From NCBI GenBank assembly GCA_009015555.1, contig GCA_009015555.1_3613.1: a stretch of 64,000 bases of DNA. The stretch is one strand, 5' to 3'. Below the pieces are notes generated by a model, which was given only the letters and a program-made list of their open reading frames with translations, was not told where the DNA came from and did no database searches. Shown piece by piece: positions 1-64,000 of the stretch. The first letter of the stretch is position 1, and the number at the start of each line of letters is the position of its first letter. This DNA comes from a phage. The position numbers were made by a program, and so were the translations under genes.

Positions 1-702
1 TCACTGCTTGAACAGTTTGAACTTATCAAGGCCCGTAAGGACTTCGAAGAAGGTTGCCGTGACCTCGGCATCGACTTCGGTGATGATTCAACTGTAGTCA
101 AACCCGCCACTGAAGTCAAGCCTGTTGTGGAAACGCAAAAGTCTGTGACTCCTGTAGCGCCAACTGAAAGCTCCGCTGGAGCGACTATCAAACCCGACGA
201 GGAGATTCCCGTGGAGAAAGAAGTTGATGTAACCAAATCCCAGCAGTTCATTGACCTGATGAAGGCCAACGAAGCTCTGGTGGCGCAGATGAAATCTATG
301 GAAGGCACTCTTACCGCTGCCCAAGAGATCGTCAAGTCCCAAGCTGCTGCTAAACGTGCAATCGCCGTTGAGAAAGCCGCTGGCTTTAGCTTCGTAGCTG
401 CTGACCAGCGCGATGTTGTTGCTGACGTTATCGAAAACCCGGCGCAGGCTGTTCTGGTGGCTGTACTGGAAAAAGCTGCTGCTGATCTGAAAGCGAAAGA
501 CGAAGCTCTGGCTGCTAAAGATCTGGAGATCGAAGAAGTTAAAAAATCCTTCGCAAATGGCAAAGAAGTCGGTGCTGATGGCACTCTGACTGAAGTAGCC
601 AAAGGTTCCGAAGATGCACAGGCCCGCCTGGACCGTGTGATCAAAGAACGCGCTGCGGAACTGGCGAAAGCCGCTAAATCCGCTGAATTTATTAACGCCT
701 AA
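1..702 (+). CDS. head scaffolding protein, 5' partial (reading frame open from window edge)
   Basis: Frame of track ORF 127..702 has no stop back to nt 1; Ala/Lys/Glu-rich helical composition; lies immediately upstream of decoration-like and capsid-like genes. Confidence 0.5.
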   Translation, partial: SLLEQFELIKARKDFEEGCRDLGIDFGDDSTVVKPATEVKPVVETQKSVTPVAPTESSAGATIKPDEEIPVEKEVDVTKSQQFIDLMKANEALVAQMKSMEGTLTAAQEIVKSQAAAKRAIAVEKAAGFSFVAADQRDVVADVIENPAQAVLVAVLEKAAADLKAKDEALAAKDLEIEEVKKSFANGKEVGADGTLTEVAKGSEDAQARLDRVIKERAAELAKAAKSAEFINA

Positions 703-719
703 TCTGGAGAACCTGACAA

Positions 720-1169
720 ATGGCTAAAGCACACGTTGCTACTCTCGAAGGTAACTACTCTGACATCGTTCTGGGCCGTGTTGTCGCTTTCGGCGATACT
801 GGTTGGAACTTCAAAGAAGTGGACATGACCTTCATCGCATCTGATGCGGATGCAGATTCCAAAACTGCTCTGTTCGCTGGTATGCTGGTTGGCGAAGATG
901 GAACCCCTGCTACTGCGGCTGATGGCGTCTTCGGCGTTCTGGTTGACCGTAAGGTTCTGCCGGGCGTTGACCACTACATCGGCGTTTTCGAACCGGGCGA
1001 AAAAGTCCCTATGGTTCTCGCTGTTCGCGGCCTGACCCTGAACCAGTTGAAACTGAAGTATGCTGACGGCTCTGACATTGATGCTGCTGGCATTAAAGCT
1101 CTGGAAGCCCAAGGTAACCAGGTAACTGATAAGATTGTCGGCACCCAGTTCATCGGTTCCGTACTGTAA
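720..1169 (+). CDS. head decoration-like protein (position equivalent to lambda gpD)
   Basis: 149-aa ORF with RBS GGAGAA; located between scaffold and major capsid gene; call by gene order only. Confidence 0.4.
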   Translation: MAKAHVATLEGNYSDIVLGRVVAFGDTGWNFKEVDMTFIASDADADSKTALFAGMLVGEDGTPATAADGVFGVLVDRKVLPGVDHYIGVFEPGEKVPMVLAVRGLTLNQLKLKYADGSDIDAAGIKALEAQGNQVTDKIVGTQFIGSVL

Positions 1170-1188
1170 TTTAACAGGAGATATTTAA

Positions 1189-2187
1189 ATGCAAAACGGC
1201 GATTTCCAGATTCTCGACTACACTGGCCTGATCTCTACCATGCCACGTGTGGACACTCTGCTTCAGAGCATGAACCTGTTCACCGAACATTTCGGTCGTA
1301 CCACTGTTGCCCGTATCGAACGTCTGGATGACGGCGCTGGTGACATCAAGGCTGTTCAGCGTGGCGGTGTGCGTCAGCACCTGGCTAACGATCGTAAAAA
1401 GATCGTCAACCTGAACATCCCGTTCTTCCCTCTGGACCGTTCCATCGACCGTGCAGACATTCAGAACTTCCGTGAGTTCGGAACTGAGAATGCCCCTGCA
1501 ACTGTTGATGCGGAAGTTCAGCGTCACATGGCACGTATTCGTCGTAGCCACGCGATCCTGAAGTCCAAGGCCATGTATGCTGCCCTGAAGGGCACCTCTT
1601 GGTCTCCGGATGACCCGGTTTCTGACTACAACTACTACGAAGTTTGGGGCGCAACTCAGCAGACTGCTGACGTTGACTTCACCAAGCTGGGCGTAGACCC
1701 GATTGAAGTCCTGGAAGCTGAAGCACGTGCTCACATCATCGACTGGGCTGGCGACAACGGTGACAACTACGAGATCGTCGTTCTGGCGTCCCGTCAGTGG
1801 TTCTCCGCGCTGATCGCTCACCCGCAGGTGACTGGTGCGTACTCTCAGTACCCGTCAACTCAGGAAATGCTGCGTCGTCGTCTGGGCGGTAACGCTAACA
1901 ACCGTATCTTCGAGCACAAGAACATCCTGTTCATCGAAGACATTTCCGGGAACATCCCGGCGGGTGAAGCGTACATCTTCCCACGTGGTATCTCTCGTAT
2001 GTTCGAGATCTACTACGCGCCGAGCGACACCCTGCGTGACGCTAACCAGGTGGCTCAAGAACTGTACGTGTTCTTCAAAGAGTCCAACTACCTGCGTGAA
2101 GCGAAGATCGAGTCTGAGACTTCCTTCCTGACTGTGAACAACCGTCCTGAACTGGTTGTTAAGTCCACAGGTAAGTTCACTGCATAA
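1189..2187 (+). CDS. major capsid protein
   Basis: 332-aa ORF with RBS AGGAGA; follows scaffold and decoration-like genes; followed by hairpin plus T-tract. Confidence 0.55.
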   Translation: MQNGDFQILDYTGLISTMPRVDTLLQSMNLFTEHFGRTTVARIERLDDGAGDIKAVQRGGVRQHLANDRKKIVNLNIPFFPLDRSIDRADIQNFREFGTENAPATVDAEVQRHMARIRRSHAILKSKAMYAALKGTSWSPDDPVSDYNYYEVWGATQQTADVDFTKLGVDPIEVLEAEARAHIIDWAGDNGDNYEIVVLASRQWFSALIAHPQVTGAYSQYPSTQEMLRRRLGGNANNRIFEHKNILFIEDISGNIPAGEAYIFPRGISRMFEIYYAPSDTLRDANQVAQELYVFFKESNYLREAKIESETSFLTVNNRPELVVKSTGKFTA

Positions 2188-2193
2188 TTGGAA

Positions 2194-2219
2194 AAGGTCA
2201 CCCTCGGGTGGCCTTTTTT
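2194..2219 (+). terminator. rho-independent terminator after capsid gene
   Basis: GGTCACCC-TCG-GGTGGCC stem-loop followed by TTTTTTATT. Confidence 0.5.
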
Positions 2220-2307
2220 ATTGACTGCGGTATAACTGTACATTTTAAGCAAAATAGTGTACCATTGTAAGATAGGCTTTTGATTATCAACGAAGGAGTA
2301 TCCTATA

Positions 2308-2922
2308 ATGGCACAACCTCATCTGGAAGTGTTCCAGAGCGAATACCACATGCTCAAGTTCTTCGGTCAATACCTGCCGAAACTGGACGTTGACGCATCT
2401 GCCCGCCTGGCACCGTTCCTGTATTCCTATGACAACGAACTGGTGATGGGCCGAAACCTTTATGAGTTCCTGAACCAGATTGAAGCGATGACCGCACTGG
2501 GCATCAATACGATCGCATCTGTTCAGAAAGGTGCTGCATTCCTCGTCTTCTTCGACGAGACCCCTAAGTCTCCAGAGAAGTTCTTGGCTAACATCGGTGA
2601 GATCAAGGCGGCTCGCGCCAACGTGATCCCAGAAGATGTTGAGACCGAGGTGGAATCACCACTGTCCTCTCTGGTACAAACAACTGTAATTGATCCTACG
2701 CCGGAAGTCAAGGAAGAAGTGAAGGAAGAAGAAAAATCTGCTTCTGCCCGCACTGACGAACAAAAGGCAGAGATCCTCGCTCATGCAGAAACCCTGCGTG
2801 ACGACACCAAAAAAGCGGCTGCTAAGGCTGCGCTGGAATCCTACGCTTTGACTATGGAGATCTCTCTGAGCAAGGCTAAGACTTTTGACGCAATGTTGGA
2901 AGACCTGAAAGCTGCACTGTAA
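2308..2922 (+). CDS. hypothetical protein with acidic EVKEEVKEEEK linker
   Basis: 204-aa ORF with RBS GAAGGAG. Confidence 0.55.
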   Translation: MAQPHLEVFQSEYHMLKFFGQYLPKLDVDASARLAPFLYSYDNELVMGRNLYEFLNQIEAMTALGINTIASVQKGAAFLVFFDETPKSPEKFLANIGEIKAARANVIPEDVETEVESPLSSLVQTTVIDPTPEVKEEVKEEEKSASARTDEQKAEILAHAETLRDDTKKAAAKAALESYALTMEISLSKAKTFDAMLEDLKAAL

Positions 2923-2982
2923 TTCCCTCCGGCCCCCGTGCGGGGCCATCCTCCTCCAATCCCGCCTCCGGAGAAGCAAGTA

Positions 2983-5900
2983 ATGGCACAATATGAAGAT
3001 AAGGTCGTGGAAGTTCTGGTGACTCTCCCGGAACCGTCTGCGAGCACCTCTGGTGGTTCTGGTGCGCCTTTCACGGGCATCGAAACCCAAGACACCGTAT
3101 CCACCACACTGATTGGTGATGGTACTCAATCCTCCCCTCTGCAAGCAAACATCAACATCTCCCGTCGTTCAGGAAACCGCCTCCAAGTGGTGAGCACCTC
3201 CAGTGAGCAGGGTCTGTATGTTGCTGGCTCCGACACCAAGGTGTCTGCTAAGGATGGGAACACCGTAACTTACATCTCCGCCCAAGATGCGGCTAACGCT
3301 GGCAACCCGGCCCTGGAAGGTGTATACTCTGATCCGGTGAACGTGTCAACCACGTCACCGAAGAAGACTCTGGAAATTAAGGCTGATCCTACCGGGAAAG
3401 CCAAGACCCAAATCGACGTGATCGTTGATCCAGATTCCATGAACGCCCTGAAGGTAGGCACTGCTGGCCTGAGCGTTCCTGTTTCTGTGGCTCAAGACAA
3501 CACTCTGGAAATCCGCCAGGGTGCTCTGTACGTCCGCCCGCAAGAGACTAAAATCTCCCAAGACCCAAACAACAAGATTCAAGTCAAGTCTGACGGGATT
3601 TACGTTGACACTGTAAAAGGTGATAAAGGTGATACCGGGGCAACTGGCCCGGAAGGCCCTCAAGGCCCACAGGGAGACCCGGGTCCTCAAGGTCCGCAAG
3701 GCCCGCAGGGCGATAAGGGTGATAAAGGTGACACCGGGGACGTAGGACCAGCGGGGGCAACTGGCCCGGCAGGGGCACAGGGTGCTCGTGGCCCAGAAGG
3801 TCCGAAAGGCCCGGCTGGTATTGGTATCAACGTCATCGATCAGCTTGACGAAGTTTCTCAGCTTCCGGCTGTTGCGGAAATGGAACTGGGCGACACTTAC
3901 GTTATTGGACAGAATTTCTGGACCGTTGTCAACGAAAACAACGTGAAGCAGTGGAAGGACATCGGTAACTTCGCGGGGCCTGAAGGTCTGTCTGCTTATG
4001 AAGTTGCAGAAGGCGCGGGCTTCGTTGGTACTGTTGATGAGTGGCTGGAATCCCTGAAAGGGGCTGACGGTATCGGTCTGCAAATTCTTGGTTCCTTCCC
4101 TGACCCGTCCTATCTGCCTGATGAAGGTAACAAGCCGGGTGACTGCTACATCATCCAAGACATGATGTATGTGTGGACAGGTGATGAAGATGGGTGGCAG
4201 ACTGTAGGTCAGATTGGCCCAGAGGGTAAATCTGCGTATCAGGTATGGCTGGCTAACGGTCACACCGGATCTCAGGTTGACTTTCTGAACTCCCTGGTTG
4301 GCCCACAAGGACCGAAAGGTGATAAAGGCGACAAAGGTGATACGGGTGCTGACGGTACTAACGCCAACGCCATCAACCTCTTGGGTAAAGTCGCAGACGA
4401 AGCGAGCCTCCCGGCTGGCGCGGATGCAGGCGATGCCTACCTGATCGGAACTAGCGTTTGGGTCTCCACTGGCAATGACAACTGGGAAAACCTCGGTGCC
4501 TTCCAAGGCCCTAAAGGTGATCAGGGGGATGTCGGCCCTGCTGGCCCGAAAGGCGACAAGGGGGACGCAGGTGACGTAGGCAAAGACAACTACGCATTGG
4601 CGGTAGAGAACGGGTTCCAAGGTTCCCTGAGCGACTACCTGGCATCTCTCAAAGGTGCGAAGGGCGACACTGGCCCGACTGGTCCGCGTGGTCTTACTGG
4701 TCCGCAGGGTGTGAAAGGTGACGCAGGGGAAGGTCTTGCGATCCTCGGATCAAAAGCTGATCCTTCAGAACTACCTTCCAATCCAGTAACTGGTGATGCG
4801 TGGCTGATCGGAGAAGACCTGTACATCTTCAACGGCACTGCTTGGGAGAATGCAGGCCCTGTCCGTGGTCCGAAAGGTGACACCGGAGCCACTGGCCCGG
4901 CTGGAGCTAAGGGTGACAAGGGTGACCAAGGCGAGAAAGGCGACAAGGGTGACCAAGGTGATGTCGGCCCGGCTGGCCCGGAAGGTCCGCAGGGGACTGG
5001 TCTGACGCCGAAAGGTTCTGTTCCTACAGTAGCAGATCTTCCTGACCAAGACAACACCAAAGGCGACTTCTGGGCTGTAGAGGAAGATGGCAATGGTTAC
5101 GCTTGGGATGGGTTGCAGTGGGTTGTTACTGGCCTGACTCGCGGCCCGCAAGGCGAGAAAGGCGACAAGGGCGACAAAGGGGATAAAGGTGATCCGGGGG
5201 ATACTGGTGCCACAGGCGCAGGTGTTATTCCGAAGGGAACTGTAACCTCTGCTGCGACCCTGCCTCCTACCGGGAACACCGTCGGTGATTACTACGTCAC
5301 TGAGGATACTGGGACCGGATACTCTTGGAACGGGACAACCTGGGTTGACTTGGGAGTTGTGCGTGGACCGCAAGGACCGCAGGGCGACAAAGGTGATACC
5401 GGAGACCAAGGTCCGCAAGGTGTGAAAGGTGACACTGGTGCTACAGGCCCTCAAGGCCCGCAAGGTGACATCGGCCCGGGCGTTGAGATCATGGGTAAAC
5501 TCAACAGCACCTCAGAACTGCCTTCAACCGGGCAACTGGGTCAGGGTTACCTGATTGACGGCGACTTCTGGGGATGGACTGGCTCTGCCTACGAAAACCT
5601 TGGACGTATCCAAGGCCCGGTTGGTCCTACTGGTCCTACTGGTGACCCAGGCCCTACGGGTCCGCAGGGTGTCAAGGGTGATAAGGGTGATCAAGGTTCC
5701 TTGTGGATCGTGTTCGACCATGACCCGGGTCCTGCTGATGGTCGTGTAGGTGACTACTTCCTTAACTCCTCAACGTTGCAGTTCTTCCGCAAGACGAACG
5801 CAACCACTTGGGCACCGATGGGTTACATGGGTGGCGGTAACGTTTACGATTCCCCGAAAGACGGCAAGCAGTACGCTCGTATCGACGGGGATTGGGAACT

Positions 5901-6264
5901 GGTCGAAGTTCTGGAAGCGCCTCAAGACAACGGCTACTACGTCCGTGCGAACGGTGCGTGGCAGAAACTGGATCGCTACGACCTGCGTGTCATGTCCGCA
6001 ACTGGCGCACTGGATGCTTCTGTATCCAACGTGTTCACCGTTGACGGAACCACGTCTAAGGCAATCACCATCTCCAACCTGCCAGCGGGTCGTGCGATGA
6101 CTGTGGTTGTTAAGTTCCTCGGTAAAGGTGGGTCCATGACTTGGCCTTCTCCGATGGCATGGTCTAACGGCACCCAGCCAGCACTTGGTACTACCCGTAC
6201 CATCCTGACGTTCTTCTGGGACGGCACGGACCTGACTGGTGTTCAGGCAATGACTGTAGACTAA
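2983..6264 (+). CDS. collagen-like fibre protein (multiple G-X-Y triple-helix blocks alternating with about 45-aa fibre repeats, C-terminal globular domain)
   Basis: Start moved to ATG at 2983 (RBS GGAG; N-terminus [11 protein letters not shown] resembles sheath-like gene at 11084); many [19 protein letters not shown]-type repeats; repeated LP..GD.Y/W..G..W....W.N.G modules. Confidence 0.8.
3604..5700 (+). repeat. tandem collagen G-X-Y coding repeats (ggtgataaaggtgacaccgg-type units)
   Basis: Repeated GGT GAY AAR GGY GAY ACY GG and CCN CAR GGN units visible across the gene. Confidence 0.7.
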
Positions 6265-6270
6265 TACCCC

Positions 6271-6290
6271 AAGGGGGCTTCGGCCCCCTT
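6271..6290 (+). promoter_or_regulatory. GC hairpin with UUCG tetraloop (AAGGGGGC-UUCG-GCCCCCUU), no U-tract
   Basis: Perfect 8-bp stem immediately after collagen gene stop; followed by RBS of next gene rather than a T-run. Confidence 0.4.
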
Positions 6291-6305
6291 CACAAGGAGA
6301 TTCAA

Positions 6306-6956
6306 ATGGCTGTAGATCCTACCAGCAAGGTTTATGCTTGGACACCGATGATTCGTTTGTCCGACATGAAATATCCTGTCTATCTTAGCGACTTCCTCAA
6401 AGAACATACTAACGTAAGTATTGGTTCTTACGTTTGGGAAAAGGACATGCGAGACCTGTGGGGTTATTGCATGGTTCATGATTCTGAAGTTCCTATTGGT
6501 GATGTGGTCACCGAAGGAAAACCGGAACTAAACGAAGAAGATGACCTGTGGTACAAGACTTGGGTTGCTCGTGATTTCTCCCCAGAAGAGATCGCAGAGA
6601 ACTTGGCCCGCGCCAAGGAAGATTATCGTACCCGTGCGTATCAGCAATATACCTCTGACCTTCAGTCGGGTGTGGCTGTTGACGGCGACGTTTTCTCTGT
6701 TGAACCACGAGAACTCCTGAACCTTGAACTGTCCAAAGCGTTTGCGTTTGCAAACTCTGAATCGGATGTTCTGATTCGCAAAGCTGATTACACAGTTTTG
6801 ACTCTACCGTCTGCGGATGCTGTTGTCAAGATTGATGAAATCCTGGCTGCAACTGCCAAGGTCCACCAGAACCTGTTGGCATACGTAAAAACTGTGTATG
6901 ACACCGAAGTCATCACAGACATCCCTGAAGTTCCTCAAACTTTCGTAGGAGAATAA
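6306..6956 (+). CDS. hypothetical protein (possible fibre assembly factor, by position)
   Basis: 216-aa ORF with RBS AAGGAGA; between two collagen-like genes. Confidence 0.55.
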   Translation: MAVDPTSKVYAWTPMIRLSDMKYPVYLSDFLKEHTNVSIGSYVWEKDMRDLWGYCMVHDSEVPIGDVVTEGKPELNEEDDLWYKTWVARDFSPEEIAENLARAKEDYRTRAYQQYTSDLQSGVAVDGDVFSVEPRELLNLELSKAFAFANSESDVLIRKADYTVLTLPSADAVVKIDEILAATAKVHQNLLAYVKTVYDTEVITDIPEVPQTFVGE

Positions 6957-6957
6957 C

Positions 6958-7269
6958 ATGGCAGCAATTGGCGGAGCATCCCTTGGTGTCCTGACTGGTT
7001 ACCAGATCATGGACCAAGCAACAGGAGAGAGCAAGACCATCTCTGAACTTTTTGCAGGTGGTGGCGGTACTCCCGGCCCGAAAGGTGACAAAGGTGATAC
7101 GGGAGACACTGGACCAGCAGGTCCAGCAGGCCCGGCGGGGGCAGCAGGTGCAGACGGTGTTGGAATCGCTGACATCGCAGCGGCTCGCTCAGGCGATACT
7201 GTAACTCTAACCTTCACCATGTCTGACTCTACAACGAAGACTGCATCTTTCGACCTTCCAGCCGCATAA
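6958..7269 (+). CDS. small collagen-like protein
   Basis: 103 aa; [34 protein letters not shown] block; RBS GGAGAA. Confidence 0.65.
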   Translation: MAAIGGASLGVLTGYQIMDQATGESKTISELFAGGGGTPGPKGDKGDTGDTGPAGPAGPAGAAGADGVGIADIAAARSGDTVTLTFTMSDSTTKTASFDLPAA

Positions 7270-7274
7270 TTAAT

Positions 7275-7296
7275 CCGCCCTTAGGGGCGGTTTTTG
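7275..7296 (+). terminator. rho-independent terminator
   Basis: CCGCCC-TTAG-GGGCGG stem followed by TTTTT. Confidence 0.55.
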
Positions 7297-7312
7297 TACA
7301 TAAGGAGACTGT

Positions 7313-8683
7313 ATGGGAACAATGAGGGGTATCACAGGGGAGCAGAACGGTGTATACTTCGGGTATGCACTTTACGATCTCGTTAACGAAAAACTTATCC
7401 CCTTTGACCAAATTGGCGAGGGGGGATCTTCTGTACCCGGCCCACAGGGTCCTCAAGGGGAGAAGGGGGATAAGGGAGACCCCGGTCCTCAAGGACCTCA
7501 AGGTGTCCAAGGAGAGCCGGGCAATCCTGGTGAACCAGGCCCTCAAGGGGAACAAGGCCCTCAGGGCGAGGCAGGGGAAATTGGTCCTCAAGGACCTCAG
7601 GGACCAGTAGGACCAACAGGCCCTCAGGGCGAGAAAGGGGAGAGGGGTGAACCAGGCCCTCAAGGTCCTGAAGGCCCTGCTGGCCCGCAAGGGGAACAGG
7701 GACCCGCCGGGGCAACAGGCCCCGTTGGACCTTCCGGTGCGACAGGTCTTGTATGGAGAGGGAACTATGATGATTCAGTCTCCTACGACGTTAACGATGC
7801 AGTTGGGTATCAGGGTGCCACATATTTCTCTACTCAGCCATCCACAGGTATCCCACCGGAATCTACTGGTACAAGGGTTAACGACCACTGGGCACTAATG
7901 GCCTCAGAAGGTGCGCCGGGACCAGTAGGTCCAGCAGGACCAACAGGCCCGCAGGGTTTGCAAGGACCAGTAGGACCCGCAGGGCCTTCCGGTGCGACAG
8001 GTCCTGCCGGACCCGCCGGACCACAAGGAGAGCAAGGCCCTCAAGGGCTACAAGGACCACAAGGTCAGCGAGGTATTCAAGGTGTTCCGGGTGAAAAAGG
8101 GGAAAAGGGAGATCAAGGACCAGTAGGTCCGGCAGGCCCTGCTGGCCCGCAAGGGGAACAGGGACCTCAGGGGGAGACTGGCCCTAAGGGAGATAAGGGT
8201 GACAATGCCCTCCCGACCATTTCTGGGATTTATGCCTCCCCGATCAACAAAACGAACTCTTGGATTCAACTCCCCGGTAACAACTTGGGGAATGTTCGTC
8301 TTATTCTCTCTGCAAACAACAATGTCTCTCAGACCCGAGTTGGTTTCTCCGCAGGAACTTCGTCAGTGGCGAAGAGGATCGGATTCTCTTATGCACTAAC
8401 AACAACTTACACGGACGTAAATCGTATTAAGACCGGGAGAACCGGCCCCACCTCGATCTCAAATACAGTAGTTTATCCGTCGGACTCTACTATCAACGTG
8501 GGGTTCGGCGACAAGGTAGTCCTTGTTGTTTTTTGCCACGACACCCTTGAAGCATGGGAAGTGACAGTGGCAGGGGTTGCCCAAAAAACTGCTGTGGGCG
8601 ACACAAGTGGGCGTTTGGCTGTACATGCAGTACAGATCTCCGGGGACAGTACGTTACTCACAGGTAATGTCTACAACCCATAA
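7313..8683 (+). CDS. collagen-like protein (two long G-X-Y regions, C-terminal globular domain)
   Basis: 456 aa; RBS AAGGAG; long [19 protein letters not shown] repeats. Confidence 0.75.
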
Positions 8684-8717
8684 TGGCTGGCTTGTGATCA
8701 TTCCCATCCCATAATTA

Positions 8718-8746
8718 AAAGCCGCCTCCGGGCGGCTTTCTTTTTA
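8718..8746 (+). terminator. rho-independent terminator
   Basis: AAAGCCGCC-TCC-GGCGGCTTT stem followed by CTTTTT. Confidence 0.55.
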
Positions 8747-8773
8747 CCTGTCAATGACTTTTTGTGACCAACA

Positions 8774-8782
8774 TGATAAAAT
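8774..8782 (+). promoter_or_regulatory. candidate extended -10 promoter (TGaTAAAAT)
   Basis: TGnTAAAAT motif downstream of a terminator and upstream of next gene; same motif recurs at 9374, 16358, 19961, 42803-42814 (minus) and 59785-59796 (minus). Confidence 0.3.
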
Positions 8783-8812
8783 GGTTGCACTGGCTAAAGC
8801 ATGGAGACTATT

Positions 8813-9340
8813 ATGACCAACGAACAAGTAATTGAGCTTGTCCGTGTCCTCCTTGGTGGGATCACCACTGAGGAAATTTCGGACCAGACGATCATCTTCT
8901 TCTGGACCAAGTGGAAGCTGACGTATGATTTGGATAACCACCCGGAGAAAATTCCGGTGGCCCTGTACAACACCGTTGTTGACTGTGTGCGTTGGTTGAT
9001 CGTACAAGAAGTCTCCAGCGGAAATTCATCAATTCGTGAGAGATTTGAAAAGATCGGTGATGAGACTATCTCCATCAAGGGCGGATCAAGCTGGCAATCC
9101 TGGAAAGACTTCCTTGACTGGCTAGAACTCAACCCGGACTACATTGATCCATCTCTGGCGTTCAATTCCTCACTGGTAATCATCGGCGGTGTGCGTAAAG
9201 ATGAGTTCTTCCGTGTGAAGAATAACCCTAACTCCTACAACGGCTTCATGGAGCAAGGTGTCTACCCTACCCCAGCGATCCCGAAGCAATCCTCGTGGCC
9301 TTGTGACCGTGTTCGGCGCAGTCCGTGGATGGTCCGCTAA
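8813..9340 (+). CDS. hypothetical head-tail joining protein
   Basis: Track ORF 8801..9340; second ATG at 8813 has GGAG spacing; gene order after head and fibre genes. Confidence 0.45.
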   Translation: MTNEQVIELVRVLLGGITTEEISDQTIIFFWTKWKLTYDLDNHPEKIPVALYNTVVDCVRWLIVQEVSSGNSSIRERFEKIGDETISIKGGSSWQSWKDFLDWLELNPDYIDPSLAFNSSLVIIGGVRKDEFFRVKNNPNSYNGFMEQGVYPTPAIPKQSSWPCDRVRRSPWMVR

Positions 9341-9373
9341 AGCGTTGACTTTGTTGCTTTTGCTGACCTATTG

Positions 9374-9382
9374 TGGTAAAAT
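9374..9382 (+). promoter_or_regulatory. candidate extended -10 promoter (within TTGTGGTAAAAT)
   Basis: Exact 12-mer TTGTGGTAAAAT at 9371-9382, also present twice on minus strand. Confidence 0.3.
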
Positions 9383-9402
9383 AACTTTCATGGGGAAATA
9401 CC

Positions 9403-9864
9403 GTGGCAAAGAAGTCATATACTGACATCTCTGAACTGAAGCGGTATTTCAGCCAACTCTCTGATTTAGCTGAGAAAGAAGTGGAGTACGGTTTTTACGA
9501 CGAGAAACACTATTCTGGGCTGAATATGGCGACTCTTGCCGCCATCCATGAAGAAGGCTGGAATAACCTTCCTGAGCGCAACTTCATGTTCTCAACCTCC
9601 ATGCACTTCCAAGAAGGTCTCCGGAAACATATTAAACGTATGCACAACGGGATCATTCAGGGCCGGGGCTTCTCAAGCTACCTGACCAAAATCGGGAAGG
9701 ATGCAGCCGACAGTATTCGCTTCACGATCTCCACGGGTTCATTCAGTAATCCAAAGGTATCAAAAGACTGGGCGAGTTACAAGGGGTTTGATGACGCAAT
9801 GATTCATTACGGTGACTTGTCGAGTGCGGCAACGTACAAAATCGTCAAGTACCAAGGGAAATAA
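9403..9864 (+). CDS. hypothetical virion protein
   Basis: 153-aa ORF, GTG start preceded by GGGGAA. Confidence 0.5.
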   Translation: MAKKSYTDISELKRYFSQLSDLAEKEVEYGFYDEKHYSGLNMATLAAIHEEGWNNLPERNFMFSTSMHFQEGLRKHIKRMHNGIIQGRGFSSYLTKIGKDAADSIRFTISTGSFSNPKVSKDWASYKGFDDAMIHYGDLSSAATYKIVKYQGK

Positions 9865-9874
9865 GGGGTGACCG

Positions 9875-10315
9875 ATGGCACGGGCTTATTCGTTGCTCTC
9901 AAGCAGAAACAGACTAATCCCTCGTGTCGAAGTGCAATGTCGGAAGCGTGAGTGGGTAAAGACAGACCCTGATAGCCCGTTTCTGAACGGCGGGCGGGAA
10001 GTGTTGTACACCCCGTTTACTGCCGTGGAATGCACTATTCAACCGATGCGTGGGAAAGCCATCCGTGACCAGAACAACCAGTTGATGATCGGCGGCGAGG
10101 AGGATTATGACTCCTACACCGTTTACTCTGAAACTCTGCTGTTCCGAGCGCGAGAGGGCACAGAACACCTTTCCGATCAGATGTTGCTGCCGGATTCCGG
10201 CGGCGGTCAGACATGGTTCACAGTGATGAAGGCGGACATGTATCCCTCTTCTGGTGTGCCTCGCTACCGCTACTACCTGATCGCTGTCCCTGTAGGGACT
10301 GAGGGAGGACTCTAA
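9875..10315 (+). CDS. hypothetical virion protein
   Basis: 146-aa ORF with RBS AAGGGGTGA. Confidence 0.5.
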   Translation: MARAYSLLSSRNRLIPRVEVQCRKREWVKTDPDSPFLNGGREVLYTPFTAVECTIQPMRGKAIRDQNNQLMIGGEEDYDSYTVYSETLLFRAREGTEHLSDQMLLPDSGGGQTWFTVMKADMYPSSGVPRYRYYLIAVPVGTEGGL

Positions 10316-11022
10316 TGGCCCTCCCTCTTGATTTTACAAACTCAGATGTCGTGATGGGAGCACTGACCAAGGCTGTCGGTCGTCTCTGTTTGGACGTAAC
10401 GGGTTATGATGTCGTTGAAGCTGATGAGACCATTCCAAAACCGGAAGGGCCATACATCCTCGTAGACCTTACTCTGCTTACCCCTCTCGACTGGGCAACA
10501 AACGAAGTGGTGGATGAAGAAGGTGTCGTTCATACGGCACACAACTATACCGCCAGCTATACCCTCACCGCTTACCGTGGGAAACCTCACTGGGCATTGT
10601 CCCGGGTGCATCAGGCTTTCGGCCTGCCGTTCATTCGTGAGAAATACTTCCCAACGGGGTCCCCTTATGCGTACTCTTCAACCTCGAACATTGCTCGAAT
10701 GCGTGTACCGCTGAACCAGCAAATGTTTGAGAACCGAGCACGAACCATTATCACTTTCAACGCGACATTCGTAGAGAAAGATATTGGGGCGTTCGAGGAT
10801 GTCGAGCACATCATTATCGGGATCGATATTGACAACCCTTCTGGTCCGCCTGTTGGTATTGAAGCAGACTATGACAAGGGTGTCAATCCCGGCGGTGATG
10901 ACCCTGGCCTACCACCAAAGCCTAACCCTCCGATCGTCTACCATGACGCCATCGCTCAGGTTTGTATGGCAACTCCGGTTATTGATAAGCCAGCGCTTAT
11001 CAGTGACAAGACGGGGGAGTAA
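10315..11022 (+). CDS. hypothetical virion protein (neck or tail completion, by position)
   Basis: 235-aa ORF; start overlaps upstream stop (TAATG); RBS GGAGGA. Confidence 0.5.
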   Translation: MALPLDFTNSDVVMGALTKAVGRLCLDVTGYDVVEADETIPKPEGPYILVDLTLLTPLDWATNEVVDEEGVVHTAHNYTASYTLTAYRGKPHWALSRVHQAFGLPFIREKYFPTGSPYAYSSTSNIARMRVPLNQQMFENRARTIITFNATFVEKDIGAFEDVEHIIIGIDIDNPSGPPVGIEADYDKGVNPGGDDPGLPPKPNPPIVYHDAIAQVCMATPVIDKPALISDKTGE

Positions 11023-11083
11023 TCCCCCCACATATTGGCACATTTGTGCTGGTCAATAATCGTTCAGAAGCAGAGGACACAAA

Positions 11084-12505
11084 ATGGCTGAATATCAAGA
11101 CAAGGTTGTTGACGTTGAGGTTAGCCTTGGCACTCAACCAATCGACACCGTTGGCTTTGAAACCCCGATGTTCCTGGCAATGCACGGCAACTTCCCAGAG
11201 CGTATTCGTTTCTACGTGTCCACTGCTGGGATGGTTGCTGATGGATTTGCAGTAGGTTCCCCGGCATATCAGTTTGCCACCAACGCATTCGCAGGGAACT
11301 TCGCCCCGCAGCGTGTGGCAATCGGACGTATGTCTCTGGAATCTACACGTGTGGACTTCACCGGGACCGCAAACACCGAACAGGTTGTCGTTAATATTAC
11401 CTTGAACAAGATGGTCAAGGCTGTTAAAATTAACGTACTGCCTGGAAACACCCCAGCCCAGATTGCTACGGCACTGGCTGATGCAGTTACCGCAGATGCA
11501 GATTTGACTGGCAAAGTCACTGCTGTTGCGAATGGGACTTATGTGACCATTTCAGCGGTATCTCCGAACGTGGTTAGCGTAGGTAAAGGCGCAGGTACTT
11601 ATAAGATCGTAAACGAATCTGGTGAGACTGTTGCAACTGCCCTGCCGTTCGTTCTTGCAGAGAACCACAACTGGTACTTCCTGTCAACGGAAGCCCGTTC
11701 TGATGCAGACATCGTTGCTGCCGCAGAGTTCTCCAAAGCGAACTACAAGCTGCACGTTTACAACTCCACCGATGTGGACGCATACGCCCCCGAGAACTCC
11801 GCTGCCTCCGTGTTCGACACGTTGAAGGCTCTGAGTTATGACTCTCTGGGAACATCCGACGCAGGTGCTGACGTTGACTTCACCGAAGGCTCTGTCATCG
11901 GCGCGATGGCTGCGAACGATCCTTCTTACGGCGACTCCTTGCACCTGAAAACGATGCCGGGTATGGTTCCGTTTGCTGGCTCCGACACTCAGCGTTCCAA
12001 CGCTTGGTCTCGTAACGCAAACATCTACCGTTCCCTGTACGGTGGTGGTAGCTACATCGAAGGTAAAACTTCTTCTGGGCAGTACGTTGACGTGATTCGC
12101 TTCTCCCATTGGGTTAAATTCCGTATGGAAGAATCCGTGTTCGCGTACATGAAGCGCCGTTCTGACATGGGTCTGTCCATGAAGATGAGCGACGAAGACC
12201 TGCCTGTACTGAAGTCTGTTCTGATGAACAACCCGATCAACATCGGTATTCGTAATGGTGGTATTCTGACTGGCTACGACGCTGAAAACAAAGTGTCCTA
12301 CGACCCGACGATCACTATTCCGAAACGCGCCCAGATCCCGACGAATGACCTTGCTGCACGTATCCTGCGTGACGTGAAGGTAGAGCTTGTGTACAACAAC
12401 TCTCTGCACTACGTTAAGATCCGCGCTTCCGTTGTACTGGATCGCCCGGCGGGCCAGAGCACCAACGCTCAGGCCCCGATGTCTTCCTCTGCTGTAGGAG
12501 TGTAA
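11084..12505 (+). CDS. tail sheath-like protein
   Basis: 473 aa; N-terminus MAEYQDKVVDVEV resembles sheath N-termini; followed by 160-aa tube-size gene, frameshifted chaperone pair and tape measure. Confidence 0.5.
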   Translation: MAEYQDKVVDVEVSLGTQPIDTVGFETPMFLAMHGNFPERIRFYVSTAGMVADGFAVGSPAYQFATNAFAGNFAPQRVAIGRMSLESTRVDFTGTANTEQVVVNITLNKMVKAVKINVLPGNTPAQIATALADAVTADADLTGKVTAVANGTYVTISAVSPNVVSVGKGAGTYKIVNESGETVATALPFVLAENHNWYFLSTEARSDADIVAAAEFSKANYKLHVYNSTDVDAYAPENSAASVFDTLKALSYDSLGTSDAGADVDFTEGSVIGAMAANDPSYGDSLHLKTMPGMVPFAGSDTQRSNAWSRNANIYRSLYGGGSYIEGKTSSGQYVDVIRFSHWVKFRMEESVFAYMKRRSDMGLSMKMSDEDLPVLKSVLMNNPINIGIRNGGILTGYDAENKVSYDPTITIPKRAQIPTNDLAARILRDVKVELVYNNSLHYVKIRASVVLDRPAGQSTNAQAPMSSSAVGV

Positions 12506-12508
12506 TAG

Positions 12509-12991
12509 ATGCTGAACCAATCCAAAATCTTGACGATGCAGGCGTATGACCCTGCGAAAGTCCTCGTCTTTATTGGTGGACAGCGTGTCTCTGGATTTGC
12601 AGCGGATACGAAGATCGTTATTACTCGTAACAACGACAACATCACCGTTCATGCGGGTGTTGACGGCGAGATCAGTAACGCACTGTCCCGTGATAACACC
12701 GGGGTCATGACCCTCTCCCTCCAGAACACGGCCCAATGGAACGGCTATCTGGCCCAGTGGCAGCGCCAGGCTAACGTAACTGGCCTGATTTATCTGCCTG
12801 TCCAAGTGGAAGGTTCTCAGGGTCTGTCCCTGAACACCATCGGCTGGATTCAGAAGCAGCCTGACCTGAGCTACGGCTCCGAAGTTGGTCAGATGGACTG
12901 GGAAATCGGTGTACTGGACGCATGGCTGTCTCCTGACCAGATTCAAGGCGTCGCTGCCGGGATCACTGGTCTGGTTGGACTGGACCAATAA
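12509..12991 (+). CDS. tail tube-like protein
   Basis: 160-aa ORF directly after sheath-like gene; RBS GGAG. Confidence 0.45.
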   Translation: MLNQSKILTMQAYDPAKVLVFIGGQRVSGFAADTKIVITRNNDNITVHAGVDGEISNALSRDNTGVMTLSLQNTAQWNGYLAQWQRQANVTGLIYLPVQVEGSQGLSLNTIGWIQKQPDLSYGSEVGQMDWEIGVLDAWLSPDQIQGVAAGITGLVGLDQ

Positions 12992-13062
12992 CAACGTGAG
13001 CCACATGGATGTGGCCTTTTCTCACGGCATGGATTATTCAACAGAAGACACAGGAGTGTATC

Positions 13063-13539
13063 ATGTTTAAGGTTAAGAAGTCCACAGAAGTTGTTCTGTG
13101 CGGCGGAAAGCGTTTCACAATTTATCACTGGTCACCAAGCCAAGTGATTCGTAATATGCCTAAAATTGGTCGCCTGGTGGCGGTCCCGATGGGCACGGTG
13201 GCTGGCTCTGCCCTCTCAAAAGGAGAAGGATTCAGTGACGCCATCCCTACCGCGATCCTTTACATCCTCGACCAGATCGAAGACGGTGGTGAAGAGATCA
13301 TCAACATGCTGCTCGAAGGTGTAGAAGTAGACAGCATGGGTGGCCCAATCGACATTGACGTAGTTTTCGAAGACCACGTTGAAGACCTGATTACTCTGCT
13401 CGGTAAGGTAGTTGAAGTCAACTATGGCTGTTTTTTCGGCAAGAGCGGTTTCGGGACCATCGACACGTTCCTCAAACGTCTGGGGCTGGCGCGAGCGGTG
13501 GAACAACTGGACGAGAATCCGACCCAGACGGAAACCTGA
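13063..13539 (+). CDS. tail assembly chaperone (short product)
   Basis: Track ORF 13009..13539; ATG at 13063 has AGGAG 7 nt upstream; acidic small protein between tube-like gene and tape measure. Confidence 0.55.
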   Translation: MFKVKKSTEVVLCGGKRFTIYHWSPSQVIRNMPKIGRLVAVPMGTVAGSALSKGEGFSDAIPTAILYILDQIEDGGEEIINMLLEGVEVDSMGGPIDIDVVFEDHVEDLITLLGKVVEVNYGCFFGKSGFGTIDTFLKRLGLARAVEQLDENPTQTET

Positions 13540-13808
13540 TCCCGCTAAGTACCGTAGAGAAAGCACTTGAGTATGCACGGAAGAACTCTTCTCTAAAATG
13601 GTATGACTACCTTTACTTCAGGGTAATGGAGCGGTTCAAGGGTGTCAATGAGATCTCTATTGAAGCTGGCGATATGGAAGACCTCCTGAAGAAAAACGAA
13701 TACTTGGACATCCAGGATTTCGTACAGGAAGCCAAGCAGAAGGACATCGATCAGGCACGGAAGAATGCTGAACAAGCTGCCCGCACGAAGAAGTTTAAGG
13801 GAGGATAA
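13063..13808 (+). CDS. tail assembly chaperone, long product via programmed -1 frameshift at T_TTT_TTC (13431-13437)
   Basis: Slippery heptamer TTTTTTC in codons Cys141-Phe-Phe; -1 frame is open from 13416 through 13808 and includes track ORF 13626..13808; canonical G/GT-type arrangement before tape measure. Confidence 0.45.
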
Positions 13809-13810
13809 GG

Positions 13811-13848
13811 GCTGGAGTCGAAAGACTCTGGCCTTTTCTTTTTGAGGC
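13811..13848 (+). terminator. terminator-like hairpin with T-tract (possible attenuator before tape measure gene)
   Basis: GCTGGAGTC-GAAA-GACTCTGGC stem with wobble pairs followed by TTTTCTTTTT. Confidence 0.35.
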
Positions 13849-13872
13849 GTTATAATTGCCGGAGGAGGATCA

Positions 13873-16317
13873 ATGGCAAGTGGAAACGTGATTGTCACCA
13901 AAACAGTCAACCGTACAACGTTTGAGGTGGACAAATCCTCGTATGCCCGGGCGGTCAAACAGATCCGTCAAGTTGGCAAAGAGTGGGAGAAGGCATCTGA
14001 TGCAATCTCTAAACCAAAGAAAGACCCGGCTAAAGCCTACGACAAATCAGCCCAGCAGATGCGCCTGGTGAATAAGCGCTTGGCAGAAACCCGCGCCCGT
14101 GAAGAGAAACGCGCCTCTGAACGCAGCATCGCGCTGGCCCGTCGAGAGGCGAAGGCCAAAGAAGCGATCGCCAAGGTATCCGCTGCTCGTATTAAGCAGC
14201 AGGTACAGCAGATGACCGCCCCTCGTGCCGGAATGAGCGAGATGAAGAAGTTCTACCAGCAGCAAGAGCGTGAGGCCAAGAAGGCTAACCGTAAAGCTAC
14301 GACTGGTATGAATGCAGCATCCCGTCCGATGAACGTTACCCGAATCAACTCTCTCCAACTGCCCCCTCGTGGTGGTCAGGGGACCGGAATGGTGGGTGAT
14401 CCGAATAAAGTTTACAACCCGGAATTGATCGCTGCCCAGAACCGTGCAATGGCAGGTCGAATCCGCAGTCAGTCTCAGGCCCAGGACCGCAGAACCAAGG
14501 CAGAGACACGCCGCAAGGCGGCTGAAGCGGCTCGTGCAGCCCGCATCGAAGATGTTATGGCACAACAGCGTATTCGTTTGTCATCCAAGTATGGCCGCAA
14601 CTATGCGGGCCGTCTTGGTGGAAATGCCGCTGGTCAAGGTATCCAAGATCTGAACCGTCAGTTCCGTACCGGGGCGCTGTCCGCCGGACAGTATCGCCAG
14701 AGTATTCAAGCACTGGAACGCCAGTTCCGTTCGGCACAGGCAAGTGCAGGCGGGTTTGGGGCCGTCATTGGAGACATCCGCTCCCAACTGTTGGGCGCAG
14801 GTGCAGCATACGGTGTATTTGCCGCAGGCGCAAGTGTTCTTCAACAAGGCCAGTTCTTCCAGGGTATGGATGCAACGATGACGATGGTTTCTGATTCATC
14901 CGAAGAAGCTGCAAAAAGAATCCAGTTCTTGAAGGATCAGGCTTATCGACTCGGATTGGATCTTAAAATCGCTTCTCAGGGCTACGTGCAGATGTCCGTC
15001 AACTCCGACGGTATCCTGAATAAGGCTCAGAACGATGAATTGTTCAAAGGCTTCTCTGAGTACGCAACGGCCCTTCAGGTTGACCCGGTTAAGTTCCAGC
15101 GTGGTATCACCGCGATCGGGCAGATGATGGGTAAAGGCCAGATCATGGCTGAAGAATTGAAAGGCCAGTTGGCTGAAGGTATCCCGGGTTCATTGCAGGT
15201 ATTCGTGAAGGCGTCTCAGGAAGCGTTCAACGACACCACCATCGACGTTGAAAAACTCATGGATATGATGCAGAAGGGTGAACTGAAAGCTGCCAAAGTT
15301 CTGCCATTCGTAGCCAAATACTTCGCCGAAGCTGCCCGTAACGGCGGCGCGTTGGATAAGGCATTGCAGAGCAACCGTGTGGCGATGCAACAGATGCAGC
15401 AGACGTGGGTTAACTTCCAGAACGCCATCTTCCAGGGTGGTTTCGGCGAGCAAATGACCCGTGTGTTCCGTGATCTCGCAACAATCCTTGATAGTAACGG
15501 TGAACTGGCAACCAACCTCGGGGCCTTCTTCGGCAATGTGATCGAGGGGTTCTGGGACATGGTTACAGAGATCCACGATGACTTCGTTCTGTTGGACCGT
15601 ATCGTCAGCTACTATGCTGAGAAACTCGGTTACCAAGGTGAACTCCTCAAGGATGTTTTCAACTGGGCAGGGTATGCAGTCGGCATGGCGATCTTCGTCG
15701 GCAGTCTCTACAAAATCTTCGGTATCCTTAGCAAAATCGCTGGACTGCGTGGTGCTCTTAAAGAGATCCGTGGTACAATGGGTGGCGATATGGGCGGAGG
15801 CCGTGGAGGAAGAGGTGGTAGAGGCGGACGTGGGGGCGGAGGCCGTGGAAATGGTTGGGGTGCTCCTCGCGGGGGTGGTGGATTCAAGCTGCCTGTTGTT
15901 CCTGGGCCGTGGCCTATGGTGGCAGGTATCCTTGGATGGAACTGGCTGAACGATGAGGAAGTTAACGCCAAAGCTCAGGCTGTAAATGAGTTCATGGCAC
16001 CTGCCCGTGCAACCCAGTCCCCTATCGAGCAAGCACTCACGGGGGACATGGGTCTCTTCATGAAGACAGCGTTCTACTCTTTGTTTGGTTCCAAGAAGGA
16101 AGCTCCAAGCACAACCATCGATCCTGAACGTTTGGTTACCGCTGGCGCTTCTGGGCCATATCCGGGGCCGTTCCCAATCAATCAGCCTCCTCAAAAGGTT
16201 GAGGGCAACGTGACCATCGAGATCAAGGCTGGCGAATTGAAGAACATGATTCGTGCCGTTGTTGATGAGAACAACCAGTTCAACTTCAACATGCTCATCC
16301 AGGGTGGGCCTAACTAA
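13873..16317 (+). CDS. tail tape measure protein
   Basis: 814 aa; Ala/Gln/Arg-rich coiled-coil composition; internal GGRGGRGGRGGRGGGG tract; RBS GGAGGAGG; position after frameshifted chaperone. Confidence 0.75.
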   Translation: MASGNVIVTKTVNRTTFEVDKSSYARAVKQIRQVGKEWEKASDAISKPKKDPAKAYDKSAQQMRLVNKRLAETRAREEKRASERSIALARREAKAKEAIAKVSAARIKQQVQQMTAPRAGMSEMKKFYQQQEREAKKANRKATTGMNAASRPMNVTRINSLQLPPRGGQGTGMVGDPNKVYNPELIAAQNRAMAGRIRSQSQAQDRRTKAETRRKAAEAARAARIEDVMAQQRIRLSSKYGRNYAGRLGGNAAGQGIQDLNRQFRTGALSAGQYRQSIQALERQFRSAQASAGGFGAVIGDIRSQLLGAGAAYGVFAAGASVLQQGQFFQGMDATMTMVSDSSEEAAKRIQFLKDQAYRLGLDLKIASQGYVQMSVNSDGILNKAQNDELFKGFSEYATALQVDPVKFQRGITAIGQMMGKGQIMAEELKGQLAEGIPGSLQVFVKASQEAFNDTTIDVEKLMDMMQKGELKAAKVLPFVAKYFAEAARNGGALDKALQSNRVAMQQMQQTWVNFQNAIFQGGFGEQMTRVFRDLATILDSNGELATNLGAFFGNVIEGFWDMVTEIHDDFVLLDRIVSYYAEKLGYQGELLKDVFNWAGYAVGMAIFVGSLYKIFGILSKIAGLRGALKEIRGTMGGDMGGGRGGRGGRGGRGGGGRGNGWGAPRGGGGFKLPVVPGPWPMVAGILGWNWLNDEEVNAKAQAVNEFMAPARATQSPIEQALTGDMGLFMKTAFYSLFGSKKEAPSTTIDPERLVTAGASGPYPGPFPINQPPQKVEGNVTIEIKAGELKNMIRAVVDENNQFNFNMLIQGGPN
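15779..15900 (+). repeat. Gly/Arg-rich low-complexity tract inside tape measure gene
   Basis: Encodes GGDMGGGRGGRGGRGGRGGGGRGNGWGAPRGGGGF. Confidence 0.6.
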
Positions 16318-16318
16318 T

Positions 16319-16347
16319 CAAGGGGGCTTCGGCCCCCTTTTTTATTG
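16319..16347 (+). terminator. rho-independent terminator after tape measure gene
   Basis: AAGGGGGC-TTCG-GCCCCCTT stem followed by TTTTATT. Confidence 0.55.
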
Positions 16348-16357
16348 CCTGCATTCA

Positions 16358-16366
16358 TGCTAAAAT
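16358..16366 (+). promoter_or_regulatory. candidate extended -10 promoter (TGcTAAAAT)
   Basis: TGnTAAAAT motif between terminator and next RBS. Confidence 0.3.
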
Positions 16367-16386
16367 ACTAGCACAGGAGGACTTTT

Positions 16387-17250
16387 ATGGCAAGTTACGA
16401 AAACGGTGTTTACGTTCCGTCAACGGAACAAGAGAAGAAAATGAAGGAGGCCGTTGACGACTGGCGGGCTGGAGTCGATCGGAAGGAAAAGGCGGTTTCT
16501 AACGCCAAGGCACGTGAAGACATTCAGTACACCATGTTCGTTTCCGGACTGCGCCGTGGACGGTTGAACGAGTTCGAGAGCAAAAACCAGACAGATGACC
16601 TGGCAATCCTCTTCGACTCAGTTACCAACCATAGTTACACAAAGGACTACAACAAGTCAAGCTATGCGGTGGAGTCAAAGGCAAAAGCCTCTGACCACGT
16701 AACAACGCAGGATGGCAAGTTTACGTTCTCTGGCACAGTTACCGACTCCCCTTACTTGATTGACCCTCGGAACATGATTGATCGGGACACAGATAAGGAA
16801 AACCCGATGCTTGCCCGCCGCCCGGCGAAGGCCATCGAGATTCTCGAACTGATTGCCGACTCACACCAGCTTGTAACTCTCGTCACCGAGGACAATATCC
16901 TCAGTAATTATGTTATCACCAACTTCCAAGTGGATCGTAGTTCAGAGACAGGATCTTCAATCAACGTGCAGGTTACGTTGGAAGAGTTCCGCTTCAAGAT
17001 GGTTAACAAGACCGTAATGGCTCGTACTTCTGACCCCAAGAAGGCTAAAAACGCCAACACCGGGACGAAGCAAACGGCTGAAGGTGGCGCGGTGGATGAC
17101 AGTGCGAAGCAGAAGCGTCAAACACCGTATATCGGGAAGAATGCTGAAACAAAAGAGCGCTGGGAAAACGCAGCTATCGGTACTACTGATTTCGGCGGGA
17201 AGCCGGGGGCGAAGCTACCGTTTGACCCATCTGACCTGATGAGGAAGTAA
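16387..17250 (+). CDS. tail or baseplate protein (post-tape-measure)
   Basis: 287-aa ORF with RBS AGGAGG; gene order. Confidence 0.5.
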   Translation: MASYENGVYVPSTEQEKKMKEAVDDWRAGVDRKEKAVSNAKAREDIQYTMFVSGLRRGRLNEFESKNQTDDLAILFDSVTNHSYTKDYNKSSYAVESKAKASDHVTTQDGKFTFSGTVTDSPYLIDPRNMIDRDTDKENPMLARRPAKAIEILELIADSHQLVTLVTEDNILSNYVITNFQVDRSSETGSSINVQVTLEEFRFKMVNKTVMARTSDPKKAKNANTGTKQTAEGGAVDDSAKQKRQTPYIGKNAETKERWENAAIGTTDFGGKPGAKLPFDPSDLMRK

Positions 17251-17252
17251 TT

Positions 17253-17627
17253 TTGGCTAACACTACAGAACGTACTGTGGTTCGGACCTTTGACTTTGAG
17301 TTGAGTGGCTATCCGGACGAAACATTCCGTGTGGTATTGGACTCCGTGACTTACGAACTCCGATTCATGTGGAATGAACGAGATGACTCATGGTTCATGT
17401 CTTTGGGGGATGTCGGTGCCCAGCGCCCAACCATTACCTCTAAACTGACCTGCTACTCTGACATCTTGGCCCCTTACCGCTATCTTGACAACGTACCTAA
17501 TGGCAACCTTTACCTCTGGCCCCTTGGGGACATCAGAACCCGGGCTGGACGTTTTAACATCGGCCCCCTTAAAGGTATCCAGATGACCTATTCGTCCCTT
17601 ATTGAGGACGTGGAGGATATTGAATAA
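17253..17627 (+). CDS. small baseplate-region protein
   Basis: 124-aa ORF, TTG start with GAGGAAG upstream. Confidence 0.45.
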   Translation: MANTTERTVVRTFDFELSGYPDETFRVVLDSVTYELRFMWNERDDSWFMSLGDVGAQRPTITSKLTCYSDILAPYRYLDNVPNGNLYLWPLGDIRTRAGRFNIGPLKGIQMTYSSLIEDVEDIE

Positions 17628-18619
17628 TGCGAGCTATGGAGAGGACTTATACCCTGGTGATTGGTCGTCCGGTGGTTATCGGCGAGAAGCCCGTTAACAT
17701 CGAGAAGTTTGCCAACACCAGTAAAGGTGATGCCTACGAGATCAAAGACCTCCACATTGAATTTAATGTGAAGAAGGATAACTCGAAGGAACCCAACAAA
17801 GGATACGTCACAGTTTACAACTTGTCAGATGAGGTTGTCAACTATCTCTCTGTAAACCAGCGTGAATCTCTTGCGGTTATGCTTCATGCGGGTTACAACG
17901 GTGACGAAAAGCTGATCTTCTCAGGGACAGTGGAGTATGTAGAGGACGACTTCCCAGAAGAAACGCGAACAACAAAGTTCATTCTCGGCGACGGTACATT
18001 GAACCTGACAACTGCGACCACAGCGCGGTCTTACCGCAAAGGGACTCCTATCAACAGCGTACTCAATGACCTGATTGCTGATTTGAAACTGCCAAAGGGT
18101 CGTGTGATTGACTTTGGTAATCAGACTCTGCAAACCTCTATGGCCTTTACAGGTAACGCTTCCCAGAACCTTGCCAATTTGGCGAAGAATACAGGATCTA
18201 CGTTCTCTGTGCAAGACGGCGCGGTGTATTGGACGAAAGAAGGTTCTCGTTTCAACAACGTGATGTTTGAGATTTCCGAAGAGGGCGGGATGGTTGGCAC
18301 ACCGACACCGAAACAACCATCATCCTCTAAAAAGCTGATTAAGGCTAAAGCTAAGGCCAAGGCGGACGCGGCGGAGGGTAAAAAACCCAAAGCTCCGTCG
18401 AAGAAGAAGAAAGAGCACGACATCAAGGAAGATGTGGGGATGACAGTCTCAACCCTCCTGAATGGTGCGATCCTACCTGAATCGACGGTCTATCTCAACA
18501 CTCGCTACCACAAAGGCTTCTACAAAGTTGCCGAGTTGACGCACAGAGGTGGCTACGAAACCGGGGATTGGATTACCGAACTTGGCCTGGTGGAAACACG
18601 TGGCGAATTGATCAAATAA
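17627..18619 (+). CDS. baseplate hub-like protein
   Basis: 330-aa ORF overlapping upstream stop; lysine-rich internal linker; gene order. Confidence 0.45.
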   Translation: MRAMERTYTLVIGRPVVIGEKPVNIEKFANTSKGDAYEIKDLHIEFNVKKDNSKEPNKGYVTVYNLSDEVVNYLSVNQRESLAVMLHAGYNGDEKLIFSGTVEYVEDDFPEETRTTKFILGDGTLNLTTATTARSYRKGTPINSVLNDLIADLKLPKGRVIDFGNQTLQTSMAFTGNASQNLANLAKNTGSTFSVQDGAVYWTKEGSRFNNVMFEISEEGGMVGTPTPKQPSSSKKLIKAKAKAKADAAEGKKPKAPSKKKKEHDIKEDVGMTVSTLLNGAILPESTVYLNTRYHKGFYKVAELTHRGGYETGDWITELGLVETRGELIK

Positions 18620-18628
18620 GGAGTTGAC

Positions 18629-19372
18629 GTGGCATACGCTGACCGCTATGATGCAGCATTTGGAATTTACATTTCCCGATTCCTGCGTAATAACGTCCAC
18701 ACGAACATTCGTGGGAAGGTGGTTGGGGTGAACTACAGTGGGCCGTCTGTTGATGTTCAACCGATGGCCTACACAGAGTTCCCTTCTGGAACCACAGACC
18801 GATACCCGGTTATTTATGATGTCCCTGTCCTGTTGCCGTCAGGCGCAGGGGGTAAGGCCCGCCTGACCATGCCGATTAAGCCCGGCGACGTGGTAGGTCT
18901 CTCCTTCTCTGAGCGGAACGAGGGGGACAATAACGATCAGAACACTCACCAACTGTTTGCCGGGTGGGCCGTCACCCAGATCTTCACCGATGGCAACTCA
19001 AAGGCGATTCATCCAGACAACGTTGTCTTGGAGAACGATAAAGCCATTATCACCCTGAAGCCTAACGGGGACACTTCCCTTCAGAACCCCAAGGTTACTG
19101 TGGAAGCCCTTGCGGACGGCAACGTCAAGATCAGTAATGGCACCGGGGAGTTCACCATGAGTCCTTCCGGGGAGATCAAGGGCGGAAACAAAGGAGGGTC
19201 ATTCACCCTTCAGTCCTCTGGGCAGTTGATGTGTAACGGAGCACGGATCACCACCTCTGGAAGAATCATTACTGCCAATGGTGTTGACATGGACGACTTC
19301 TATCAGAAGTATATGTCCCACACCCACGGCGGCGTAGAGCGCGGCGGTGATAACACCAATCCGCCGAACTAA
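18629..19372 (+). CDS. baseplate spike-like protein
   Basis: 247 aa; GTG start with AAGGAG; C-terminal HTHGG tip motif resembling metal-binding spike apex. Confidence 0.45.
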   Translation: MAYADRYDAAFGIYISRFLRNNVHTNIRGKVVGVNYSGPSVDVQPMAYTEFPSGTTDRYPVIYDVPVLLPSGAGGKARLTMPIKPGDVVGLSFSERNEGDNNDQNTHQLFAGWAVTQIFTDGNSKAIHPDNVVLENDKAIITLKPNGDTSLQNPKVTVEALADGNVKISNGTGEFTMSPSGEIKGGNKGGSFTLQSSGQLMCNGARITTSGRIITANGVDMDDFYQKYMSHTHGGVERGGDNTNPPN

Positions 19373-19380
19373 GGAGAATC

Positions 19381-19914
19381 ATGGCTACTCAGTTTAAAGA
19401 CCTGCTCCTCGATCCCTTGACCGGGGATCTGGACTTCGGAACCCCGGGAGACCGGGGCATGAGACTGGCTCTTACGAACCAACTGTCCCTGCGCCAGCGC
19501 CTGTATTTGCGTTTCGCAATTTGGGCAGGGGATTGGTACTTTGACGAAACATTCGGATTCCCTTACCGGACCTTCATTGGCAAGAAAACGGTAAAGGCAG
19601 TCCTCGACGGAAGGATCAAGTCGGAGGTTCGGCAAGAGCCGGATGTTCTTCAAATCACCGACTTCCAGTCAACGATGGATGTGGTTGGTCGTTCGTATAA
19701 GTGCTTCTTCACCGTGGTGACTGCCGAAGGTGAAGAGATCAACTTGGCGTTCGTTGGTGAGGACCAGTACCAATATCCTACACCACCGGAGAGCAACGTG
19801 CAACTTTGCGGTGACGAAGGCGTCATCATCAATTTCAAAAACAAACTGTACTACCTTATTAACTTCCAACTGCCGAAATACGGTGACAGTACGTGGGTTA
19901 ATACTTGGAAATGA
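19381..19914 (+). CDS. baseplate protein
   Basis: 177-aa ORF with RBS AAGGAGA; gene order. Confidence 0.45.
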   Translation: MATQFKDLLLDPLTGDLDFGTPGDRGMRLALTNQLSLRQRLYLRFAIWAGDWYFDETFGFPYRTFIGKKTVKAVLDGRIKSEVRQEPDVLQITDFQSTMDVVGRSYKCFFTVVTAEGEEINLAFVGEDQYQYPTPPESNVQLCGDEGVIINFKNKLYYLINFQLPKYGDSTWVNTWK

Positions 19915-19916
19915 CA

Positions 19917-19945
19917 AAGGGAGCCTCTGGCTCCCTTTTCTTTTA
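19917..19945 (+). terminator. rho-independent terminator
   Basis: AAGGGAGCC-TCT-GGCTCCCTT stem followed by TTCTTTT. Confidence 0.55.
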
Positions 19946-19960
19946 ATTCTCAGTGGAATA

Positions 19961-19969
19961 TGATAAAAT
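19961..19969 (+). promoter_or_regulatory. candidate extended -10 promoter (TGaTAAAAT)
   Basis: TGnTAAAAT motif after terminator, upstream of RBS AGGAGG. Confidence 0.3.
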
Positions 19970-20003
19970 ACGCTTATCGCCTAATTTAAGCGCAGGAGGA
20001 GTA

Positions 20004-21488
20004 ATGGCGGAGAATTACGGTTTGACAGGCAGCGGATTTAACCTCCCGCCGATGGACGACCTTGTTCAGGAAACGAAGAAGACTTTCAAGTCCGCCTTTG
20101 GTGAAGATTTCAACACCGAGAGCAACTCCGTTGCCGACAAGCTGATTCAGATTTTTAACGAGCGAGAGTATCAACTCTGGCTCCTGATGGGTTCTGTTTA
20201 CTACGCCCAGACCATGCAGGGTGCCGAAGGCATTTACCTGGATGACCTCTTGGGCAAGCGCGGTATCTACCGCCTCGGCAAGACCCGCAGTACCGGGACA
20301 GTCGTGATGACGATCGACTCCTCAGTCCCGTATAACATGATTTATTCCGCCGCTACTTATACAATCGACACCGATTATGAACTGTCTTCTGACGTTCAGG
20401 TAGCAGGTAATATTGTGGCCCAGCTTATTAAGGGTACTGATTTGTCAGTCGGAACTTACCGCCTGCAAATTCAGAACACAACCGACCAGTCTGTAAAAAC
20501 CCTCTCCCTGAATTTGACCGCGACCTCTGGTCAGCCCTTGATGACATTCTTCGGGCAGATCAAGGACTTTATCGTGAACAACACGATCCTGTCCAACCAA
20601 GATCGTATCTGGATCGATTCCACAGAGGGTGCGCTGTACATCGGTTATGATACTAACAAGAACATGATCGGCTTGTCAAGTCGCGTGGACTTCCGTACTA
20701 ACCCGATGGCTGGCACTCGCAGCATCTCTATGGATGTTCGCTCAATTGAACCGGGCTACATTTCCCGTGATGTCCATTCTGTCCGTAGCATCAACCCGAC
20801 CCCGGGTGGATTTGTTGATATTGATAACCTGTCTGCGTTTATCGACGGCTCTGATGTTGAGTCAGATAACGAATACCGCATCCGTGCAGCGACCTCCATC
20901 AACGAGGGCAAAGCAACCCGCCCGGCGATCCTTGCAGCGTTGCTGAACAAGGTGGAAGGTATCGAGAAGGTTCGTATCTTTAACAACAACACGGACAAGA
21001 CAAACAGTCTTGGAATCCCGCCCTATCGTTTCATGACTGTGTGTTATGGTGGCGGTACTGCTGAGATCAGTCAGGTTCTTTACGACACGATTGCAGCCTC
21101 TAACAACACGTATGGAGACACCTTCTACGATATCACCACAGAAGATGACCAAGTGGAACGTATTTGGCACACCAAGGCCACTGCCCGGCAGTTGGCTATT
21201 CGTGTTCGGTATCGAGGACGACCACTCTCCGTGACAGAGGAAACAACGATTGCCAATGGTTTGGCGACGGCTGTTAATGGAACGATGATTGCGGGCACCC
21301 TGTACAACGTTCGCTTGGTGGGCACTGTGATGAGTTCTACCTCTCCGGACCGTTTCACACAGGTCTATGTGGACATCAAAAACAAGGGCGAGCCGGATTC
21401 AGCATACGTTAACACTGACGTTACCGCAGGGACTACGCAGGTATTCTCCTTGGAGCCGGAAGACGTAATTTTCAGCCAGATTGTGTAA
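20004..21488 (+). CDS. baseplate J-like protein
   Basis: Track ORF 19953..21488; ATG at 20004 has AGGAGG; about 495 aa; position in baseplate block. Confidence 0.45.
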   Translation: MAENYGLTGSGFNLPPMDDLVQETKKTFKSAFGEDFNTESNSVADKLIQIFNEREYQLWLLMGSVYYAQTMQGAEGIYLDDLLGKRGIYRLGKTRSTGTVVMTIDSSVPYNMIYSAATYTIDTDYELSSDVQVAGNIVAQLIKGTDLSVGTYRLQIQNTTDQSVKTLSLNLTATSGQPLMTFFGQIKDFIVNNTILSNQDRIWIDSTEGALYIGYDTNKNMIGLSSRVDFRTNPMAGTRSISMDVRSIEPGYISRDVHSVRSINPTPGGFVDIDNLSAFIDGSDVESDNEYRIRAATSINEGKATRPAILAALLNKVEGIEKVRIFNNNTDKTNSLGIPPYRFMTVCYGGGTAEISQVLYDTIAASNNTYGDTFYDITTEDDQVERIWHTKATARQLAIRVRYRGRPLSVTEETTIANGLATAVNGTMIAGTLYNVRLVGTVMSSTSPDRFTQVYVDIKNKGEPDSAYVNTDVTAGTTQVFSLEPEDVIFSQIV

Positions 21489-21497
21489 GGAGCTAAG

Positions 21498-22142
21498 ATG
21501 GCAGAGGAAATTGTACTGAAGGATGTTAACCACATCCACCCTCTGCCGGATTTCGTGAAGGGAGGTTTTGATTACGTCCCTTCCGATATTTTCACAGGCA
21601 AAGAGAACTTCGAGAAGACCCTCCGGATCTTGTTGGAGCGCCTTGAGTATATCGACCAAAAGATGGTTGAACTTGCTGAACTGCGTACCACATTGAACGC
21701 AGAAGACGCCATCCTTGACGAAATCGGCAGACAGTTGGGCATTTACCGTAACGGCCTGAATGACCCCGAGTACCGTGCTGTTATTATGATCTTGACCGGG
21801 AACAACTCCAAGAGCGGGACCCGCGCCGATATCATTGCCACCCTGAAGCAACTCTTCGGGGAAGACGGAGTTACGACCTACAAGGGGCACAACTACCGTC
21901 TCGATATTAACATTTTCAATACCTGTATGGAAGTCACCGACATCCTGCCGGAGATCATCGACATGCTTCCCTTGGTCACTCACCTCCGTGTGGTTGAGAA
22001 CCAGGGTTACCCATTCGGTTTCAACGGTGACGCACAGGCATTTGGGTTCGCATCGGTTTATGACTCAGAGCGTACCGGGGCAGGTGGCATGTCCACCCTA
22101 ATTTATGTATCGGACGACGAGGAAGACTGGTCGTTCACGTGA
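21498..22142 (+). CDS. baseplate or tail protein (P2 gpI-like position)
   Basis: 214-aa ORF with RBS AAGGAG; precedes tail fibre gene. Confidence 0.4.
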   Translation: MAEEIVLKDVNHIHPLPDFVKGGFDYVPSDIFTGKENFEKTLRILLERLEYIDQKMVELAELRTTLNAEDAILDEIGRQLGIYRNGLNDPEYRAVIMILTGNNSKSGTRADIIATLKQLFGEDGVTTYKGHNYRLDINIFNTCMEVTDILPEIIDMLPLVTHLRVVENQGYPFGFNGDAQAFGFASVYDSERTGAGGMSTLIYVSDDEEDWSFT

Positions 22143-22152
22143 GGAGATTTTC

Positions 22153-23808
22153 ATGGCTAAACCAAAGGACCCTATTTACGTTTGGGCTGCTGCCGACGTA
22201 AACCTTCCAGGCACGGGTCGTCCTAACAAATCAAAACCTATTGACGACTTGCTCGCCAAGGGTTACGATAAAGGACAAAAGCCAGCAGCAGAAGAGTTCA
22301 ACTATATCCTGAATATGTCCTCTGCCTGGGTTAACTGGATCGTCAACGAGAAGTTTCCAGAGCTTGAGGCAGAAATCGCCCGGCTCTTGGCAGAACTTGA
22401 AAACCGCATCAACCAGCAGTTGGCTGTTATCCGTCAGGATATTGCCCAACTGAAGCAAGATGTCGCAGACCTTCGTCGGTATGTCGATCAGAAGGTTCAA
22501 GAACTGAAGCAAGAAATCCAAGGCGTCCGAAACGACCTGAACAAACTGCGTCAAGACTTTGATGCTGCGATTGCTCAAGTCAACGGACGAATTGATGACC
22601 TTGAGCCACGCCTTGTTCCAATCGGTGCCGTTATCCCTTGGCCTGGGGCTACAGTCCCTAACGGCTGGTTGGAGTGTAACGGCCAGGTGTTTAATACCGG
22701 GACAAACCCTAAGCTGTATGGAGTCTTGGGGCGTAACGTTGTTCCTGACTACCGTGGTCTCTTCCTGCGCGGCTGGGCACACGGCTCCGGTGCTAACGAT
22801 CCTGATGCTGGTCGTGCTCTCGGTTCTGTTCAGGGTGACGCCATCCGTAACATCACGGGTTACTTCCCTGCGGATATCGGTCAGTCAGGCTGGATCGGTC
22901 GTTACGTTGGTGGTGTGTTCCGGGACGATGGCGCACTGACCTCTGGTGACCAAGGATCTCGTAGTGGTGAAGTACGTAAGTATAGCCTCGATGCTTCCCG
23001 CCAGGTCCCAACGGCCCCGGAAAACCGTCCGAAGAACGTCGCGGTTATGTACATCATCAAGACTGACCAGGCACAATCCTCCGGAGGCAACTCACCAACG
23101 GCGATCGTCGTCTCTCCAGACACAATCACCAACCGTGTAGGATACACCGTCAAAGCGACTGCGAGTGTACTCCCTGCTTCCATCGCAGGTCAATACCCTG
23201 TAACATGGTCTACTCAAAATGCTGCGGTGGCAACGGTTGATGGTTCTGGCAACATCCGCCTTGTAGGGCCGGGTGAAACCAACATCATCGCTTCCATCTC
23301 TACCGGGATGAACGTAGCGATCCGTGTGACGAGCTATTCTGTTCTGACCAGCATCTCCATTGCTGATCCGGGCCAGATTCCGGTCACAGAATCGAAGATG
23401 CTGGTTGTTACCAAAAACCCGGGGAGCGCGAACGAACCTCTGCAATTCCTGTCAAATAACTCCGGTGTTGCGACTGTGAACGACGCAGGTTACGTAACTG
23501 GTGTTTCCCCGGGAAGTGCCACAATCACGGTTCGTGGTACTCTTTCCGGAGTGTCATCAACTCGTTCAGTGACTATTATCCCTGAGCAAGTGGAGGAGAG
23601 CGTACAGGACAACCGTCTCGGTGCGGTAGGATCTTACATCCCACCCGGCAACGAAATCAGTTGGACTTTCCAAGCCCCTCAAGGTTGTGCTCTGACAGGT
23701 ATCATCGTACAAGACGTCGGGTCCAACTCCGCCGACAACATCGGTGGTGTTTATTACAAACCGATCCAGAAGAAAGTTAACGGCGTCTGGGTCACGATCA
23801 CGGGGTAA
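22153..23808 (+). CDS. tail fibre protein with phage tail-collar domain and Ig-like (Big_2-type) repeats
   Basis: Start at ATG 22153 (RBS GAGGAG); N-terminal KPAAEEFNYILN fibre motif, coiled coil, collar motif PWPGATVPNGWLECNGQ...YGVLG, then repeated VTWSTQNAAVATVDGSGNI-type modules. Confidence 0.65.
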   Translation: MAKPKDPIYVWAAADVNLPGTGRPNKSKPIDDLLAKGYDKGQKPAAEEFNYILNMSSAWVNWIVNEKFPELEAEIARLLAELENRINQQLAVIRQDIAQLKQDVADLRRYVDQKVQELKQEIQGVRNDLNKLRQDFDAAIAQVNGRIDDLEPRLVPIGAVIPWPGATVPNGWLECNGQVFNTGTNPKLYGVLGRNVVPDYRGLFLRGWAHGSGANDPDAGRALGSVQGDAIRNITGYFPADIGQSGWIGRYVGGVFRDDGALTSGDQGSRSGEVRKYSLDASRQVPTAPENRPKNVAVMYIIKTDQAQSSGGNSPTAIVVSPDTITNRVGYTVKATASVLPASIAGQYPVTWSTQNAAVATVDGSGNIRLVGPGETNIIASISTGMNVAIRVTSYSVLTSISIADPGQIPVTESKMLVVTKNPGSANEPLQFLSNNSGVATVNDAGYVTGVSPGSATITVRGTLSGVSSTRSVTIIPEQVEESVQDNRLGAVGSYIPPGNEISWTFQAPQGCALTGIIVQDVGSNSADNIGGVYYKPIQKKVNGVWVTITG

Positions 23809-23813
23809 TTAAC

Positions 23814-24329
23814 ATGCGTATGAATAACTTCAAACACTACAACCCGAAGGCGAAAGCCTTCGGGGACGGTGTTCAATATTTTTCTGATGACAAGGGCCGT
23901 GATTTTTACGAGAGTCTCGGCCTGTTTACCAAGAAATATGCGGTCCTTTTCGATGAGTTCGGAATGGTCCGCTTCTTGGTCAAGTCTGTGGATATTTCTA
24001 TGACTTATCCATTGGGCCTGTCTATTTCTGACCTGAACAGCATCCCAAAGGACTTCGACATCATGAAGGGGCCTTGGATGTTCGATGGGAAGAAAATTAC
24101 CAAGGTGGACTTCGACTTGGCTATCGGAACTGCCAAGCGTAAGAAAGCCATCATGGGGTCTCTGTCCAGCCAGATCACACCATTGGCTGATGCAGTGGGA
24201 CTGGGTGAAGCAACAGAAGAGGAGATTGAGAAATATAATGCTCTTCTGAAACTTCGTGTTAAGCTAAATCGGATCTCTGATGACACTCCCGCGAGTGAAA
24301 TTGATTGGTCTGAGTTCACCGCTGCATAA
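23814..24329 (+). CDS. tail fibre assembly protein
   Basis: 171 aa; C-terminal ITPLADAVGLGEATEEE...LLKLRVKLNRISDDTPASEIDW matches conserved tail-fibre-assembly C-terminal region. Confidence 0.55.
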   Translation: MRMNNFKHYNPKAKAFGDGVQYFSDDKGRDFYESLGLFTKKYAVLFDEFGMVRFLVKSVDISMTYPLGLSISDLNSIPKDFDIMKGPWMFDGKKITKVDFDLAIGTAKRKKAIMGSLSSQITPLADAVGLGEATEEEIEKYNALLKLRVKLNRISDDTPASEIDWSEFTAA

Positions 24330-24337
24330 CCTTTCAG

Positions 24338-24357
24338 GCCGGGTATTTGCCCGGCCC
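24338..24357 (+). promoter_or_regulatory. intergenic hairpin (GGCCGGG-TATTTG-CCCGGCC)
   Basis: Inverted repeat between fibre-assembly gene and membrane-protein gene; no T-tract. Confidence 0.3.
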
Positions 24358-24370
24358 CAGGAGAACACAC

Positions 24371-24709
24371 ATGGCTCTTGATATTATGTTGATTCTGAAG
24401 TCTCTTTGGGGTTTGGTGACTTTCCTTCTGTTGGGGGTACTCAAAATCTTTTATTCCGACTTCAAGAAAATGCAGGAGAAGCAGGACGCTCTTGAAAAAG
24501 ATCTGATTCGGCTTCGTGGTGAGATGGTCAGCAAAGATAGTATTGATGACATCCTGGATCGTAAGATCAAGCATATCACCGACACTATTGGCGACATTCG
24601 TGCCGACATCACTGACATGCGGAAAGAGGCCAAAGAAGAGACTAACGCTCTTCAGAAGGACATCCGCTCCGTACTTAACGTCATGTTGGAGAGTCGTCGC
24701 AACAAATGA
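24371..24709 (+). CDS. membrane-anchored coiled-coil protein
   Basis: Track ORF 24347..24709; ATG 24371 with AGGAGA; N-terminal TM helix then heptad-rich region. Confidence 0.5.
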   Translation: MALDIMLILKSLWGLVTFLLLGVLKIFYSDFKKMQEKQDALEKDLIRLRGEMVSKDSIDDILDRKIKHITDTIGDIRADITDMRKEAKEETNALQKDIRSVLNVMLESRRNK

Positions 24710-25164
24710 TCACGTCCATTATTTTTGGACTCTGCTTCGTCATCCTGGCAACTCGCCCGGATGCCGGGGCCAAGATTATGGCGGGGCTTGGCCTCGCCTA
24801 TCTTGTTCTCGAAAACCTGATGTTTTGGTTTTTCAGCGGGGCCGAGTTCTTCGACATCACGCTGTACTTTACCACAGCTTGGGCATTGGATTCAATACTT
24901 TTATTTGCCGTGGCACTCTTTGTCCGAGGGTATCGTCAGGTCGCTGTTTTGGCGCTGGCCCTGCCTCTGATGCTGGTACAAGTATTCGCAATCCAATATC
25001 CAATCTTATTCCCCGATTGGGTTTATTCCTTCGCCGTACAGGATGCACACAGGTATTTCATCGAGGTGTTTATCTTCGTCTATTCCTGGAAGGACAATAC
25101 AGTCTCCGAGTGGCTCAGAACAGGAACCGTTCTGGCACTTGTTATTGTTGCCCATCTGGTGTGA
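24706..25164 (+). CDS. polytopic membrane protein (about 4 TM)
   Basis: 152-aa hydrophobic ORF; start overlaps upstream stop (ATGA). Confidence 0.5.
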   Translation: MITSIIFGLCFVILATRPDAGAKIMAGLGLAYLVLENLMFWFFSGAEFFDITLYFTTAWALDSILLFAVALFVRGYRQVAVLALALPLMLVQVFAIQYPILFPDWVYSFAVQDAHRYFIEVFIFVYSWKDNTVSEWLRTGTVLALVIVAHLV

Positions 25165-25187
25165 CGCATTGATAATGAAGGTGTTCT

Positions 25188-25451
25188 ATGCTAAAATTCT
25201 TCAAAGACCTCGTAACTTCCCCCATCGAACCTGACAAGGCTTCCCACACGAAGTTCTGGTCAAACGTGGGTATGGCGGCTATGACGGCAGTTTTCCTCTG
25301 GTACGGCTTCAACAACACCCTCCCGGAGTGGTATGTTTGGGTTTATGCACCCACAGTAGTAGCACCTCACCTTCTGAGTGACCTCATCAATCTTCGTTGG
25401 GGTATTGCCAAGAAAGAGTCGGAAGTTTCCAACAACGAAGAATCCAAATAA
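25188..25451 (+). CDS. holin-like small membrane protein
   Basis: 87 aa; one or two TM helices; charged C-terminal tail EVSNNEESK; RBS GAAGGTG. Confidence 0.4.
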   Translation: MLKFFKDLVTSPIEPDKASHTKFWSNVGMAAMTAVFLWYGFNNTLPEWYVWVYAPTVVAPHLLSDLINLRWGIAKKESEVSNNEESK

Positions 25452-25463
25452 GAGGAGATTCGC

Positions 25464-28400
25464 GTGTCATCCAATACTGATATCATTGCCCTGTTGAGCA
25501 GCGATGCTGACAAGGCAGTTGACCAGATCATCGAAGACTCCAAACGTCTTCACATCGTGGTCAACGGGACGGGCACCGAGCAGGCTGTTGCAGAGGATGG
25601 GAGCTTGCTCCCGTCTGTTCGCAAAGCGCTGATCGACAACCTGTATTTCAAAACCCCACCTCTTCCCTGGAGAAACGGTGGGTCTGTCAACGAGTTCAAC
25701 CAGCTTTACTCCTTCACCGACGTAAGCGGGAACACCACTTGGTGGTATGCGCCCGGAGCTACGGTATCAAACCCGGTTGTGATGCGTGACAGCCCGATCA
25801 ATGACGGCAAGTTCAAGGTTTTCTTGGACAAAACCAACATCGCCGATATCTATGCCCCTCTGAACTCTCCGAACTTCGTCGGTAACCCCCGTGTGCCTAC
25901 CCCGGCCCCTGGCGACAACAGCCAAACCGTCCCGACAACCGGGTGGGTTCAGTCAGAGATGCAGGACCTGGAAGACCAGATCATTGCCTCTATGAAGGGT
26001 GATTTCGAAAACATCACCGTCCGTAACGATGCCGTTCTCAAAGACACGTATATCAGCGGTGAGTTCATTGTCACCAGTGATAAGTTGTCCGCTGCCAGCG
26101 CCGAAGCAACCTTCCGTCGTATTCGTGTGGTCGGCACCGCAGACAATACTGAGATCGCTTTTGAGCAGAACACCGCACCTCCAGCGGGGGCGAGCACAAA
26201 GACTAACATCAAGCCGTACACGATGTCAACAGGCATCTTGACGATTGACCAGTTGAAAGGAAAATCTGCCCAGATTGGTGATGTTGCTGTTGCCACGGAC
26301 TCCCTGAATGTCGATGGGTACATGCGTGGGGATTACCTGCATCTGGAAGGTAACAACCGAAACAGCACAACCCGCCCTCAGTTGATCGTTGATGGTATTG
26401 CAGAGATCAATACGCTGCGGGTGACTGGAACCATCGAGGGTGTAAAAGCTGATGTTGATGGCTTGGATATTCATCCTCGTAGTGTTATCATCGACGAAGG
26501 TTTGACGGTTGGCAAAGATACCTCCCTGACAGGAAAGCTGACTGTCGGCGGTACAACCAAGGTGAATAACCTGGAGGTTACTGGAACCCTGTCTGGTGTT
26601 GCTATCAGTGTTGACGGTAAAGACATCAAGCCCCGCTCTGTTAACACCGGGAACTTGGTTGCTACTGGCAACGTGCAGATCAGTGGGACGACCACTGCAA
26701 CCGGGAAGATCACAACTCAAGATCTTGAAGTGCTTGGCACACTGACAGCTAACCTCGACCTGTCCGGGTCGGATCTGAGTGTTGATAATATCAACGTTGC
26801 AGAAACCGCGACAATAAAGGATTTGGTGGTTACCGGAAAAACAACCGGGGTCAAAGGTGACGTTGATGGAACCTTGATCAAGCCTTCTTCTGTTCAGGCA
26901 ACGGGCCTTGTGTCAGCAGGTTCATTGTCTACCAATGCAAATGCCTCTATCGGGGGTAACCTGACGGTGACTGGAGAGTTCCGTCCCGCCAGCATGGAAA
27001 CAGGTGCAGTTGAGGCAGATAGTCTGGTTGTTAATGGTAACATTTCCCAGACGACAGGAACAACCTCTGTAGTCAACCTGGTTGTCACAGGAACGACAAC
27101 TGGCGTAACAGCCGATGTCAATGGTGACGACATTTTGCCTCGCTCCGTGACTACTACTGCGGGGGTTAAAGTCGGAACCACCCTCGACGTAACTGGAAAG
27201 ACTACCCTCGGAGATGTTGATTTCACTGGGGTTGTTACCGGGCTTGAACTTGATCTTTCTCAAAAGAACGTGACAGTTAAGTCAATTGCTGCTGTAGATC
27301 CTTCTGCATTTGGGGATGTGACGACAGATAATCTGACCAACAGCGAGAAGATCATCACTCAAGACATCCAAGTTCTGGGTGATATTCTGGATGCTGCGGG
27401 GAATCCTGTCAACACCTTTGATGTTACAGGCAAAGATATTCTGCCAAACAGTGTTCAATCTGCGACGTTTATTCGCGGAAAAACTCTGGACATCAGTGAC
27501 GGTTCCACCCTCCGTGGCCCTGTCGAGTTCCGTAACGGGCTGACAGTAACTCTTGGAGACATCATGTCGCCCCAAGGGAAGGCAACGTTCAACGATGTAC
27601 AGGTCAATGGTGCATTGACGGACGCTAACGGCAACGTCATCGGCTCCGTTGAAAGCATCAAGGGCAAGGACATTGAACCACGCTCCGTTGTGGCTACCGT
27701 GTCTGTACAGGCCCCTCGTCTCCAATCAACTGGGGATATTTTGGGCCAGAGCGCGACAATCACCAATAACGTCTCTGCGGGGACCTTGGGTGTTTCCGGG
27801 TTGACAAACCTGGCAGAAACTCGTGTGAATGCGAAGCTAACAGGGCAATCCACAGAGTTCGAAACTCTGCTCCTGAAGCGCGTTGCTGGTCAAGATACAC
27901 CTCGCTTGGTTGTGCAGGGGGATTCAGATCTCCAGGGGGACCTGAACGTCTCGGGGACCATTACCGGGATTGTTGACCTGACGGCTCAAGATATCCGTAT
28001 GAACAGCCTTGTGCTCGCCGAGGATCTTTCTGCAAGGAATATTACAGGATCAGGCACGGTTCAGGGCGCTAATGGAATTTTCGGCCAGTCTTCCCAGCCC
28101 ACCACCCAGTACGGTTTGCAGTCTCTTTCCAGCGCTAAGGTAGATAAAAACCTCGATGTTGGAGGAAACTTGCGGGTAACTGGGGCCATTACCGGAAGTA
28201 TGGACTTCACAGGGAAGGATATTACCCCACGGAGTGTCGCGGCGTCAGCCGGAATCGGGGCCGTGGATATCACGGCATCCGGCACGACAACGACGAAGGA
28301 CCTTGTGGTCACCGGGACGACAAGTTTTGCGGGAGACAGCGTTTTCAATGCAGGCCAGGTTAAGTCCAAGTTGTTCACCGTTGACATTGGTACTGATATC

Positions 28401-28688
28401 ACTTCAGGATCGGGGTCTTGGATTCCAGACGGGCTTCAGTCCGTTTATAACGTGACGGTTACCGCCGATACCGTTATCGGTTCCATTGCTCAGTTGCCGG
28501 GCGCGGGGACTTACTTCTTCTATATCGAGCAGGATGCTGTTGGGGGCCACACTGTGACCTTTGACCCAGCTTACCTCAAGATTGGTGATGGAGAAGTGGC
28601 TACAGCGCCAAACGCAATCTCTCTGGTCCAAGTAATCTACCGTGGTAAAGGTTCAATCTTCGACTACGTGATTCTTAACCGAGGTTAA
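25464..28688 (+). CDS. long tail fibre protein with internal about 40-aa tandem repeats
   Basis: 1074 aa; GTG start with AGGAG; conserved fibre motif NSPNFVGNPRVPTPAPGDNSQTVPTTGWV; many repeats of VTG..GV.ADVDG.DI.PRSV. Confidence 0.7.
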   Translation: MSSNTDIIALLSSDADKAVDQIIEDSKRLHIVVNGTGTEQAVAEDGSLLPSVRKALIDNLYFKTPPLPWRNGGSVNEFNQLYSFTDVSGNTTWWYAPGATVSNPVVMRDSPINDGKFKVFLDKTNIADIYAPLNSPNFVGNPRVPTPAPGDNSQTVPTTGWVQSEMQDLEDQIIASMKGDFENITVRNDAVLKDTYISGEFIVTSDKLSAASAEATFRRIRVVGTADNTEIAFEQNTAPPAGASTKTNIKPYTMSTGILTIDQLKGKSAQIGDVAVATDSLNVDGYMRGDYLHLEGNNRNSTTRPQLIVDGIAEINTLRVTGTIEGVKADVDGLDIHPRSVIIDEGLTVGKDTSLTGKLTVGGTTKVNNLEVTGTLSGVAISVDGKDIKPRSVNTGNLVATGNVQISGTTTATGKITTQDLEVLGTLTANLDLSGSDLSVDNINVAETATIKDLVVTGKTTGVKGDVDGTLIKPSSVQATGLVSAGSLSTNANASIGGNLTVTGEFRPASMETGAVEADSLVVNGNISQTTGTTSVVNLVVTGTTTGVTADVNGDDILPRSVTTTAGVKVGTTLDVTGKTTLGDVDFTGVVTGLELDLSQKNVTVKSIAAVDPSAFGDVTTDNLTNSEKIITQDIQVLGDILDAAGNPVNTFDVTGKDILPNSVQSATFIRGKTLDISDGSTLRGPVEFRNGLTVTLGDIMSPQGKATFNDVQVNGALTDANGNVIGSVESIKGKDIEPRSVVATVSVQAPRLQSTGDILGQSATITNNVSAGTLGVSGLTNLAETRVNAKLTGQSTEFETLLLKRVAGQDTPRLVVQGDSDLQGDLNVSGTITGIVDLTAQDIRMNSLVLAEDLSARNITGSGTVQGANGIFGQSSQPTTQYGLQSLSSAKVDKNLDVGGNLRVTGAITGSMDFTGKDITPRSVAASAGIGAVDITASGTTTTKDLVVTGTTSFAGDSVFNAGQVKSKLFTVDIGTDITSGSGSWIPDGLQSVYNVTVTADTVIGSIAQLPGAGTYFFYIEQDAVGGHTVTFDPAYLKIGDGEVATAPNAISLVQVIYRGKGSIFDYVILNRG
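26380..28330 (+). repeat. tandem protein-coding repeats within tail fibre gene
   Basis: Recurring G-K/D-DI-x-PRSV and VTGT motifs at roughly 120-nt periodicity. Confidence 0.5.
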
Positions 28689-28691
28689 TAC

Positions 28692-28716
28692 AGCCGCCTT
28701 CGGGCGGCTTTTATTT
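28692..28716 (+). terminator. rho-independent terminator
   Basis: AGCCGCC-TTCG-GGCGGCT stem followed by TTTATTTT. Confidence 0.5.
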
Positions 28717-28726
28717 TGGAGGTATT

Positions 28727-29923
28727 ATGTTTCCTTTTGCTATTATTCCACCGTTTGTTCTTTCAGGCAAGGAAAAAATCAAGCAGTTTTCGGTTACGTC
28801 TTACGACAGTATGGTCCTGACTGATAAGGGGAACCTGTATGTTACAGGATTCAACCGGGTGGGTGAGCTTGGTGTTGGGGACACAACTAACCGAAATAAC
28901 CAATGGGTTTTGGTAATGCAGGACGTAAACTGGATTGCAAGCAACCGTGAGAAGCTGTGGGCAATTAAGAACGACGGTTCCATTTACACCCCGGATCTTC
29001 GGTCATCCAGTACAACTGCATATACTTGGCAAATCGACACGGTAGCACCTGGAAGTATTGGGGATTTGTCTGGGGATAATATCAAGGAGATTTACAGCGA
29101 CACAGAGAGCGTATATATCCTCAAAAAGGATGGTTCACTGTGGTATCTGGGAAATAACTCTAAAGGCCAAGCTGGAAACGGGGGAACTTCCTTAACCACA
29201 CGCTTTGTGAAGGTTTCAGATGGTGTGGTATCTTGGTCATCCAGTGGACCCACTGTTGTTTTCGTGAAAACAGACGGATACTTCTGGGGCTGCGGATCAA
29301 ATTCCCGAAATATCATTTCCTCTGCTGGCAGCAGTATCACAACCCCTACCCGGATGTTTAGCACCACCCACGCTGACGGAGGTGTTGTAACAGATTACAC
29401 GCTGGCCTCTGACCAAGCGTTTTTGATCAGATATAGTAATGGTAAATATCGTACCAAAGGTCTCAATATCGGACAACTTCCTTCAGGGGATGCAAGTCCA
29501 TACAATACCCTTACGGACGTTCCTGACGGATACACCCCCGGTGATGGAACGGAGCCTCTGGTAAGCAAAACAGGAGGGGTGTCGGCCTCTGGAACTTGGC
29601 CTAACTATAGTGGTCTTTTCTTCTACCATACGGGAGGGAAATTCATAGTCACTGGTCAAGCAAGCGGGAGAATTTCCGGGACCAGCCAAACCAGCGGTAC
29701 ACTCTCAAACTGGACCAATGTCGATGCGGCAAGTGACGAGATCCCATCTATCAAGGGAATGACCTTCGGACTGGGTTGGGTTGCTGCCTACAACGATACG
29801 CAGATTCTGTACTGGGGGTATACGGGAAACTCCTCTGCATATCCGGTTGTGGGATACCTAATGCCCGGACCTTCAAGGCTTGAATATGTGGCACGTTTTG
29901 CAACCCCGCCGATCGAGGCATAA
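28727..29923 (+). CDS. RCC1-like beta-propeller repeat protein (fibre-associated by position)
   Basis: 398 aa; repeated G.N..G.LG.G-type blades (GFNRVGELGVGD, GNNSKGQAGNG, WGCGSNS); RBS GGAGG. Confidence 0.5.
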   Translation: MFPFAIIPPFVLSGKEKIKQFSVTSYDSMVLTDKGNLYVTGFNRVGELGVGDTTNRNNQWVLVMQDVNWIASNREKLWAIKNDGSIYTPDLRSSSTTAYTWQIDTVAPGSIGDLSGDNIKEIYSDTESVYILKKDGSLWYLGNNSKGQAGNGGTSLTTRFVKVSDGVVSWSSSGPTVVFVKTDGYFWGCGSNSRNIISSAGSSITTPTRMFSTTHADGGVVTDYTLASDQAFLIRYSNGKYRTKGLNIGQLPSGDASPYNTLTDVPDGYTPGDGTEPLVSKTGGVSASGTWPNYSGLFFYHTGGKFIVTGQASGRISGTSQTSGTLSNWTNVDAASDEIPSIKGMTFGLGWVAAYNDTQILYWGYTGNSSAYPVVGYLMPGPSRLEYVARFATPPIEA

Positions 29924-29925
29924 TA

Positions 29926-29954
29926 AAAAGGCACCCTAACGGGTGCCTTTCTTT
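29926..29954. terminator. bidirectional rho-independent terminator at the convergence of plus and minus gene blocks
   Basis: AAGGCACCC-TAAC-GGGTGCCTT stem flanked by A-run upstream and T-run downstream. Confidence 0.6.
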
Positions 29955-29967
29955 TTATCATGACAAC

Positions 29968-31200
29968 TTAGAAGGGGATGTCATCGTCGAAATCAACTTC
30001 CGGCGGAGTCATGTCGATATGACCGTTGCTGCTTGTCGCAGGAGTCGATTGTAGAGTCTCCGGTTTAGGGTCCACCTTAGGGTCAGGCTGGGACTGTGCA
30101 GTTTGTGCCACAGAGCCACCAGAACTTTGCTCACCCTTGACGTATGCAGATACGCCCGGGACAACCTCGCTCATGAGACCACGAGCATAAGCCAACAGCT
30201 TACCAGTGATCTCTTCTGGATTGTCGTTCTCACCAACCTGGATATCACGGGTGGCGTTCAGAACAGCATGGCCCACCATCGCACCCAGATCGTAATCAGA
30301 CATACCCTTGTTAGCCGGATCATTTGCAGCGTCCAGCTTCAGATGTTTGGTGACATCATGAACAACCTTGGCTACTTCCACCACCGGAGGGATAGTCAGA
30401 CCGCTACGACGCAGGTTCAGGGCACCGTTCAGTGCATGGCCCGTTTCCATACCGGAGTTGTCCTTCTTGAAACCACCTTTGGAACCGCCCGCACCTGCAC
30501 CAGCAGAACCTTTTGGACCGTAGGCTTTGAAACCTGACAATGTACCATCCTCAGCACGTTGCCCTGCCAGGCGACCACCCACCTGAACTTGGGCGATCTG
30601 CTCTTTGTTCAGAACCACAGAGACTTCATTACCGTTCTCATCCTTCACCACAGCGCCTGTATCGCTCAGGGAGAGGATTTCTCCGTAAACCTTAGTGGTT
30701 TTGCCACCTGGGGCGTTGGACGACGCAGAGGACGTCTGAGAGCCTCCTGCATTGCCTGCCGGGGCGGCATCACGGGCACCGGATTTGTCGGTAATAACGA
30801 TCTTGGATTTCTTACCCTCCGGGGCAGAGCGTTCGTTGCCGTCACTATCAGTCCACTTACGGATCTGGACAGGAACACGAATTGCCATACCCGGCTTCAG
30901 GTCAACCCATACTTCGCCTTCTTTTACCTGATACTGGCTTTCGTATTTCATGTTCTTCACTTCGTGAGTTCCGAAGCTGATCCACACCTGATCTTCACCG
31001 TTTTTAACCAGCAGAGATGCACGGTGAGTGGCAACGATAGTCTTACCCTTGTTCGGACCCTTGTTAATGGGGGTAATTTTCGGACTGCCGTCCTCGTTGA
31101 TGCGTTTAATGTTGATACGTTCGATAGTACCAACAGCCAGGCTTACCGTAGAGTTGTCGATCGGGTTAACTACTTCGGTAATTACTTTAACATCAGACAT
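29968..31200 (-). CDS. single-stranded DNA-binding-like protein with host-SSB-type acidic C-terminal tip (…VDFDDDIPF)
   Basis: 410 aa; RBS AAGGAGAAG; C-terminal nonapeptide matches the E. coli SSB C-terminal tip DFDDDIPF; Gly/Ser-rich linkers; N-terminal region compatible with OB fold. Confidence 0.5.
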   Translation of the reverse strand: MSDVKVITEVVNPIDNSTVSLAVGTIERINIKRINEDGSPKITPINKGPNKGKTIVATHRASLLVKNGEDQVWISFGTHEVKNMKYESQYQVKEGEVWVDLKPGMAIRVPVQIRKWTDSDGNERSAPEGKKSKIVITDKSGARDAAPAGNAGGSQTSSASSNAPGGKTTKVYGEILSLSDTGAVVKDENGNEVSVVLNKEQIAQVQVGGRLAGQRAEDGTLSGFKAYGPKGSAGAGAGGSKGGFKKDNSGMETGHALNGALNLRRSGLTIPPVVEVAKVVHDVTKHLKLDAANDPANKGMSDYDLGAMVGHAVLNATRDIQVGENDNPEEITGKLLAYARGLMSEVVPGVSAYVKGEQSSGGSVAQTAQSQPDPKVDPKPETLQSTPATSSNGHIDMTPPEVDFDDDIPF

Positions 31201-31285
31201 TCACTTCTCCTTCGAGGATAAACAAGGCCCCAGAATTGAGGCCAGGACAACAGGTTACCACATTTACTCAGAATTGCAAGGTGCC

Positions 31286-31471
31286 TTACCAGACACCGAA
31301 CCAAACGCCGACCCCGTGGATAACACCGACCGGGGCGAAGATAGCACCCGCAATCAGGAACAGCCACGACGCAGTTTTGATACACACCACAACGTGGGTG
31401 ATCCATGCGACGATGGATGCGATTACGATTGCCAGCCAACCCAGACCTAAACCTGCCAGTAACTTGTTCAT
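31286..31471 (-). CDS. small membrane protein (2 TM)
   Basis: 61-aa hydrophobic ORF with RBS AAAGGAGAGG. Confidence 0.5.
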   Translation of the reverse strand: MNKLLAGLGLGWLAIVIASIVAWITHVVVCIKTASWLFLIAGAIFAPVGVIHGVGVWFGVW

Positions 31472-31483
31472 TTCCTCTCCTTT

Positions 31484-31861
31484 TTACAAATAGACGCGCT
31501 GCACCTCTTTGTCTGCTTGATCAAACATCAAGTTTGCAGCATTAATGTCCTTAATCATCTCCTCCGTCATCTGATCCGGGCGCAATGCCCGCAGTGAACG
31601 TTTGAAGAGGACTTTCGGATCTTCAGTTACATCTCCCGACACATCGAACATCTTGATGATCATCTTCACCGGAACCTCACGAGAAATCTGTCCGCCGACG
31701 TTGATGGCGTATGTAGCCCCTACTTCAACTTGACGGTGGTCCAGTTCGTACATCAGATTCAGGTTAACGTATTTGTATTCGTCGCAGCGAGTAATGTTCT
31801 TCTGTGCCTGAACACAAACCCAGCCCGGCTCAACAAAAGTGTTATCGAAAATGCTCATCAT
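31484..31861 (-). CDS. hypothetical protein
   Basis: 125-aa ORF with RBS GAGGAAG. Confidence 0.55.
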   Translation of the reverse strand: MMSIFDNTFVEPGWVCVQAQKNITRCDEYKYVNLNLMYELDHRQVEVGATYAINVGGQISREVPVKMIIKMFDVSGDVTEDPKVLFKRSLRALRPDQMTEEMIKDINAANLMFDQADKEVQRVYL

Positions 31862-31889
31862 GTCTTCCTCATCAGTTAATGTTGTGACC

Positions 31890-31917
31890 AGTATACCTAC
31901 ATTCCCGTAGAAGTCAA
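31890..31917 (-). promoter_or_regulatory. sigma70-like promoter (TTGACT, 16-nt spacer, TATACT)
   Basis: -35 at 31917..31912 and -10 at 31895..31890 read on minus strand; overlaps stop of upstream gene. Confidence 0.4.
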
Positions 31918-32564
31918 CTTACTTTTGAAATTACCAGTTTTTGAACGTAGCCCTGCAACAGGGCGTAAGTTACACCACCCACATAACTACCGCCGACAGA
32001 GAGTCTCTCTCCGGCACCGAACCAGTTGGGAACAGAAAAGTTCTGAACTTCCCCGCTCACCATATTTCTCACACGGATCTGCCGAGAGTCCGGGTAAGTT
32101 TCGATCCGCAGATTAAAAACTTGGCCCTGATTACCATTGATCGAGCAACGAACATAATTTCCGCTGTTGTCTGTTGGGAACAATTGGTGCCCTCCAACCC
32201 CAACCATGCCATAATGCGCCAGTCCGGCGACGATCCTTGTGACGTAATCGCCAGAACACCACACCATCTGGGTTGCAGAAGGACTAAGGCTTTGGAAAAC
32301 AACCTCAATCACCATAGGATCTGTGGATAGATCCACTGAATACTGAGTTTGGAAATACCCTTGGCCTTGGGCAGGTATGAACTGCATGACCCTTCCAATC
32401 CCTGCAACATCGACTATCCTTGGGCCTGTGCCGACCAAAGAGAAGGTGTGGTTTTCAGACCAGTCCTTCAAAACAGTCTCGCCGAGAGATTGCCGTGTGG
32501 CATCCACGTAGAGAATGGCATCCTCTTTGCGAGATGACTTCCCTATAATCATTATCTCGTTCAT
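31914..32564 (-). CDS. N-tag family paralog E: ConA/LamG-like jelly-roll protein (N-terminus MNEIMIIGKSS)
   Basis: Track ORF 31914..32567 trimmed to ATG; LamG-like pattern; N-terminal motif shared with four other genes. Confidence 0.55.
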   Translation of the reverse strand: MNEIMIIGKSSRKEDAILYVDATRQSLGETVLKDWSENHTFSLVGTGPRIVDVAGIGRVMQFIPAQGQGYFQTQYSVDLSTDPMVIEVVFQSLSPSATQMVWCSGDYVTRIVAGLAHYGMVGVGGHQLFPTDNSGNYVRCSINGNQGQVFNLRIETYPDSRQIRVRNMVSGEVQNFSVPNWFGAGERLSVGGSYVGGVTYALLQGYVQKLVISKVS

Positions 32565-32935
32565 CAATTTCTCCGAGGTTTTAAAACACCTGATTTTGAA
32601 AGAGGGATCTCATCGGCATCTCTGCCTTTCTCTCCATCTTTCCCGTCCTTCCCGGCCTTTCCTGGTTTGCCCTCCGGGCCTGCCGGACCCGCTGGACCTG
32701 GCACATAAACATACTGCGGTTCAGTAAACGCTGCAATAAACAGCAGTATTGCCCAAGCAACACCATTCACCCACAGTGCAGGCCACATTGAAAAGAATAC
32801 CGACAGCGCCAGAATCAACATCGTATTCCGATGTTCTCTCTTGCGGGCCACGAAGTAAGGGACCAGCCAGAACAGTACAAATACCCAGGCCGAGCCTGAG
32901 AACAACGACCACATCACATCGACAAACTCTGTCAT
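32564..32935 (-). CDS. membrane protein with short collagen-like segment
   Basis: 123 aa; three hydrophobic helices then [27 protein letters not shown]. Confidence 0.5.
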   Translation of the reverse strand: MTEFVDVMWSLFSGSAWVFVLFWLVPYFVARKREHRNTMLILALSVFFSMWPALWVNGVAWAILLFIAAFTEPQYVYVPGPAGPAGPEGKPGKAGKDGKDGEKGRDADEIPLSKSGVLKPRRN

Positions 32936-33228
32936 TTGATCAGCCCCTCTTGGATTTTAATTTGGAGGATCTCCGCATCGATCGAGTAGGTATTGCTGGT
33001 TCGGGTGTAATCTGCATCCCGGTATCGACACATCACACCTTTGGCCTCGCCGTCTCGCTGGACCACCCAGCTTGTGTCATAATTGGGTTGGCTCTTACAC
33101 ACCTTGTGTAATGCCACTACCTCGGTCGGCATCAGCGATTTCTTCGACTCATAATGATCTGGTTTCCCGTCATCGAAAGGATTGCATCCCGAAAGCAGGA
33201 GCGCCGTTAATAAAATCAGTTTCTTCAC
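32932..33228 (-). CDS. lipoprotein (signal peptide with lipobox LLSGC)
   Basis: Track ORF 32932..33306; likely GTG start giving MKKLILLTALLLSGC-NPF; preceded by GGGGGTGG. Confidence 0.45.
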   Translation of the reverse strand: MKKLILLTALLLSGCNPFDDGKPDHYESKKSLMPTEVVALHKVCKSQPNYDTSWVVQRDGEAKGVMCRYRDADYTRTSNTYSIDAEILQIKIQEGLIK

Positions 33229-33377
33229 ATCCACCCCCAGTATTTCGAAAGTTCTGTGGAGATCATGATCCCCACGACATAAGTCATTGAGAAAACCACG
33301 GTCCAATACATGAACCGGGTCCCAGCCATCGCTACCATAATGAACAATATAACAAAAGTTTCAGGCGCGATCAACAT
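33225..33377 (-). CDS. small membrane protein (50 aa, 2 TM), not in ORF track
   Basis: ATG 1 nt after upstream stop; hydrophobic MLIAPETFVILFIMVAMAG...; stop overlaps lipoprotein start. Confidence 0.35.
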   Translation of the reverse strand: MLIAPETFVILFIMVAMAGTRFMYWTVVFSMTYVVGIMISTELSKYWGWM

Positions 33378-33790
33378 TTTGTTGCTCCCTTGCGACGTTT
33401 ATCTTCATCTTCAATAGCCTCGTCTTCTGCCCGGGCCAAGATCTGATAGATTGTCTCTGGATTGTCGAGGAACTCTGTATACTTCTTGATCCTCACTGCC
33501 AACTTGCCACGGATCTTACGCTCCTGCATCTGCTGGTTCTGCATGAAACCACGCTGGTACAGGATGAAATAGTATACCTGCTTTGCTCGATTACGATCGC
33601 AACCCAGTGCATGGGCGAAGTCATTGAAGCAGTCGCTGTCGTGTTTGACCATGAAAATGTCCCAGAACACCTCACGCGCTTTTGCAAGCTCCTCGGGAGT
33701 CACTTTTGGGAACTCCGGGTCGCCATAGCGTGGATGCTTTTTGCCAGCCCACTCGGGTTTTGCCGGATAAACTTTTCTTGTATTGCTCAT
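33371..33790 (-). CDS. hypothetical protein
   Basis: Track ORF 33371..33805 starts at TTG; ATG at 33790 has GAGGAG upstream. Confidence 0.5.
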   Translation of the reverse strand: MSNTRKVYPAKPEWAGKKHPRYGDPEFPKVTPEELAKAREVFWDIFMVKHDSDCFNDFAHALGCDRNRAKQVYYFILYQRGFMQNQQMQERKIRGKLAVRIKKYTEFLDNPETIYQILARAEDEAIEDEDKRRKGATKC

Positions 33791-33828
33791 TTCATCACTC
33801 CTCAAGGTAAAACGTTATTCCACAGGAT

Positions 33829-33844
33829 GGGGGCCGAAGCCCCC
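33829..33844 (-). promoter_or_regulatory. GC hairpin with UUCG loop (GGGGGCUUCGGCCCCC), no U-tract
   Basis: Perfect stem in intergenic region after gene 33857..34549. Confidence 0.4.
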
Positions 33845-33856
33845 GATATTACTTAC

Positions 33857-34549
33857 TTAATCACAGGACGAGGAACTTGAACCGCTGTCATACGAACTGG
33901 AGTCGTAAGAACTGCTGGAAGAAGAACCATAGCTCGAACTGCTGTAGCTGTCGTCAGAAGACGAGTAGCTTGAACTGTACGTTGAGGTCGCAGAGGAACT
34001 GCGGCACTCTTCCACCGGGGCAGGCTGCGCCGCCGGGGTGTCGTCACTCAGGATCGCTCCGGCTGCATAGCCGTACATCGCCGCGTTTACGGGATCAATA
34101 CCGTGAGAAACGACATGACCACCTGTGCTGTGCGGGGTATCGTCAAGACGTCGGCTTGGGGCCGGAGAACCGGACATCTTAGCCTGCTTGATGAACTGAC
34201 GCTTCGCCTTCGGCGGTAGAGTCTTACCCTTCGCATACGCTGGCAGTTCCACACCTTTAAGCTGCTCGTTCAGAGGCTTTGGTGGGGTCTTTTCCACCGG
34301 GGCCTCACGAACAGTCTGGCGAGTTTCTACTGTCACCACGCGCTTGGTGTTTTCTGCTACATTTGCACTTACCAAGACTTGGTTCTTTTCCAGAGGCTCG
34401 TCCAGCGGACGGGTTTCAGCCTTGGTAAAGCGTACCTGACTTACGGTCTGGGCCTGAGATTGTTTGGCGATATACTCGTCAACCTTTGCGTCTTCGATCT
34501 TCGCCGGGGCGAACAGGGCTTTGATCCACGCCACAAATTTCTTGATCAT
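33857..34549 (-). CDS. hypothetical protein with Ser/Tyr-rich low-complexity C-terminal tail
   Basis: 230 aa; RBS AGGAGA; C-terminus SSSATSTYSSSYSSSDDSYSSSSYGSSSSSSYDSSSYDSGSSSSSCD. Confidence 0.55.
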   Translation of the reverse strand: MIKKFVAWIKALFAPAKIEDAKVDEYIAKQSQAQTVSQVRFTKAETRPLDEPLEKNQVLVSANVAENTKRVVTVETRQTVREAPVEKTPPKPLNEQLKGVELPAYAKGKTLPPKAKRQFIKQAKMSGSPAPSRRLDDTPHSTGGHVVSHGIDPVNAAMYGYAAGAILSDDTPAAQPAPVEECRSSSATSTYSSSYSSSDDSYSSSSYGSSSSSSYDSSSYDSGSSSSSCD

Positions 34550-34761
34550 ACTTTCTCTCCTTTCTCGTTGAGAACAGTTAGGTAATTGGTGCCCAGCAAG
34601 CCAGCGGAGATCAGATCATCAATACCCGCCTGCCCGGTAAGGCCGTCTTCGAAACAATCCTTCAGATTGTCGTTGTTGAGCATCCAGTTATTGGCGGCTT
34701 CCTCTGAAGTAAACAGAACGCCCTCCTGACCAACATCCCATTCGCAGAAAATCTCAAACAT
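34546..34761 (-). CDS. hypothetical acidic protein
   Basis: 71-aa ORF with RBS GAGGAGGAAG; stop overlaps next start. Confidence 0.5.
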   Translation of the reverse strand: MFEIFCEWDVGQEGVLFTSEEAANNWMLNNDNLKDCFEDGLTGQAGIDDLISAGLLGTNYLTVLNEKGEKV

Positions 34762-34762
34762 C

Positions 34763-35092
34763 TCACTTCCTCCTCTTATTGTAAACTTCCCTCGCCCATT
34801 TCACAGCCGCTTCAAGTACGTCTCCGTGACATGGGTGGGGATGACAAAAGCATACCAGATCTTTACCTTCCAAATCAAGAAGATCTTCAATGGTAATTTT
34901 CCCGGTACGAATCTGTTCCCACAACCAAACACGGTAGCGTTCGATAGTGGCCCCTCTCGGCTCGTCTTTCGACAGCTTGAAGGGGTTTGCAAACTTAGAC
35001 TGCTGTAGCCCGAAGTGGGGCATCCTGCGTCCTATGTATACAGCATTATCCGGGATTACTTTACTCAGGTGGTAAAAGTTAAGGACCGCCAT
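34763..35092 (-). CDS. DUF4326-like protein
   Basis: 109 aa; N-terminal YIGRRMP...SKFANPF and C-terminal CFCHPHPCHGD Cys/His cluster resemble DUF4326 family as I recall it. Confidence 0.4.
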   Translation of the reverse strand: MAVLNFYHLSKVIPDNAVYIGRRMPHFGLQQSKFANPFKLSKDEPRGATIERYRVWLWEQIRTGKITIEDLLDLEGKDLVCFCHPHPCHGDVLEAAVKWAREVYNKRRK

Positions 35093-35382
35093 TATCGGTC
35101 GGCCTTTAACTTCTTGTCAACCTCCGCCACCATACGGTTCAGTTCAGCCATTTCTTCGTCCAGCTTCTTGTTGATAGGTTTCCCAAACAACCAGAATTTA
35201 TCCTTCGCAAAGTCCACCTTGTCGGCTGTCCACTGGCAAAGGTCTTCCAACTTTCCCGCCAGGAAACTGCCAAAGGCAGCGAGCAGGCTGAACGGAATCA
35301 GTACCGCACGATGTGGGTTAAGCACAATGAGCGCCGTCAGCAGAAGAATGACTTTAGCAAACTTCGACAATACCTTCAACAT
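35092..35382 (-). CDS. membrane protein
   Basis: Track ORF 35092..35403; ATG 35382 with GGAG; hydrophobic N-terminal half. Confidence 0.45.
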   Translation of the reverse strand: MLKVLSKFAKVILLLTALIVLNPHRAVLIPFSLLAAFGSFLAGKLEDLCQWTADKVDFAKDKFWLFGKPINKKLDEEMAELNRMVAEVDKKLKADR

Positions 35383-35383
35383 T

Positions 35384-35617
35384 TTATCGCTCCAAAAGTT
35401 CAACAGCTTGATTCACCAACGCTTGCAGTTTGAGAAGGCCCGCTTTGTCGAGGAGTATGATATCGCAGCCTTCATCATCCCCTCCTTGGTTCAACCCGAA
35501 AGATGAGGATGTTTTGCACACCCACACTTCGGTTTCCCCACCAAGATCCCCGCCATCAATTTTGGCATGGTAGGTCTCAAACTCCGGACGGATACTTGGG
35601 TCAAGTACCAGCTTCAT
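35384..35617 (-). CDS. hypothetical protein
   Basis: 77-aa ORF; start overlaps upstream stop. Confidence 0.5.
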   Translation of the reverse strand: MKLVLDPSIRPEFETYHAKIDGGDLGGETEVWVCKTSSSFGLNQGGDDEGCDIILLDKAGLLKLQALVNQAVELLER

Positions 35618-36018
35618 CAGTTCCCCTCCAAACGAACATGTGGGTCAGCAAGATCATCCAACCCGTAATCCCAGAGGTCCATCCCGAAGTGACGAACGCC
35701 ATCCTCTGGCTCGTAGCCCGGTCGGGTGCATGGAGACACCCAAATACCTTCGACATTTGCTTCGATAAGCCCCTCGACACCAATACGGCTGTATGTCAGA
35801 TAAGGGACCAACACCGGGTCTTTTTCGCCGCAGCCGCAGTCACAGACCCATGCTTTTCCTTCCCCGATATACGGAAGTTTCTCTGCCGGGATGAAATTTA
35901 ACTGTGCCAGAGGGAATCTTTGGATCATCGCCGCCTGGTAGTCCGGGCCTACCAACCCGGATACGAAAGCATTGACTTCTTCAGATTGCTTCTCAACGAG
36001 TTCGCCGTTATTTAGCAT
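35617..36018 (-). CDS. hypothetical protein with CDCGCG motif
   Basis: 133-aa ORF with RBS AAGGAG. Confidence 0.5.
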   Translation of the reverse strand: MLNNGELVEKQSEEVNAFVSGLVGPDYQAAMIQRFPLAQLNFIPAEKLPYIGEGKAWVCDCGCGEKDPVLVPYLTYSRIGVEGLIEANVEGIWVSPCTRPGYEPEDGVRHFGMDLWDYGLDDLADPHVRLEGN

Positions 36019-36355
36019 CCAAAAGCTCCTTCTTGGTTTTGATTTCCTGATTAACTTTCACGTAAACATCCTTGGCGATCGGCTTGTAACAGCGGTTGTC
36101 AGAGAAGATGTACCCGGCCTGTTTGGCTTCGTACTTCTCACACGTTGCATAGTGACGCTTGTAATCACCGTAGTCCATACGAATGACCAGGGGAGACAAG
36201 ATGAACCCCCAAAAAATAACCCCAACCCCCACACCTGCCAGTTTATATTTCCATGACTCACCGAGGCCCTGTACAAATCCAAAAAGTGCGCCTGCAATCA
36301 CGAACACCAGGATAACTTCAGCGTTTTGCATCAAAAACTCAAAGAAACCAATCAT
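36008..36355 (-). CDS. membrane protein
   Basis: 115 aa; two or three hydrophobic helices; RBS AAGGAGAAG. Confidence 0.5.
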   Translation of the reverse strand: MIGFFEFLMQNAEVILVFVIAGALFGFVQGLGESWKYKLAGVGVGVIFWGFILSPLVIRMDYGDYKRHYATCEKYEAKQAGYIFSDNRCYKPIAKDVYVKVNQEIKTKKELLDAK

Positions 36356-36365
36356 CTACTTCTCC

Positions 36366-36587
36366 TTAAAAATCAAACTGTTTAGTTAACTTTTTCATCG
36401 TGCCCTGATAAGACGGGTGTAGTTTGTAATTACACCCCTTCTCAACACACCAATCCGAAGCGGGGTTACGAAGCGCCACCAAACCACACCAGGCGCAGAC
36501 TTGCTTGCCTGCGTGTTTGTCCAGATAGAAGTGGTGACGCTCATAATGGTACTCTTCTTTCTGGCCCTTGTCTACCTTTTTCACCAT
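36366..36587 (-). CDS. small zinc-ribbon-like protein
   Basis: 73 aa; CAWCG...C..KGC cysteine pattern; RBS GGAGA. Confidence 0.5.
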   Translation of the reverse strand: MVKKVDKGQKEEYHYERHHFYLDKHAGKQVCAWCGLVALRNPASDWCVEKGCNYKLHPSYQGTMKKLTKQFDF

Positions 36588-37255
36588 CCGAATTTCTCCG
36601 TTGGGAGGTAAACTTGCTGCTGATTACGCAGAACCAGCCGCAGATCTTTTTGTGGCTCAAGATAGTCAGTCTCGGTCACACGAATAAGGTATCGCCAGCC
36701 CGGCGCACGGGCCTGCTGTGCGGTGTGAAGTTCCCACCAGTCCCATTCCACCACCTGCCCATCCGGTGCGTCGTAGGTGTCGAGAAGGCCCTTATTGTCC
36801 ATCTCACAAACCTGACTGGAGATTCCGGCGTACAGGTTCGGGAGGTTCTCCGTCACGAGGTTGATGTTTCGTGAGGCAATGAACTTCGTCGGGCAATCTC
36901 CGCCGACAACCAGCAGGTGGTAACGAGGTGAGTCGGAACCGATCTGCATGTGGATGTGCGGAGCGCCGGAGGCCGGAGACAGAGACTTCCCGCCACGAGG
37001 AACGCCGTCCGTGTGCCAACCAGGGATCGCAGGGATCATACCCGGCATTAGCATGTGGGTCTTCACGTCAACCACGATATGCTTTTTGTCGCCACGGATG
37101 TTCATCGCTTGCAGGGCGGCGCGGGTCACGTCCCCACCGAAGCGGAAAGCATCATCGAACGATGCGTTCCACAGGCCCTGTGTGTTCTTGATGTCGTCCT
37201 GAGACGGCTTCTCGATCTTATTGCCAAACTGTACTTCGCCACGGTTAAATTTCAT
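36581..37255 (-). CDS. Fe(II)/2-oxoglutarate dioxygenase-like protein
   Basis: 224 aa; PGWHTDG motif resembling the HxD iron-binding dyad of TauD-type dioxygenases, with downstream histidines; call from motif only. Confidence 0.35.
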   Translation of the reverse strand: MKFNRGEVQFGNKIEKPSQDDIKNTQGLWNASFDDAFRFGGDVTRAALQAMNIRGDKKHIVVDVKTHMLMPGMIPAIPGWHTDGVPRGGKSLSPASGAPHIHMQIGSDSPRYHLLVVGGDCPTKFIASRNINLVTENLPNLYAGISSQVCEMDNKGLLDTYDAPDGQVVEWDWWELHTAQQARAPGWRYLIRVTETDYLEPQKDLRLVLRNQQQVYLPTEKFGW

Positions 37256-37264
37256 TTCGTCACC

Positions 37265-37513
37265 TCATTGATATTGGGCTTTCCAGGTAATTCGTCCGGT
37301 CTTGCATACAAACTTGTCTTCAACAACCAAGCCGCTGAAGGCACCGTCCGGGGCGTTGACCACGGAGTTGACCATCCGCTGCTCCCCAGTCTTTACACAT
37401 CCGTCCTTGAAGTCTTGGTATTCCTGCATCAGGTAACCAACGAGACCAAGTATAATCAAACCGCCGATGAAAGTAAACCACAATTTGAACCAAAAGTTAC
37501 TATTTTTACGCAT
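37265..37513 (-). CDS. small membrane protein
   Basis: Track ORF 37265..37567 trimmed to ATG 37513; one TM helix (FWFKLWFTFIGGLIILGLVGYL). Confidence 0.45.
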   Translation of the reverse strand: MRKNSNFWFKLWFTFIGGLIILGLVGYLMQEYQDFKDGCVKTGEQRMVNSVVNAPDGAFSGLVVEDKFVCKTGRITWKAQYQ

Positions 37514-37742
37514 CCGAACCCCCGAAGATCTTGTACGCCTTGCTGTAATCAATGTGCCCTTCCACAACGTGAGTCTCTTTCTTCAGGCACTTGCAGCAGA
37601 TCCGGTACACATTCGTCTGCTTCGACTCCGGGACAACGTATGCCGGAGTGTCGTGGTGCCGAGTGACGTGCAGGTTCTGGGTTATTTCCCAAGTGTGGTC
37701 GCAGGTACGCTCTTTCTTTCTCTTTTTGCTGAACCAACCCAT
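37506..37742 (-). CDS. small zinc-finger protein
   Basis: 78 aa; CDH...CCKC pattern; RBS GGGGGTG. Confidence 0.5.
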   Translation of the reverse strand: MGWFSKKRKKERTCDHTWEITQNLHVTRHHDTPAYVVPESKQTNVYRICCKCLKKETHVVEGHIDYSKAYKIFGGSDA

Positions 37743-37743
37743 C

Positions 37744-37962
37744 TTACACCCCCGGTGGTAAAGTTACGCCGCCGACGCTACGGCAGGCTGACAGGTACTG
37801 GGCTTGCGCCCGTCCGGCGTGAGCACGAAGCTCCTCATTCTCAATGTTCTGGCACTCAATGAACTGGAGCATTTCCCACAGTTTGTCGATAAGGACATCT
37901 TTCTTCAGGGATTTCCAGTGTTTGCGGAAGGCAACCTCATCTTCACTCATCAGTCTTTTCAT
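37744..37962 (-). CDS. hypothetical protein
   Basis: Track ORF 37744..38085 trimmed to ATG 37962 overlapping upstream stop (TAATG). Confidence 0.45.
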   Translation of the reverse strand: MKRLMSEDEVAFRKHWKSLKKDVLIDKLWEMLQFIECQNIENEELRAHAGRAQAQYLSACRSVGGVTLPPGV

Positions 37963-38330
37963 TACATCTTCCTCATTTTCTTGATGTTTTTTGGGGACAC
38001 GTAAGAGATATTGTTGAAAATCTTCATCTCTTCGGTGGAAACGCACACATTGTCTGTTTCTGCACAGAACGTACTGCCGAGCCACACGTACATGCAGCGC
38101 TCATCGCCGATGCCGAAGCATGGCTTGTCCCGGAGGTCACCGAAGATAAAGTTTTCATCCTTGTCCATCGGTTTCCCGTCAATAAAGATAATATACCCCT
38201 CGTCCTTTAGTTGCTGAATCTCAAAGGCCCGGTCAAAACCCTTCATGAAGCGACGGTATGAAGACTTATTCATGAAATCACTTTCGTGGATGATTGCAGA
38301 ACTTACCTGCGTGATTTTGGTGTTGGTCAT
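37962..38330 (-). CDS. hypothetical protein
   Basis: 122-aa ORF with RBS AGGAAAAG; first gene after promoter at 38360-38388. Confidence 0.55.
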   Translation of the reverse strand: MTNTKITQVSSAIIHESDFMNKSSYRRFMKGFDRAFEIQQLKDEGYIIFIDGKPMDKDENFIFGDLRDKPCFGIGDERCMYVWLGSTFCAETDNVCVSTEEMKIFNNISYVSPKNIKKMRKM

Positions 38331-38359
38331 GTCTTTTCCTCTTTGTTGTCGATGAGAGG

Positions 38360-38388
38360 ATTATGCGGGAAATCAGGAAGGAAGTCAA
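38360..38388 (-). promoter_or_regulatory. sigma70-like promoter (TTGACT, 17-nt spacer, CATAAT)
   Basis: Consensus-like hexamers on minus strand between terminator and gene 37962..38330. Confidence 0.5.
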
Positions 38389-38400
38389 CAATTTTGTGCA

Positions 38401-38427
38401 AATAAAAAGGCCACCCGAAGGTGGCCT
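38401..38427 (-). terminator. rho-independent terminator
   Basis: GGCCACC-TTCG-GGTGGCC stem followed by TTTTTATT on minus strand. Confidence 0.55.
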
Positions 38428-38432
38428 TAATC

Positions 38433-38831
38433 TTATTCAGCGTCCAGCGCCGCCAGTTCCGCACGAAGCTCTTCTGGGGTCTTGGACTGAACTTCACGCT
38501 GCTCGGCTTCCGCCAGGGCGTTGATCAGTTTCTGACGCTGCGCCGCCTTGTTCTGCGCTGCAACGCGCTCTGCCGCTTCGGTCTCTTTCACGCCGATCAC
38601 GTGCTTAACGATCTCCAGCTTCAGTTCCAGATCTTTACGCACGGCGTTTTTGTTCTGGGACAGGAAGGACTCTTCCTTCTCTGCATTGATCTGGCGGTTG
38701 ATACCCTTCGCCACTTCATCCAGTTGGGTCAGAGACAGATCGAACAGGTCTTCAGTCGCCAGTGACGCGAAGCGTGGGGAAGCGAAACGGATTTTTGCAC
38801 GTGCTGCGATTTCAAAGATGTTGGTAGACAT
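38433..38831 (-). CDS. hypothetical coiled-coil protein
   Basis: 132-aa ORF with RBS GAGGAGAAA; heptad-rich C-terminal half. Confidence 0.55.
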   Translation of the reverse strand: MSTNIFEIAARAKIRFASPRFASLATEDLFDLSLTQLDEVAKGINRQINAEKEESFLSQNKNAVRKDLELKLEIVKHVIGVKETEAAERVAAQNKAAQRQKLINALAEAEQREVQSKTPEELRAELAALDAE

Positions 38832-38863
38832 TGTATTTCTCCTCAGTAATTAAGTTCGGGTTC

Positions 38864-38892
38864 ATTATGGGGCCTTTCGGCCCCGCTGTCAA
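38864..38892 (-). promoter_or_regulatory. sigma70-like promoter (TTGACA, 17-nt spacer containing GC hairpin, CATAAT)
   Basis: -35 abuts stop of upstream gene; spacer is GCGGGGCCGAAAGGCCC. Confidence 0.5.
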
Positions 38893-40902
38893 TTAAAAAA
38901 TCACTTTCAGTGTGCGGGTGAATGCACCAGTCACTTTCACCGTCAGTTCGTTGCGCTGGGTATCAGAGAAGCCCAGGCCAGACAGTTGTTCGTCAGAGGC
39001 CGGAACCTTCATCTTACCTGCCAGATGCTCGAACACTTTACGGTGCTCGTTCAGTTCGTTACGCAGATACTCGTTGTAGAAACCGCGAGTAGTGCCCGGC
39101 TGTTTTGCGCCTTCCAGCATGAAGAAGTAATGCTTGTTACCAATCGCCTGACCGTCCCAGTGGTTCGGAGAGTTCATGATTACAGACACCTTCTGGAACT
39201 GCTCGGTAGCCATTCCCCACACATCTTTAGACTGCTTGCTGTGTGGCAGTGATTCAATGACCTCCACGCCACCTTTACGGGTGTAACGGAAGGTGATTAC
39301 ATCAACATCGCTACCGCGAGACATCGCCTGTGGACGACTAAACTCCAGCGTTGTATTGCCATGCTCCAGTTCAAGAGTGAAGCCAACACGGTCACGAGAA
39401 CGAACATTGTACTGGTTCACCCACACCTTATAAATACCTTCTTCGATCTGACTCTCGCGTTCGAAGATGATGTTCTCAACAGGGTTCAGATCATCATGCT
39501 TATCCATGCCGTTCATATCCAGGTCCAGATACGCACCGCCACCACGACGATTACCGTAATACAGGTGCTCACCGCGAGGGGTACGCATATGCAGGTCAAG
39601 GTCATCGCCATTGTTCCACGCCAGAGAGATACGCAGGGCACCCTCCACTTTACCACCCGCTGCTTTCACACGCTCTTTAATAGAGTCAGTAACTTCACCA
39701 TTGTAAGACCAGGAGAAGTTGTTGTCCCACTTCAGCATGTTCGGAGCGTCCGGATATACCGGGGCCACCAGAGACACCAGGTTGCCAGTGTGGCGGTTCT
39801 CAACCAGCGCTTCGATGCTTGTTGCCGTCGGCAGAACTTCACGGATGAATTTCTCGATGGAGATCTCTTCCACGTTAGCCGGGCCTTTAACAGGCTTCTT
39901 CGCCCCTTTCAGCAGGTCACCGAACACATCTGTGGCCTTCTGGGTGTTGCGGTCAGCAAACAGCACGTTGTTAACGGTCAGGTCTTCCAGTACAGCGTAG
40001 CGGCGAGGCAGAGAGTCCATCAGACCCAGTTGCTGAACCTTCTCCTGTGCTTTCTTGATCATCGCTTCGGTAACCAGCGCAGTCGGGCGCTTGTAGTTTG
40101 CCGGGGCCATAACCTTTTCCCAGCGCTTAACCGCAGATTCGATATCCATACCGCCGGACAGATCTTCCAGCAGGTTGCCGATCGCAGTATTACGGAACTT
40201 ACCGCGCTCACCCAGCTTCAGGCCGTTTGTCCACACGAACGCTTCTTTACCTGCGGTATCCAGAGCATCGTATTTGTTCTTCAGGTCGAGGAACAGGTTG
40301 ACGCTGGCGATCTGCTCGTTACCACGGTACAGGGAACCCTGTGCGTTCAGTTCGATGATCGTTTCTGCTGCGTCGGCAGTCAGTTCAATCAGGCTACGCT
40401 CCAGAACCTGCACGTTGCTACGAGAGCGGCTCAGGGCAGTTGCGATATCTGAGTTTGGCTTCACGAAGTTCTGCGGCAGAACGGCGTGGAAGTGGTTATA
40501 CGTCACGACCTGATCGTTTTCCAGAACGTTGCTTTGTGCCGTACCCACCTTAGTGGTGAAGTGCAGGAACTCGTCAGCGATCGGTGCTGCATGGATCAGC
40601 TTGGACAGCGAGTCAACCACCGCCTGGTAGTAACCCGGCACCTTGATGTCCCAGATGGAGACACGCTTACCGTCAACGAAGGTCACCACACGACCAACAT
40701 CACGGATGAATTGCTTACAGCAGTTGCAGTCGTACTCACGGCGCTCACGGAACATCAGGTTGGTGCCCGCCGGGAATGAATCGAGATAATGGTTCCACAC
40801 GACGTCTTTGTCAGCAGCCACTTCAAACAGGCCAGTTTTAGCCATCTTGGTCAGTTGTTTCTGGATAGCCAGTACGAAGTTATGATAGTTGTTAGTGCTC
40901 AT
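38893..40902 (-). CDS. large conserved hypothetical protein (669 aa)
   Basis: Long ORF with RBS GAGGAG; bounded by a promoter-terminator unit downstream; no catalytic motif recognised. Confidence 0.6.
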   Translation of the reverse strand: MSTNNYHNFVLAIQKQLTKMAKTGLFEVAADKDVVWNHYLDSFPAGTNLMFRERREYDCNCCKQFIRDVGRVVTFVDGKRVSIWDIKVPGYYQAVVDSLSKLIHAAPIADEFLHFTTKVGTAQSNVLENDQVVTYNHFHAVLPQNFVKPNSDIATALSRSRSNVQVLERSLIELTADAAETIIELNAQGSLYRGNEQIASVNLFLDLKNKYDALDTAGKEAFVWTNGLKLGERGKFRNTAIGNLLEDLSGGMDIESAVKRWEKVMAPANYKRPTALVTEAMIKKAQEKVQQLGLMDSLPRRYAVLEDLTVNNVLFADRNTQKATDVFGDLLKGAKKPVKGPANVEEISIEKFIREVLPTATSIEALVENRHTGNLVSLVAPVYPDAPNMLKWDNNFSWSYNGEVTDSIKERVKAAGGKVEGALRISLAWNNGDDLDLHMRTPRGEHLYYGNRRGGGAYLDLDMNGMDKHDDLNPVENIIFERESQIEEGIYKVWVNQYNVRSRDRVGFTLELEHGNTTLEFSRPQAMSRGSDVDVITFRYTRKGGVEVIESLPHSKQSKDVWGMATEQFQKVSVIMNSPNHWDGQAIGNKHYFFMLEGAKQPGTTRGFYNEYLRNELNEHRKVFEHLAGKMKVPASDEQLSGLGFSDTQRNELTVKVTGAFTRTLKVIF

Positions 40903-40935
40903 ATTTGAATCTCCTCAGTGAATGAAATGGGTTGC

Positions 40936-41220
40936 TTACTTAACTGTTACGAAGTTTACACCAGCTTGCTCAAGGATGTCAATACGCAATTGACGTTCTT
41001 TTCCACGGTAAATGTTTTTCAGGGCTTGACGCTGCTTTTCGAGGCTCTCGTACTCTCCTTCTGGGAAGATACGGATTACCGAATCAGCAGAGTAAATTCC
41101 AACACCCACGGCGTTGATCCCGCCCGTTTTTGTTAGCTTACCCTTTGTCACCAGGTAATAAGGATACAGGTCATACCCCACAATCGCCGTGACTGTCGGC
41201 AGCAGATCATCAGGATTCAT
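40936..41220 (-). CDS. hypothetical protein
   Basis: Track ORF 40936..41244 trimmed to ATG 41220. Confidence 0.45.
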   Translation of the reverse strand: MNPDDLLPTVTAIVGYDLYPYYLVTKGKLTKTGGINAVGVGIYSADSVIRIFPEGEYESLEKQRQALKNIYRGKERQLRIDILEQAGVNFVTVK

Positions 41221-41401
41221 CAGCCTTACCCTCCACTTTTCCAATATATGTCATATCCAGCTTGCTGCTGAATGTTTCGAGTCCGAGTTCATAAACCCCG
41301 TTCTCAACCAGACCAACACCCGGGATTTCGTGATTAATAACTTTTCCAGTGATGGTCCCGTCAGGGTGAACAGTCACCTGAGCCAGTGCTTTAAATGACA
41401 T
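41210..41401 (-). CDS. hypothetical protein
   Basis: 63-aa ORF with RBS AAGGAGA. Confidence 0.5.
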   Translation of the reverse strand: MSFKALAQVTVHPDGTITGKVINHEIPGVGLVENGVYELGLETFSSKLDMTYIGKVEGKADES

Positions 41402-41558
41402 AATCCGTCTCCTTTATCTTCGTCAGATCTTTTATCAGTTGTGCCAGAGAATAATTCTTTGCCACCCACGTGTTGTCTTTGCCAACTCGTTCCGGGTCAC
41501 CAAGATATTGCACTATTTCTTCCAGCGTGTCAAACGATTTGTTGTCACGGGTTTTCAT
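41391..41558 (-). CDS. hypothetical small protein
   Basis: Track ORF 41391..41621 trimmed to ATG 41558 (RBS GGAGTGG). Confidence 0.4.
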   Translation of the reverse strand: MKTRDNKSFDTLEEIVQYLGDPERVGKDNTWVAKNYSLAQLIKDLTKIKETDYVI

Positions 41559-41841
41559 TTTTCCACTCCTGAAACTCTTCCCACTCATCGAACCAACGCT
41601 TGTACTTGGCGAAAGCGGCATTCGCCCGGTCCTCAGTCTTGAACTTTCCTTTCACCGGGTAAATGTCCAGTGCCATCACCAAGGTCGGGTCGATGCTGCT
41701 CGGCCCGGCGACCCAGATCTTCCAGTTGATGTCGAAAGGATCGTTAGAGTAATTCAGGCGGAGACCGTGTGGCTTCCAGTTTCGCCGGGCGAAGTATTCA
41801 ACCGACTTGTCCAGAACGTCGAAGAAATCGTCTTTAGTCAT
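41545..41841 (-). CDS. hypothetical Trp-rich protein
   Basis: 98-aa ORF with RBS GGAGGA. Confidence 0.5.
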   Translation of the reverse strand: MTKDDFFDVLDKSVEYFARRNWKPHGLRLNYSNDPFDINWKIWVAGPSSIDPTLVMALDIYPVKGKFKTEDRANAAFAKYKRWFDEWEEFQEWKNENP

Positions 41842-42035
41842 TAGTCCTCCGCCGGGGCAGTTAACCCCGCCATGTATCGCCGGGCAACTTGGAGTCCCAA
41901 CCTCTCCTGTGGGGTGGCCTCATTGAAACCCTCCCCCATCATCTGTCTCAGTTGGTACTGTGTCACGGCAGACTTGATAGTCTCCTCGTAGCACTCAATC
42001 TCAACTGTGAACTTCACAATTTTCTTCTCGGTCAT
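41841..42035 (-). CDS. hypothetical protein
   Basis: 64-aa ORF with RBS AAGGAGG; first gene after promoter at 42063-42090. Confidence 0.5.
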   Translation of the reverse strand: MTEKKIVKFTVEIECYEETIKSAVTQYQLRQMMGEGFNEATPQERLGLQVARRYMAGLTAPAED

Positions 42036-42062
42036 GATGACCTCCTTTGTTTCGATGGGGCC

Positions 42063-42090
42063 ATATTACCAGAATGAATCTGGACGTCAA
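42063..42090 (-). promoter_or_regulatory. sigma70-like promoter (TTGACG, 16-nt spacer, TAATAT)
   Basis: Hexamers on minus strand between terminator and gene 41841..42035. Confidence 0.45.
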
Positions 42091-42104
42091 CACTTTTCTT
42101 CAGG

Positions 42105-42131
42105 TAATAAAAAACCGCCCCGAAGGGCGGT
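42105..42131 (-). terminator. rho-independent terminator
   Basis: ACCGCCC-TTCG-GGGCGGT stem followed by TTTTTATTA on minus strand. Confidence 0.55.
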
Positions 42132-42757
42132 TATCTTTTCTTGGTTTCAATCTTGATTGAGCGCATCAAGCACCGGGAATGATACAGAGCTTGGTCTTGA
42201 GAACCGCCGATCATGAGATTAAAACTTGTCCCGTCTGCAAGATCTGGGATGGCTTTGTTGTTTATCGTTGGCGATCCATCAACAGTTACAGTGAGGCTCT
42301 TGTTAATAGACTCGAAGATTATCTCGTGATAAACACCTTTTGTCACGGCGGGGCCTGCATTGACCCTGCTGGAATTATACCACCAGTCAAGGTATCCGTT
42401 ACTCAGCATGTTGGCGATCCAAGTGCCAGACCCGTTTCCTTGAATAGATCTCCCCACAAATATCATTGGGTTTGTTGCCGCTGCCTTAACCTTCAGATTC
42501 ATGGTGATCTTCCAGTCATTGTTTAGCAGCTTGTCTGGGGTGGTCCCTCCGCTCAATGCCCCATCTCCAACAAAATCCATCGCTGGCAGGCCCTCGTCGA
42601 GAACCGTCGCGGATGTTCCGGCGGTCCTGTTGAACGTTATCCCGCGATCAGTGAATCCTGAGAATGTGCCCAAGGGATACTTGGTGAAGTCCAACTCGAA
42701 CCAAGTGCTGTACTTTTTCGGATCTCCGCCCCCCGGCAGTACCAACATCTCTTGCAT
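42131..42757 (-). CDS. N-tag family paralog B: ConA/LamG-like jelly-roll protein (N-terminus MQEMLVLPGGG)
   Basis: 208-aa ORF with RBS GGGGG; LamG-like pattern; shared N-terminal motif. Confidence 0.55.
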   Translation of the reverse strand: MQEMLVLPGGGDPKKYSTWFELDFTKYPLGTFSGFTDRGITFNRTAGTSATVLDEGLPAMDFVGDGALSGGTTPDKLLNNDWKITMNLKVKAAATNPMIFVGRSIQGNGSGTWIANMLSNGYLDWWYNSSRVNAGPAVTKGVYHEIIFESINKSLTVTVDGSPTINNKAIPDLADGTSFNLMIGGSQDQALYHSRCLMRSIKIETKKR

Positions 42758-42766
42758 ATTGCCCCC

Positions 42767-42791
42767 TAAAAGAAAAGGGGCCGAAGCCCCC
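42767..42791 (-). terminator. hairpin plus U-tract (GGGGGCUUCGGCCCC then UUUUCUUUU) between polymerase gene and paralog B
   Basis: Perfect stem with UUCG loop followed by T-run on minus strand; lies 5 nt downstream of predicted start site of the motif at 42803-42814. Confidence 0.45.
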
Positions 42792-42802
42792 GGAATACAA
42801 GC

Positions 42803-42814
42803 ATTTTACCACAA
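42803..42814 (-). promoter_or_regulatory. TTGTGGTAAAAT motif (candidate extended -10 promoter)
   Basis: Exact 12-mer also at 9371-9382 (plus) and 59785-59796 (minus). Confidence 0.3.
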
Positions 42815-42831
42815 ATGTGTAAAAATAGCCA

Positions 42832-45468
42832 TTAGTGACAATCTCCCCAGCTTGTGCCCGTCAGGTATTCACCTGTGATGTGGACTGGAGATTTCATCAT
42901 CTTAGCCGCCTGCTCCACGCACTTAACGACCATCTGCCCGACCGGGCAATGAATAATCGTGTACACGCCGTTCTCGTCCGGATCACACTTGAACTTACCT
43001 TCTTTCACACAGTGACCATCCAGAACCAGACCTTTCGCCAGGCACTGCTCAACAAAGGCTTTTGCGGTTGCCTCGTCGTTGAACTTCCATTCTTTCTTGA
43101 ACTTGTGCGGCACTTCAAGCTGGTATTCATCGTGGTAGTAGATGATACGGCGGACGCCTTCATCATACCAGCCACGCTTAACCAACTGCCAGTGCAGCAG
43201 GATACCGACCAGATCGAACAGTGCAGCACCGCCGTTCTGCTGGTATGCGTTCAGCAAGGAGTGTTTGGAGCGGGTGTAGATCTTACGACCATCGAGGCCG
43301 TAGATAAAGCGTTTCCCGGTCAACTCCCAGAACTTCTCAAGTGCTTCTTTACGACCTTTCAGACCGATGTTGCTATCCCAGAATGCGTCGATTACCGCCT
43401 GAGCCTTGTCGAGGGAAATACCCAACATGGAGGCGATCTTCGCGGCCTGGGCACCGTACATGATGCCGTATGTCACACCCTTACCTTCACCACGGGAAAC
43501 CTTCTTACCCGCCGCTTTGGTATACGCTTCAGCGTTTCGGCTGTGGGCGTCACCTGATTCCATGATCCGGAGATATGCCCCGCCGTCGAACTCGTAGGCA
43601 CCCCATGCTGCGATCATACCTTCGAGGTTTGAGCCGTCGATACCAACCTGATATTTCCCTTCAGATGCCCGGAATAAGCCACGCATCTCTTTACCCAGTA
43701 AAACCTTCTCGTCTGGTTTAGGGACGTTAGCCACGATTGTGTGCTTACGTCGCCCGGTGTTGGTGATCCCAGAATAACGCGCCGGGAGTTTACCGTCAAT
43801 ACGCAGTCGTGGGTGGTTCAGCCATCCTGTGTCAACCTTGTCTTCCTTGAGCGGGTCAAGTACAGAACGACGGTTACGCAGAGACAGCCACTTCACGATC
43901 TGCTTTGCCATATGACCGTCAACCTTCTCCAAGTTCGGACACAGGCCGCTCATATCTTTCAACTGCGGAGACGTAGGCAGGCCACGGGCCTTACGTCGCA
44001 ACAGCTTGTACATCTTCTCTTTGTCCTGCCACGCCTTCGGGGTGATGCCGAGGTATTCCAGAATAAGATCCCGGTATTCAACTTGGTCCAACTGCTCAAT
44101 GTACTCACGGACAAGCCCATCGACCTCGTTATCGGGGCGTTGTTTCTTAAACTGGTCCTTCGTCACATCCTTACTGCGCCACAGGGTTGGCTTCCAGCCT
44201 GCATCACGGATAAGGAACTTCTTCACGTCATCTTGGTTACCGATACGCATCGGAATCATAATGTCCGGCATGGTTTGGTTCTTCAGATCCAACATTGCCC
44301 GTGCCATGTCCTCTGGTGAGAGAGGGATCAGGGTCGTTTGCTTGTTGTTCTGGTCCCGGATAAACTGCGGCATCGCTGCCTCATCCTCGACACCATGCTC
44401 ATTGCAATACTTGATTGCTGCCGCCGTCAGGCTACCATCGGCCTTGAAAGACTTCGCCGGGGGACCCTTAAAGTCGAGTGCCTCCCAGTTGACATTATAC
44501 CCCAACTTCTCCAGCCACTTCCACCCAGTCCCGGACAAAGATCCATCGCCCTTGAACGGCTTAGAAGGGAAGGTCGGTTGTGCTGACTTCGCCATCTCTT
44601 TCTTCGGGAGATGGGGTTCAACATCTCCCTCGATCTCTCGCATCATTTGATCGATACGGTCACGAAGTTTAAGTGCCGCCTCTTCGTCGAAAGATACGCC
44701 CTGAATCTCCTGCTCAATCATCAGGTAGTCTGTCAGCATACCACGACGCATGGCATTCTTCCAGTTGATCAGCTTGTACTTCTTGGCGTCCTTATCCTTA
44801 TCTTCATCCTTGTACATGAAGCGTTTGTCATCTACCAGCTTGCCGTCGCAGGCGATCTCCTCCATGAGGGCCGTCCACACCATTTCGTTGATGATAACGT
44901 CTTCGATGATACGATCACAATACTTCCACAGCGGCAGGCCACGCCAGTCTTCGATTGCCACTTTCTGGTTGGCAACACGCATACCCCACGCCTCTAAGCC
45001 GTGAGGGCCGACAGGTTTCATCTTCCCGGTGACCGGGTTCTTTACCATCTCCGGACACCCACGAGGAAGCGGTCGGTCTGGATAAAGAGTTCGAGACATT
45101 GACAGAGTGTCGAACAGGTTAACCTGCTTGCCGTTCAGGGTGCCCATGCACTTAGGGTCGCCGAACATATCATACTGTGTTCCCAACATCTTTTTAAACA
45201 GACGAAGGTCGTAGCCGAACAGGTTGTGGATCGCGATGGATTTAGGCTCCGTCTTGAACCAATCGTTCAACTCCTCAAAGGTACGAATTTTGAAATTCTT
45301 GCCCTTCGATTGGATAAATTTCAACGCCTGATCGTACCCTTCCCGGTTGGGGTCGAGGAAGATATTCCAGTTATCGACCTTATACTCCTTGAACAGGATC
45401 ACGTGAAGCTGGTCTACTTCTTCGAGCAGACCATTGGCTTCAGCATCCCCTACAAACAACCCTTTCAT
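42832..45468 (-). CDS. DNA polymerase, family A, with 3'-5' exonuclease domain
   Basis: Track ORF 42832..45495 starts at GTG; ATG at 45468 has AAGGAG; N-terminal exonuclease motif VGDAEANGL; C-terminal KxxxYG..YG region and HDE motif typical of family A polymerases. Confidence 0.85.
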   Translation of the reverse strand: MKGLFVGDAEANGLLEEVDQLHVILFKEYKVDNWNIFLDPNREGYDQALKFIQSKGKNFKIRTFEELNDWFKTEPKSIAIHNLFGYDLRLFKKMLGTQYDMFGDPKCMGTLNGKQVNLFDTLSMSRTLYPDRPLPRGCPEMVKNPVTGKMKPVGPHGLEAWGMRVANQKVAIEDWRGLPLWKYCDRIIEDVIINEMVWTALMEEIACDGKLVDDKRFMYKDEDKDKDAKKYKLINWKNAMRRGMLTDYLMIEQEIQGVSFDEEAALKLRDRIDQMMREIEGDVEPHLPKKEMAKSAQPTFPSKPFKGDGSLSGTGWKWLEKLGYNVNWEALDFKGPPAKSFKADGSLTAAAIKYCNEHGVEDEAAMPQFIRDQNNKQTTLIPLSPEDMARAMLDLKNQTMPDIMIPMRIGNQDDVKKFLIRDAGWKPTLWRSKDVTKDQFKKQRPDNEVDGLVREYIEQLDQVEYRDLILEYLGITPKAWQDKEKMYKLLRRKARGLPTSPQLKDMSGLCPNLEKVDGHMAKQIVKWLSLRNRRSVLDPLKEDKVDTGWLNHPRLRIDGKLPARYSGITNTGRRKHTIVANVPKPDEKVLLGKEMRGLFRASEGKYQVGIDGSNLEGMIAAWGAYEFDGGAYLRIMESGDAHSRNAEAYTKAAGKKVSRGEGKGVTYGIMYGAQAAKIASMLGISLDKAQAVIDAFWDSNIGLKGRKEALEKFWELTGKRFIYGLDGRKIYTRSKHSLLNAYQQNGGAALFDLVGILLHWQLVKRGWYDEGVRRIIYYHDEYQLEVPHKFKKEWKFNDEATAKAFVEQCLAKGLVLDGHCVKEGKFKCDPDENGVYTIIHCPVGQMVVKCVEQAAKMMKSPVHITGEYLTGTSWGDCH

Positions 45469-45557
45469 ACTCTCTCCTTTTTGGCATACCTCCACTCAGG
45501 ATAGCCCAATGCCTCGTAAAGATCAACCTATCAATACCCGTCCTTGGGTGAATAATC

Positions 45558-46274
45558 CTAAAGTTTTTCGAACACGGGCCACCAGATCCCGTTGTTTACC
45601 GTCGTCTGCAAGTAGGTGTTGTCGAACTGCACATACTTAAAGGGGTACGTTGCCGAGTCCGGGTAGTTAGTGTCAAACCTACCACGAATGAATGCCTTGG
45701 TGGTCAGGTTTCCTTTCACCATTGCCCCGCTTCTCGTAGACCCGGTGTAGTTAGGCTTCGTGACCTTCACCGACTCCGGGACAAAAAGATCATGAAAGTT
45801 GATGACCGCCTTTACCTGATCTGACAATGCCCACATATTGGGCACAAAAAGATCGTATTCCTGAACCGGAGTGAAGTCAGGAACATTTATGGTGGCAGAG
45901 GCTCCATAAACATCGTTGGGCACACCTGACATCAAGCGGACCCGGTAGGTATCCTGCCCAATGGTGATCTTTCTGTCCTGTGCTGTTGCTGCCACCCCTG
46001 GTGGGGTTATTCCAACACCGTCACTACCGAATACCGCCCCTTTGAGATAAACAGCCTGGTAATTGTCCCGTCCGATGGGATGGGAGGGGACAATAATGGT
46101 CTTGCCTCCCTTTGTGTAAATGAAATATTTAAAGGAAGCCGCCTTGGCAAGTATATTCGCCGGGGCAAGATCTGCAACAAGGTCAGCGTGTGATATGAAG
46201 GAACCTTCTGAGAGAATCCCTACATACGTAGCCTCCGCGCCGGGCTTAGAGGCAACAATCAACATTTCCTGCAT
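45558..46274 (-). CDS. N-tag family paralog C (N-terminus MQEMLIVASKPG), beta-rich hypothetical
   Basis: 238-aa ORF with RBS GGAGGG; shared N-terminal motif. Confidence 0.55.
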   Translation of the reverse strand: MQEMLIVASKPGAEATYVGILSEGSFISHADLVADLAPANILAKAASFKYFIYTKGGKTIIVPSHPIGRDNYQAVYLKGAVFGSDGVGITPPGVAATAQDRKITIGQDTYRVRLMSGVPNDVYGASATINVPDFTPVQEYDLFVPNMWALSDQVKAVINFHDLFVPESVKVTKPNYTGSTRSGAMVKGNLTTKAFIRGRFDTNYPDSATYPFKYVQFDNTYLQTTVNNGIWWPVFEKL

Positions 46275-46453
46275 CAGCCCTCCAGTTTAACCATGCACGA
46301 ACCGCTTTTCCATTTGCTTACGGTGCCCAGAACTTCGACCTTGGCCTTGTTCCCTTTGATCTGGCGGATGATCCCACCCTGAAGCTCATTGTAGCCCCAA
46401 TAAATAGCCACCTTGTCGCCCTCTTTAAGAGGGGTCCCACGATAATCAGTCAT
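46274..46453 (-). CDS. small hypothetical protein (59 aa), not in ORF track
   Basis: ATG overlapping preceding mini-ORF stop; stop overlaps start of paralog C and supplies its RBS. Confidence 0.3.
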   Translation of the reverse strand: MTDYRGTPLKEGDKVAIYWGYNELQGGIIRQIKGNKAKVEVLGTVSKWKSGSCMVKLEG

Positions 46454-46538
46454 TATGGTTCCTTATGTCCATGATGTACATGACAACACAAAGGAGGCCC
46501 ACGGCCCCCAAGAAAACTAAACCAAACCAATCCGGCAT
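46446..46538 (-). CDS. mini membrane peptide (30 aa), not in ORF track
   Basis: MPDWFGLVFLGAVGLLCVVMYIMD...; start overlaps stop of gene 46538..47005. Confidence 0.2.
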   Translation of the reverse strand: MPDWFGLVFLGAVGLLCVVMYIMDIRNHND

Positions 46539-47005
46539 CAGTCCACCTCAACAGGCTCGATGAAGTAGTTCTGGCCCTTCTTGACTTGCATGAAGGTCCC
46601 CTCTACCCAAGTACCTGAACCTTGAATACGTGTTTCCGAGATGTCATACTTCGTGTTTGGATCACGTTTTCTGTGAAGCAGTTGGAGAATCAACTCCAGA
46701 CTACTGAAGGAGATCTTGTATTCAAATCCCTCTTTGTCTTCAAAGACCGCCACCGCAGAACTCCTTCCTTTCTCTGTGTGAGAAAACTGGAGAGACATCT
46801 TGCGGGTTTCGTGCTCTATCTCTTCTACACGTTTGTTTTCCGAACCGGGCCGGAACATATGAACAAAGTCACAGAGTGGGAATCGGGCAGCATACACCTC
46901 TTCTGCTTTTGGTGTAAAAGCAAATCCCTCCCATCCTGTGAACCACTTCCCGCCTGACCCGGCTTCCGCCAAGGCAGGGTATGAACGTTTACGAAGTTTT
47001 CCCAT
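46538..47005 (-). CDS. hypothetical protein
   Basis: Track ORF 46538..47008 (GTG) trimmed to ATG 47005; RBS GGGAGG. Confidence 0.5.
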   Translation of the reverse strand: MGKLRKRSYPALAEAGSGGKWFTGWEGFAFTPKAEEVYAARFPLCDFVHMFRPGSENKRVEEIEHETRKMSLQFSHTEKGRSSAVAVFEDKEGFEYKISFSSLELILQLLHRKRDPNTKYDISETRIQGSGTWVEGTFMQVKKGQNYFIEPVEVD

Positions 47006-47958
47006 CACAAACCTCCCGGTAATTTGTATTGATAGATCGTCTTCGAACTATAACCAGATAGCCAGAAGAACAAGTCGCCCACCCTTAAACATGGGCAGTG
47101 GAACTGGTTTGTTGGGACAGAAGCTGTTGTTTTACTACCTGTCAAGATATCGAACTGGTTAAGTACCGTACTGCTTTGTTGGACTGTATATATAACCCCT
47201 TTCCATACGCAAGACGGCATATCATAAGGGGTAAATCCCGGGCTTGTAACTTGTACTGTTGAGATCTGAAGGTTTGTCAAATCCACACGGAGGACATCCA
47301 GATATGGAGAGCCGTCACCCTCGCTTGTGTTCTTTATTGAACCCCCTCCGGTTATATAAACAAACCCGCCCATCAAAGTGGCGTCCCCACCAGACACCCC
47401 GTGAGAAAAAGCACCGGAAAGAACTACGTCTTCCCAAGCCAAGCCATCTATCCGGCACCTGCGGATTGCATTGGATGAAAACCCGGTGGACTTGTAGACA
47501 TTGGCAATAGAGTACACGTAATCGTCATCTACGTAAATAGCTCCATAATCATAAGGCAAGGCGGGATAAGTTTTGTACACACCCGTCTCCAAGTTCAGGG
47601 ATTCGATTACCCCTGTCTTTGTCCTGCCTTGTCCGAAGTAAAGAACTCCCTTATGGAGATAACTGGCGGTATTCAACGGTATGGTTCTTCCAGCCACACC
47701 AGGGACCATACCTGAGTATGCCATGTCGCTCACATTGAAGGTGTGCAAACCATCTGCTTTCAGGACATAGATTTTTCCATTCCAATACCCGATCGCGACG
47801 GCTGCTGTGCTGGTAGGAGAAGAGCCTCCCAAAGTTCCACCACGGGATTGGCCCGGCATCATGGCGGCTGATGCCGACACTAATGCCTCGTCAGCATTAA
47901 CGTCATCCATGTCCACAGGCACCCCTTTCTTCCCTCCTGCCATTAATAACTCGATCAT
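47005..47958 (-). CDS. N-tag family paralog D: Kelch-like beta-propeller protein (N-terminus MIELLMAGGKKG)
   Basis: 317 aa; RBS GGAGGA; repeated G.IY..GG-type blades; shared N-terminal motif. Confidence 0.55.
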   Translation of the reverse strand: MIELLMAGGKKGVPVDMDDVNADEALVSASAAMMPGQSRGGTLGGSSPTSTAAVAIGYWNGKIYVLKADGLHTFNVSDMAYSGMVPGVAGRTIPLNTASYLHKGVLYFGQGRTKTGVIESLNLETGVYKTYPALPYDYGAIYVDDDYVYSIANVYKSTGFSSNAIRRCRIDGLAWEDVVLSGAFSHGVSGGDATLMGGFVYITGGGSIKNTSEGDGSPYLDVLRVDLTNLQISTVQVTSPGFTPYDMPSCVWKGVIYTVQQSSTVLNQFDILTGSKTTASVPTNQFHCPCLRVGDLFFWLSGYSSKTIYQYKLPGGL

Positions 47959-48149
47959 TATTCCTCCACCAACTCGCCCGCGCCGTTGTACCGAGTGTTC
48001 CAGTCCCTCAGCACGGAATCGTACCCGTACTCAGATCTCTTTTCTGCCCCGCACCAGCCGCAGGTTATTACGTGCCTGTCTTGATAATGGGTATCTTCCC
48101 AGTAATCAGGTTGCTTACCACAGAAAGGGCATGGTTTAATATCAGTCAT
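47958..48149 (-). CDS. Lar-family-like restriction-alleviation zinc-ribbon protein
   Basis: Track ORF 47958..48182 trimmed to ATG 48149 (RBS GGAG); MTDIKPCPFCG...CGWCG resembles the Lar-family CPFCG signature. Confidence 0.4.
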   Translation of the reverse strand: MTDIKPCPFCGKQPDYWEDTHYQDRHVITCGWCGAEKRSEYGYDSVLRDWNTRYNGAGELVEE

Positions 48150-48516
48150 CGGACCACTCCTTGTCGTACCCGGCATCTTCACGGGTCATAGCGATATGCG
48201 GGGCATCGCACCCGTCATACCAGTTATCGACAAACATTTTCTCGGACCCTTCTACGATGAACAGGCCCGCCTGCCGTAATTCCTCTTGCAGGTTGCCAAA
48301 CATATTATCGTTCTGGTCGAAGATCACCAGGCCTGCATCATACGACGGTCCGTCTTCATGACGGTAAACGACCATATCACCACTGTAAGTGATCTTCAGC
48401 TTGGAATCGATCTCGTCAAGCCTGTCGGAAACCTCTTGCCAAGAATCCGTGTGCAGATTGCCCAGCGGAGGGTCTAACAGTGCAATGACGCCCACGGTTA
48501 CACGTTGCTCGCTCAT
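48142..48516 (-). CDS. hypothetical acidic protein
   Basis: 124-aa ORF with RBS GAGAGGAG. Confidence 0.5.
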   Translation of the reverse strand: MSEQRVTVGVIALLDPPLGNLHTDSWQEVSDRLDEIDSKLKITYSGDMVVYRHEDGPSYDAGLVIFDQNDNMFGNLQEELRQAGLFIVEGSEKMFVDNWYDGCDAPHIAMTREDAGYDKEWSDD

Positions 48517-48531
48517 GAATACTCCTCTCTA

Positions 48532-49185
48532 TTAATCAAGAACAAATGGTGCCGTCGGCACTGAGAAATTACCGTCGTAACGGGCCACCTTGCTGATACG
48601 GAATTGGTCAAGCCCACCAAACATAGTTTGTTCGCCGAAGCCGATTCTTGCAAAACGGCTTACGTCACTCCACCCTCCGGAAGCAAAGGACGTGGTGGTT
48701 GGTGCCACTTTACCGTTCAGATATAACTTCGTGACTCCCCCTTTGCTCACAATAGCCACATGTGTCCAGTTGGAAAGAGGCCAGTAGTTGGTACTAAAGC
48801 TCAAATAATTCTTCTGGTCCTGAAGATAAACCACACTTTGGTAAACCTTGAGGCAACTCTGAGTACCTGTCCCAAAATACATCCACCAGGAAGAGGCAAC
48901 TGAAGAGTTTCTTGACCAAAATTCGATAGTGAACTCGTCCTCTGGTTTGAAGACGAGATCTGTTTTCTCTGTCGCCATCATCTCAAAATAGCTGGCAGTG
49001 TTAGTACAGTCAAAGTATTTGTTGTTGAATTTTCCGTAACTTCCGGTGCCTACTGTTGCTACTTTTGAAAATTGCCGGGTAGGCTTGGCAACATCAATAC
49101 CTCCCTTGTCTGCTTGCAGGAGAAGGAGAGTTTTATCTCCCTTCATGCCGCCGCCTGCACCAGCCGCCAATAGGATTTCCTGCAC
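48532..49185 (-). CDS. N-tag family paralog A: ConA/LamG-like jelly-roll protein (N-terminus MQEILLAAGAGGG)
   Basis: 217 aa; GTG start with AAGGAG; LamG-type pattern (W.HVAIV...LYLNGK...DQFRISKVARY). Confidence 0.6.
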   Translation of the reverse strand: MQEILLAAGAGGGMKGDKTLLLLQADKGGIDVAKPTRQFSKVATVGTGSYGKFNNKYFDCTNTASYFEMMATEKTDLVFKPEDEFTIEFWSRNSSVASSWWMYFGTGTQSCLKVYQSVVYLQDQKNYLSFSTNYWPLSNWTHVAIVSKGGVTKLYLNGKVAPTTTSFASGGWSDVSRFARIGFGEQTMFGGLDQFRISKVARYDGNFSVPTAPFVLD

Positions 49186-49195
49186 TTTTTACTCC

Positions 49196-49867
49196 TTAAT
49201 GATTGAAGTGGTAAACAGCCCGGGCAAACCCCTCTGGGGTCAGCGATCGTAGCTGTTTGGTCCTCTCCGACTTACCACCTAAAAACTTCCAGCCCCAGAA
49301 GCAGCCTATATGAGGCACAGGCTTCTTGTCAGGCATCACAAAGCCATTCCCTACCCAGAGGCAAGTTTTCTTTGTGTAGGCGTTCCTGTACGGCATTTTT
49401 GGGTGGTACGAGCCTTCAATCTGACTCAAGTACCCTCCATACTCGTAAGGGTCGAAATAATGATCCGGCTTGCGCCACAGCGTACTCATCTTACCCACCG
49501 GGTTCTCGACCATCCAAGGACAGCCAAAAACGTTAGCAACACGCTCTACCATTTTAGCATTATCTATCGACTCCATCAACTCCGATTTCGTCCGGGTATG
49601 CTTGGCCCCGGCTACAGACAGGTTGGTGCAGCTTGGAAATGCAAAGATAATGTCCGGCTTCGGAATACCCGCTTTGGCAACGAAGGCTTCGAAGTCTTCA
49701 TCGATCCAACAATTCACATACTGGATGTTGGGGTGCTCCCGGCGCAGTTCATACTGACCATGATCAGCGGTGTCTGCATTAAAGCAGAACACCTTCCAAC
49801 CATTCAGGGCGTACTCATACCCCATGAAACCAGACCCATCAAACAGGCTCCAGACGACTTTAGACAT
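49196..49867 (-). CDS. DNA cytosine-C5 methyltransferase-like protein (short, divergent)
   Basis: Track ORF 49196..49966 trimmed to ATG 49867; motifs LFDGSGFMG (motif I-like), FPSC (Pro-Cys-type), MVENPVG (ENV-like). Confidence 0.35.
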   Translation of the reverse strand: MSKVVWSLFDGSGFMGYEYALNGWKVFCFNADTADHGQYELRREHPNIQYVNCWIDEDFEAFVAKAGIPKPDIIFAFPSCTNLSVAGAKHTRTKSELMESIDNAKMVERVANVFGCPWMVENPVGKMSTLWRKPDHYFDPYEYGGYLSQIEGSYHPKMPYRNAYTKKTCLWVGNGFVMPDKKPVPHIGCFWGWKFLGGKSERTKQLRSLTPEGFARAVYHFNH

Positions 49868-50114
49868 TACCAACCTCGCCGTGAATTGTGCAAGGGACAA
49901 ATACATCACGTCCGAAACCATCGCGCATCTTAACTTTTTGGTAAGGGAACAGGATGTCGTCTTCATCTGCCGCGATCATGTTTTCGCCGTGTTCGATGTA
50001 AAAACGAAGCTGCCGGATCAGATAGATGGAATCTATACCGGAAGAGTCCAGCAGGTCCTCTTCGTCGTAATCTGCCATGATGCGCTGCTTATCCAGACGG
50101 ACCCAATATTTCAT
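49860..50114 (-). CDS. hypothetical acidic protein
   Basis: 84-aa ORF with RBS GGAGAGAA. Confidence 0.5.
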   Translation of the reverse strand: MKYWVRLDKQRIMADYDEEDLLDSSGIDSIYLIRQLRFYIEHGENMIAADEDDILFPYQKVKMRDGFGRDVFVPCTIHGEVGNV

Positions 50115-50290
50115 TGCATTCTCTCCAAAATGATCCCTGCCTCTTTGGCCTCTTTCACAGGCACATATCCACCATGCCAGTCAAGGATGAACTCCTTGCC
50201 CTGGCGCACGAAGATTTGGTAGCGTCCGTTAACCGTCAACGCCGGAACCTTGCGAGTTGTGCTGACCACTCTTACTGTACCACCCATCAT
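50111..50290 (-). CDS. small hypothetical protein
   Basis: C-terminal 59 codons of track ORF 50111..50461, starting at ATG overlapping stop of upstream membrane ORF. Confidence 0.35.
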   Translation of the reverse strand: MMGGTVRVVSTTRKVPALTVNGRYQIFVRQGKEFILDWHGGYVPVKEAKEAGIILERMQ

Positions 50291-50466
50291 AGCGTACCCC
50301 TCGCAATAAGTCCACCAAAAGACATCAGAACGGCGATAAAGTTGGTGGTAAACACCACCCGGCTCCAGATGCCGTCGCCATAAATCTTGGGCCAGTACAC
50401 CGCAGTTAACATGAAAAACCCATTGGTAATCAGGAAGATCAGGTCTAAAATATCGCGGCAACTCAT
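50287..50466 (-). CDS. small membrane protein (59 aa), not in ORF track
   Basis: Hydrophobic MSCRDILDLIFLITNGFFMLTAVYW...; ATGA overlap with upstream gene; preferred over the W/R-rich overlapping frame. Confidence 0.3.
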   Translation of the reverse strand: MSCRDILDLIFLITNGFFMLTAVYWPKIYGDGIWSRVVFTTNFIAVLMSFGGLIARGTL

Positions 50467-50804
50467 CGTTTAGCTCCTTTCACAGACACAACAACCAAGA
50501 ACTGGAATACCGCCAAGACGCCCATCAAGAATAACCCTGCGATAGTGGCAAAAAATATGAACGGTAAACCGTATACCGATGCCAAAACGCAACCACCGAT
50601 AAACCCAGCCACAATCACCTCAATGCCCTCCAAGATGAACATGGCTTCACATTTCTTGTACTGATCTCGTAAGATAAAGAACAGCGCCACTGCCGAGAAG
50701 GCTATGAGGTAAATAATTAGGGTTGTCGGTGAAGTGATGGGTTTCAGGATTTCCCACCACCAATCCTGTGCCGCCGTCATCAGCCCAATAATCCTGTCAA
50801 TCAT
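50463..50804 (-). CDS. membrane protein (3-4 TM)
   Basis: 113-aa hydrophobic ORF with RBS GAGG. Confidence 0.5.
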   Translation of the reverse strand: MIDRIIGLMTAAQDWWWEILKPITSPTTLIIYLIAFSAVALFFILRDQYKKCEAMFILEGIEVIVAGFIGGCVLASVYGLPFIFFATIAGLFLMGVLAVFQFLVVVSVKGAKR

Positions 50805-51073
50805 GATCCATACCTCGCTTCATAAAGGAAAGTGTCCAAATCTGTTTTGTTGTCCCAGCCCGGCTCGGAGACAGGCATCAGCCAATCTACGTTGAGGATC
50901 AGCATATCCCCTTTGCGGTCGAAGGACTCCCACCAACCGAACTCGTCGGCCTTGCTCAGGAAGACCATCTTCCCGTGGAACTCTTTTGGCCCGGCGTAGA
51001 CCAAGGCATACCCGCCGGAGAACAACGTCCCCTCGTGCAGGTTGCAAGGGTCTTTGCGTGAATCGTCAATCAT
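50801..51073 (-). CDS. hypothetical protein
   Basis: 90-aa ORF; ATGA overlap with upstream gene. Confidence 0.5.
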   Translation of the reverse strand: MIDDSRKDPCNLHEGTLFSGGYALVYAGPKEFHGKMVFLSKADEFGWWESFDRKGDMLILNVDWLMPVSEPGWDNKTDLDTFLYEARYGS

Positions 51074-51234
51074 TTACGTGGTTTCCTCTTTGAGGGTTGT
51101 GGTTCACAGACCCGCGCCCGGTAGCAACTGTACTCAACGTAGCGCCAGGTTTTCTTTAAGTGCTCGATCAGTTCTTTGAGATGTTCCTCGGTCCGGGCAT
51201 AGCCGCACACATGATAACAGTCCCCGACTGACAT
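51070..51234 (-). CDS. small Cys-rich protein
   Basis: C-terminal 54 codons of track ORF 51070..51351 from ATG 51234; CYHVCG...CYRARVC pattern. Confidence 0.35.
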   Translation of the reverse strand: MSVGDCYHVCGYARTEEHLKELIEHLKKTWRYVEYSCYRARVCEPQPSKRKPRK

Positions 51235-51275
51235 CCGGCACTTCACACTGTAGTGTGTTTCGAAGTTCTTGTCAA

Positions 51276-51416
51276 TCACTTCAACAACTCCCCTATCGCC
51301 AGCCCGGCGATCAGAAGCTCCAGCATACCAACCATCATTGCAATCACCCAAATCACCTCATCCACAGGTCGGCGACCAAAACAGTGTGCCAGCAGCGTCA
51401 TGAAAAATGTGATCAT
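51276..51416 (-). CDS. small membrane protein (46 aa), not in ORF track
   Basis: MITFFMTLLAHCF...VIWVIAMMVGMLELLIAGLAIG; ATGA overlap with upstream gene. Confidence 0.3.
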   Translation of the reverse strand: MITFFMTLLAHCFGRRPVDEVIWVIAMMVGMLELLIAGLAIGELLK

Positions 51417-51709
51417 AATCCAAGTTCCTCCGCAGAATAAATGTCGTTGCCCTCATAACCACGGAACAGTACCATCACTGGGTCACAGCGGCCCTTGGTA
51501 GACATGAAACGCGACTTCTCGGCATTCACCAAGTAAACATCTTTGTTCACCGGAAATGTCTTTGGCTGACCCATACCGGGCGTTGCCACCGTGATACGGC
51601 TGTGCTTAGGGATCTTCTTGACGACTTCGACCTGCTTGCCGACCAGCGACTCGATCCCTTCACGTTCTGCGACCATATCCCGCACTACCGGGACCAGTAA
51701 CTTAATCAT
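51413..51709 (-). CDS. hypothetical protein
   Basis: Track ORF 51413..51754 trimmed to ATG 51709 (RBS GGAGG). Confidence 0.45.
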   Translation of the reverse strand: MIKLLVPVVRDMVAEREGIESLVGKQVEVVKKIPKHSRITVATPGMGQPKTFPVNKDVYLVNAEKSRFMSTKGRCDPVMVLFRGYEGNDIYSAEELGL

Positions 51710-51917
51710 CCACAACCTCCACTTCATCTTCAAACAGGCAAACCGACAATCCATCGGTGTTCTTCACCACATAGTACACCGGGGTTCCATCGTAGCCACC
51801 ATAGGGTACACCTTGAACTTCCAGAATATCCCCGACCTTAGTCCGAGTGAACAGGGCCGGGTGCGACCAGCAACGGTTCATGCTGGCTACCTTGACCTTG
51901 ACTTTAGTCACAATCAT
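51702..51917 (-). CDS. hypothetical protein
   Basis: 71-aa ORF with RBS GTAGGAGG. Confidence 0.5.
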   Translation of the reverse strand: MIVTKVKVKVASMNRCWSHPALFTRTKVGDILEVQGVPYGGYDGTPVYYVVKNTDGLSVCLFEDEVEVVDD

Positions 51918-51943
51918 ATAACCTCCTACTGGTTGATAAGGGG

Positions 51944-51972
51944 AGTTTACAGGGGTTTTATCGGGGAGTCAA
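51944..51972 (-). promoter_or_regulatory. sigma70-like promoter (TTGACT, 17-nt spacer, TAAACT)
   Basis: Hexamers on minus strand directly downstream of terminator. Confidence 0.4.
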
Positions 51973-51974
51973 AC

Positions 51975-51998
51975 GAAAAAAGGCCCCCGAAGGGACCT
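51975..51998 (-). terminator. rho-independent terminator
   Basis: GGUCCC-UUCG-GGGGCC stem (one G-U pair) followed by UUUUUU on minus strand. Confidence 0.5.
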
Positions 51999-52003
51999 TT
52001 TTA

Positions 52004-52522
52004 TTATTCTGCCGCTGCTTCAGGCATTGCCTCAGCAACTTCCGGCTCCGGAGTGAATACACGGAAAGAGGTTTCTGTCTCGATAGAGAAACGGTCATTG
52101 TGCCGACGCAGAAATGCGTATACCGAACGGGCCTGCGTGTTTGCGTACATGATCATATCTGCCGGGTGGAACTCCAAACAGGAGTGGCCTGACGCCTGCA
52201 CACGCTGAATAACATTATTCGCCTGCACGGTGATCACTTGGGCGATAAAGTTACGCAGTTCGGTAGATGCCGTTCCAGTACGAACAAACTCCGACAGGTG
52301 CGGATAAAGATATTGCGGCACATTCCGATCCAGCGGATAGAACTGAGAGTCGTTCGGCACAGACGTCGAGAAGGTCACCTTCACAGAGTTACCAAGATTC
52401 TGCAAGATCGCATTCTCAAAAGCGGTTGTCACAATATCGGTGATGTCCACAACCGCACCATTTTTCATCGGCGGGATGTCAAAATCGTTACGTTCGCCAC
52501 CACGTTGACGTTCAATAATCAT
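52004..52522 (-). CDS. hypothetical protein
   Basis: Track ORF 52004..52528 (GTG) trimmed to ATG 52522 with GAGGTG. Confidence 0.5.
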   Translation of the reverse strand: MIIERQRGGERNDFDIPPMKNGAVVDITDIVTTAFENAILQNLGNSVKVTFSTSVPNDSQFYPLDRNVPQYLYPHLSEFVRTGTASTELRNFIAQVITVQANNVIQRVQASGHSCLEFHPADMIMYANTQARSVYAFLRRHNDRFSIETETSFRVFTPEPEVAEAMPEAAAE

Positions 52523-52540
52523 AATCACCTCGAAGTAAAT

Positions 52541-52555
52541 GGGGCCGAAGCCCCG
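52541..52555 (-). promoter_or_regulatory. GC hairpin with UUCG loop (GGGGCUUCGGCCCC), no U-tract
   Basis: Perfect stem immediately after primase-helicase stop. Confidence 0.4.
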
Positions 52556-52559
52556 TTAA

Positions 52560-54632
52560 TTAAAATGGGCAGTCATCATCCATTTCATCAGGCATGTCCG
52601 GGACTTCCGGGATGTCTGGGATAACGACAGGTTTTGTTTGAACAGGCTCCGGAGTTTCCTCCTTCGTCTGTTCCTCTTCCGGAACTTCCAGGCCCAGATC
52701 CTGCTGTTCAACCTGCTGTTCCTTGGCCTCTTCCTGTGCTGCCAGGAACTGCTCGTCCGCCGGAGGGATGTCATCATCCGTCAGGTCAGATCCGGTCTTA
52801 TCTTGGTTCTCCGGAGACAGAGGTTGTGCTGCACTTCCCGTCGGCTCCTGATAAGAATCGTTGCTCGGATCATGTTCCGGGTGGACCGCATACCACTCAC
52901 GGAGAGTTTCGTATGGACTGTCCAAGAACCCCTCTGGCGGTTCCAGATAATCACCTGTGTCGATGTCGTAGAACACCGGGAACTTACCAGCACGACCGTG
53001 CTTACGGTCATCCAACAGCACAAACCAAGAGGTGTTGCGCTGCTTCATTGGAAGCTCCGGGTCCTTATTACGCTCAATACCTACCATGTAGTAGGTGTTA
53101 CGCATCATTGCACGGGAACCAGCAAACTGTGCCGACTGAACCTGACCACCGAACTCGTGAGGCTTACCAGTCTCCGGCTTGTTCAGGTGACAGAAGCAAC
53201 AATACCAGAAGCCCAGTTCCTTCGCAAGTTTGGAGATTTCATCAGAGAAACGCTCCAACTCCACGTTCGCTTCGGATGCAGACATACCCTGCACCAGACG
53301 AGTGATCGGGTCAATGAAGATGTCCTCACAACCCTCTACGATAACCGCATGGCGGATAGCGCCCTTAACCTCGTCCCATACTGCACGACCGTAGTTGTTG
53401 TAGTAGATGATGTTGTCACCTACCTTGTCGGTAGCCTCAATCAGTTCTTCCTGTTTGAAGTAACCACGCTGACCCTCGAAGACTTCCTCACCCCAGATGT
53501 CCCGGTAAGTTCCGTCCTCTTGTGGGATCATCACCTTCTCTGCGTTCACGAAATCCTTGTGGTACAGCTTACCAGCGACCTTCTTACACGTGATCTCGTT
53601 CTCTTCCTCGAACTTGAACACTGCGGCCTTACGGCCCTCTGTACCGATGATGTGCTCCACAAGCTGGTTAAGCCACTCGGACTTACCCATCTTAACCCCG
53701 GCACCGACGAACATACCTTCCCCGAGACGACGGCCCAACGTCAGGCGCGTCATTGTAGGCCAAGGCCATTTCTTCCCGAGTTTAGGGATCTCGTGTGCCT
53801 TCTCACGGAACTGAGAGTAGGTCGCAAAGCCGTCCGGCACGTACTCTTTAGGCTTCATCGCTGCCCAGAAAAGCTGCTGCGCCAAGCCCTTATTGTACAT
53901 GTCACAAGGGTCCATGTCTTCAGGGATATCGACGACTTTCATCTGTGGGATGACAGAATACACTGCCGCCACGGCATCTTTACCCTTCATGATACCCTTG
54001 GCTTTCTCAGTTTCGTTCGCCCGGTCGGCGTCGAAAGCCACAATGATCTCTTCGAACTTACTCAGGAGCTTATAGTTGTTCTTCTGAGACAGGTTCTGTA
54101 CTGCGTTGGATGTGCCGTTGGAGATTGACACAACCGTGAAGTTAGGCTTACGGGCATTGCCGTCCTTCGATTTGTAGTTCTCGCGGAGAACCTGCCACAA
54201 AATCGCTGCATCGTACTCACCTTCGGTGATGAAGATCATACGCTTGGACGACTTGTTGGCACCTTCCAGGCCAAACAGATCACAGGCTACTGACTGGAAG
54301 CCGATGGTGCTGAAGTGGCCCTTCTGCTGCTTAGGGATGGTCAGGTCGCGCTTCTTAAAACCAACGATCTTTCCTTCCAAAGTATATGGAAAATAATGCG
54401 CTTCCGGCGTCATACCGTCCTTAGCAGACAGTTTTGTGCGAATACCGAAGCGTTCAGCCGTCTTCTCATCAATCCCGCGCTCTGGGATCGCCTTGAAGGG
54501 ATACGTCTTTACATCTTCAACTGTCTCTTCAACTCGCTGCACTCCGCCTCCAAAACCACGGGTGGTTGACGCCTTCGGGTTGGTGTACCCCGTCTTATAT
54601 CCACCGAACAACCCTTCACCAAATGTGCTCAC
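52560..54632 (-). CDS. DNA primase-helicase (TOPRIM primase domain fused to DnaB-like helicase)
   Basis: 690 aa; GTG start preceded by GGGAGG; FITEGEYDA TOPRIM-type motif; P-loop GAGVKMGKSE in C-terminal half. Confidence 0.75.
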   Translation of the reverse strand: MSTFGEGLFGGYKTGYTNPKASTTRGFGGGVQRVEETVEDVKTYPFKAIPERGIDEKTAERFGIRTKLSAKDGMTPEAHYFPYTLEGKIVGFKKRDLTIPKQQKGHFSTIGFQSVACDLFGLEGANKSSKRMIFITEGEYDAAILWQVLRENYKSKDGNARKPNFTVVSISNGTSNAVQNLSQKNNYKLLSKFEEIIVAFDADRANETEKAKGIMKGKDAVAAVYSVIPQMKVVDIPEDMDPCDMYNKGLAQQLFWAAMKPKEYVPDGFATYSQFREKAHEIPKLGKKWPWPTMTRLTLGRRLGEGMFVGAGVKMGKSEWLNQLVEHIIGTEGRKAAVFKFEEENEITCKKVAGKLYHKDFVNAEKVMIPQEDGTYRDIWGEEVFEGQRGYFKQEELIEATDKVGDNIIYYNNYGRAVWDEVKGAIRHAVIVEGCEDIFIDPITRLVQGMSASEANVELERFSDEISKLAKELGFWYCCFCHLNKPETGKPHEFGGQVQSAQFAGSRAMMRNTYYMVGIERNKDPELPMKQRNTSWFVLLDDRKHGRAGKFPVFYDIDTGDYLEPPEGFLDSPYETLREWYAVHPEHDPSNDSYQEPTGSAAQPLSPENQDKTGSDLTDDDIPPADEQFLAAQEEAKEQQVEQQDLGLEVPEEEQTKEETPEPVQTKPVVIPDIPEVPDMPDEMDDDCPF

Positions 54633-54808
54633 TTCTTACCTCCCTCTTTCGGAGATTCAACCATTGTGGCAACATAAATCGTACTGCCATTGGGGTTAGT
54701 TCCCACAGAAACAGACCCTTGCAAGGTGTAACCGTAATCCCTGATCCATTTTCGGATCTGGCGCTCTAACTCCACCGGGTGAGTATACACCAACAGTTTA
54801 ACTTCCAT
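54629..54808 (-). CDS. small hypothetical protein (59 aa), not in ORF track
   Basis: ATG overlapping upstream stop (TAATG); stop overlaps primase GTG start and contains its RBS. Confidence 0.3.
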   Translation of the reverse strand: MEVKLLVYTHPVELERQIRKWIRDYGYTLQGSVSVGTNPNGSTIYVATMVESPKEGGKK

Positions 54809-55083
54809 TAAAAACCCCCGTCTTCTTCCAAAAACGCACGTGACATTTCGGCATCACGAATTTGAGCCGAGATCTCAGCATAAATCACTTGACGGGGAAT
54901 GTCAATGTCCAGCACATCACCTTCGAAGTAGACGGAAACCGAAATGATGTCGAGGTAATCCTCTGCATCCCAGTCGCTTGCGGCGTTGGGAATGCCCTTA
55001 TACAGCATCACTTCGGCTTCGACTACAACTTCCTGTCCGAAATCCTTGTGAAAATATGGGAACTCTACAGTTGTGCTACGCAT
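54808..55083 (-). CDS. hypothetical acidic protein
   Basis: 91-aa ORF with RBS AAGGAG. Confidence 0.5.
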   Translation of the reverse strand: MRSTTVEFPYFHKDFGQEVVVEAEVMLYKGIPNAASDWDAEDYLDIISVSVYFEGDVLDIDIPRQVIYAEISAQIRDAEMSRAFLEEDGGF

Positions 55084-55118
55084 GATAACTCCTTATTGAT
55101 GATTTCTTAACTGATCTG

Positions 55119-55310
55119 TTACTTCTTACCGGAAATTTGGTCTTCTCTGACCTGTGTCTTGACTCCATCCGGCATTTCGACCAGATAAGCATTGCAGGTC
55201 AGGTATTCCTGTTGAAGCAGGACCTTACCTTCCCCGCGATAATCCCAGCGCTGATTGCCCTGGTCAAAGAGAACAACGTCGTTGATCTCATAAGCAAAAA
55301 CAGGTTTCAT
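55119..55310 (-). CDS. hypothetical protein
   Basis: 63-aa ORF with RBS GGAG; ATGA overlap with upstream gene. Confidence 0.5.
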   Translation of the reverse strand: MKPVFAYEINDVVLFDQGNQRWDYRGEGKVLLQQEYLTCNAYLVEMPDGVKTQVREDQISGKK

Positions 55311-55522
55311 CGGAACTCCACCGCAGATACCTTTTCGAAACCATCCTCTGCGAGGTGCTTTTCGAACAGCTTTAGTAAACGTTCAGGGGTCGTACAGGCG
55401 CTCCCCGGGTAAATCAACCACATATAACCCTCAGCGCAGTTCAGGTTGATGGCGTATCCCAGCCCTGCGGCCCGATCAAAATCCCCTTCACCCTTCTTCA
55501 CCAAACAACGGACATCTTTCAT
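55307..55522 (-). CDS. hypothetical protein
   Basis: Track ORF 55307..55591 trimmed to ATG 55522 overlapping upstream stop. Confidence 0.45.
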   Translation of the reverse strand: MKDVRCLVKKGEGDFDRAAGLGYAINLNCAEGYMWLIYPGSACTTPERLLKLFEKHLAEDGFEKVSAVEFR

Positions 55523-55788
55523 CTTGGCCTCGTATGTGAATGGTCCGGCACAACGTACTTGGAGATAACTCCGACCAGCTTGGTCCGGCACTGCTGGGTC
55601 GCACCATAGGTCTTAACGGTATCCATGATGTCGATCACCAGCTTGTTGAACAAATCCGGGCGGATTCGAGGAGTTTCACGCTCACGCTGTAAAAGCTCCT
55701 CAATCGCGCTCTCAGCGATTTCTGCCATTTGCTGGGCGTTTCCATGACATGCCTCGTCAAAACGCTCCCAGTGGCGTTCTGCGGTCAT
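55519..55788 (-). CDS. hypothetical protein
   Basis: Track ORF 55519..55911 trimmed to ATG 55788. Confidence 0.45.
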   Translation of the reverse strand: MTAERHWERFDEACHGNAQQMAEIAESAIEELLQRERETPRIRPDLFNKLVIDIMDTVKTYGATQQCRTKLVGVISKYVVPDHSHTRPR

Positions 55789-55795
55789 TCTGACC

Positions 55796-55960
55796 CTATT
55801 CTGCTGCTCGGTTTCCACGGACTTCGATCTCCAGCTTAATTGCCGCCAACATTTCTTCCAGTTCTGCTTTGTTCTTCTCCACACGGCGAAGATCATCACG
55901 GCCCAGATCACGCAGGGCCAGAAGGTGACTCATGGACAGATTGCTCAGGTCTTTAGTCAT
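55796..55960 (-). CDS. small hypothetical protein
   Basis: Track ORF 55796..56167 trimmed to ATG 55960 with GAGGAG. Confidence 0.4.
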   Translation of the reverse strand: MTKDLSNLSMSHLLALRDLGRDDLRRVEKNKAELEEMLAAIKLEIEVRGNRAAE

Positions 55961-56381
55961 TGAGAGACTCCTCATATTTTTCCACCAGAGCATCAACAAA
56001 GTACGCATGGTGAACCCACGCAGATGCACATCCGTCTTTGTGAAGCTCTTCGGAGATTTCTCTACGAAGTTCTGCCGCAGGACCAACAATATTGCGGACG
56101 TGTTTGTCAAACGACTCCCAAGCGTTGGCCCGGCCCTCTTTGCCGGGGTCTCGTTTCGTCGTGTCAATTACGAAACAACCCTCTCCCCGGCGAAGCTCGT
56201 CGGAAGCAGAACGGTACATGGACCCGGTTTTACCGGAGAAGAAAACGGATTTCTCCGTCATCTTCGTGATCACTGCCATCTCGAATGGCTTGGCCCCGGC
56301 ATTTCCCCGGGAAAAGGCGATGTGGTCACCCACACGCGCCTCGATTCCGAAACAGTCCTTAATCACCACACACCTCAACAT
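55953..56381 (-). CDS. hypothetical protein
   Basis: Track ORF 55953..56465 trimmed to internal ATG 56381. Confidence 0.4.
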   Translation of the reverse strand: MLRCVVIKDCFGIEARVGDHIAFSRGNAGAKPFEMAVITKMTEKSVFFSGKTGSMYRSASDELRRGEGCFVIDTTKRDPGKEGRANAWESFDKHVRNIVGPAAELRREISEELHKDGCASAWVHHAYFVDALVEKYEESLND

Positions 56382-56577
56382 CAGTTTCGAAACAGTAGAA
56401 GCCCTCGCATACCGTGCCGTCTTGGCGGGTAAAGTTGACGATGACCTCATCGTCATCGGCGTCAACAGAGACTACGACGCCCTTATCCCCCGGACTAACC
56501 CCGTCGAGGCTATAATCTTCCAGATTTTCCGGATTGAAGATAACCTTTTCGCCTACCGCTACCAGTTTGTTGCTCAT
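56359..56577 (-). CDS. hypothetical acidic protein
   Basis: 72-aa ORF with RBS GGAGGTGAGG; ATGA overlap with helicase stop. Confidence 0.5.
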   Translation of the reverse strand: MSNKLVAVGEKVIFNPENLEDYSLDGVSPGDKGVVVSVDADDDEVIVNFTRQDGTVCEGFYCFETDVEVCGD

Positions 56578-57935
56578 ACCTCACCTCCAAAAATTTCAGG
56601 GAATGTCTCATGATAGAACTTACGGACACCTTGGTCAACAATAATGTCCTTCACACGTAGGCGCTTCATCAGGCGAAGACCTTCGGTGCTCGTCGCTCGG
56701 GACAGCATAACATAGGCTTGGCCCGGCGTGAAGGTGCCGAAACCTAAATCAATGTTCACTTTACCCAGCGTCAGGCCCTGTGCTTTGTGTCCGGTGATAG
56801 CATAGCCCAATTTGAACGGGAACTGCAAGTATTTCCCGATCTCTTTGTCAACCAGTACGGTCTGCTTCTCCATCACCTTGACAGTCTGCTTGGTGCCGTC
56901 TTCCAGTTCGATCTCCTTTTCAACCTGGACCATCTTTTCTTCCGGGACCTGTGTCACGTTGGTCCACTCGTACTTGCCGATGTGGATCGGCTTTCCGTCA
57001 ATGTCCACGATGACAAAAGTCTTGGCGATTTTCTTGATGATCCCCACCGTACCGTTGACGTAATCTGGCTCCTTTTTCTTCTGGTCGTTGTCGTTAACAA
57101 CAATCATGACCTTCAGACCTTCTTTCAGGTTCAGAACTTCGTTGACCGGACGCTCCGGGAACTCGCCCGAGATCTTGGCTTCGAACACATGAGGCTGGGC
57201 CTTGATCTTCTCAAACTCCCGCTGGTTGATTTCCTCTGCGAGTTTGTTGGTGGTCGTTAAAGTCACCGCCCCTGGCAGGGCCGGGCCGAAACAGTGTTGG
57301 TTGAAGTAATCAACCGCCGCCCCGACGTTATTACCCACACGGATGTTGTTCAGGTGTTGAGCGAACACAGGATCAGACTGGCGGTGTACCTTCGGAAGAT
57401 ACGCATTGGTAAAATCCAGTTGGTTCCAAATATCCGAACCGAACGGGATTTCATTGCCGTGCAGTTCACGGAACATCGCCGTCTCTTCGCGCTTCAGAAC
57501 AGGCTTGATCTGGAAACCGTCGCCAAACATGATGACCTGAAGGCCACCGAAAGGCTTGTTTACCTTGCGGTGATAACGCAGCTTCATGTCGATCTCCCGC
57601 AGCTTGTCGCTACGAATCATGGAGATTTCGTCGAACACGATAGCGTCCAGCGCATTAGATGCCATCAGCATCGCAGGCTTCTTGGACTTCGCTTTGTAAT
57701 CTTCCTTGGTGGTAACACCAAACGTCAGACCAAAAGCCTTGTGAGCGGTGATCCCTGAAATGTTCAGCGCCGCAATCCCTGTCGGTGCAACGAACAGGAA
57801 ACTGTCAGCGAAGAACTCACGCAGAGTGGCAATCATCAAGCTCTTGCCAGATCCACCTGGCCCGGTGATGAACACGTTATCACCCGCCATGATGGCTCGC
57901 ATTGCTTCTTCGTTACCAATTACTGTTTTACCCAT
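56574..57935 (-). CDS. SF1B DNA helicase (PIF1/RecD/Dda-like)
   Basis: 453 aa; Walker A GPGGSGKS, Walker B VFDEISM. Confidence 0.8.
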   Translation of the reverse strand: MGKTVIGNEEAMRAIMAGDNVFITGPGGSGKSLMIATLREFFADSFLFVAPTGIAALNISGITAHKAFGLTFGVTTKEDYKAKSKKPAMLMASNALDAIVFDEISMIRSDKLREIDMKLRYHRKVNKPFGGLQVIMFGDGFQIKPVLKREETAMFRELHGNEIPFGSDIWNQLDFTNAYLPKVHRQSDPVFAQHLNNIRVGNNVGAAVDYFNQHCFGPALPGAVTLTTTNKLAEEINQREFEKIKAQPHVFEAKISGEFPERPVNEVLNLKEGLKVMIVVNDNDQKKKEPDYVNGTVGIIKKIAKTFVIVDIDGKPIHIGKYEWTNVTQVPEEKMVQVEKEIELEDGTKQTVKVMEKQTVLVDKEIGKYLQFPFKLGYAITGHKAQGLTLGKVNIDLGFGTFTPGQAYVMLSRATSTEGLRLMKRLRVKDIIVDQGVRKFYHETFPEIFGGEV

Positions 57936-58120
57936 TACGCCTCTGCCTCAAATTTGGTGGTGCCAATGATTTTGGCCTCACTGATTTCAATATTCGTGTG
58001 GCCTTTCTTTGCCAAACGGCTGGCCTTCAGTGTTGCCGCCTGCGGATCGTCAACTTTGGCGCGAACGCTTTGACCATAACCCGCATCGGATGATACCAGA
58101 AAAACAGACTTCTCTTCCAT
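57935..58120 (-). CDS. hypothetical protein
   Basis: 61-aa ORF with RBS AAGGGGAG. Confidence 0.5.
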   Translation of the reverse strand: MEEKSVFLVSSDAGYGQSVRAKVDDPQAATLKASRLAKKGHTNIEISEAKIIGTTKFEAEA

Positions 58121-58129
58121 ACACTCCCC

Positions 58130-58318
58130 TTAATCGTGAGCCAAACAAGCAGTGATTACAGTTGCCAAGAGGAACATCAAGGCTCCCCACCCCATCAAAT
58201 ACGGGACCTGGGATGAGAACTGTGCCATCATCTCAGGGAAAAAGAACTGTGCGCCCCAGCGGGCCGGGAATATCCAAACCAGCATGAATGTAATGAACAG
58301 AATGATAAGATTTCTCAT
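58130..58318 (-). CDS. small membrane protein (2 TM), holin-like by size and position
   Basis: 62 aa, hydrophobic; RBS AGAGGAAAAGG; start overlaps stop of hydrolase gene. Confidence 0.45.
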   Translation of the reverse strand: MRNLIILFITFMLVWIFPARWGAQFFFPEMMAQFSSQVPYLMGWGALMFLLATVITACLAHD

Positions 58319-58848
58319 GTCGCCTTTTCCTCTTTTGGTTTATAAAACACATGGTAGCCGATAGTGGCTGTTTTCGTAAAGAACTTTCTCCAGTATGGCT
58401 TGACCTTCTTCGTGTGGAAGTGAGTCGCACCATGTGTTGGGTCCAGCTTGTTGTACAATACCTCATTATTCCGGATCTTGTAAAGGAATCTCGCAATATC
58501 TTGTGCGACCATCCAAGACTCCCGATCCCTGACTGCATAGCCGTTTCTTGCCATTGTCCAGGAAAATTGTGCAGATTGATACACAACCTTCCTGACTGAC
58601 CCGGGATACCCGTCGTGCTTTAGCCTGTTCAGAGTAACAAATCCAACCGCCATCTGTCCACTGATATTTTCCCCACGCGACTCGAAATAAATATTGCAGG
58701 CCAGTGCGTTGACCGACGAGTCATTGTTTTTGCACACATGAACAACCGGGGCGAGCTTTTTCTTCGGTGCGTTATCTTTTGCCAAAGCAGATACTGGGGC
58801 GAAAGATAAAGCGCTGGCTGCGAATAGTGCAGCGATGCTCTTTTTCAT
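58315..58848 (-). CDS. secreted cell-wall hydrolase, SleB-type
   Basis: 177 aa; N-terminal signal peptide MKKSIAALFAASALSFAPVSALA; NIYFESRGE...GQMAVGFVTLNRL motif of SleB-type hydrolases. Confidence 0.6.
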   Translation of the reverse strand: MKKSIAALFAASALSFAPVSALAKDNAPKKKLAPVVHVCKNNDSSVNALACNIYFESRGENISGQMAVGFVTLNRLKHDGYPGSVRKVVYQSAQFSWTMARNGYAVRDRESWMVAQDIARFLYKIRNNEVLYNKLDPTHGATHFHTKKVKPYWRKFFTKTATIGYHVFYKPKEEKAT

Positions 58849-58897
58849 CCAAACTCCTAAATGAGAAAGGCCCAGTTTATCACTGAGCCTTTAGAAG

Positions 58898-59299
58898 TCA
58901 AGCCTTTTTGGAGGCTTGAGCGAGAACTCCCTTCTTAACATCTTCCCAAAGAGAATTGAGGAAAGGGTCGTTGGTGATCACGTCGGCATACCAAGGGCCG
59001 TAGATACGGTACACGGAATCGACGGTGATCGCGTACAAATGCCCAGAATGGACGGCAAGGCCAGTCACGTAGCCAGTACGCACTTGGGTCCCATCCTTAC
59101 CTGTCTTCCGGCGCTTCGCCTCATTGAACTCGATATAACCTGTCAATGTGACAATCTTCTCCGGGACCTGAAGATCCGGGAGTTTTTCGTGGCTAAGGAC
59201 CTGATTCCCAGATTTACATCCCTCCAGGCACAGATTTCCGCCGTACTTCTTCCCGTACTTACGGGCAAACTCAGCCATTTTGATCGTGGACAATTTCAC
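58898..59299 (-). CDS. hypothetical protein
   Basis: 133-aa track ORF (GTG start; alternative ATG at 59278 would give 8-nt overlap with macro gene). Confidence 0.45.
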   Translation of the reverse strand: MKLSTIKMAEFARKYGKKYGGNLCLEGCKSGNQVLSHEKLPDLQVPEKIVTLTGYIEFNEAKRRKTGKDGTQVRTGYVTGLAVHSGHLYAITVDSVYRIYGPWYADVITNDPFLNSLWEDVKKGVLAQASKKA

Positions 59300-59801
59300 T
59301 CTCCTTCAGAACATAAATGGTCACATCGAAGTCTCTCAGGCGACCTTCAATCATCCGAGATATGATACCCCAATCGCCACCTGCGAGTCCAGCCCCTATT
59401 TTTGGTAGCCCGATACGAAGGTCTTGGGTACTCATATCCAGAGTACGACACTTGGCATGGAGAGATACCGCCATTGCAGACAGGGCCGAACGCAATGCCC
59501 AGTAATCGAGGTCCATCTTACCCTCTCTGCGCCCGGTGAAGGTGTATTGACCGTACAGATTGTAAACCAGTAAACCATTTTTGCAGAAGGCCGACGACAA
59601 AGTTCCCAGTTTAGCCCGATCACCACGGGTGGTCATTTGGTCTGCCGTCCACGCTTCCGGAAAAGCTGACGCAATCTTTGGGGCAATACCAGACTTCATG
59701 GTATTCATGCAGTTACAGCAGTGGGCTATCACGTTTACCTCTCCAGCCTGCGCCGCAGAGATCAGATCGCCCACACGGTATGTCATTTTACCACAAGGCA
59801 T
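59271..59801 (-). CDS. macro-domain-like (ADP-ribose binding or processing) protein
   Basis: Track ORF 59271..59882 trimmed to ATG 59801; VNVIAHCCNCMNTMKSGIAPKIASAFPE near N-terminus and GLAGGDWGII near C-terminus resemble macro-domain motifs. Confidence 0.45.
   Translation of the reverse strand: MPCGKMTYRVGDLISAAQAGEVNVIAHCCNCMNTMKSGIAPKIASAFPEAWTADQMTTRGDRAKLGTLSSAFCKNGLLVYNLYGQYTFTGRREGKMDLDYWALRSALSAMAVSLHAKCRTLDMSTQDLRIGLPKIGAGLAGGDWGIISRMIEGRLRDFDVTIYVLKESEIVHDQNG
59785..59796 (-). promoter_or_regulatory. TTGTGGTAAAAT motif inside 5' end of macro gene (candidate internal promoter)
   Basis: Third exact copy of the 12-mer. Confidence 0.25.
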
Positions 59802-59802
59802 A

Positions 59803-60015
59803 TTAAAGTTCACCCCGCTTCGCCTTCTGGCACATCTGGAGAACGTCATAGCAAGACTGCTTGACGATCCACGGCTCGCCACGGTACAGGGTAATCAGGG
59901 TTCCCTTGCGGTCTTTCCCTTCTACTTCGGTCACCTGCGGGTGAAACTCCCGGATATTTGCAACATCGAGGCAGATTGGTTCTTCAGACGCTAGTTGGTT
60001 CAGGTATACGAACAT
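59803..60015 (-). CDS. hypothetical protein
   Basis: 70-aa ORF with RBS AGGAGGG. Confidence 0.5.
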   Translation of the reverse strand: MFVYLNQLASEEPICLDVANIREFHPQVTEVEGKDRKGTLITLYRGEPWIVKQSCYDVLQMCQKAKRGEL

Positions 60016-60023
60016 AAACCCTC

Positions 60024-60284
60024 CTACAGGTATTGATTTTCAAGCCACTGCGCCGCCTCATCAGGGGACTTGCAGTCTCGCTTTTCGTTGATGGTGAACC
60101 AGCCGTCAACACAATGACACGCCCAGTCCTCTTCATCCTCTTCCTCAGCACGTTCTTGAACCTCAACGTGCCAAGTGCCGTCCCAGTTCTGGTCGATAAT
60201 TACCTGAACCTCATTGTGGAGTTCTTTTTCCACACGGTCAGCAACTTCATTGAACTGATCCATAATATCAATTTCATTTTCCAC
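60024..60284 (-). CDS. hypothetical acidic protein
   Basis: Track ORF 60024..60290 (TTG); GTG at 60284 has AAGGAGA upstream. Confidence 0.45.
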   Translation of the reverse strand: MENEIDIMDQFNEVADRVEKELHNEVQVIIDQNWDGTWHVEVQERAEEEDEEDWACHCVDGWFTINEKRDCKSPDEAAQWLENQYL

Positions 60285-60651
60285 TTTCAATCTCCTTCAG
60301 TTTGAGAGACAGAGCTTCAACTTCCCTCTTGAGGTCCTCAGCCAACAGCGTTGTCCGGGACCACTCTCGGGCTTTCTCCATGAGTTGGCGACCAATAGCG
60401 AGCGCCTCAGTGGCGCACACAATTTCACCTTTGCTGTAACGAACTTTCACAGTGCTGTTGTATGGAACATCACACCAACCGACCGCCCCAAGGTTAGTGT
60501 AGTGGCTGAATTTGTACGGCCCCCACACCTTCCCCGTCTTTTGGTTAAAGACCCAGAAGTCATCACCCCGTTTCAGTTGCGGGTTCCAACTTTTGTCGAT
60601 CTCTTCCTGATAGCGATAATCGGTCGGTTTGTATTCAGGACGTCTTGACAT
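60274..60651 (-). CDS. hypothetical protein
   Basis: 125-aa ORF with RBS GAGAAGG. Confidence 0.5.
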   Translation of the reverse strand: MSRRPEYKPTDYRYQEEIDKSWNPQLKRGDDFWVFNQKTGKVWGPYKFSHYTNLGAVGWCDVPYNSTVKVRYSKGEIVCATEALAIGRQLMEKAREWSRTTLLAEDLKREVEALSLKLKEIESGK

Positions 60652-61096
60652 GTTTGCCTTCTCCGGTCCCCATGCAATTCAGTTCTCGGCCTGTACGCAT
60701 CTCTAAAAATGCCTTCAGGTCCCCAAACTTCCCTGTTGCCACCGCTCCTGCTGGCGCTCGGTTGTAGTCCCAAGTGTCCTTCGCCTCCTCGATATCACCA
60801 ACCCGAGTTTCGACCTGCTTACGGAATTTGTATGCAGAGAACTTCGACTTGATTTTTCTGGGCGGTACATAACGCATCGTATCACAGAACCCACCGTGCA
60901 GACGGACCTTGTTCTGGTGCAACTTAATGCAGCGTTTTGTGTACTCTTCGAACTCCACTTTGAACGCCGGGTGAATCAATTCTTCAGGGGCCGTAATCGT
61001 CACTTCACGGTAATTGCCGTTACCGTCATTGTGGTAAACGATCTCGGGCTTACCCGCCAGAACTGTCACCTCAAAATCTTCAATCGTAAATTTCAT
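60635..61096 (-). CDS. hypothetical protein
   Basis: 153-aa ORF; 17-nt overlap with downstream gene. Confidence 0.5.
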   Translation of the reverse strand: MKFTIEDFEVTVLAGKPEIVYHNDGNGNYREVTITAPEELIHPAFKVEFEEYTKRCIKLHQNKVRLHGGFCDTMRYVPPRKIKSKFSAYKFRKQVETRVGDIEEAKDTWDYNRAPAGAVATGKFGDLKAFLEMRTGRELNCMGTGEGKHVKTS

Positions 61097-61139
61097 CTAA
61101 AAAGCCCTCTCTGTTTCCAATGAGGGCAGATTACATGAC

Positions 61140-61328
61140 TTACTGGTCGGTGTCAACCTTTTCGATAAACACAATGTCGCCATACTTCAATTTACGACGT
61201 TTGTCTTCGTCCTGCTCTTGGTTCAGGTTGAATGAACCCTTACCATTAGAACGACGCCAGCCAGATGCTCCCGTGAACTGCTTCAACAGGGCCGCAAAGT
61301 CTTCTTTCGTCACTTCAACCTTGTGCAT
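61140..61328 (-). CDS. hypothetical protein
   Basis: 62-aa ORF overlapping upstream stop. Confidence 0.45.
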   Translation of the reverse strand: MHKVEVTKEDFAALLKQFTGASGWRRSNGKGSFNLNQEQDEDKRRKLKYGDIVFIEKVDTDQ

Positions 61329-61651
61329 TACAGGCTCCCCGGCAGTACCAGTTTAGGACCCTCGCCCTTCTTAGATTCACGGATACGCTCACGAACGTAT
61401 ACCTCGATGTCCGTCGGACGCCACAGTTCAACAGCGACAACCTGGAATCGACCAATGTGGGCACCCGGTTGTTTGTCCATGTGGTTAGCCATCAGTTTGG
61501 CGCTGTCTTCGTCAGCAAACACAGCTTTCACCACAATCGGATGACCGTCATCGGTCTGCCCGAGGCTCATGGAAGGCACATTGTGCCCGGCGGCGGTGTC
61601 GTCGATTGCATACATCAGGGTGGTGCCGCCAACGTTATTAGTCAGTTCCAT
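61328..61651 (-). CDS. hypothetical protein
   Basis: Track ORF 61328..61708 trimmed to ATG 61651 with GGAGA. Confidence 0.45.
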   Translation of the reverse strand: MELTNNVGGTTLMYAIDDTAAGHNVPSMSLGQTDDGHPIVVKAVFADEDSAKLMANHMDKQPGAHIGRFQVVAVELWRPTDIEVYVRERIRESKKGEGPKLVLPGSL

Positions 61652-61856
61652 CAATTTTCTCCACTTTGCTACCAAAAGAGGCCATAAAACAACGGCCCTC
61701 GTCTCCACCGAACGGGATCATCACGGTCCCGCCGATGATAATTGCATCATCACTTGCCAGGATCGGCTGGCTCATGATCGGCTTGCCGAACAGGTCGCAA
61801 TCACACACGTATTTGAACGTGTCGCCAACCTTGATGTCTTGTGCCAACACTTGCAT
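61638..61856 (-). CDS. hypothetical protein
   Basis: Track ORF 61638..61949 (GTG, no RBS) trimmed to internal ATG about 61856. Confidence 0.3.
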   Translation of the reverse strand: MQVLAQDIKVGDTFKYVCDCDLFGKPIMSQPILASDDAIIIGGTVMIPFGGDEGRCFMASFGSKVEKIDGTD

Positions 61857-61860
61857 CCGA

Positions 61861-61980
61861 TTACCCCACGCAGACTTCGTACCAGCCGCATTTTGTGCAT
61901 TCACGAACAAAAGCGTGTACGCTGCCCTTGGTAATGAACTTATGCTCACAATTTTGCTGCTTCACAGATTTTACTGTCAT
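61861..61980 (-). CDS. small zinc-ribbon-like protein (39 aa)
   Basis: Internal ATG of track ORF 61861..62052 giving MTVKSVKQQNCEHKF...CTKCGWYEVC; ATGA overlap with upstream gene. Confidence 0.3.
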   Translation of the reverse strand: MTVKSVKQQNCEHKFITKGSVHAFVRECTKCGWYEVCVG

Positions 61981-62321
61981 ACAACACCCCTCGGTTTTAC
62001 CAGTTCCAGATCTGATTGCGGGATGAAGTAGAACCCGCTGCGATAGAACCATTCGTACCCGTCGCTACCTTCCTGTACCTCGGCATCGCTCACATAAAAC
62101 GACTTGCCGTTGAACTTGTCACGAACAAAGTCGCCACGGGTAAAGCCCGGGATGCCACACTTACGAACGTGATAAAGCTCATGACGAACTCCCTCGAACG
62201 CCCCACGCAGATCCATAACCTCACGAAGCTCGAACTCTACGTCCTCTTCGTCGTTACCGATCCCGTGGATTTTGGCATCAATCCGGGTCAGCAGGTCCTC
62301 TACTGTAGCCCAATCTGTCAT
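61977..62321 (-). CDS. hypothetical protein
   Basis: 114-aa ORF with RBS GGAGGACAAAGG. Confidence 0.5.
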   Translation of the reverse strand: MTDWATVEDLLTRIDAKIHGIGNDEEDVEFELREVMDLRGAFEGVRHELYHVRKCGIPGFTRGDFVRDKFNGKSFYVSDAEVQEGSDGYEWFYRSGFYFIPQSDLELVKPRGVV

Positions 62322-63049
62322 CCTTTGTCCTCCAACTCCAGAGGCTTCATGCCCAGCGCCTTGATCCCGGTGCGGGTGATCAGGCTGTTGAGGGACGCTT
62401 CAATCTCTGCATTGGCACGGGCCATGACCGTCTCCGAGTGCTCAGTGAAGGTATGGAGTGCATATGCCGTTACTTCTGGCAGCTTGGCATGAATGGTCTG
62501 GAACTTCTCCATCGCCGCCTGCAACTCTCCCTTGTTGGCCTTGCCTTTGGCAATCAATGCCGACAGCGCTTCCAGACCCTCTGCATGGCGTTTCATCATG
62601 ATCTTGAGGGATGCCTCAATCTCACGGTTGGCCTGCTCGGTACTGGTGTTCTGCCCATCAATCAGAGGAAGGTTACCCTGCCCATGAGGGGTAATGTAAC
62701 GCAAGGTACACGGTACACCATTCCCGCTGTGGGATGCAACCAAACCTGCCCACTGGTAAGCTGTCAGTTCCAGTTCCAGCACACGCCCTCCACGGCTCTG
62801 TGGCTGGCTGCGGTAATTAGGAATACCGTAGGCCGTCTCTTCATACGCCAGGTCGATACGCAGCGCTATGCGCTCATTGTGGATGATGTCCGAACCAAAC
62901 ATCTCCGTATTGCCACCGGACGGGTGGGTCAGGGTGATGCGACCATACGCCGGGTGCTCTTGGATAATACGATCACAACCTGAACCCGTCATTTCAGAAC
63001 GGATCGTTGGTCGTTCCTTCGGGTAAGGTTTGAACTCCTCTTTACTCAT
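62318..63049 (-). CDS. hypothetical protein
   Basis: 243-aa ORF with RBS AAGGTGG; ATGA overlap with upstream gene. Confidence 0.55.
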   Translation of the reverse strand: MSKEEFKPYPKERPTIRSEMTGSGCDRIIQEHPAYGRITLTHPSGGNTEMFGSDIIHNERIALRIDLAYEETAYGIPNYRSQPQSRGGRVLELELTAYQWAGLVASHSGNGVPCTLRYITPHGQGNLPLIDGQNTSTEQANREIEASLKIMMKRHAEGLEALSALIAKGKANKGELQAAMEKFQTIHAKLPEVTAYALHTFTEHSETVMARANAEIEASLNSLITRTGIKALGMKPLELEDKG

Positions 63050-63249
63050 TTCGCCACCTTAATTACATAGTCGGAAGTTTTCTTGGTGGTTTTCGTCTCA
63101 CCGTAATGGGAATACTCTACGATGACCATCCCCATACCTTTAGAAAACCCTTTCACGGTGCCACGGGTCAAGGCGTGGCGGTTATATTCGGTGAAGGCGA
63201 CATCATCACCCTCTTTCAGTTCATTGCCCACAAAATCACGCATTTGCAT
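63046..63249 (-). CDS. small hypothetical protein
   Basis: Track ORF 63046..63366 trimmed to ATG 63249 with GAGGAG 10 nt upstream. Confidence 0.4.
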   Translation of the reverse strand: MQMRDFVGNELKEGDDVAFTEYNRHALTRGTVKGFSKGMGMVIVEYSHYGETKTTKKTSDYVIKVAK

Positions 63250-63481
63250 TGGCTCGTTGCTCCTCAAAGAACAGTTGGTCTGCCAGTGCATTAAGGTGAT
63301 CCGCCATCTGGCGGGCCTGCTCACGGGTAAGTCGGATACCTGCACTATCACGGTCCCCGTTTTCAATGTCTTTCATCCAGAGTTGGATGAGAATCATACC
63401 AGGGTTCGCTTTTGATTCCATCACCTCGATGTCACCACGATAGAAACGAGTATCTTCTTTCAAATTCAGGTACTTTTCCAT
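63236..63481 (-). CDS. hypothetical protein
   Basis: 81-aa ORF with RBS AAGGGGAAG. Confidence 0.5.
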   Translation of the reverse strand: MEKYLNLKEDTRFYRGDIEVMESKANPGMILIQLWMKDIENGDRDSAGIRLTREQARQMADHLNALADQLFFEEQRANANA

Positions 63482-64000
63482 TATTTCTTCCCCTTACGTT
63501 TAAATTTATTGTGGCCCTTACCACGGCGGAGTCGCCCCTGCTCCCAGTCACGTGCTGGCTTGTCCAGCTTCGCAATGTTGGCGAAGTCTTTGAAGTTCCA
63601 CGTGTCGAAAGAGTCAACACATACAGACAGGCCATGCTGATCTGCGATAATCCGCTTCACCATCCCGCTGATTCCGCCGCCACCGACAATTGCGACCCTG
63701 CGGAGCTTGCTTTCGTACATCTCGATGGCTTTCTCCACAGAGATCTCGTCAAGCTGCGACATGTCGAGGTCTTCCTTCTTGGCACCGTACATCAAAGAGT
63801 ACAAAGCAGTCTTCAATGCAGGCTTGGTGCCGAAGTAGATCTGCACTTTATACTTTCTTGCGAGCGCTGTCAACTGAGACATTACGTCTGCCGCCGCACG
63901 GGCCACAATGTTGGCATCGGGGATTGCTTCGATGAACATAGGTGGCGCAGGCCAGCCGATCATCTCTTCAATTTCTTTGTTGCGCTCCAGAGTCTCTTGC
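63481..64000 (-). CDS. hypothetical protein, 5' partial (N-terminus beyond window), Gly-rich loop VAIVGGGGISG
   Basis: Frame of track ORF 63481..63963 remains open to the window edge; Gly-rich loop could be a nucleotide-binding motif; basic C-terminal tail. Confidence 0.45.
   Translation of the reverse strand, partial: QETLERNKEIEEMIGWPAPPMFIEAIPDANIVARAAADVMSQLTALARKYKVQIYFGTKPALKTALYSLMYGAKKEDLDMSQLDEISVEKAIEMYESKLRRVAIVGGGGISGMVKRIIADQHGLSVCVDSFDTWNFKDFANIAKLDKPARDWEQGRLRRGKGHNKFKRKGKK

Follow-up and report, generated by a model that had tools for sequence, protein, structure and literature searches.

A variable cassette of putative collagen-stalked virion fibres among the head genes of a Certrevirus

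We propose that positions 2983-8683 of the phage DNA analysed here (64,000 nucleotides, referred to as the window) hold a variable cassette of virion-fibre genes, encoding two head fibres, a beaded fibre docked via a copy of the tail-sheath strand S4 and a 216-aa helper, with trimeric collagen-like segments as spacers; we assign to this reading a probability of roughly 60%. The collagen triple helices of the trimeric fibres would serve as stiff spacers that keep the binding domains off the particle, and the likely role of the cassette would be to catch the host surface or the flagellum reversibly, thereby raising the encounter rate. The structure of the genes, the occurrence of homologues in virions, the sharing of modules and the distribution among phages are observed, whereas the attachment sites, the trimerisation and the function are inferred.

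Position and gene content of the cassette

The window belongs to a Certrevirus with 98% identity to the Cronobacter phages CR3 and CR8. The block lies on the + strand, with an Inh-like head gene on its left and a portal-adaptor gene on its right, and comprises four genes with products of 1093, 216, 103 and 456 aa. The earlier note on this DNA had described a module of three + strand genes with G-X-Y tracts (2983-6264, 6958-7269 and 7313-8683). The three collagen genes are indeed there, with 95, 12 and 68 uninterrupted triplets, respectively, but the block holds four or more genes, the one for the 216-aa protein (6306-6956) having been overlooked. Each collagen gene is preceded by a ribosome-binding site (GGAG for ATG 2983 and ATG 6958, AAGGAG for ATG 7313), and ATG 6958 is coupled to the stop codon of the 216-aa gene. 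The G-X-Y frames are not artefacts of a different coding frame, since the homologues of the 1093-aa protein (CB7_10; 39 peptides, 46% coverage) and of the 216-aa protein, as well as the slot protein CB7_12, were found in virions of phage CB7 by MS/MS. A six-frame scan of the 64 kb for runs of five or more G-X-Y triplets detected, outside the cassette, only an RGG tract in the tape-measure gene and one small minus-strand ORF.

The hairpins or terminators noted earlier at 2194, 6271, 7275 and 8718 were all found in place. The first is a Rho-independent terminator 3' of the major capsid gene (2192..2219, + strand; hairpin 2196-2213 with the stem GGTCACC/GGTGGCC, then a T-run), and the equivalent site in phiTE is also annotated as a terminator. 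Between the 1093-aa fibre gene and the 216-aa gene there is a GC hairpin without a T-run (6271..6290, + strand; AAGGGGGC ttcg GCCCCCTT); it is followed by a terminator formed by a bidirectional GC hairpin and TTTTT (7275..7290, + strand) and, at the end of the cassette, by a strong terminator with a 9-bp stem and a T-run (8718..8739, + strand). A further hairpin occurs at 2931-2946, and promoter-like sites, by consensus match only, are present at 2280-2309 and 8754-8782.

Both flanks of the block are conserved. The 204-aa product of the Inh-like head gene (2308..2922, + strand), which lies outside the variable block, shows 97% identity to pTE214 of phiTE and is homologous to 4MG gp068 and to gp059+gp058 of rV5, in which it is split; its C-terminus matches phrog_1051 ('inhibitor of protease') and its homologues contain the Pfam domain Phage_Inh_N. 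The Inh-like head protein was not detected in the MS analysis of CB7 virions. On the right, the portal adaptor (8813..9340, + strand), a homologue of pTE218, exhibits 95% identity to the latter and 48% to rV5 gp057, and Pfam Phage_Adaptor_PhiTE is present in its homologues. In rV5 and a phi92-like phage the block is missing and the capsid and Inh-like genes are directly followed by the adaptor and Neck1 genes, whereas Certrevirus, Seunavirus and unclassified relatives possess it, with a gene content that is very different between phages. This comparison of presence and absence bears out the earlier suggestion of an accessory module inserted among the head genes. Moreover, the cassette is diverging faster than its flanks, as its nucleotide identity to phiTE is 75-82%, compared to 91-98% for the flanks; in the capsid gene region the DNA identity is 95-98%, and the capsid protein is matched with an E-value of 7e-223.

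The term "moron-like", also used in the earlier note, is only a loose label for this arrangement: the cassette has its own terminators and is missing in some relatives, but its genes code for structural proteins of the virion in a lytic phage and are not genes of lysogenic conversion. We considered and rejected a classical moron, i.e. a non-structural gene by which a temperate phage confers a benefit on its lysogen, as the homologues of the cassette proteins are virion proteins of lytic myophages.

Short and long putative head fibres

In the 103-aa protein (6958..7269, + strand) an anchor module (aa 1-33) is joined by a run of 12 G-X-Y triplets to a 35-aa beta domain, termed "X"; although this run is uninterrupted, the protein scores 20.9 bits against Pfam Collagen, below the cut-off of 27.2. 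In the 456-aa protein (7313..8683, + strand) the anchor module is followed by 35 triplets, a CBM5/12-like middle domain, another 33 triplets and a 158-aa C-terminal domain, and the Collagen match is above the threshold (E 2e-33). The middle domain obtains 19.1 bits against Pfam CBM_5_12 (cut-off 26.2, E 0.0014), and a homologue in the metagenomic relative L017 carries a precomputed "weak" CBM5/12 hit. The anchor profiles of the two families align with an hhalign probability of 94% (E 1e-7). The module is found in 26 phage records by tblastn, and phrog_20253 matches aa 1-41 of the 103-aa protein at about E 3e-12 (2.8e-12).

The counterpart of the 103-aa protein in phiTE is pTE217, which occupies the identical gene slot and shares 71% identity over the first 42 residues, where the alignment ends: pTE217 continues into a 125-aa non-collagen C-terminal domain instead of collagen and the 35-aa domain. 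pTE217 is the putative "Pagoda" decoration protein, ascribed to a density at the hexamer centres that was left unmodelled, with no symmetry imposed; this assignment was made solely from its abundance in mass spectrometry, where it ranks fifth among all proteins; pTE215 and pTE216 are nowhere mentioned in the phiTE structure paper. The paralogue-like second fibre of 456 aa is absent from phiTE, as well as from CB7 and CR9. On the other hand, its full-length homologues are encoded in the hoc locus of the T4-like phages VR7 and Kosakonia phage 305, beside Hoc-like genes, and the slot protein of the Seunavirus 4MG combines an anchor of the same type with the Pfam domain Phage_head_fibr (E 9.5e-13).

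Because the module is common to pTE217, and because the 456-aa family is found beside hoc, we propose that the 103-aa and 456-aa proteins are a short and a long collagen-stalked head fibre, respectively. Their ~33-residue N-terminal module would plug into the capsid, most likely at the hexamer centres by extension from pTE217, which would place a trimer on a six-fold site. The 103-aa protein would thus project its small beta domain on a stalk of collagen some 10 nm long, and the 456-aa protein its CBM5/12-like domain and globular tip on a two-segment stalk of about 60 nm. The possibility of head or whisker fibres had been raised in the earlier note and gains from the pTE217-type N-terminal module, the phi29 head-fibre domain of 4MG, the hoc-adjacent homologues and the foldon-like hairpins of the large fibre described below.

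These same features, namely an anchor module in common with the putative Pagoda protein of the capsid, the 4MG domain and the homologues in the hoc locus, speak against the view that all three collagen proteins are ordinary receptor-binding tail fibres attached to the baseplate, whose proximity to the capsid gene would be incidental. Furthermore, the cassette is situated in the head-neck module, remote from the baseplate and fibre gene cluster at ~16-30 kb of the window, and the N-termini of the other fibre genes of the window show no similarity to the cassette proteins. We regard this view as unlikely, even though the cassette proteins are labelled "tail fiber" in RefSeq and PHROG, CB7_10 was proposed to be a tail fibre by the authors of the CB7 study on account of its collagen domain, tail fibres often carry collagen repeats and H modules, the C-terminal fold of the large fibre is like that of tailspike and fibre domains, and a "third putative fiber" near the baseplate of phiTE has no gene assigned to it.

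It is also conceivable, if rather improbable, that the ~33-aa module serves as a nucleus for trimerisation or folding, or docks as a peptide to another virion protein (e.g. the 216-aa protein or the large fibre), so that the small proteins would be branches or accessories of one composite fibre. The module also occurs in T4-like phages whose capsid proteins are unrelated, which makes a capsid-specific contact less likely, and since pTE217 has no collagen, the common element could be devoted to trimerisation rather than to anchoring in the capsid. In L017 a C-terminal X domain like that of the 103-aa protein is divided over two genes, one part lying at the end of a fibre gene and the other at the beginning of the gene that follows, suggesting chain-to-chain joints, and the tip of the large fibre is both unusually conserved and similar in fold to docking domains of branched tailspike complexes (CBA120 TSP4, gp9). 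However, the rank of pTE217 as the fifth most abundant protein fits hundreds of capsid copies and not a few branched fibres, and conservation of the module goes along with conservation of the capsid protein, in contrast to the variable distal parts.

The 216-aa protein (6306..6956, + strand) is a conserved virion protein homologous to pTE216 and CB7_11 and probably represents a fibre-associated adaptor or a chaperone; in the latter case it would be retained in the virion.

The beaded fibre of 1093 aa

The largest protein of the cassette (2983..6264, + strand), homologous to CB7_10 and to pTE215 (85% aa identity), had been described as an alternation of collagen blocks with aromatic repeats of about 45 aa that ends in a globular domain, and our analysis agrees with this description in all its parts. 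The array (3619..5703, + strand) contains eight collagen blocks of 23, 7, 9, 9, 15, 9, 13 and 10 triplets (95 in total, runs of at least 4 triplets being counted as blocks), seven "M" modules of 44-48 aa and three "H" modules of ~25 aa. Pfam Collagen (PF01391) is matched above the threshold (E 4e-32), and Pro is the commonest X residue in the triplets of the 1093-aa and 456-aa proteins. In the protein as a whole, eight M copies can be aligned to the pattern h.h.G.v...s.LP..g...GD.Y.I....Y.W.G...W...G, and a profile of this module matched 4420 cluster representatives; the H modules follow the consensus SAYEVA..GF.GT..EWL.SL.G, a fibre repeat of wide occurrence. Both the number of triplets per block and the number of blocks vary among the relatives of the large fibre, from 75 to 129 triplets and from 6 to 9 blocks, as anticipated for repetitive G-X-Y DNA.

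The array is followed by two tandem foldon-like beta-hairpins (5839..5970, + strand), indicated by Pfam Fibritin_C, by PDB matches to foldon fusions and by structure prediction. The Fibritin_C score is 24.9 bits over two stretches (cut-off 21) in a scan limited to the C-terminal 189 aa, and 19.4 bits, below the cut-off, for the whole protein. The hairpins are probably a trimerisation and registration element, which would bring the three chains into register from the C-terminal end; the resulting fibre, with its eight collagen blocks split by the small aromatic M domains, would be ~130-150 nm long. The tip (5971..6261, + strand) is a globular domain of ~90 aa, predicted with pLDDT 80-89 to fold as a beta-sandwich. 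Among phages that infect different host genera it is conserved more than the shaft, which is unusual for a receptor-binding tip and counts against our preferred explanation.

Residues 1-15 of the large fibre (2983..3027, + strand) are a copy of the hinge strand S4 from the N-terminus of the tail sheath (MAEYQDKVVDVEVSL; 11084..11128, + strand). The two segments are identical at 10 of 15 positions with the same offset, their profiles align with an hhalign probability of 96% (E 2e-9), and in the six-frame translation of the window the motif is found only in these two places, with 0.055 occurrences expected. The copy in the fibre is conserved across genera, and it is the only N-terminal similarity of the cassette proteins to another protein of the window. 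The large fibre does not possess the anchor module of the other slot proteins, and the S4 copy suggests that the fibre may dock at the tail or neck and not at the head; the attachment site may be on the tail. We envisage docking by beta-strand augmentation on a hinge sheet of the sheath type at the neck or tail, and not on the capsid shell. In phiTE, S4 comprises residues E3-L15 of the sheath, and all S4 positions of the hinge sheets in the neck are reported as occupied by sheath or tail-terminator strands, so that no free acceptor is known for the strand of the fibre.

If the resemblance to the sheath had no bearing on attachment, the 1093-aa protein could be a head fibre or filament, e.g. 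at the capsid vertices, that catches rotating flagella. The gene lies directly 3' of the capsid and Inh-like genes, Certreviruses are flagellum-dependent (as reported for CR3, and likewise for phiTE), and head fibres are known to bind flagella in phiCbK and in the flagellotropic phage 7-7-1. We consider this doubtful, as such a filament would have to do without the anchor module of the other slot proteins, the description of phiTE gives no density at pentamers or vertices, and the conserved S4 copy would be left in need of an explanation.

Comparison with known virion fibres

The closest analogy to the proposed small head fibres is gp12 of the Bacillus phage SPP1, a collagen-like auxiliary capsid protein reported to form trimers at the hexamer centres and to be dispensable for capsid stability. 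Both gp12 and the 103-aa protein are short and have a central G-X-Y run (64 aa with 8 triplets and 103 aa with 12 triplets, respectively), and their genes both lie near that of the capsid protein, the gene for gp12 adjoining it (just upstream of gene 13) and the 103-aa gene being located in the head module, two genes after the large fibre. However, the N-terminal module and the C-terminal beta domain are unlike, the phage of the window, a myophage with T=13, is already equipped with a beta-tulip cement protein, and BLASTP aligned the two proteins only over "KGDTG" within the triplets (E 0.23), with no homology outside G-X-Y. We infer that the arrangement of the 103-aa and 456-aa proteins is analogous to that of gp12, capsid binding being putative here.

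Another capsid-decorating fibre, the trimeric gp8.5 of phi29, aids adhesion; its domain (PF11133), found behind a similar anchor in the 4MG slot protein, matched this positional equivalent and none of the proteins of the window itself. The phi29 fibres are located at quasi-three-fold positions and have a helix-turn-helix supercoil as their shaft, whereas the shafts encoded in the window are of collagen. With T4 fibritin (Wac) the large fibre shares a foldon-like hairpin motif C-terminal to a long rod, which is predicted to be trimeric here, but the rod consists of collagen and interspersed beta modules rather than of an alpha-helical coiled coil, and two tandem hairpins precede an additional globular domain. 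Outside the hairpins the large fibre showed no match to fibritin, including its N-terminal neck-binding domain. Finally, collagen-like phage tail fibres and the collagen-like prophage proteins of E. coli O157 resemble the cassette proteins in the combination of G-X-Y tracts, fibre repeats (the H module) and terminal trimerisation domains; the cassette differs from them in its head-neck position, in the regular alternation with M modules and in the N-terminal copy of the sheath strand.

Genomic setting and reading frames of the collagen-like cassette

Over its first 12 kb, the window is 98.1% identical to the Cronobacter phages CR3 and CR8 and 80-95% identical to the Certrevirus (Vequintavirinae) phages of Pectobacterium, Enterobacter and Klebsiella. 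The gene order runs from a scaffold-like gene through the beta-tulip decoration gene (720-1169), the major capsid gene (1189-2187; Pfam Phage_cap_E, E 7e-223 against the phiTE capsid chain 9CUL) and a gene for a 204-aa protein (2308-2922) to the cassette itself, whose four genes encode products of 1093 aa (2983-6264), 216 aa (6306-6956), 103 aa (6958-7269) and 456 aa (7313-8683). The portal adaptor (8813-9340), Neck1, head completion, tail terminator and tail sheath (11084-12505) follow. The 204-aa protein is 97% identical to pTE214 of phiTE and homologous to 4MG gp068, and its counterpart in rV5 is divided between the ORFs gp059 and gp058 and contains an inserted segment. Its C-terminus matches the PHROG of the T4 "inhibitor of prohead protease" and its homologues carry Pfam Phage_Inh_N; we thus classify the family, from these matches, as Inh-like. 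The CB7 homologue was not detected in CB7 virions. Judged by sequence comparison, this gene and the portal adaptor gene are the core genes that flank the cassette.

The cassette genes have already been annotated, and partly confirmed by proteomics in relatives. The G-X-Y tracts that the earlier note described in three of them are all present: 95 triplets in the 1093-aa protein (the large fiber), distributed over eight blocks of 23, 7, 9, 9, 15, 9, 13 and 10, 12 triplets in the 103-aa protein, and 35 + 33 in the 456-aa protein, with highly significant matches to Pfam Collagen for both long proteins. The hairpins or terminators said to bracket the block were likewise found, at 2196-2213, 7275-7290 and 8718-8739 (each with a T-run) and at 6271-6290 (no T-run), and there is an additional one at 2931-2946. 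Each of the three collagen genes is preceded by a ribosome-binding site (RBS). In purified CB7 virions, the homologue of the 1093-aa protein was represented by 39 peptides (46% coverage), that of the 216-aa protein by 7, and the protein of the next slot by 8. Since these homologues were detected in virions, the reading frames of the cassette are real, as the earlier note expected, and the possibility that the G-X-Y tracts are artefacts of a different coding frame is ruled out by the RBSs together with the mass spectrometry. The collagen genes also contain open reading frames on the minus strand (3355-4620, 4771-5463 and 7229-7690; 421, 230 and 153 aa), which we reject as genes and regard as stop-free by-products of the GGN-NNN-NNN triplet periodicity.

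Variation of the cassette among related phages

In rV5 and the phi92-like phage Eryne there is nothing between the Inh-like and adaptor genes, while other relatives carry a variable block there. This comparison bears out the proposal of an inserted module and indicates that the cassette is an insertion relative to other Vequintavirinae. The hedged description of a "moron-like accessory cassette" perhaps encoding head or whisker fibers is supported as a reading, but the term "moron" is loose. The variable slot follows the large fiber and the 216-aa gene (the latter absent in Kashira). It encodes the 103-aa and 456-aa proteins in the window, CR3 and CR8, a 104-aa collagen protein in CR9, a 164-aa non-collagen protein in phiTE and CB7, proteins of 115, 262 and 105 aa in SSBI34, a single 527-aa protein in W70, proteins of 63, 350, 352 and 110 aa in Kashira, and one of 99 aa in 4MG. 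The window region 7300-8700 has no phiTE counterpart in blastn. The metagenomic relative L014 has a single 109-aa slot protein and, between its collagen fiber and 216-aa-like genes, a gene (1471-2622) for a 383-aa RCC1/WD40-like beta-propeller, which appears to be a further optional component of the cassette. In another metagenomic relative, L017, the large fiber is encoded by two adjacent ORFs (4659-8918; 1112 and 305 aa), the second preceded by an RBS, and is followed by a 216-like gene and slot proteins of 99, 500 and 446 aa. The junction of the two ORFs splits the domain GVGI.DI...V.LTF.M.D.T.K..SF, which forms the C-terminal beta domain of the 103-aa protein; the split domain might join two fiber chains non-covalently.

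The predicted length variation of the G-X-Y tracts was also observed, with 6-9 collagen blocks and 75-129 triplets in the large fiber among relatives. Within Certrevirus only one of these blocks differs, by 9 versus 11 triplets. At the DNA level the tandem repeats are imperfect (65-83% matches) and short, with 3-7 copies of 9-bp units.

Architecture of the large fiber

The aromatic repeats of about 45 aa reported to alternate with the collagen blocks align as eight copies of 44-48 aa (M modules), with LP, GD.Y, Y.W.G and W...G conserved, and the large fiber contains in addition three modules of ~25 aa (H modules, SAYEVA..GF.GT..EWL.SL.G). The eighth M-like module follows the last collagen block and precedes two tandem hairpins. 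The hairpins match the foldon of T4 fibritin, with 24.9 bits for Pfam Fibritin_C (cut-off 21) and hits to foldon fusions in the PDB. This foldon and M-module anatomy is new here. With 0.29 nm per residue for the triple helix and the modules added, we estimate a length of roughly 130-150 nm, next to a phiTE tail of ~102 nm.

Searched against 1.84 billion proteins, a profile built from the eight M modules retrieved 4420 cluster representatives (E <= 1e-3). Many of these are 800-1600 aa long with 5-16 copies, and all nine M-module proteins sampled contain collagen repeats. This "beaded" architecture is plentiful in metagenomes, and we found no Pfam family covering the M module, so that the first placement of such a protein in a virion would annotate a large protein class. 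A homology search with the M/H region yielded only short proteins that have the H repeat in common, and one with the C-terminal region yielded 12 sequences; the AF2 model built on these is of mediocre quality (pLDDT 66) except in the last 90 residues. PDB sequence searches with the whole 1093-aa protein and with the joined non-collagen parts of the cassette returned only collagens and engineered foldon fusions, and none of the cassette proteins is modelled in the PDB entries of phiTE (9CUL, 9MJN) or phi92.

In blastn against the Pectobacterium phage phiTE, the identity is 91-98% in the flanks, 77% in the 216-aa gene and 75-82% in the fiber shaft, and rises to ~95% in the fiber tip (~5970-6264). 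This is the reverse of the usual pattern for receptor-binding tips. Across host genera the tip is thus conserved far more strongly than the shaft, which is puzzling and fits a conserved ligand, or docking within the phage, better than it fits a receptor specific to the host.

A copy of a sheath strand at the fiber N-terminus

Residues 1-15 of the large fiber match the first 15 residues of the tail sheath, MAEYQDKVVDVEVSL. In the six-frame translation, the motif DK[VIL][VIL][EDNS][VAIL].[VIL] occurs only at the starts of these two proteins (0.055 expected). It recurs in the fibers of seven further phages and contigs examined (CR9, SSBI34, W70, Kashira, 4MG and the metagenomic contigs L015 and L017) and in the sheaths of 4MG, rV5, a phi92-like phage and two metagenomic relatives. 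The two N-termini align in hhalign with 96% probability (E 2e-9), and tblastn with the 21-aa fiber N-terminus retrieved only fiber orthologues and no sheaths. Such a likeness could result from recent gene conversion between the two gene starts, but this is unlikely: their DNA has many differences, synonymous sites included, while the peptide is kept across genera, which points to conservation of the protein sequence. This sheath-strand copy is likewise new.

Sheath residues E3-L15 of phiTE make up S4, one of the strands of the inter-subunit "hinge sheet", and in the neck S3 and S4 are imitated by the C-terminal extension of the tail terminator. We infer that a similar strand augmentation may fasten the large fiber, and that its site would be the neck or tail and not the capsid shell. 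Two observations speak against docking via S4: all S4 positions of phiTE are reported as occupied, and the fiber has no assigned density.

The 103-aa and 456-aa proteins as candidate head fibers

The cryo-EM study of phiTE (PMC11972413) describes unmodelled "Pagoda" density at the hexamer centers, asymmetric at the capsid contact and weaker on pentamer-adjacent hexamers, which its authors assigned to pTE217 because this is the fifth most abundant virion protein; the identification is putative. The paper does not mention collagen, and pTE215 and pTE216, the homologues of the large fiber and the 216-aa protein, are unplaced in the main text of the phiTE atlas. The 103-aa protein occupies the same gene slot as pTE217, with residues 1-42 71% identical and complete divergence beyond. 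The ~33-residue module that these two proteins share, G...GV..GY.I.D...G....I.EL..GG (the putative anchor), also starts the small collagen proteins of CR9, SSBI34 and Kashira as well as 4MG gp065, whose C-terminus matches the phi29 gp8.5 family (Pfam Phage_head_fibr, E 9.5e-13). A related module opens the 456-aa protein and its relatives in SSBI34 and W70 (profile-profile probability 94%, E 1e-7, 33 columns). Full-length homologues of the 456-aa family exist in the T4-like phages VR7 and Kosakonia phage 305 (39-40% identity, E ~2e-68), and its anchor has tblastn matches also in VR5, VR25, VR26, ESCO10 and KIT01. In VR7 (L012, 6007-7290) and Kosakonia phage 305 (L013, 5016-6425) the gene lies between gp24/rnlB and the Hoc-like head-decoration genes plus inh, directly next to the Hoc-like genes, suggesting that the fiber has been exchanged horizontally between Vequintavirinae and Tevenvirinae. 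The middle domain of the 456-aa protein shows a sub-threshold likeness to CBM5/12, with a "weak" match in a homologue too.

The anchor in common with pTE217, the head-fiber domain of 4MG gp065 and the hoc-locus homologues support the view that the 103-aa and 456-aa proteins are capsid fibers in which the proximal module is conserved and the distal parts can be exchanged. The link from the Pagoda N-terminus to proteins with predicted collagen stalks, and the hoc-locus homologues in T4-like phages, are new here. As the anchor also occurs in phages whose capsid protein is unrelated, it may instead serve trimerization or docking. SPP1 gp12, which forms a collagen-like trimer at hexamer centers, is the nearest parallel; outside the G-X-Y triplets it has no homology to the window proteins.

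Proposed function

CR3 and phiTE are flagellum-dependent, the head fibers of phages 7-7-1 and phiCbK bind flagella, and the decoration fibers gp12, Hoc and gp8.5 aid adhesion. On these grounds, the most likely role of the cassette, by analogy, is to capture the host surface or flagellum reversibly, with collagen as a spacer. It is tempting to combine these observations into a single scenario, to which we give about one chance in four. The S4-mimic peptide of the large fiber would be inserted into a sheath-type hinge sheet of the neck or of a baseplate-proximal ring; the ~140 nm fiber would outreach the ~100 nm tail and be the real flagellum-capturing organelle of certreviruses, with capture possibly coupled mechanically to the sheath; and the fibers at the hexamer centers would be built on a portable 33-aa anchor exchanged between Vequintavirinae and T4-like phages. 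If this were true, S4-mimic docking would be an undescribed mode of fiber attachment to a contractile tail, and if the large fiber captures flagella, the current proposal of first contact by the short tail fibers would need revisiting. The certreviruses CR3, CR8, phiTE and CB7 are candidates for use in biocontrol, and phiTE has become a structural model, for which our comparison offers two candidate identities: the Pagoda N-terminus as a portable anchor that bears collagen stalks in sister phages, and the large fiber as the bearer of a sheath-strand copy.

Other G-X-Y runs in the window

Outside the cassette, the six-frame translation of the 64 kb has G-X-Y runs of at least 5 triplets at only two places. 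One is the glycine/arginine (RGG) tract GGGRGGRGGRGGRGGGGRGNGWGAPRGGGG (15796-15849) in the tape-measure gene (13873-16317); it counts as a short G-X-Y run, and we reject it as collagen. The other is in a 123-aa ORF on the minus strand (32564-32935), where a hydrophobic, membrane-like N-terminal half is followed by nine G-X-Y triplets; its product resembles a small membrane protein bearing a collagen-like tail, encoded outside the structural module.

What the first reader, a model, noticed from the sequence alone, without database searches (positions are those of the whole stretch)
2983..3030. Collagen fibre protein and sheath-like protein share a sheath-type N-terminus
The first 15 residues of gene 2983..6264 ([15 protein letters not shown]) and of the sheath-like gene 11084..12505 (MAEYQDKVVDVEVSL) are near-identical in pattern but encoded by diverged codons. 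Sheath N-terminal arms take part in inter-subunit strand exchange. A fibre carrying the same arm could dock into the sheath or capsid lattice, or the 11084 gene could itself be a fibre-related protein rather than a true sheath.
Basis: seen in the sequence. Interest (0 to 1): 0.55.

Follow-up and report, generated by a model that had tools for sequence, protein, structure and literature searches.

The report
Phage fibre copies sheath handshake strand
A long collagen-like fibre of this phage begins with a 15-residue copy of the strand that tail-sheath subunits use to clip onto each other, which most likely anchors the fibre to the virion, an attachment mode I found described nowhere.

Summary
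The window is a Certrevirus (CR3/phiTE-like myophage). Fibre gene 2983..6264 and sheath gene 11084..12505 share their first 15 residues (10 identical, 14 similar). This is the best of 4,656 N-terminus pairs in the window (z = 7.3), with diverged codons and unrelated upstream DNA.

Gene 11084 is a true sheath, about 97% identical to the cryo-EM-solved phiTE sheath. In that structure residues E3-L15 form strand S4 of the four-stranded "hinge" (handshake) sheet that links sheath subunits.

The same start (Y-x-D-K-V-V-x-[VA]-x-[VL]-x-[LVA]-P, then a variable Gly/Ser linker) occurs in every fibre homologue aligned from residue 1. These span at least six lineages and carry different distal domains (collagen fibre, non-collagen fibre, pectate-lyase spike). 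Generic shaft repeats begin at about residue 30, so residues 1-29 are the only candidate virion anchor. Orthologues are abundant virion proteins by mass spectrometry, yet the phiTE structural atlas never mentions this protein.

Best explanation (about 0.5): anchoring by beta-strand augmentation of a sheath-type hinge sheet, probably at the neck.

Main difficulty: in the phiTE model the tail terminator already fills those sites. No complex could be modelled here.

The parts
2983..3030 (+). Fibre residues 1-16 ([16 protein letters not shown]): a copy of the sheath S4 hinge strand, ended by Pro. This is the proposed virion anchor.
   Evidence: Conserved in 16 unique fibre N-termini and in more distant homologues. 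Invariant Y, D, K, V, V show synonymous codon variation.
3031..3069 (+). Fibre residues 17-29 ([13 protein letters not shown]): a Gly/Ser/Pro-rich linker whose length and sequence vary between lineages.
   Evidence: Alignments of N-termini from several lineages.
3070..3618 (+). Fibre residues 30-212: non-collagen shaft made of a widespread fibre repeat (F-x-G-I-x-T-x-D-T...G-D-G-T...P-L...G-L-Y-V).
   Evidence: Representative-library hits that lack the N-terminal motif match only this region, in up to 13 repeated stretches. PHROG 3904 aligns from residue 19.
3619..5703 (+). Fibre residues 213-907: eight collagen (G-X-Y) segments totalling 285 residues, alternating with knob segments of about 45 residues.
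   Evidence: Pfam PF01391, E = 4e-32. Segment map.
5704..6264 (+). Fibre residues 908-1093: C-terminal region with two foldon-like motifs (about residues 941-990, window 5803-5952) and a distal domain of about 100 residues, presumably the receptor-binding tip.
   Evidence: Weak, sub-threshold Pfam Fibritin_C hit at 941-974. Sequence read. PHROG 19200 covers 827-1093.
6306..6956 (+). 216-aa protein encoded directly downstream of the fibre in every lineage examined except Kashira (where the gene after the fibre encodes a 63-aa protein): DUF4376 / tail(-fibre) assembly chaperone-like fold.
   Evidence: AlphaFold2 with 40 sequences, mean pLDDT 94. BFVD Foldseek hits to DUF4376 and 'phage tail assembly chaperone' proteins. 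No gp25-like or sheath D1-like fold. Orthologues CB7_11 and W70_130 were detected in virions.
10315..11022 (+). Tail terminator (235 aa). Its C-terminal extension (residues 172-235, window 10828-11019) supplies three hinge-sheet strands in phiTE. The last one (IVYHDAIAQV) also fits the S4 pattern Y-x-D-x-[VI]-x-x-V.
   Evidence: Pfam PF23961. PDB 9cc7_F 'PhiTE tail terminator', E = 4e-157. Paper text. Alignment of terminators of 176-235 aa.
11084..12505 (+). Tail sheath (473 aa). By identity with phiTE: S4 = residues 3-15 (window 11090-11128); acceptor hairpin S1 = 407-413 (12302-12322) and S2 = 427-436 (12362-12391); C-arm S3 = 443-451 (12410-12436).
   Evidence: PDB 9cb9_A, E = 1e-298. Strand boundaries from PMC11972413. 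Strand sequences read.
12509..12991 (+). Tail tube protein (context: confirms the identity of the sheath gene).
   Evidence: PHROG 280. Annotated next to the sheath in CR3, phiTE and rV5.

Best explanation
The fibre's first 15 residues are a functional copy of the sheath's N-terminal arm, strand S4 of the four-stranded hinge ('handshake') sheet. They are tethered by a flexible linker of about 13 residues to a trimeric collagen-like shaft. I propose this peptide is the fibre's virion anchor. It would bind by beta-strand augmentation to a sheath-type acceptor (the S1-S2 hairpin plus an S3-type strand), in the way the tail terminator and the sheath initiator are known to bind. The most likely site is the head-proximal end of the sheath, which would make the protein a neck or 'whisker'-type accessory fibre.

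The module behaves as a portable adaptor. The same anchor carries different distal domains in different phages. The fibre plus chaperone cassette is present or absent among relatives whose sheath N-terminus and terminator are the same.

Shown:
- Identity of the segment with S4.
- Its conservation and modularity.
- Presence of orthologous fibres in virions.

Inferred:
- That it inserts into a hinge sheet.
- Where it inserts.
- That the roughly 100 nm or longer fibre serves host capture, for example of flagella in Certrevirus.
For: 1. The sheath is about 97% identical to the solved phiTE sheath, whose residues E3-L15 form S4.
2. The fibre and sheath 15-mers align without gaps. Y, D, K, V, V and the alternating hydrophobic face are shared. 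The same positions vary in both proteins.
3. The motif is kept in Certrevirus, SSBI34, Septuagintavirus (W70, UPEC06), Kashira, Seunavirus, Av-05 and metagenomic relatives. Of 105 pairwise comparisons at the invariant core codons, 39 differ, all synonymously.
4. An IMG/VR scan for ORFs starting with this motif found only two real protein classes: sheaths and this fibre family.
5. The generic shaft repeat begins at about residue 30, so residues 1-29 are the only family-specific N-terminal element.
6. The same N-terminus heads a pectate-lyase beta-helix spike (P0112), a non-collagen 510-aa fibre (P0065) and a chimera ending in the small head-fibre domain (P0064).
7. Strand mimicry of sheath arms by non-sheath proteins is established. 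The phiTE terminator donates three strands and the sheath initiator donates the acceptor. Similar terminator behaviour is described for phi92 and Milano.
8. Orthologues are virion proteins: CB7_10 with 39 unique peptides, and W70_131 with the highest spectrum count in the W70 virion protein table as read.
9. The gene lies between the head and neck genes.
Against: - The phiTE neck model fills every S4-type site with terminator or sheath strands, and the paper's main text reports no unassigned neck density.
- The number of terminator strands varies from one (Seunavirus, 176 aa) to three (Certrevirus, 235 aa) among fibre-bearing lineages, while the fibre motif stays the same. That is not what one expects if the fibre simply fills a vacancy left by the terminator.
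- Fibre and cognate sheath do not co-vary (permutation p = 0.5). The evidence is conservation only.
- Fibre positions 9 and 11 are more hydrophobic than in S4, which hints at a partly different environment.
- No complex prediction or map inspection was possible.
- The high spectral count in W70 could indicate more copies than a six-fold neck site would hold.
Confidence: 0.5

Rival explanations
1. The peptide is a virion anchor, but its acceptor is not the sheath. It would insert into a capsid vertex or a neck protein (adaptor, head completion protein or terminator core), as adenovirus fibre tails insert into the penton base. The resemblance to S4 would then reflect ancestry, a captured sheath gene 5' end later retained for a new partner.
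For: - The gene sits in the head module, next to small head-fibre ('Pagoda') genes.
- Flagellotropic myophage 7-7-1 carries fibres of about 100 nm on its capsid vertices.
- The phiTE neck model shows no free S4 site.
- W70 spectral counts suggest a fairly abundant protein.
- Fibre positions 9 and 11 differ in character from S4.
Against: - The core Y-x-D-K-V-V and the hydrophobic face remain the same as the sheath's in lineages whose sheaths are only about 55-60% identical. That is hard to explain if the partner had changed.
- The passages of the phiTE capsid section read here describe hexamer-centre Pagoda density and no vertex fibres; that section was not read in full.
- No sheath D1-like acceptor paralogue is detectable in the window.
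Confidence: 0.25
2. The shared N-terminus has an assembly or regulatory role rather than being the final anchor. One option is recognition by a common factor. Another is transient capping of sheath acceptor sites, which would time fibre loading or restrain premature sheath polymerisation.
For: - In the phiTE model the N-arm of the first sheath ring is displaced and 'pinned in an alternate conformation'. S4-type strands therefore have at least one alternative binding mode near the neck.
- The adjacent gene encodes a chaperone-like DUF4376 protein.
Against: - Nothing else lies upstream of the shaft that could anchor an abundant virion protein.
- The anchor travels with different distal domains, as virion-attachment modules of receptor-binding proteins do.
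- Relatives without the fibre have the same sheath and terminator, so the peptide is not needed for tail assembly.
Confidence: 0.12
3. The similarity is chance, or a nucleotide-level effect such as a shared translation-initiation context or a recent gene-conversion tract.
For: The match is only 15 residues long. The pairwise BLASTP E-value alone is modest (0.011).
Against: - It is the top pair of 4,656 in the window, z = 7.3.
- It recurs in every lineage with independent codon usage.
- The upstream regions are unrelated.
- The register is exact from residue 1.
Confidence: 0.03

Closest known systems
Tail terminator C-terminal arm in contractile tails (phiTE pTE221, phi92 gp129, Milano gp18, R-type pyocin)
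   Same: A non-sheath protein supplies a terminal beta-strand that substitutes for a sheath arm in the handshake or hinge sheet of the top sheath ring(s). The third strand of the Certrevirus terminator even follows the S4 pattern Y-x-D-x-[VI]-x-x-V.
   Different: Here the mimic sits at the N-terminus of a long fibre, behind a flexible linker. It copies S4 almost residue for residue. It belongs to an accessory cassette that is dispensable in close relatives. Its insertion has not been shown structurally.
Sheath initiator (T4 gp25 / TssE family; phiTE SI, phi92 gp139)
   Same: It takes part in the same four-stranded sheet with sheath N- and C-arms at the other end of the tail.
   Different: It provides the acceptor hairpin, not the donor strand. 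Neither the fibre nor its neighbour shows that fold.
T4 fibritin (wac) whiskers/collar, and the Bas63/Sf14 and XM1 collar-whisker complexes
   Same: Trimeric accessory fibres around the neck, encoded beside the neck genes. The fibre has foldon-like motifs near its C-terminus. Bas63 whiskers contact the terminator and sheath rings 1-2.
   Different: Those fibres attach through folded N-terminal or Ig-like collar domains to neck proteins and are coiled coils. This fibre is collagen-like, and only a 29-residue peptide precedes its shaft. The Fibritin_C hit is below threshold (19.4 bits against 21).
Adenovirus fibre N-terminal tail / penton base, and the capsid fibres of flagellotropic phage 7-7-1
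   Same: A trimeric shaft is anchored by a short conserved N-terminal peptide that tolerates a symmetry mismatch. Long flexible fibres are used for first contact with flagella.
   Different: The acceptor there is a capsid penton. No sequence relationship was found, and the peptide here copies a tail-sheath strand.
Phage collagen-like tail fibres with a DUF4376 chaperone (PF01391-containing fibres; PHROG 3904)
   Same: G-X-Y repeats, knob inserts, and a chaperone-like gene immediately downstream.
   Different: The sheath-arm N-terminus is specific to this Vequintavirinae-associated family.

Membership tests
Contractile tail sheath, phiTE type (PHROG 205), for gene 11084..12505 | Full-length homology to an experimentally solved sheath subunit | tested here: met
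   9cb9_A 'Tail sheath protein', residues 1-473 on 1-473, E = 1e-298. phi92 gp130, E = 4e-50. PHROG 205, E = 3e-110.
Contractile tail sheath, phiTE type (PHROG 205), for gene 11084..12505 | Gene order terminator - sheath - tube - chaperone - tape measure | tested here: met
Contractile tail sheath, phiTE type (PHROG 205), for gene 11084..12505 | N-arm (S4), C-arm (S3) and acceptor hairpin (S1, S2) of the hinge sheet | tested here: met
   The sequences at the phiTE coordinates are present and strand-like. Boundaries come from PMC11972413. This rests on sequence identity, not on a structure of this phage.
Collagen-like phage fibre (PF01391; PHROG 3904), for gene 2983..6264 | Multiple G-X-Y triple-helix segments | tested here: met
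   PF01391, 110 bits against a cutoff of 27.2. Eight segments, 285 residues.
Collagen-like phage fibre (PF01391; PHROG 3904), for gene 2983..6264 | Component of the virion | not testable with these tools
   Literature on orthologues only: CB7_10 with 39 unique peptides and W70_131 with 2,032 spectra.
Collagen-like phage fibre (PF01391; PHROG 3904), for gene 2983..6264 | Dedicated assembly chaperone encoded downstream | tested here: met
   The neighbour 6306..6956 has a DUF4376 / tail assembly chaperone-like fold. Fold resemblance only; function was not tested.
Donors of a handshake/hinge-sheet strand (sheath arms, terminator C-arm) | A terminal segment with the S4 sequence pattern and beta-strand periodicity | tested here: met
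Donors of a handshake/hinge-sheet strand (sheath arms, terminator C-arm) | The strand is physically inserted next to S3 and S1-S2 of a sheath subunit | not testable with these tools
   No multimer prediction and no access to maps. The published phiTE model assigns these sites to the terminator.
Donors of a handshake/hinge-sheet strand (sheath arms, terminator C-arm) | Co-variation with the cognate sheath | tested here: not met
   Mean cognate score 34.6 against 34.5 for non-cognate pairs, permutation p = 0.50. The core is invariant, so the test has little power.
T4 fibritin (wac) | C-terminal foldon (PF07921) | tested here: inconclusive
   19.4 bits, below the 21-bit cutoff, at residues 941-974. 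Two APxDGxxYxRxxGxW-like motifs can be read in the sequence.
T4 fibritin (wac) | Coiled-coil shaft and a folded N-terminal neck-binding domain | tested here: not met
   The shaft is collagen plus beta-repeats. Only 29 residues precede it.

The most novel reading that the evidence does not exclude
[quoted passage not shown] If so, part of what the published phiTE neck model assigns to the terminator, or to an 'alternate conformation' of the sheath arm, is really pTE215. The fibre would then be mechanically wired to the strand that pivots during contraction. That would couple capture of a flagellum or the cell surface by a neck fibre of 100 nm or more to the state of the sheath and neck. It would also define a portable 'sheath-arm tag' for attaching arbitrary receptor-binding domains to contractile tails.
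Probability: 0.2. Interest if true: 0.8.

Novelty: new variant of a known kind. Interest (0 to 1): 0.62.

Why it matters
Strand mimicry in the sheath handshake is known for the proteins that cap the two ends of the sheath. It has not been described for a fibre.

If the anchor works as proposed, it would:
- explain how an abundant virion protein missing from the phiTE structural atlas is attached;
- identify a candidate for first contact with flagella in flagellotropic Certrevirus phages;
- provide a 15-residue tag, plus linker, that nature already uses to mount collagen fibres, non-collagen fibres and a depolymerase spike on one tail chassis. That would be useful for engineering phage or tailocin host range.

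It also prompts a specific re-inspection of the published neck maps.

Tried and rejected
2. A D1 paralogue elsewhere in the window: none found by phmmer.
3. Co-variation between the fibre and its own sheath: none.
4. A DNA-level explanation (shared ribosome-binding region or recent conversion): rejected.
5. A word-indexed homologue search with fibre residues 1-210 returned only two fragments. The exhaustive representative search was needed.
6. A PDB sequence search with fibre residues 1-246 found only collagens, so the fibre is not in any deposited phiTE entry.
7. A tblastn hit of sheath residues 4-37 to 'Salmonella phage 41' is an UNVERIFIED, fragmented record and was ignored.
9. The contigs carrying the divergent fibre P0061 (YDDIVV) end before the sheath gene. 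This natural K-to-I co-variation test could therefore not be done.
10. Rfam and tRNA scans of the window found nothing.
Full report
**What the window is.** Megablast places both genes in the genus Certrevirus (Vequintavirinae). The fibre gene is 98.3% identical to Cronobacter phage CR3, and the sheath gene is 98.7% identical to Pectobacterium phage P7_Pc. The annotated gene order in CR3, P7_Pc, phiTE and KaOmega runs as follows:
- major capsid protein;
- a 204-aa protein;
- the collagen-like protein (2983..6264);
- a 216-aa protein;
- one or two small collagen-containing proteins;
- adaptor, neck and head-completion proteins;
- tail terminator (10315..11022);
- sheath (11084..12505);
- tube (12509..12991).

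**The observation.**
- The two proteins begin [15 protein letters not shown] and MAEYQDKVVDVEVSL.
- BLASTP aligns residues 1-15 with 1-15 (10/15 identical, 14/15 positive). Nothing else in the proteins is related.
- The motif occurs nowhere else in six frames of the window.
- Among 4,656 pairs of ORF N-termini this pair scores 46 against a next best of 26 (z = 7.3).
- Thirty-two of 48 bases match. Six identical residues use different codons, and the upstream DNA is unrelated.
- ATG 2983 has a GGAG ribosome-binding site 8-9 bases upstream and is the annotated start in relatives.

**What the shared segment is.**
- Gene 11084 is a bona fide sheath. It matches the deposited phiTE tail sheath chain 9cb9_A end to end (E = 1e-298) and phi92 gp130 (E = 4e-50). 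It also matches PHROG 205.
- The phiTE cryo-EM paper (PMC11972413) describes a four-stranded 'hinge sheet' as the main link of the sheath lattice. S1 (D407-P413) and S2 (I427-V436) come from one subunit. S3 (Y443-V451) is the C-arm of a head-proximal subunit. S4 (E3-L15) is the N-terminal strand of the neighbouring head-proximal subunit. S4 is the pivot that rotates during contraction.
- The segment copied by the fibre is therefore exactly S4.

**Conservation.** I extracted fibre and sheath starts from phage records of several lineages: Certrevirus, SSBI34, Septuagintavirus W70 and UPEC06, Serratia phage Kashira, and Seunavirus KE23, 4MG, GAP31, LNA4 and EC152.
- Every fibre starts (M)(A)x-Y-x-D-K-V-V-[EN]-[VA]-x-[VL]-x-[LVA]-P, followed by a Gly/Ser/Thr-rich linker of variable length, then the conserved block F-x-G-I-x-T-x-D-T.
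- Every sheath starts Y-x-D-K-V-V-[DE]-V-x-V-x-L-G-T-Q-P.
- Four degenerate-pattern scans of IMG/VR (parsed) gave 16 unique fibre starts and 20 unique sheath starts. Beyond scattered short chance ORFs, no third protein class carries the motif at its start.
- Invariant residues show synonymous codon variation: 39 of 105 pairwise comparisons at the core codons differ.
- There is no cognate-specific co-variation (p = 0.5). The core is simply invariant in both proteins.

**Modularity.** An exhaustive HMMER search of 1.84 billion representatives with fibre residues 1-212 gave two kinds of hit.
- Every hit aligned from residue 1 keeps the motif. Variants include YDDIVV, YQDKTV and YEDKIV. The distal parts differ: collagen fibres of about 900-1,100 aa, a 510-aa fibre without collagen, a 318-aa chimera ending in the C-terminal domain of the small head-fibre protein, and a 699-aa pectate-lyase beta-helix spike (P0112, Pfam hits).
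- Hits without the motif (P0066, P0067 and others) share only a shaft repeat that begins at about fibre residue 30, in up to 13 copies.
- Residues 1-29 are therefore the only family-specific element in front of a generic shaft. This is where receptor-binding proteins normally carry their virion-attachment module.

**Distribution of the cassette.**
- The fibre plus neighbour cassette is absent from rV5-type phages, Mydovirus-type phages and some Seunavirus-like genomes. Their sheath N-termini and terminators are otherwise the same.
- It is thus an accessory module that uses something already present in the chassis.

**The neighbour gene.**
- The 216-aa protein (6306..6956) folds with high confidence (pLDDT 94).
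- It resembles DUF4376 / tail assembly chaperone proteins. It does not resemble gp25 or sheath domain D1.
- It is therefore not an acceptor for the strand.

**Virion presence.**
- CB7_10, the Certrevirus orthologue, gave 39 unique peptides at 46% coverage.
- W70_131 gave the highest spectrum count in the W70 virion protein table as read (2,032 against 1,596 for the capsid protein and 311 for the sheath) and was visible by SDS-PAGE.
- In the main text of the phiTE structural atlas, searches for 'collagen', 'whisker', 'neck fiber' and 'collar' found nothing. Searches for pTE1, pTE0 and pTE2 returned only pTE217 and pTE203 in the passages shown; pTE215 was not searched by name.
- The atlas assigns pTE217 to the unmodelled 'Pagoda' density at hexamer centres and leaves a 'third putative fiber' unmodelled. 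The supplement was not available.

**Mechanism.**
- Non-sheath proteins are already known to complete handshake sheets. The terminator C-arm does so in pyocin, Milano, phi92 and phiTE, and the sheath initiator does so at the baseplate.
- The simplest reading is that the fibre's strand does the same, so the fibre hangs from a sheath-type hinge sheet.
- Because sheath arms point from head-proximal to head-distal subunits, open acceptor sites exist only at the top ring. This fits the gene's position between the head and neck genes and the whisker-like design.
- With 285 collagen residues plus knobs and shaft repeats, my estimate is a fibre of at least about 100 nm, comparable to the tail.
- A role in first contact with flagella is plausible for Certrevirus, by analogy with the capsid fibres of phage 7-7-1. 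This is inference.

**The main difficulty.**
- In phiTE the terminator's C-terminal extension is modelled as three strands: S3 and S4 of the first sheet, and S4 of the sheet between rings 1 and 2. The ring-1 sheath N-arm is 'pinned in an alternate conformation'. No canonical site is left.
- The terminator sequence is compatible with that model. It reads HIIIGIDID / IEADYDKGV / a Pro-rich linker / IVYHDAIAQV, and the third strand itself follows Y-x-D-x-[VI]-x-x-V.
- Terminator length varies from 176 to 235 aa among fibre-bearing lineages, while the fibre motif does not change.
- The possibilities are these:
  - the fibre shares or alternates sites with the terminator;
  - it pairs with the displaced arm;
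  - part of the published assignment is really the fibre;
  - the acceptor lies elsewhere.
- I could not model complexes or inspect maps, so the site remains inferred. I put 0.5 on sheath-type hinge docking, 0.25 on another acceptor, 0.12 on an assembly role and 0.03 on chance.

**Novelty.** The papers I could search describe this protein only as a putative tail fibre with a collagen domain. None mentions the sheath-like N-terminus. It is best classed as a new variant of a known principle, handshake-strand mimicry, applied to fibre attachment.

Noticed in passing
window 6958..7269 and 7313..8683: Two adjacent genes (103 aa and 456 aa) share an N-terminal domain of about 35 residues followed by collagen repeats (37% identity over residues 1-67, E = 5e-10). 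They correspond to the 'head fiber' (PF11133-type) genes of other Vequintavirinae and to phiTE pTE217, which the cryo-EM paper assigns to the unmodelled 'Pagoda' density at capsid hexamer centres. This window has two paralogues where phiTE and KaOmega have one.
   Followed up: partly
window 10828..11019 (tail terminator residues 172-235): The terminator's C-terminal extension varies greatly between lineages: 176 aa in Seunavirus, 180-183 in Mydovirus and rV5, 192-193 in SSBI34 and Kashira, 219 in W70, 235 in Certrevirus. The last strand in Certrevirus (IVYHDAIAQV) and W70 (FTYIDTIVTV) follows the S4 pattern Y-x-D-x-[VI]-x-x-V. It is a second, independent mimic of the sheath N-arm in the same genome.
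   Followed up: partly
[not shown]
   Followed up: partly
window 5803..5952 (fibre residues 941-990): Two tandem foldon-like motifs ([23 protein letters not shown] and [20 protein letters not shown]) resemble the T4 fibritin C-terminal trimerisation unit. The Pfam hit is just below threshold. The distant homologues P0062 and P0093 carry four or more such motifs.
   Followed up: no
L002 6079..9147 (P7_Pc) compared with window 2983..6264: The fibre varies in length between near-identical phages: 1,023 aa in P7_Pc, 1,093 here and in CR3, 1,099 in phiTE, 1,117 in KaOmega, 1,266 in W70. Megablast shows gapped pieces in the collagen region, which suggests expansion and contraction of collagen repeats.
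   Followed up: no
L334 94..2193 (protein P0112): A 699-aa protein has the same sheath-arm start (MATYEDKVVNADVDL) and one shaft repeat but ends in a pectate-lyase-type right-handed beta-helix. The anchor is therefore also used to mount a putative depolymerase spike. A PF11133 head-fibre gene lies downstream, as in the window.
   Followed up: partly
L332 and L333 (protein P0061): A divergent fibre starts MSREYDDIVVEVNVEVP, with Lys replaced by Ile in the core. Both contigs end before the sheath gene, so I could not see whether the cognate S4 carries the same change.
   Followed up: partly
window 2308..2922: The 204-aa protein between the capsid gene and the fibre matches PHROG 1051 'inhibitor of protease' only at its C-terminus. 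It corresponds to Pfam PF26097 (Phage_Inh_N) in related contigs and is annotated as a prohead protease inhibitor in rV5.
   Followed up: no

Follow-up and report, generated by a model that had tools for sequence, protein, structure and literature searches.

The window analyzed here, a 64,000-nt stretch of phage DNA, corresponds to a Certrevirus (an rV5-like myovirus) with ~97% identity to Cronobacter phage CR3, and its genes lie on the plus strand up to ~29.9 kb and on the minus strand beyond. The exact 14-mer GGGGCTTCGGCCCC occurs in it five times, against 0.00 expected from 100 dinucleotide-preserving shuffles, at 6274-6287 (+), 16323-16336 (+), 33830-33843 (-), 42777-42790 (-), and 52541-52554 (-); the corresponding full stems span 6271-6290 (S1), 16320-16339 (S2), 33829-33844 (S4), 42776-42791 (S8), and 52541-52554 (S9), and a scan of the window at up to two mismatches found no extra site. 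The five near-identical GC-stem UUCG hairpins of the initial annotation are thereby confirmed, with coordinates accurate to within 1 nt, 16319-16338 having to be corrected to 16320-16339. That list was real as far as it went, but four further C(UUCG)G hairpins exist on other GC stems, at 28692-28709 (+; S3), 38428-38407 (-; S5), 42132-42113 (-; S7), and 52002-51977 (-), which brings the total in the window to nine, all nine with a C-G pair closing the UUCG loop. Over four Certrevirus genomes (the window, CR9, POP18, and phiTE), we counted 27 such hairpins. Those of the window are all intergenic and located 2-15 nt past stop codons, S7 overlapping the stop of gene 42131-42757. Their stems comprise 5-9 GC-rich pairs (A-U extensions lengthen them to 11 at most), which falls in the range of about 5-14 bp usual for intrinsic terminators, their loops are all tetraloops, and their energies range from -9.6 to -16.4 kcal/mol. 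All nine are present in the MFE and centroid folds of their native context. Fold z-scores are uninformative for these hairpins because G-run/C-run hairpins persist through dinucleotide shuffling, and Rfam returned no match at or above the gathering threshold over the whole window.

The hairpins split into U-tract members (S2, S3, S5, S7, S8, and 52002-51977) and U-poor members (S1, S4, and S9), as had been suspected. In the six former, the U-tract is good and the scores are those of intrinsic terminators, with T-scores of 4.4-4.7 and d-scores of 35-43 for S2, S3, S5, S7, and S8 (d'Aubenton-Carafa-type scores; d'Aubenton-Carafa et al. 1990). S2, which reads AAGGGGGC-UUCG-GCCCCCUU followed by UUUUAUU and lies 3' of the tape-measure gene, is predicted to be a canonical intrinsic terminator (d-score 42.6), and its core 14-mer and T-tract are retained in W70, SSBI34, ChuuTotoro, and ABPH49. 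Eighteen nucleotides past it stands a late-promoter-like extended -10 motif, TGCTAAAAT (16358-16366, +), which is kept in all relatives and would restart transcription after S2 to serve gene 16387-17250; the pattern TGNTAAAAT has 10 matches against 1.46 expected. On the minus strand, three putative terminators are likewise followed by a promoter: S5 (AAGGCCACC-UUCG-GGUGGCCUU then UUUAUUU; d-score 35.3; kept in CR3 and CR9) by TTGACT-17-CATAAT at 38388-38360, S7 (AACCGCCC-UUCG-GGGCGGUU then UUUUAUU; d-score 38.6; UCCG loop at the CR3 and POP18 sites) by TTGACG-16-TAATAT at 42090-42063, and the 52002-51977 hairpin (AAAAAGGUCCC-UUCG-GGGGCCUUUUU, with one G.U pair) by TTGACT-17-TAAACT at 51972-51944. 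An orthologue of this last cassette is found directly after the primase gene in SSBI34. Overall, a promoter thus follows the hairpin in four of the six U-tract members (S2 with TGCTAAAAT; S5, S7, and 52002 with TTGAC-N16-17-TAnAAT), and these promoters fit the published late motif of the subfamily, TggTAaAAtA (rV5), and its sigma-70-like early promoter.

The two remaining U-tract members are arranged otherwise. S3 (AGCCGCC-UUCG-GGCGGCU then UUUAUUUU; d-score 41.3) comes after a 1074-aa tail-fiber gene and is directly followed by the SD GGAGG of gene 28727-29923; its site bears a UCCG loop in CR9 and another stem, AAGGCCC-UUCG-GGGCCUU, in phiTE. S8 (GGGGGC-UUCG-GCCCCU then UUUCUUUU; d-score 35.2), kept in CR3, POP18, and CR9, comes after the DNA polymerase gene, with the SD AGGGGG and the ATG of gene 42131-42757 directly 3' of it. 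Since the ribosome-binding site abuts the hairpin and leaves no room for a promoter, S3 and S8 must be partial (leaky), operon-internal terminators. A second late-promoter-like motif, TGGTAAAAT (42803-42811, -), lies 11 nt upstream of S8, is kept as TGnTAAAAT in POP18 and CR9, and precedes a gene with a PHROG "major tail protein" match (2.5e-39); such a promoter-then-hairpin order is odd for a plain terminator.

The U-poor hairpins have lower scores. S1, with the same AAGGGGGC-UUCG-GCCCCCUU stem-loop as S2, lies 6 nt past the stop of a 1108-aa virion protein gene, and its tail CACAAGGAG leads directly into the SD of gene 6306-6956, which makes it operon-internal (dG -15.4, T-score 1.5, d-score -15.1). 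It is found at the same position in CR3, phiTE, CR9, POP18, IMGVR_146410, SSBI34, W70, PVP-SE1, and 4MG, hence over three genera, with a UUCG or UUAG loop (UUAG in W70 and SSBI34) and tails that range from UUUUU to CACAA while the hairpin stays. In the GenBank records of phiTE (JQ015307) and P7_Pc (ON712643), the S2 orthologue is annotated as "terminator" and the S1 orthologue bears no terminator feature. S4 (GGGGGC-UUCG-GCCCCC on the minus strand, without U-tract, tail AUCCUGUGG; dG -12.9, T-score 2.2, d-score 0.6) lies between genes 33857-34549 and 33371-33805, and the hairpin together with the 38-nt leader downstream of it is near-invariant in CR3, phiTE, POP18, and CR9. Finally, S9 (GGGGC-UUCG-GCCCC on the minus strand, with the weak tail AUUUACUU; dG -9.6, borderline T-score 2.9, d-score 2.8) lies 5 nt past the primase/helicase stop, with the SD GAGGUG of gene 52004-52528 3' of it, and is kept in CR3, CR9, and KaOmega. 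Most likely, S1, S4, and S9 would be weak terminators or 3'-exonuclease barriers, and a stability role, for which a phage precedent exists, is plausible.

The orientation of the loop is informative as to the level at which these elements act. The five hairpins first described all read UUCG on the local gene strand, in agreement with the claim that they follow gene direction, and the same is true of all nine C(UUCG)G hairpins of the window, whose UUCG stands on the mRNA strand. Among the GC tetraloop hairpins that follow genes in the window, CR9, POP18, and phiTE, CUUCGG occurs 27 times in sense and CCGAAG never. Moreover, unrelated viral contigs sampled across many environments often contain GGGGCTTCGGCCCC, in the same context after a stop codon: of 113 such occurrences, 98 have an ORF end in the 40 nt upstream in the sense orientation, versus 2 in antisense. 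As the reverse complement of the stem is the stem itself, such a bias in loop orientation can act only at the RNA level.

What selection retains appears to be a capped helix. The UUCG loop is carried in the window by at least five distinct stems (GGGGC, GCCGCC, GCCACC, CCGCCC, and GGUCCC), and this diversity, together with the stem swap at the S3 site of phiTE, argues for selection for the capped helix. Orthologous sites are conserved in other genera down to ~66-70% flank identity. As regards covariation, four core pairs of S1 are invariant among orthologues and a double change was seen just once in each of two other pairs, a weak signal that fits conservation of the sequence equally well as conservation of the helix. 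The idea of a closed "family" of near-identical repeats did not stand, given the several stems that bear the loop, the frequency of the 14-mer elsewhere, and the lack of similarity past the hairpin: the identity of S1 and S2 stops at the limits of the 20-nt stem-loop, and around the five GGGGCTTCGGCCCC copies the flanks have only a stop codon and an AT-rich context in common. A dispersed repeat family by descent (REP/MITE-like) was also considered and rejected, as similarity does not extend past the palindrome into the flanks.

We consider it quite probable that these hairpins serve as transcript-level punctuation in a phage that depends on the host RNA polymerase, the U-tract members as terminators and the U-poor members as weak terminators or exonuclease barriers. 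The hairpins were characterized directly by their sequence, placement, and orientation, by their conservation, and by scores like those of terminators, from which we infer termination, read-through, and stabilization; a literature search found no transcriptome for the Vequintavirinae. Each element consists of a short GC stem with an unusually stable C(UUCG)G cap, placed on the mRNA strand after a stop codon. In U-tract members, the hairpin would form in the RNA exit channel while a weak rU:dA hybrid occupies the active site, leading to transcript release. At S2, S5, S7, and 52002, one transcription unit would be closed and the next opened by the promoter, and S3 and S8 would act as attenuators that reduce distal-gene expression. 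S1, S4, and S9 most likely cause weak termination or pausing and, chiefly, block 3'-to-5' exonucleases, such that the upstream cistron would gain a stable 3' end once read-through transcripts are processed; the segment downstream may also be capped by them on its 5' side.

Transcription control could be just part of the role of these hairpins if they, or the hairpin-promoter cassettes, were short conserved sites of homologous or microhomology exchange through which gene cassettes are swapped, as proposed earlier for the PeSLs found in T4-type phages, whose stems are polyG/polyC and in which recombination was mapped inside the stem-loop (PMC2839356). Several differences in gene content do coincide with hairpins: gene 7313-8683, found only in the window and CR3, is flanked by hairpins at 7275 and 8718; the S8-S7 block is replaced in CR9, whose homology to the window stops at 42775 and begins again exactly at S7 (42132); and gene 52004-52528, located between S9 and the 52002 hairpin, is missing from W70 and SSBI34 together with S9. 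The identical 14-20-nt core at five sites also suits such linkers, although this is very short for homologous recombination and the copies are devoid of flank similarity. Of the 48 points at which homology of the window with CR9 breaks off, 8 lie no more than 25 nt from a hairpin versus 1.16 expected, yet under a uniform null that is too generous, given that cassette boundaries must be intergenic and that most larger gaps hold a hairpin; the proportion is 4 of 37 for phiTE and just 2 of 28 for POP18. Since a DNA linker needs no strict loop orientation, the 27:0 and 98 versus 2 biases speak further against this reading, which we regard as unlikely.

Even less probable, in our opinion, is a recognition site, GGGGC-UUCG-GCCCC then being the target of a particular protein of the phage or the host, for instance a regulator that binds RNA or an endoribonuclease that cuts it. 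This would explain why sequence, beyond the helix, is retained: the S2 14-mer is invariant in four genera whose flanks are ~68-70% identical, the core pairs of S1 do not vary, and a GGGGC-type stem is found in five of the nine UUCG hairpins and in every U-poor member. However, invariance is expected from stability selection alone, because any single change destabilizes a 5-bp all-GC stem, orthologous sites do admit variants (UUAG, GAGGGC/GCCCUC in IMGVR_146410, and length shifts by G/C indels), and the frequency of GGGGCTTCGGCCCC in unrelated viral contigs suggests that the sequence is a general physical optimum and not the target of a dedicated factor. As for T7-like sites where RNase III, or another double-strand-specific enzyme, would cut polycistronic mRNA between genes, a processing role raised by the initial annotation and in keeping with the intercistronic position and the members without U-tracts, it is very unlikely, because RNase III substrates require about two helical turns (a helix of roughly 20 bp; the R sites of T7 are far longer and contain internal loops), the stems here measure 5-8 bp (9-11 with A-U extensions), and folding predicted no consistent longer helix enclosing them.

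Returning to transcript punctuation, known elements offer several points of comparison. Hairpins of the C(UUCG)G kind have reportedly been known since the 1988 work of Tuerk et al. At the 3' ends of transcripts, stabilizers comprise REP elements, trp t, and the hairpin-defined 3' ends of Rho-terminated transcripts, which block PNPase and RNase II and thereby make the mRNA segment upstream of them more abundant. S1, S4, and S9 resemble these stabilizers in being stable, U-less hairpins just after a cistron, whereas REPs are longer, imperfect palindromes that form a repeat family with conserved flanks, when the copies of the window share only a 14-20-nt helix.

Intrinsic terminators have been predicted in rV5, CB7, phiTE, and P7_Pc (PMC3606486 Table S4; PMC7344957; JQ015307, ON712643), and the rV5 terminator t109, GGGGCTTCGGCCCC-ATTTT, has a hairpin identical to that of the window (PMC3606486 Table S4). 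S2, S3, S5, S7, S8, and 52002 match these terminators in GC stem, tetraloop, and U-tract, although S3 and S8 differ from them in leaving no room for a downstream promoter, and S1, S4, and S9 differ in having no adequate U-tract.

A further element of the window rather recalls the promoter-early stem-loop (PeSL) cassettes, for which recombination and mini-circles were demonstrated by experiment in T4-type phages (Arbiol et al. 2010, PMC2839356; Comeau et al. 2014, PMC4122927). The GAAA hairpin initially listed as a variant of the UUCG hairpins does exist (GGGGCC-GAAA-GGCCCC, 38884-38869, -), but it is no such variant: it forms the spacer of a TTGACA-17-CATAAT promoter (S6, 38864-38892, -), a design that recurs, with loops that vary and an alternative compensated stem, in the early regions of phiTE, POP18, and CR9. 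S6 is a PeSL-like, promoter-embedded stem-loop, of another class than the UUCG hairpins. Likeness to PeSLs lies in the composite intergenic cassette, which associates a GC-rich stem-loop (polyG then polyC) with a sigma-70-like promoter, and in an apparent link to indel or replacement boundaries, the stem-loop standing here before the promoter (S5, S7, 52002) or within its spacer (S6); in S1, S2, S3, S4, S8, and S9, we found no attached sigma-70 -35/-10 pair. In contrast to PeSLs, the cassettes of the window are described from sequence and belong to an unrelated phage group, in which sequence homology is not expected, and PMC2839356, which uses neither the term "UUCG" nor the term "tetraloop", reports no UUCG loop for PeSLs.

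A close parallel is offered by phage T4, whose intercistronic regions carry C(UUCG)G hairpins for which a secondary summary gives termination and mRNA stability as proposed roles (PMC8948821). The window differs by its lineage (Vequintavirinae, ~51% GC) and by stems that are all-GC and largely of one sequence (GGGGC), and the T4 side of the comparison is drawn from that summary. Both sets share the loop, the closing pair, and a short complementary stem, an intergenic and sense placement in a large lytic coliphage-type genome, and a mixture of terminator-associated and U-less members. The UUCG hairpins of the window are thus of a long-known, ordinary kind, and their observation is sound rather than new.

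With a GC content of about 51%, the window shares about 97.5% identity with Cronobacter phage CR3, a myovirus of the rV5 type (about 149 kb; Certrevirus, Vequintavirinae), and carries a head, tail, and fibre module on the plus strand up to about 29.9 kb, followed from about 30 kb to its end by minus-strand genes for DNA polymerase, primase/helicase, a helicase, lysis, and many small ORFs. The initial annotation had described in it a set of GGGGC-UUCG-GCCCC hairpins oriented with the genes, and this observation is correct and statistically solid: GGGGCTTCGGCCCC occurs in five exact copies (6274+, 16323+, 33830-, 42777-, and 52541-) when shuffled sequences are expected to hold none, and the hairpin coordinates hold to within one base. 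No additional near-match to GGGGCTTCGGCCCC with up to two mismatches was found in the window, and since the similarity among the five copies stops at the hairpin, descent as a repeat family was rejected.

The class is nonetheless broader than first described. Indeed, a scan for GC-rich tetraloop hairpins returned nine with a C(UUCG)G loop, more than had been listed: on the plus strand S1 (6271-6290), S2 (16320-16339), and S3 (28692-28709), and on the minus strand S4 (33844-33829), S5 (38428-38407), S7 (42132-42113), S8 (42791-42776), a hairpin at 52002-51977 (hereafter 52002), and S9 (52554-52541). In each of the nine, the mRNA strand reads UUCG and a stop codon lies 2-15 nt upstream; at least five kinds of stem are used in the window (GGGG(G)C, GCCGCC, GCCACC, CCGCCC, and GGUCCC). 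Other late genes end in kindred hairpins with CUCG, UUAG, UCCG, UAAC, or 3-nt loops (2192-2217, 7275, 8718, 19916, and the bidirectional 29927). Every hairpin forms in both MFE and centroid folds in its native context; z-scores of the folds, taken against dinucleotide shuffles, say little, because hairpins made of a G-run and a C-run persist through shuffling, and an Rfam search matched the hairpins to no family. Two more U-less GC hairpins with loops other than UUCG occupy intergenic gaps of the late arm, namely GGCCCC-CGUGC-GGGGCC at 2933-2949(+), followed by AUCCUCC (compare the AUCCUG tail of S4), and CCGGGU-AUUU-GCCCGG at 24339-24354(+). Inside the coding region of ORF 23814-24329, a tail fibre assembly protein homologue, CCCGAAGGC-GAAA-GCCTTCGGG (23843-23864(+)) forms a perfect palindrome of 9 bp around a GAAA loop.

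As the GGGGC/GCCCC stem is its own reverse complement, only the loop distinguishes the strands, and its orientation is an RNA-level signal. Among post-gene GC tetraloop hairpins of the window and of the Certrevirus relatives CR9, POP18, and phiTE, a tally that rests on a greedy gene map gave 27 CUUCGG loops in sense and no CCGAAG, the second commonest loop being the UNCG relative CUCCGG, with four. Beyond these phages, GGGGCTTCGGCCCC is also common in IMG/VR contigs that are unrelated (at least 120 stretches): among the matches listed, an ORF ends no more than 40 nt upstream in 98 of 113 usable instances when they are read in the UUCG sense, and in two in antisense only. The motif is therefore a generic phage device rather than a quirk of this genome. 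Furthermore, no strong T-tract is present in 60 of these 113 listed instances, and their next ORF, headed by an SD, lies at most 35 nt away; with about half of the unrelated instances thus U-poor and directly before the next gene, they point to a common operon-internal phage device.

Within the subfamily, the hairpins occupy equivalent positions between genes in CR3, CR9, phiTE, POP18, and metagenomic relatives. Genome-wide counts rest on POP18, with four exact copies of GGGGCTTCGGCCCC in 150 kb, and on partial phiTE and CR9 genomes, CR3 having been covered apart from 80 kb; as anchoring orthologues by neighboring proteins in IMG/VR gave six and one loci, INPHARED records were used instead. 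W70 (rV5-like), SSBI34, Serratia phage ChuuTotoro, and ABPH49 all retain the core 14-mer of S2 together with its T-tract and TGnTAAAAT, although the flanks are only ~68-70% identical. The S1 hairpin is kept in three genera with a UUCG (PVP-SE1, 4MG) or UUAG (W70, SSBI34) loop, and its stem shows a single compensated change (GAGGGC/GCCCUC, in IMGVR_146410), while its tail varies among relatives from UUUUU to CACAA; judging from these sequences, the helix rather than the U-tract is the conserved feature at this site. A formal pair count finds little covariation at S1 (four core pairs are invariant and two pairs show one double change each), so structural support comes mainly from the comparison of sites, where one loop sits on differing stems, and from the S3 stem, swapped in phiTE to AAGGCCC-UUCG-GGGCCUU. 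As for S4, it is nearly invariant together with its 38-nt downstream leader in CR3, phiTE, POP18, and CR9. This leader (33791-33828(-), AUCCUGUGGAAUAACGUUUUACCUUGAGGAGUGAUGAA) is almost unchanged although the flanking genes are 76-87% identical, and has no clear promoter consensus. We also note that the 56 nt spanning the S2 hairpin, T-tract, and promoter (16315-16370(+)) have an 85.7% match in the ~10-kb records of Vibrio phages vB_Vipa71 and vB_Vipa4291, probably a convergent terminator sequence.

The nine hairpins split into those with a U-tract (S2, S3, S5, S7, S8, and 52002) and those that are U-poor (S1, S4, and S9). Scored by ViennaRNA energy together with a tail score and d-score of the d'Aubenton-Carafa type, S2, S3, S5, S7, and S8 reach terminator-like d-scores of 35-43, against 0.6 for S4, 2.8 for S9, and -15.1 for S1. 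The layout concurs with this split. TGCTAAAAT lies 18 nt past S2, and TTGAC-N16-17-TAnAAT promoters follow S5, S7, and 52002. TGNTAAAAT is enriched (10 matches vs 1.46 expected) and fits the motif TggTAaAAtA reported upstream of late genes in the rV5 paper, and the TTGAC promoters fit the conserved Certrevirus early promoter AAAA(N3-4)TGTTGAC(N17-19)TATAAT. Past S1, S3, S8, and S9, the SD of the next gene is only a few nucleotides away, a space too small for a promoter, so that distal genes need read-through expression; S3 and S8 would thus act as attenuators, terminating leakily, and S1 and S9 could terminate at most weakly.

On this basis, the U-tract hairpins probably act as transcript punctuation marks: they would terminate the host RNA polymerase, completely enough at S2, S5, S7, and 52002 for a new promoter to follow, and only partially at S3 and S8. 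The U-poor hairpins would be such marks too, but their specific role is a prediction from sequence on which we consider the balance even: they would mainly fix stable 3' ends against exonucleases, perhaps with some pausing or weak termination. The initial reading of the set as terminators together with processing or stability elements is largely right, once the class is widened, one member is reassigned (see S6 below), and RNase III processing, for which the helix is too short, is removed.

The surroundings of S8 deserve separate mention. A late-promoter-like TGGTAAAAT (42811-42803(-)) sits 11 nt upstream of this terminator-like hairpin, not downstream, and both POP18 and CR9 keep this order of promoter then terminator; downstream lies the gene of a tail-like protein set within the replication arm. 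Within 42758-42786(-), the S8 3' arm GCCCCU could instead pair across the U-tract with the unusual G-run SD of that gene, AGGGGC. A G-run SD is found in POP18 too, and the alternative pairing could tie the hairpin state to translation. An MFE long-range stem between the region upstream of S8 and the SD/AUG of the next gene was dropped, since on visual inspection POP18 does not conserve it.

Could these hairpins also serve as recombination linkers, like the promoter-early stem-loop (PeSL) cassettes of T4-type phages? Some support comes from the homology breakpoints between the window and CR9, 8 of 48 of which fall at hairpins against 1.2 expected, albeit under a generous uniform null. Moreover, genes 7313-8683 (456 aa), 42131-42757 (a PHROG "major tail protein" match), and 52004-52528 are missing or replaced in relatives and bracketed by hairpins, in cassettes spanning 7275-8739, 42113-42791, and 51977-52554, with CR9 breakpoints at 7294, 8710, 42132, 42775, and 51968. 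Yet such a role leaves the loop-orientation bias unexplained. The invariance of the GGGGCTTCGGCCCC 14-mer likewise suggests a sequence-specific factor recognizing GGGGC-UUCG-GCCCC, but the motif is ubiquitous in unrelated phages and variants are present at orthologous sites. That GGGGC-UUCG-GCCCC is kept as a sequence too, doubling as a Vequintavirinae cassette-exchange linker or as the site of a dedicated RNA-binding factor, is an improbable reading, raised because S2 is invariant in four genera, the stem is common to all three U-poor sites, and breakpoints fall there. If it were true, the linker would be a counterpart of the PeSL system in phages beyond the T4 group, and U-less copies abutting ribosome-binding sites, the majority pattern among the unrelated phage instances listed, would be a general, underappreciated setter of expression ratios within phage operons.

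The hairpins are ordinary, and their kind is already described and annotated within this phage subfamily. CUUCGG hairpins were reported in T4 intercistronic regions in 1988, according to the summary in PMC8948821; Table S4 of the rV5 paper lists GGGGCTTCGGCCCC-ATTTT as the Rho-independent terminator t109 (-14.2 kcal/mol), along with several further UUCG/UCCG hairpins; and the phiTE and P7_Pc GenBank records mark the S2 orthologue as a terminator but have no such feature at S1. The literature searched yielded no transcriptome for any phage of the Vequintavirinae. Operon-internal hairpins of this sort are no new principle, and the annotation value is modest: CR3-type records have no regulatory features, and the map now shows six probable terminators, three U-poor hairpins that are conserved, the promoters that go with them, and a palindrome embedded in a promoter, from which the transcription units of both the structural and the replication arm emerge in outline. 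A predictor of terminators that insists on a U-tract overlooks S1, S4, and S9, conserved as well as the canonical sites.

The promoter-embedded palindrome is S6, the GAAA-loop hairpin at 38884-38869(-), which had been taken for a variant of the UUCG family. This assignment is wrong, as S6 fills the 17-nt spacer of a promoter, TTGACA...CATAAT (38892-38864(-)). Further copies of TTGACA-nn-GGGGCC-loop-GGCCCC-ATAAT number three in the early region of phiTE, four in POP18 (of which one begins TTGACC), and one in CR9, with the loops GAAA, GATA, ACCT, GGAA, GGAAA, GGACA, and GGGTT; a fully compensated other stem, GCCGGGA/TCCCGGC, adds one in phiTE and two in POP18. Besides 38864-38892(-) in the window, these sigma-70-type promoters lie in three loci of relatives, at 41130-41158, 42168-42196, 44993-45021, and 45691-45720 in L005, at 2102-2130, 5591-5620, 6135-6163, 6368-6397, 6874-6902, and 11674-11702 in L015, and at 225-254 in L017. 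No description of spacer-palindrome promoters in Certrevirus was found in the literature searched. In T4-type phages, PeSL cassettes carry a polyG/polyC stem-loop, usually between the -35 and -10 boxes (PMC2839356), and the S6-type promoters resemble them in having the same architecture, with a stem-loop inside the promoter spacer.
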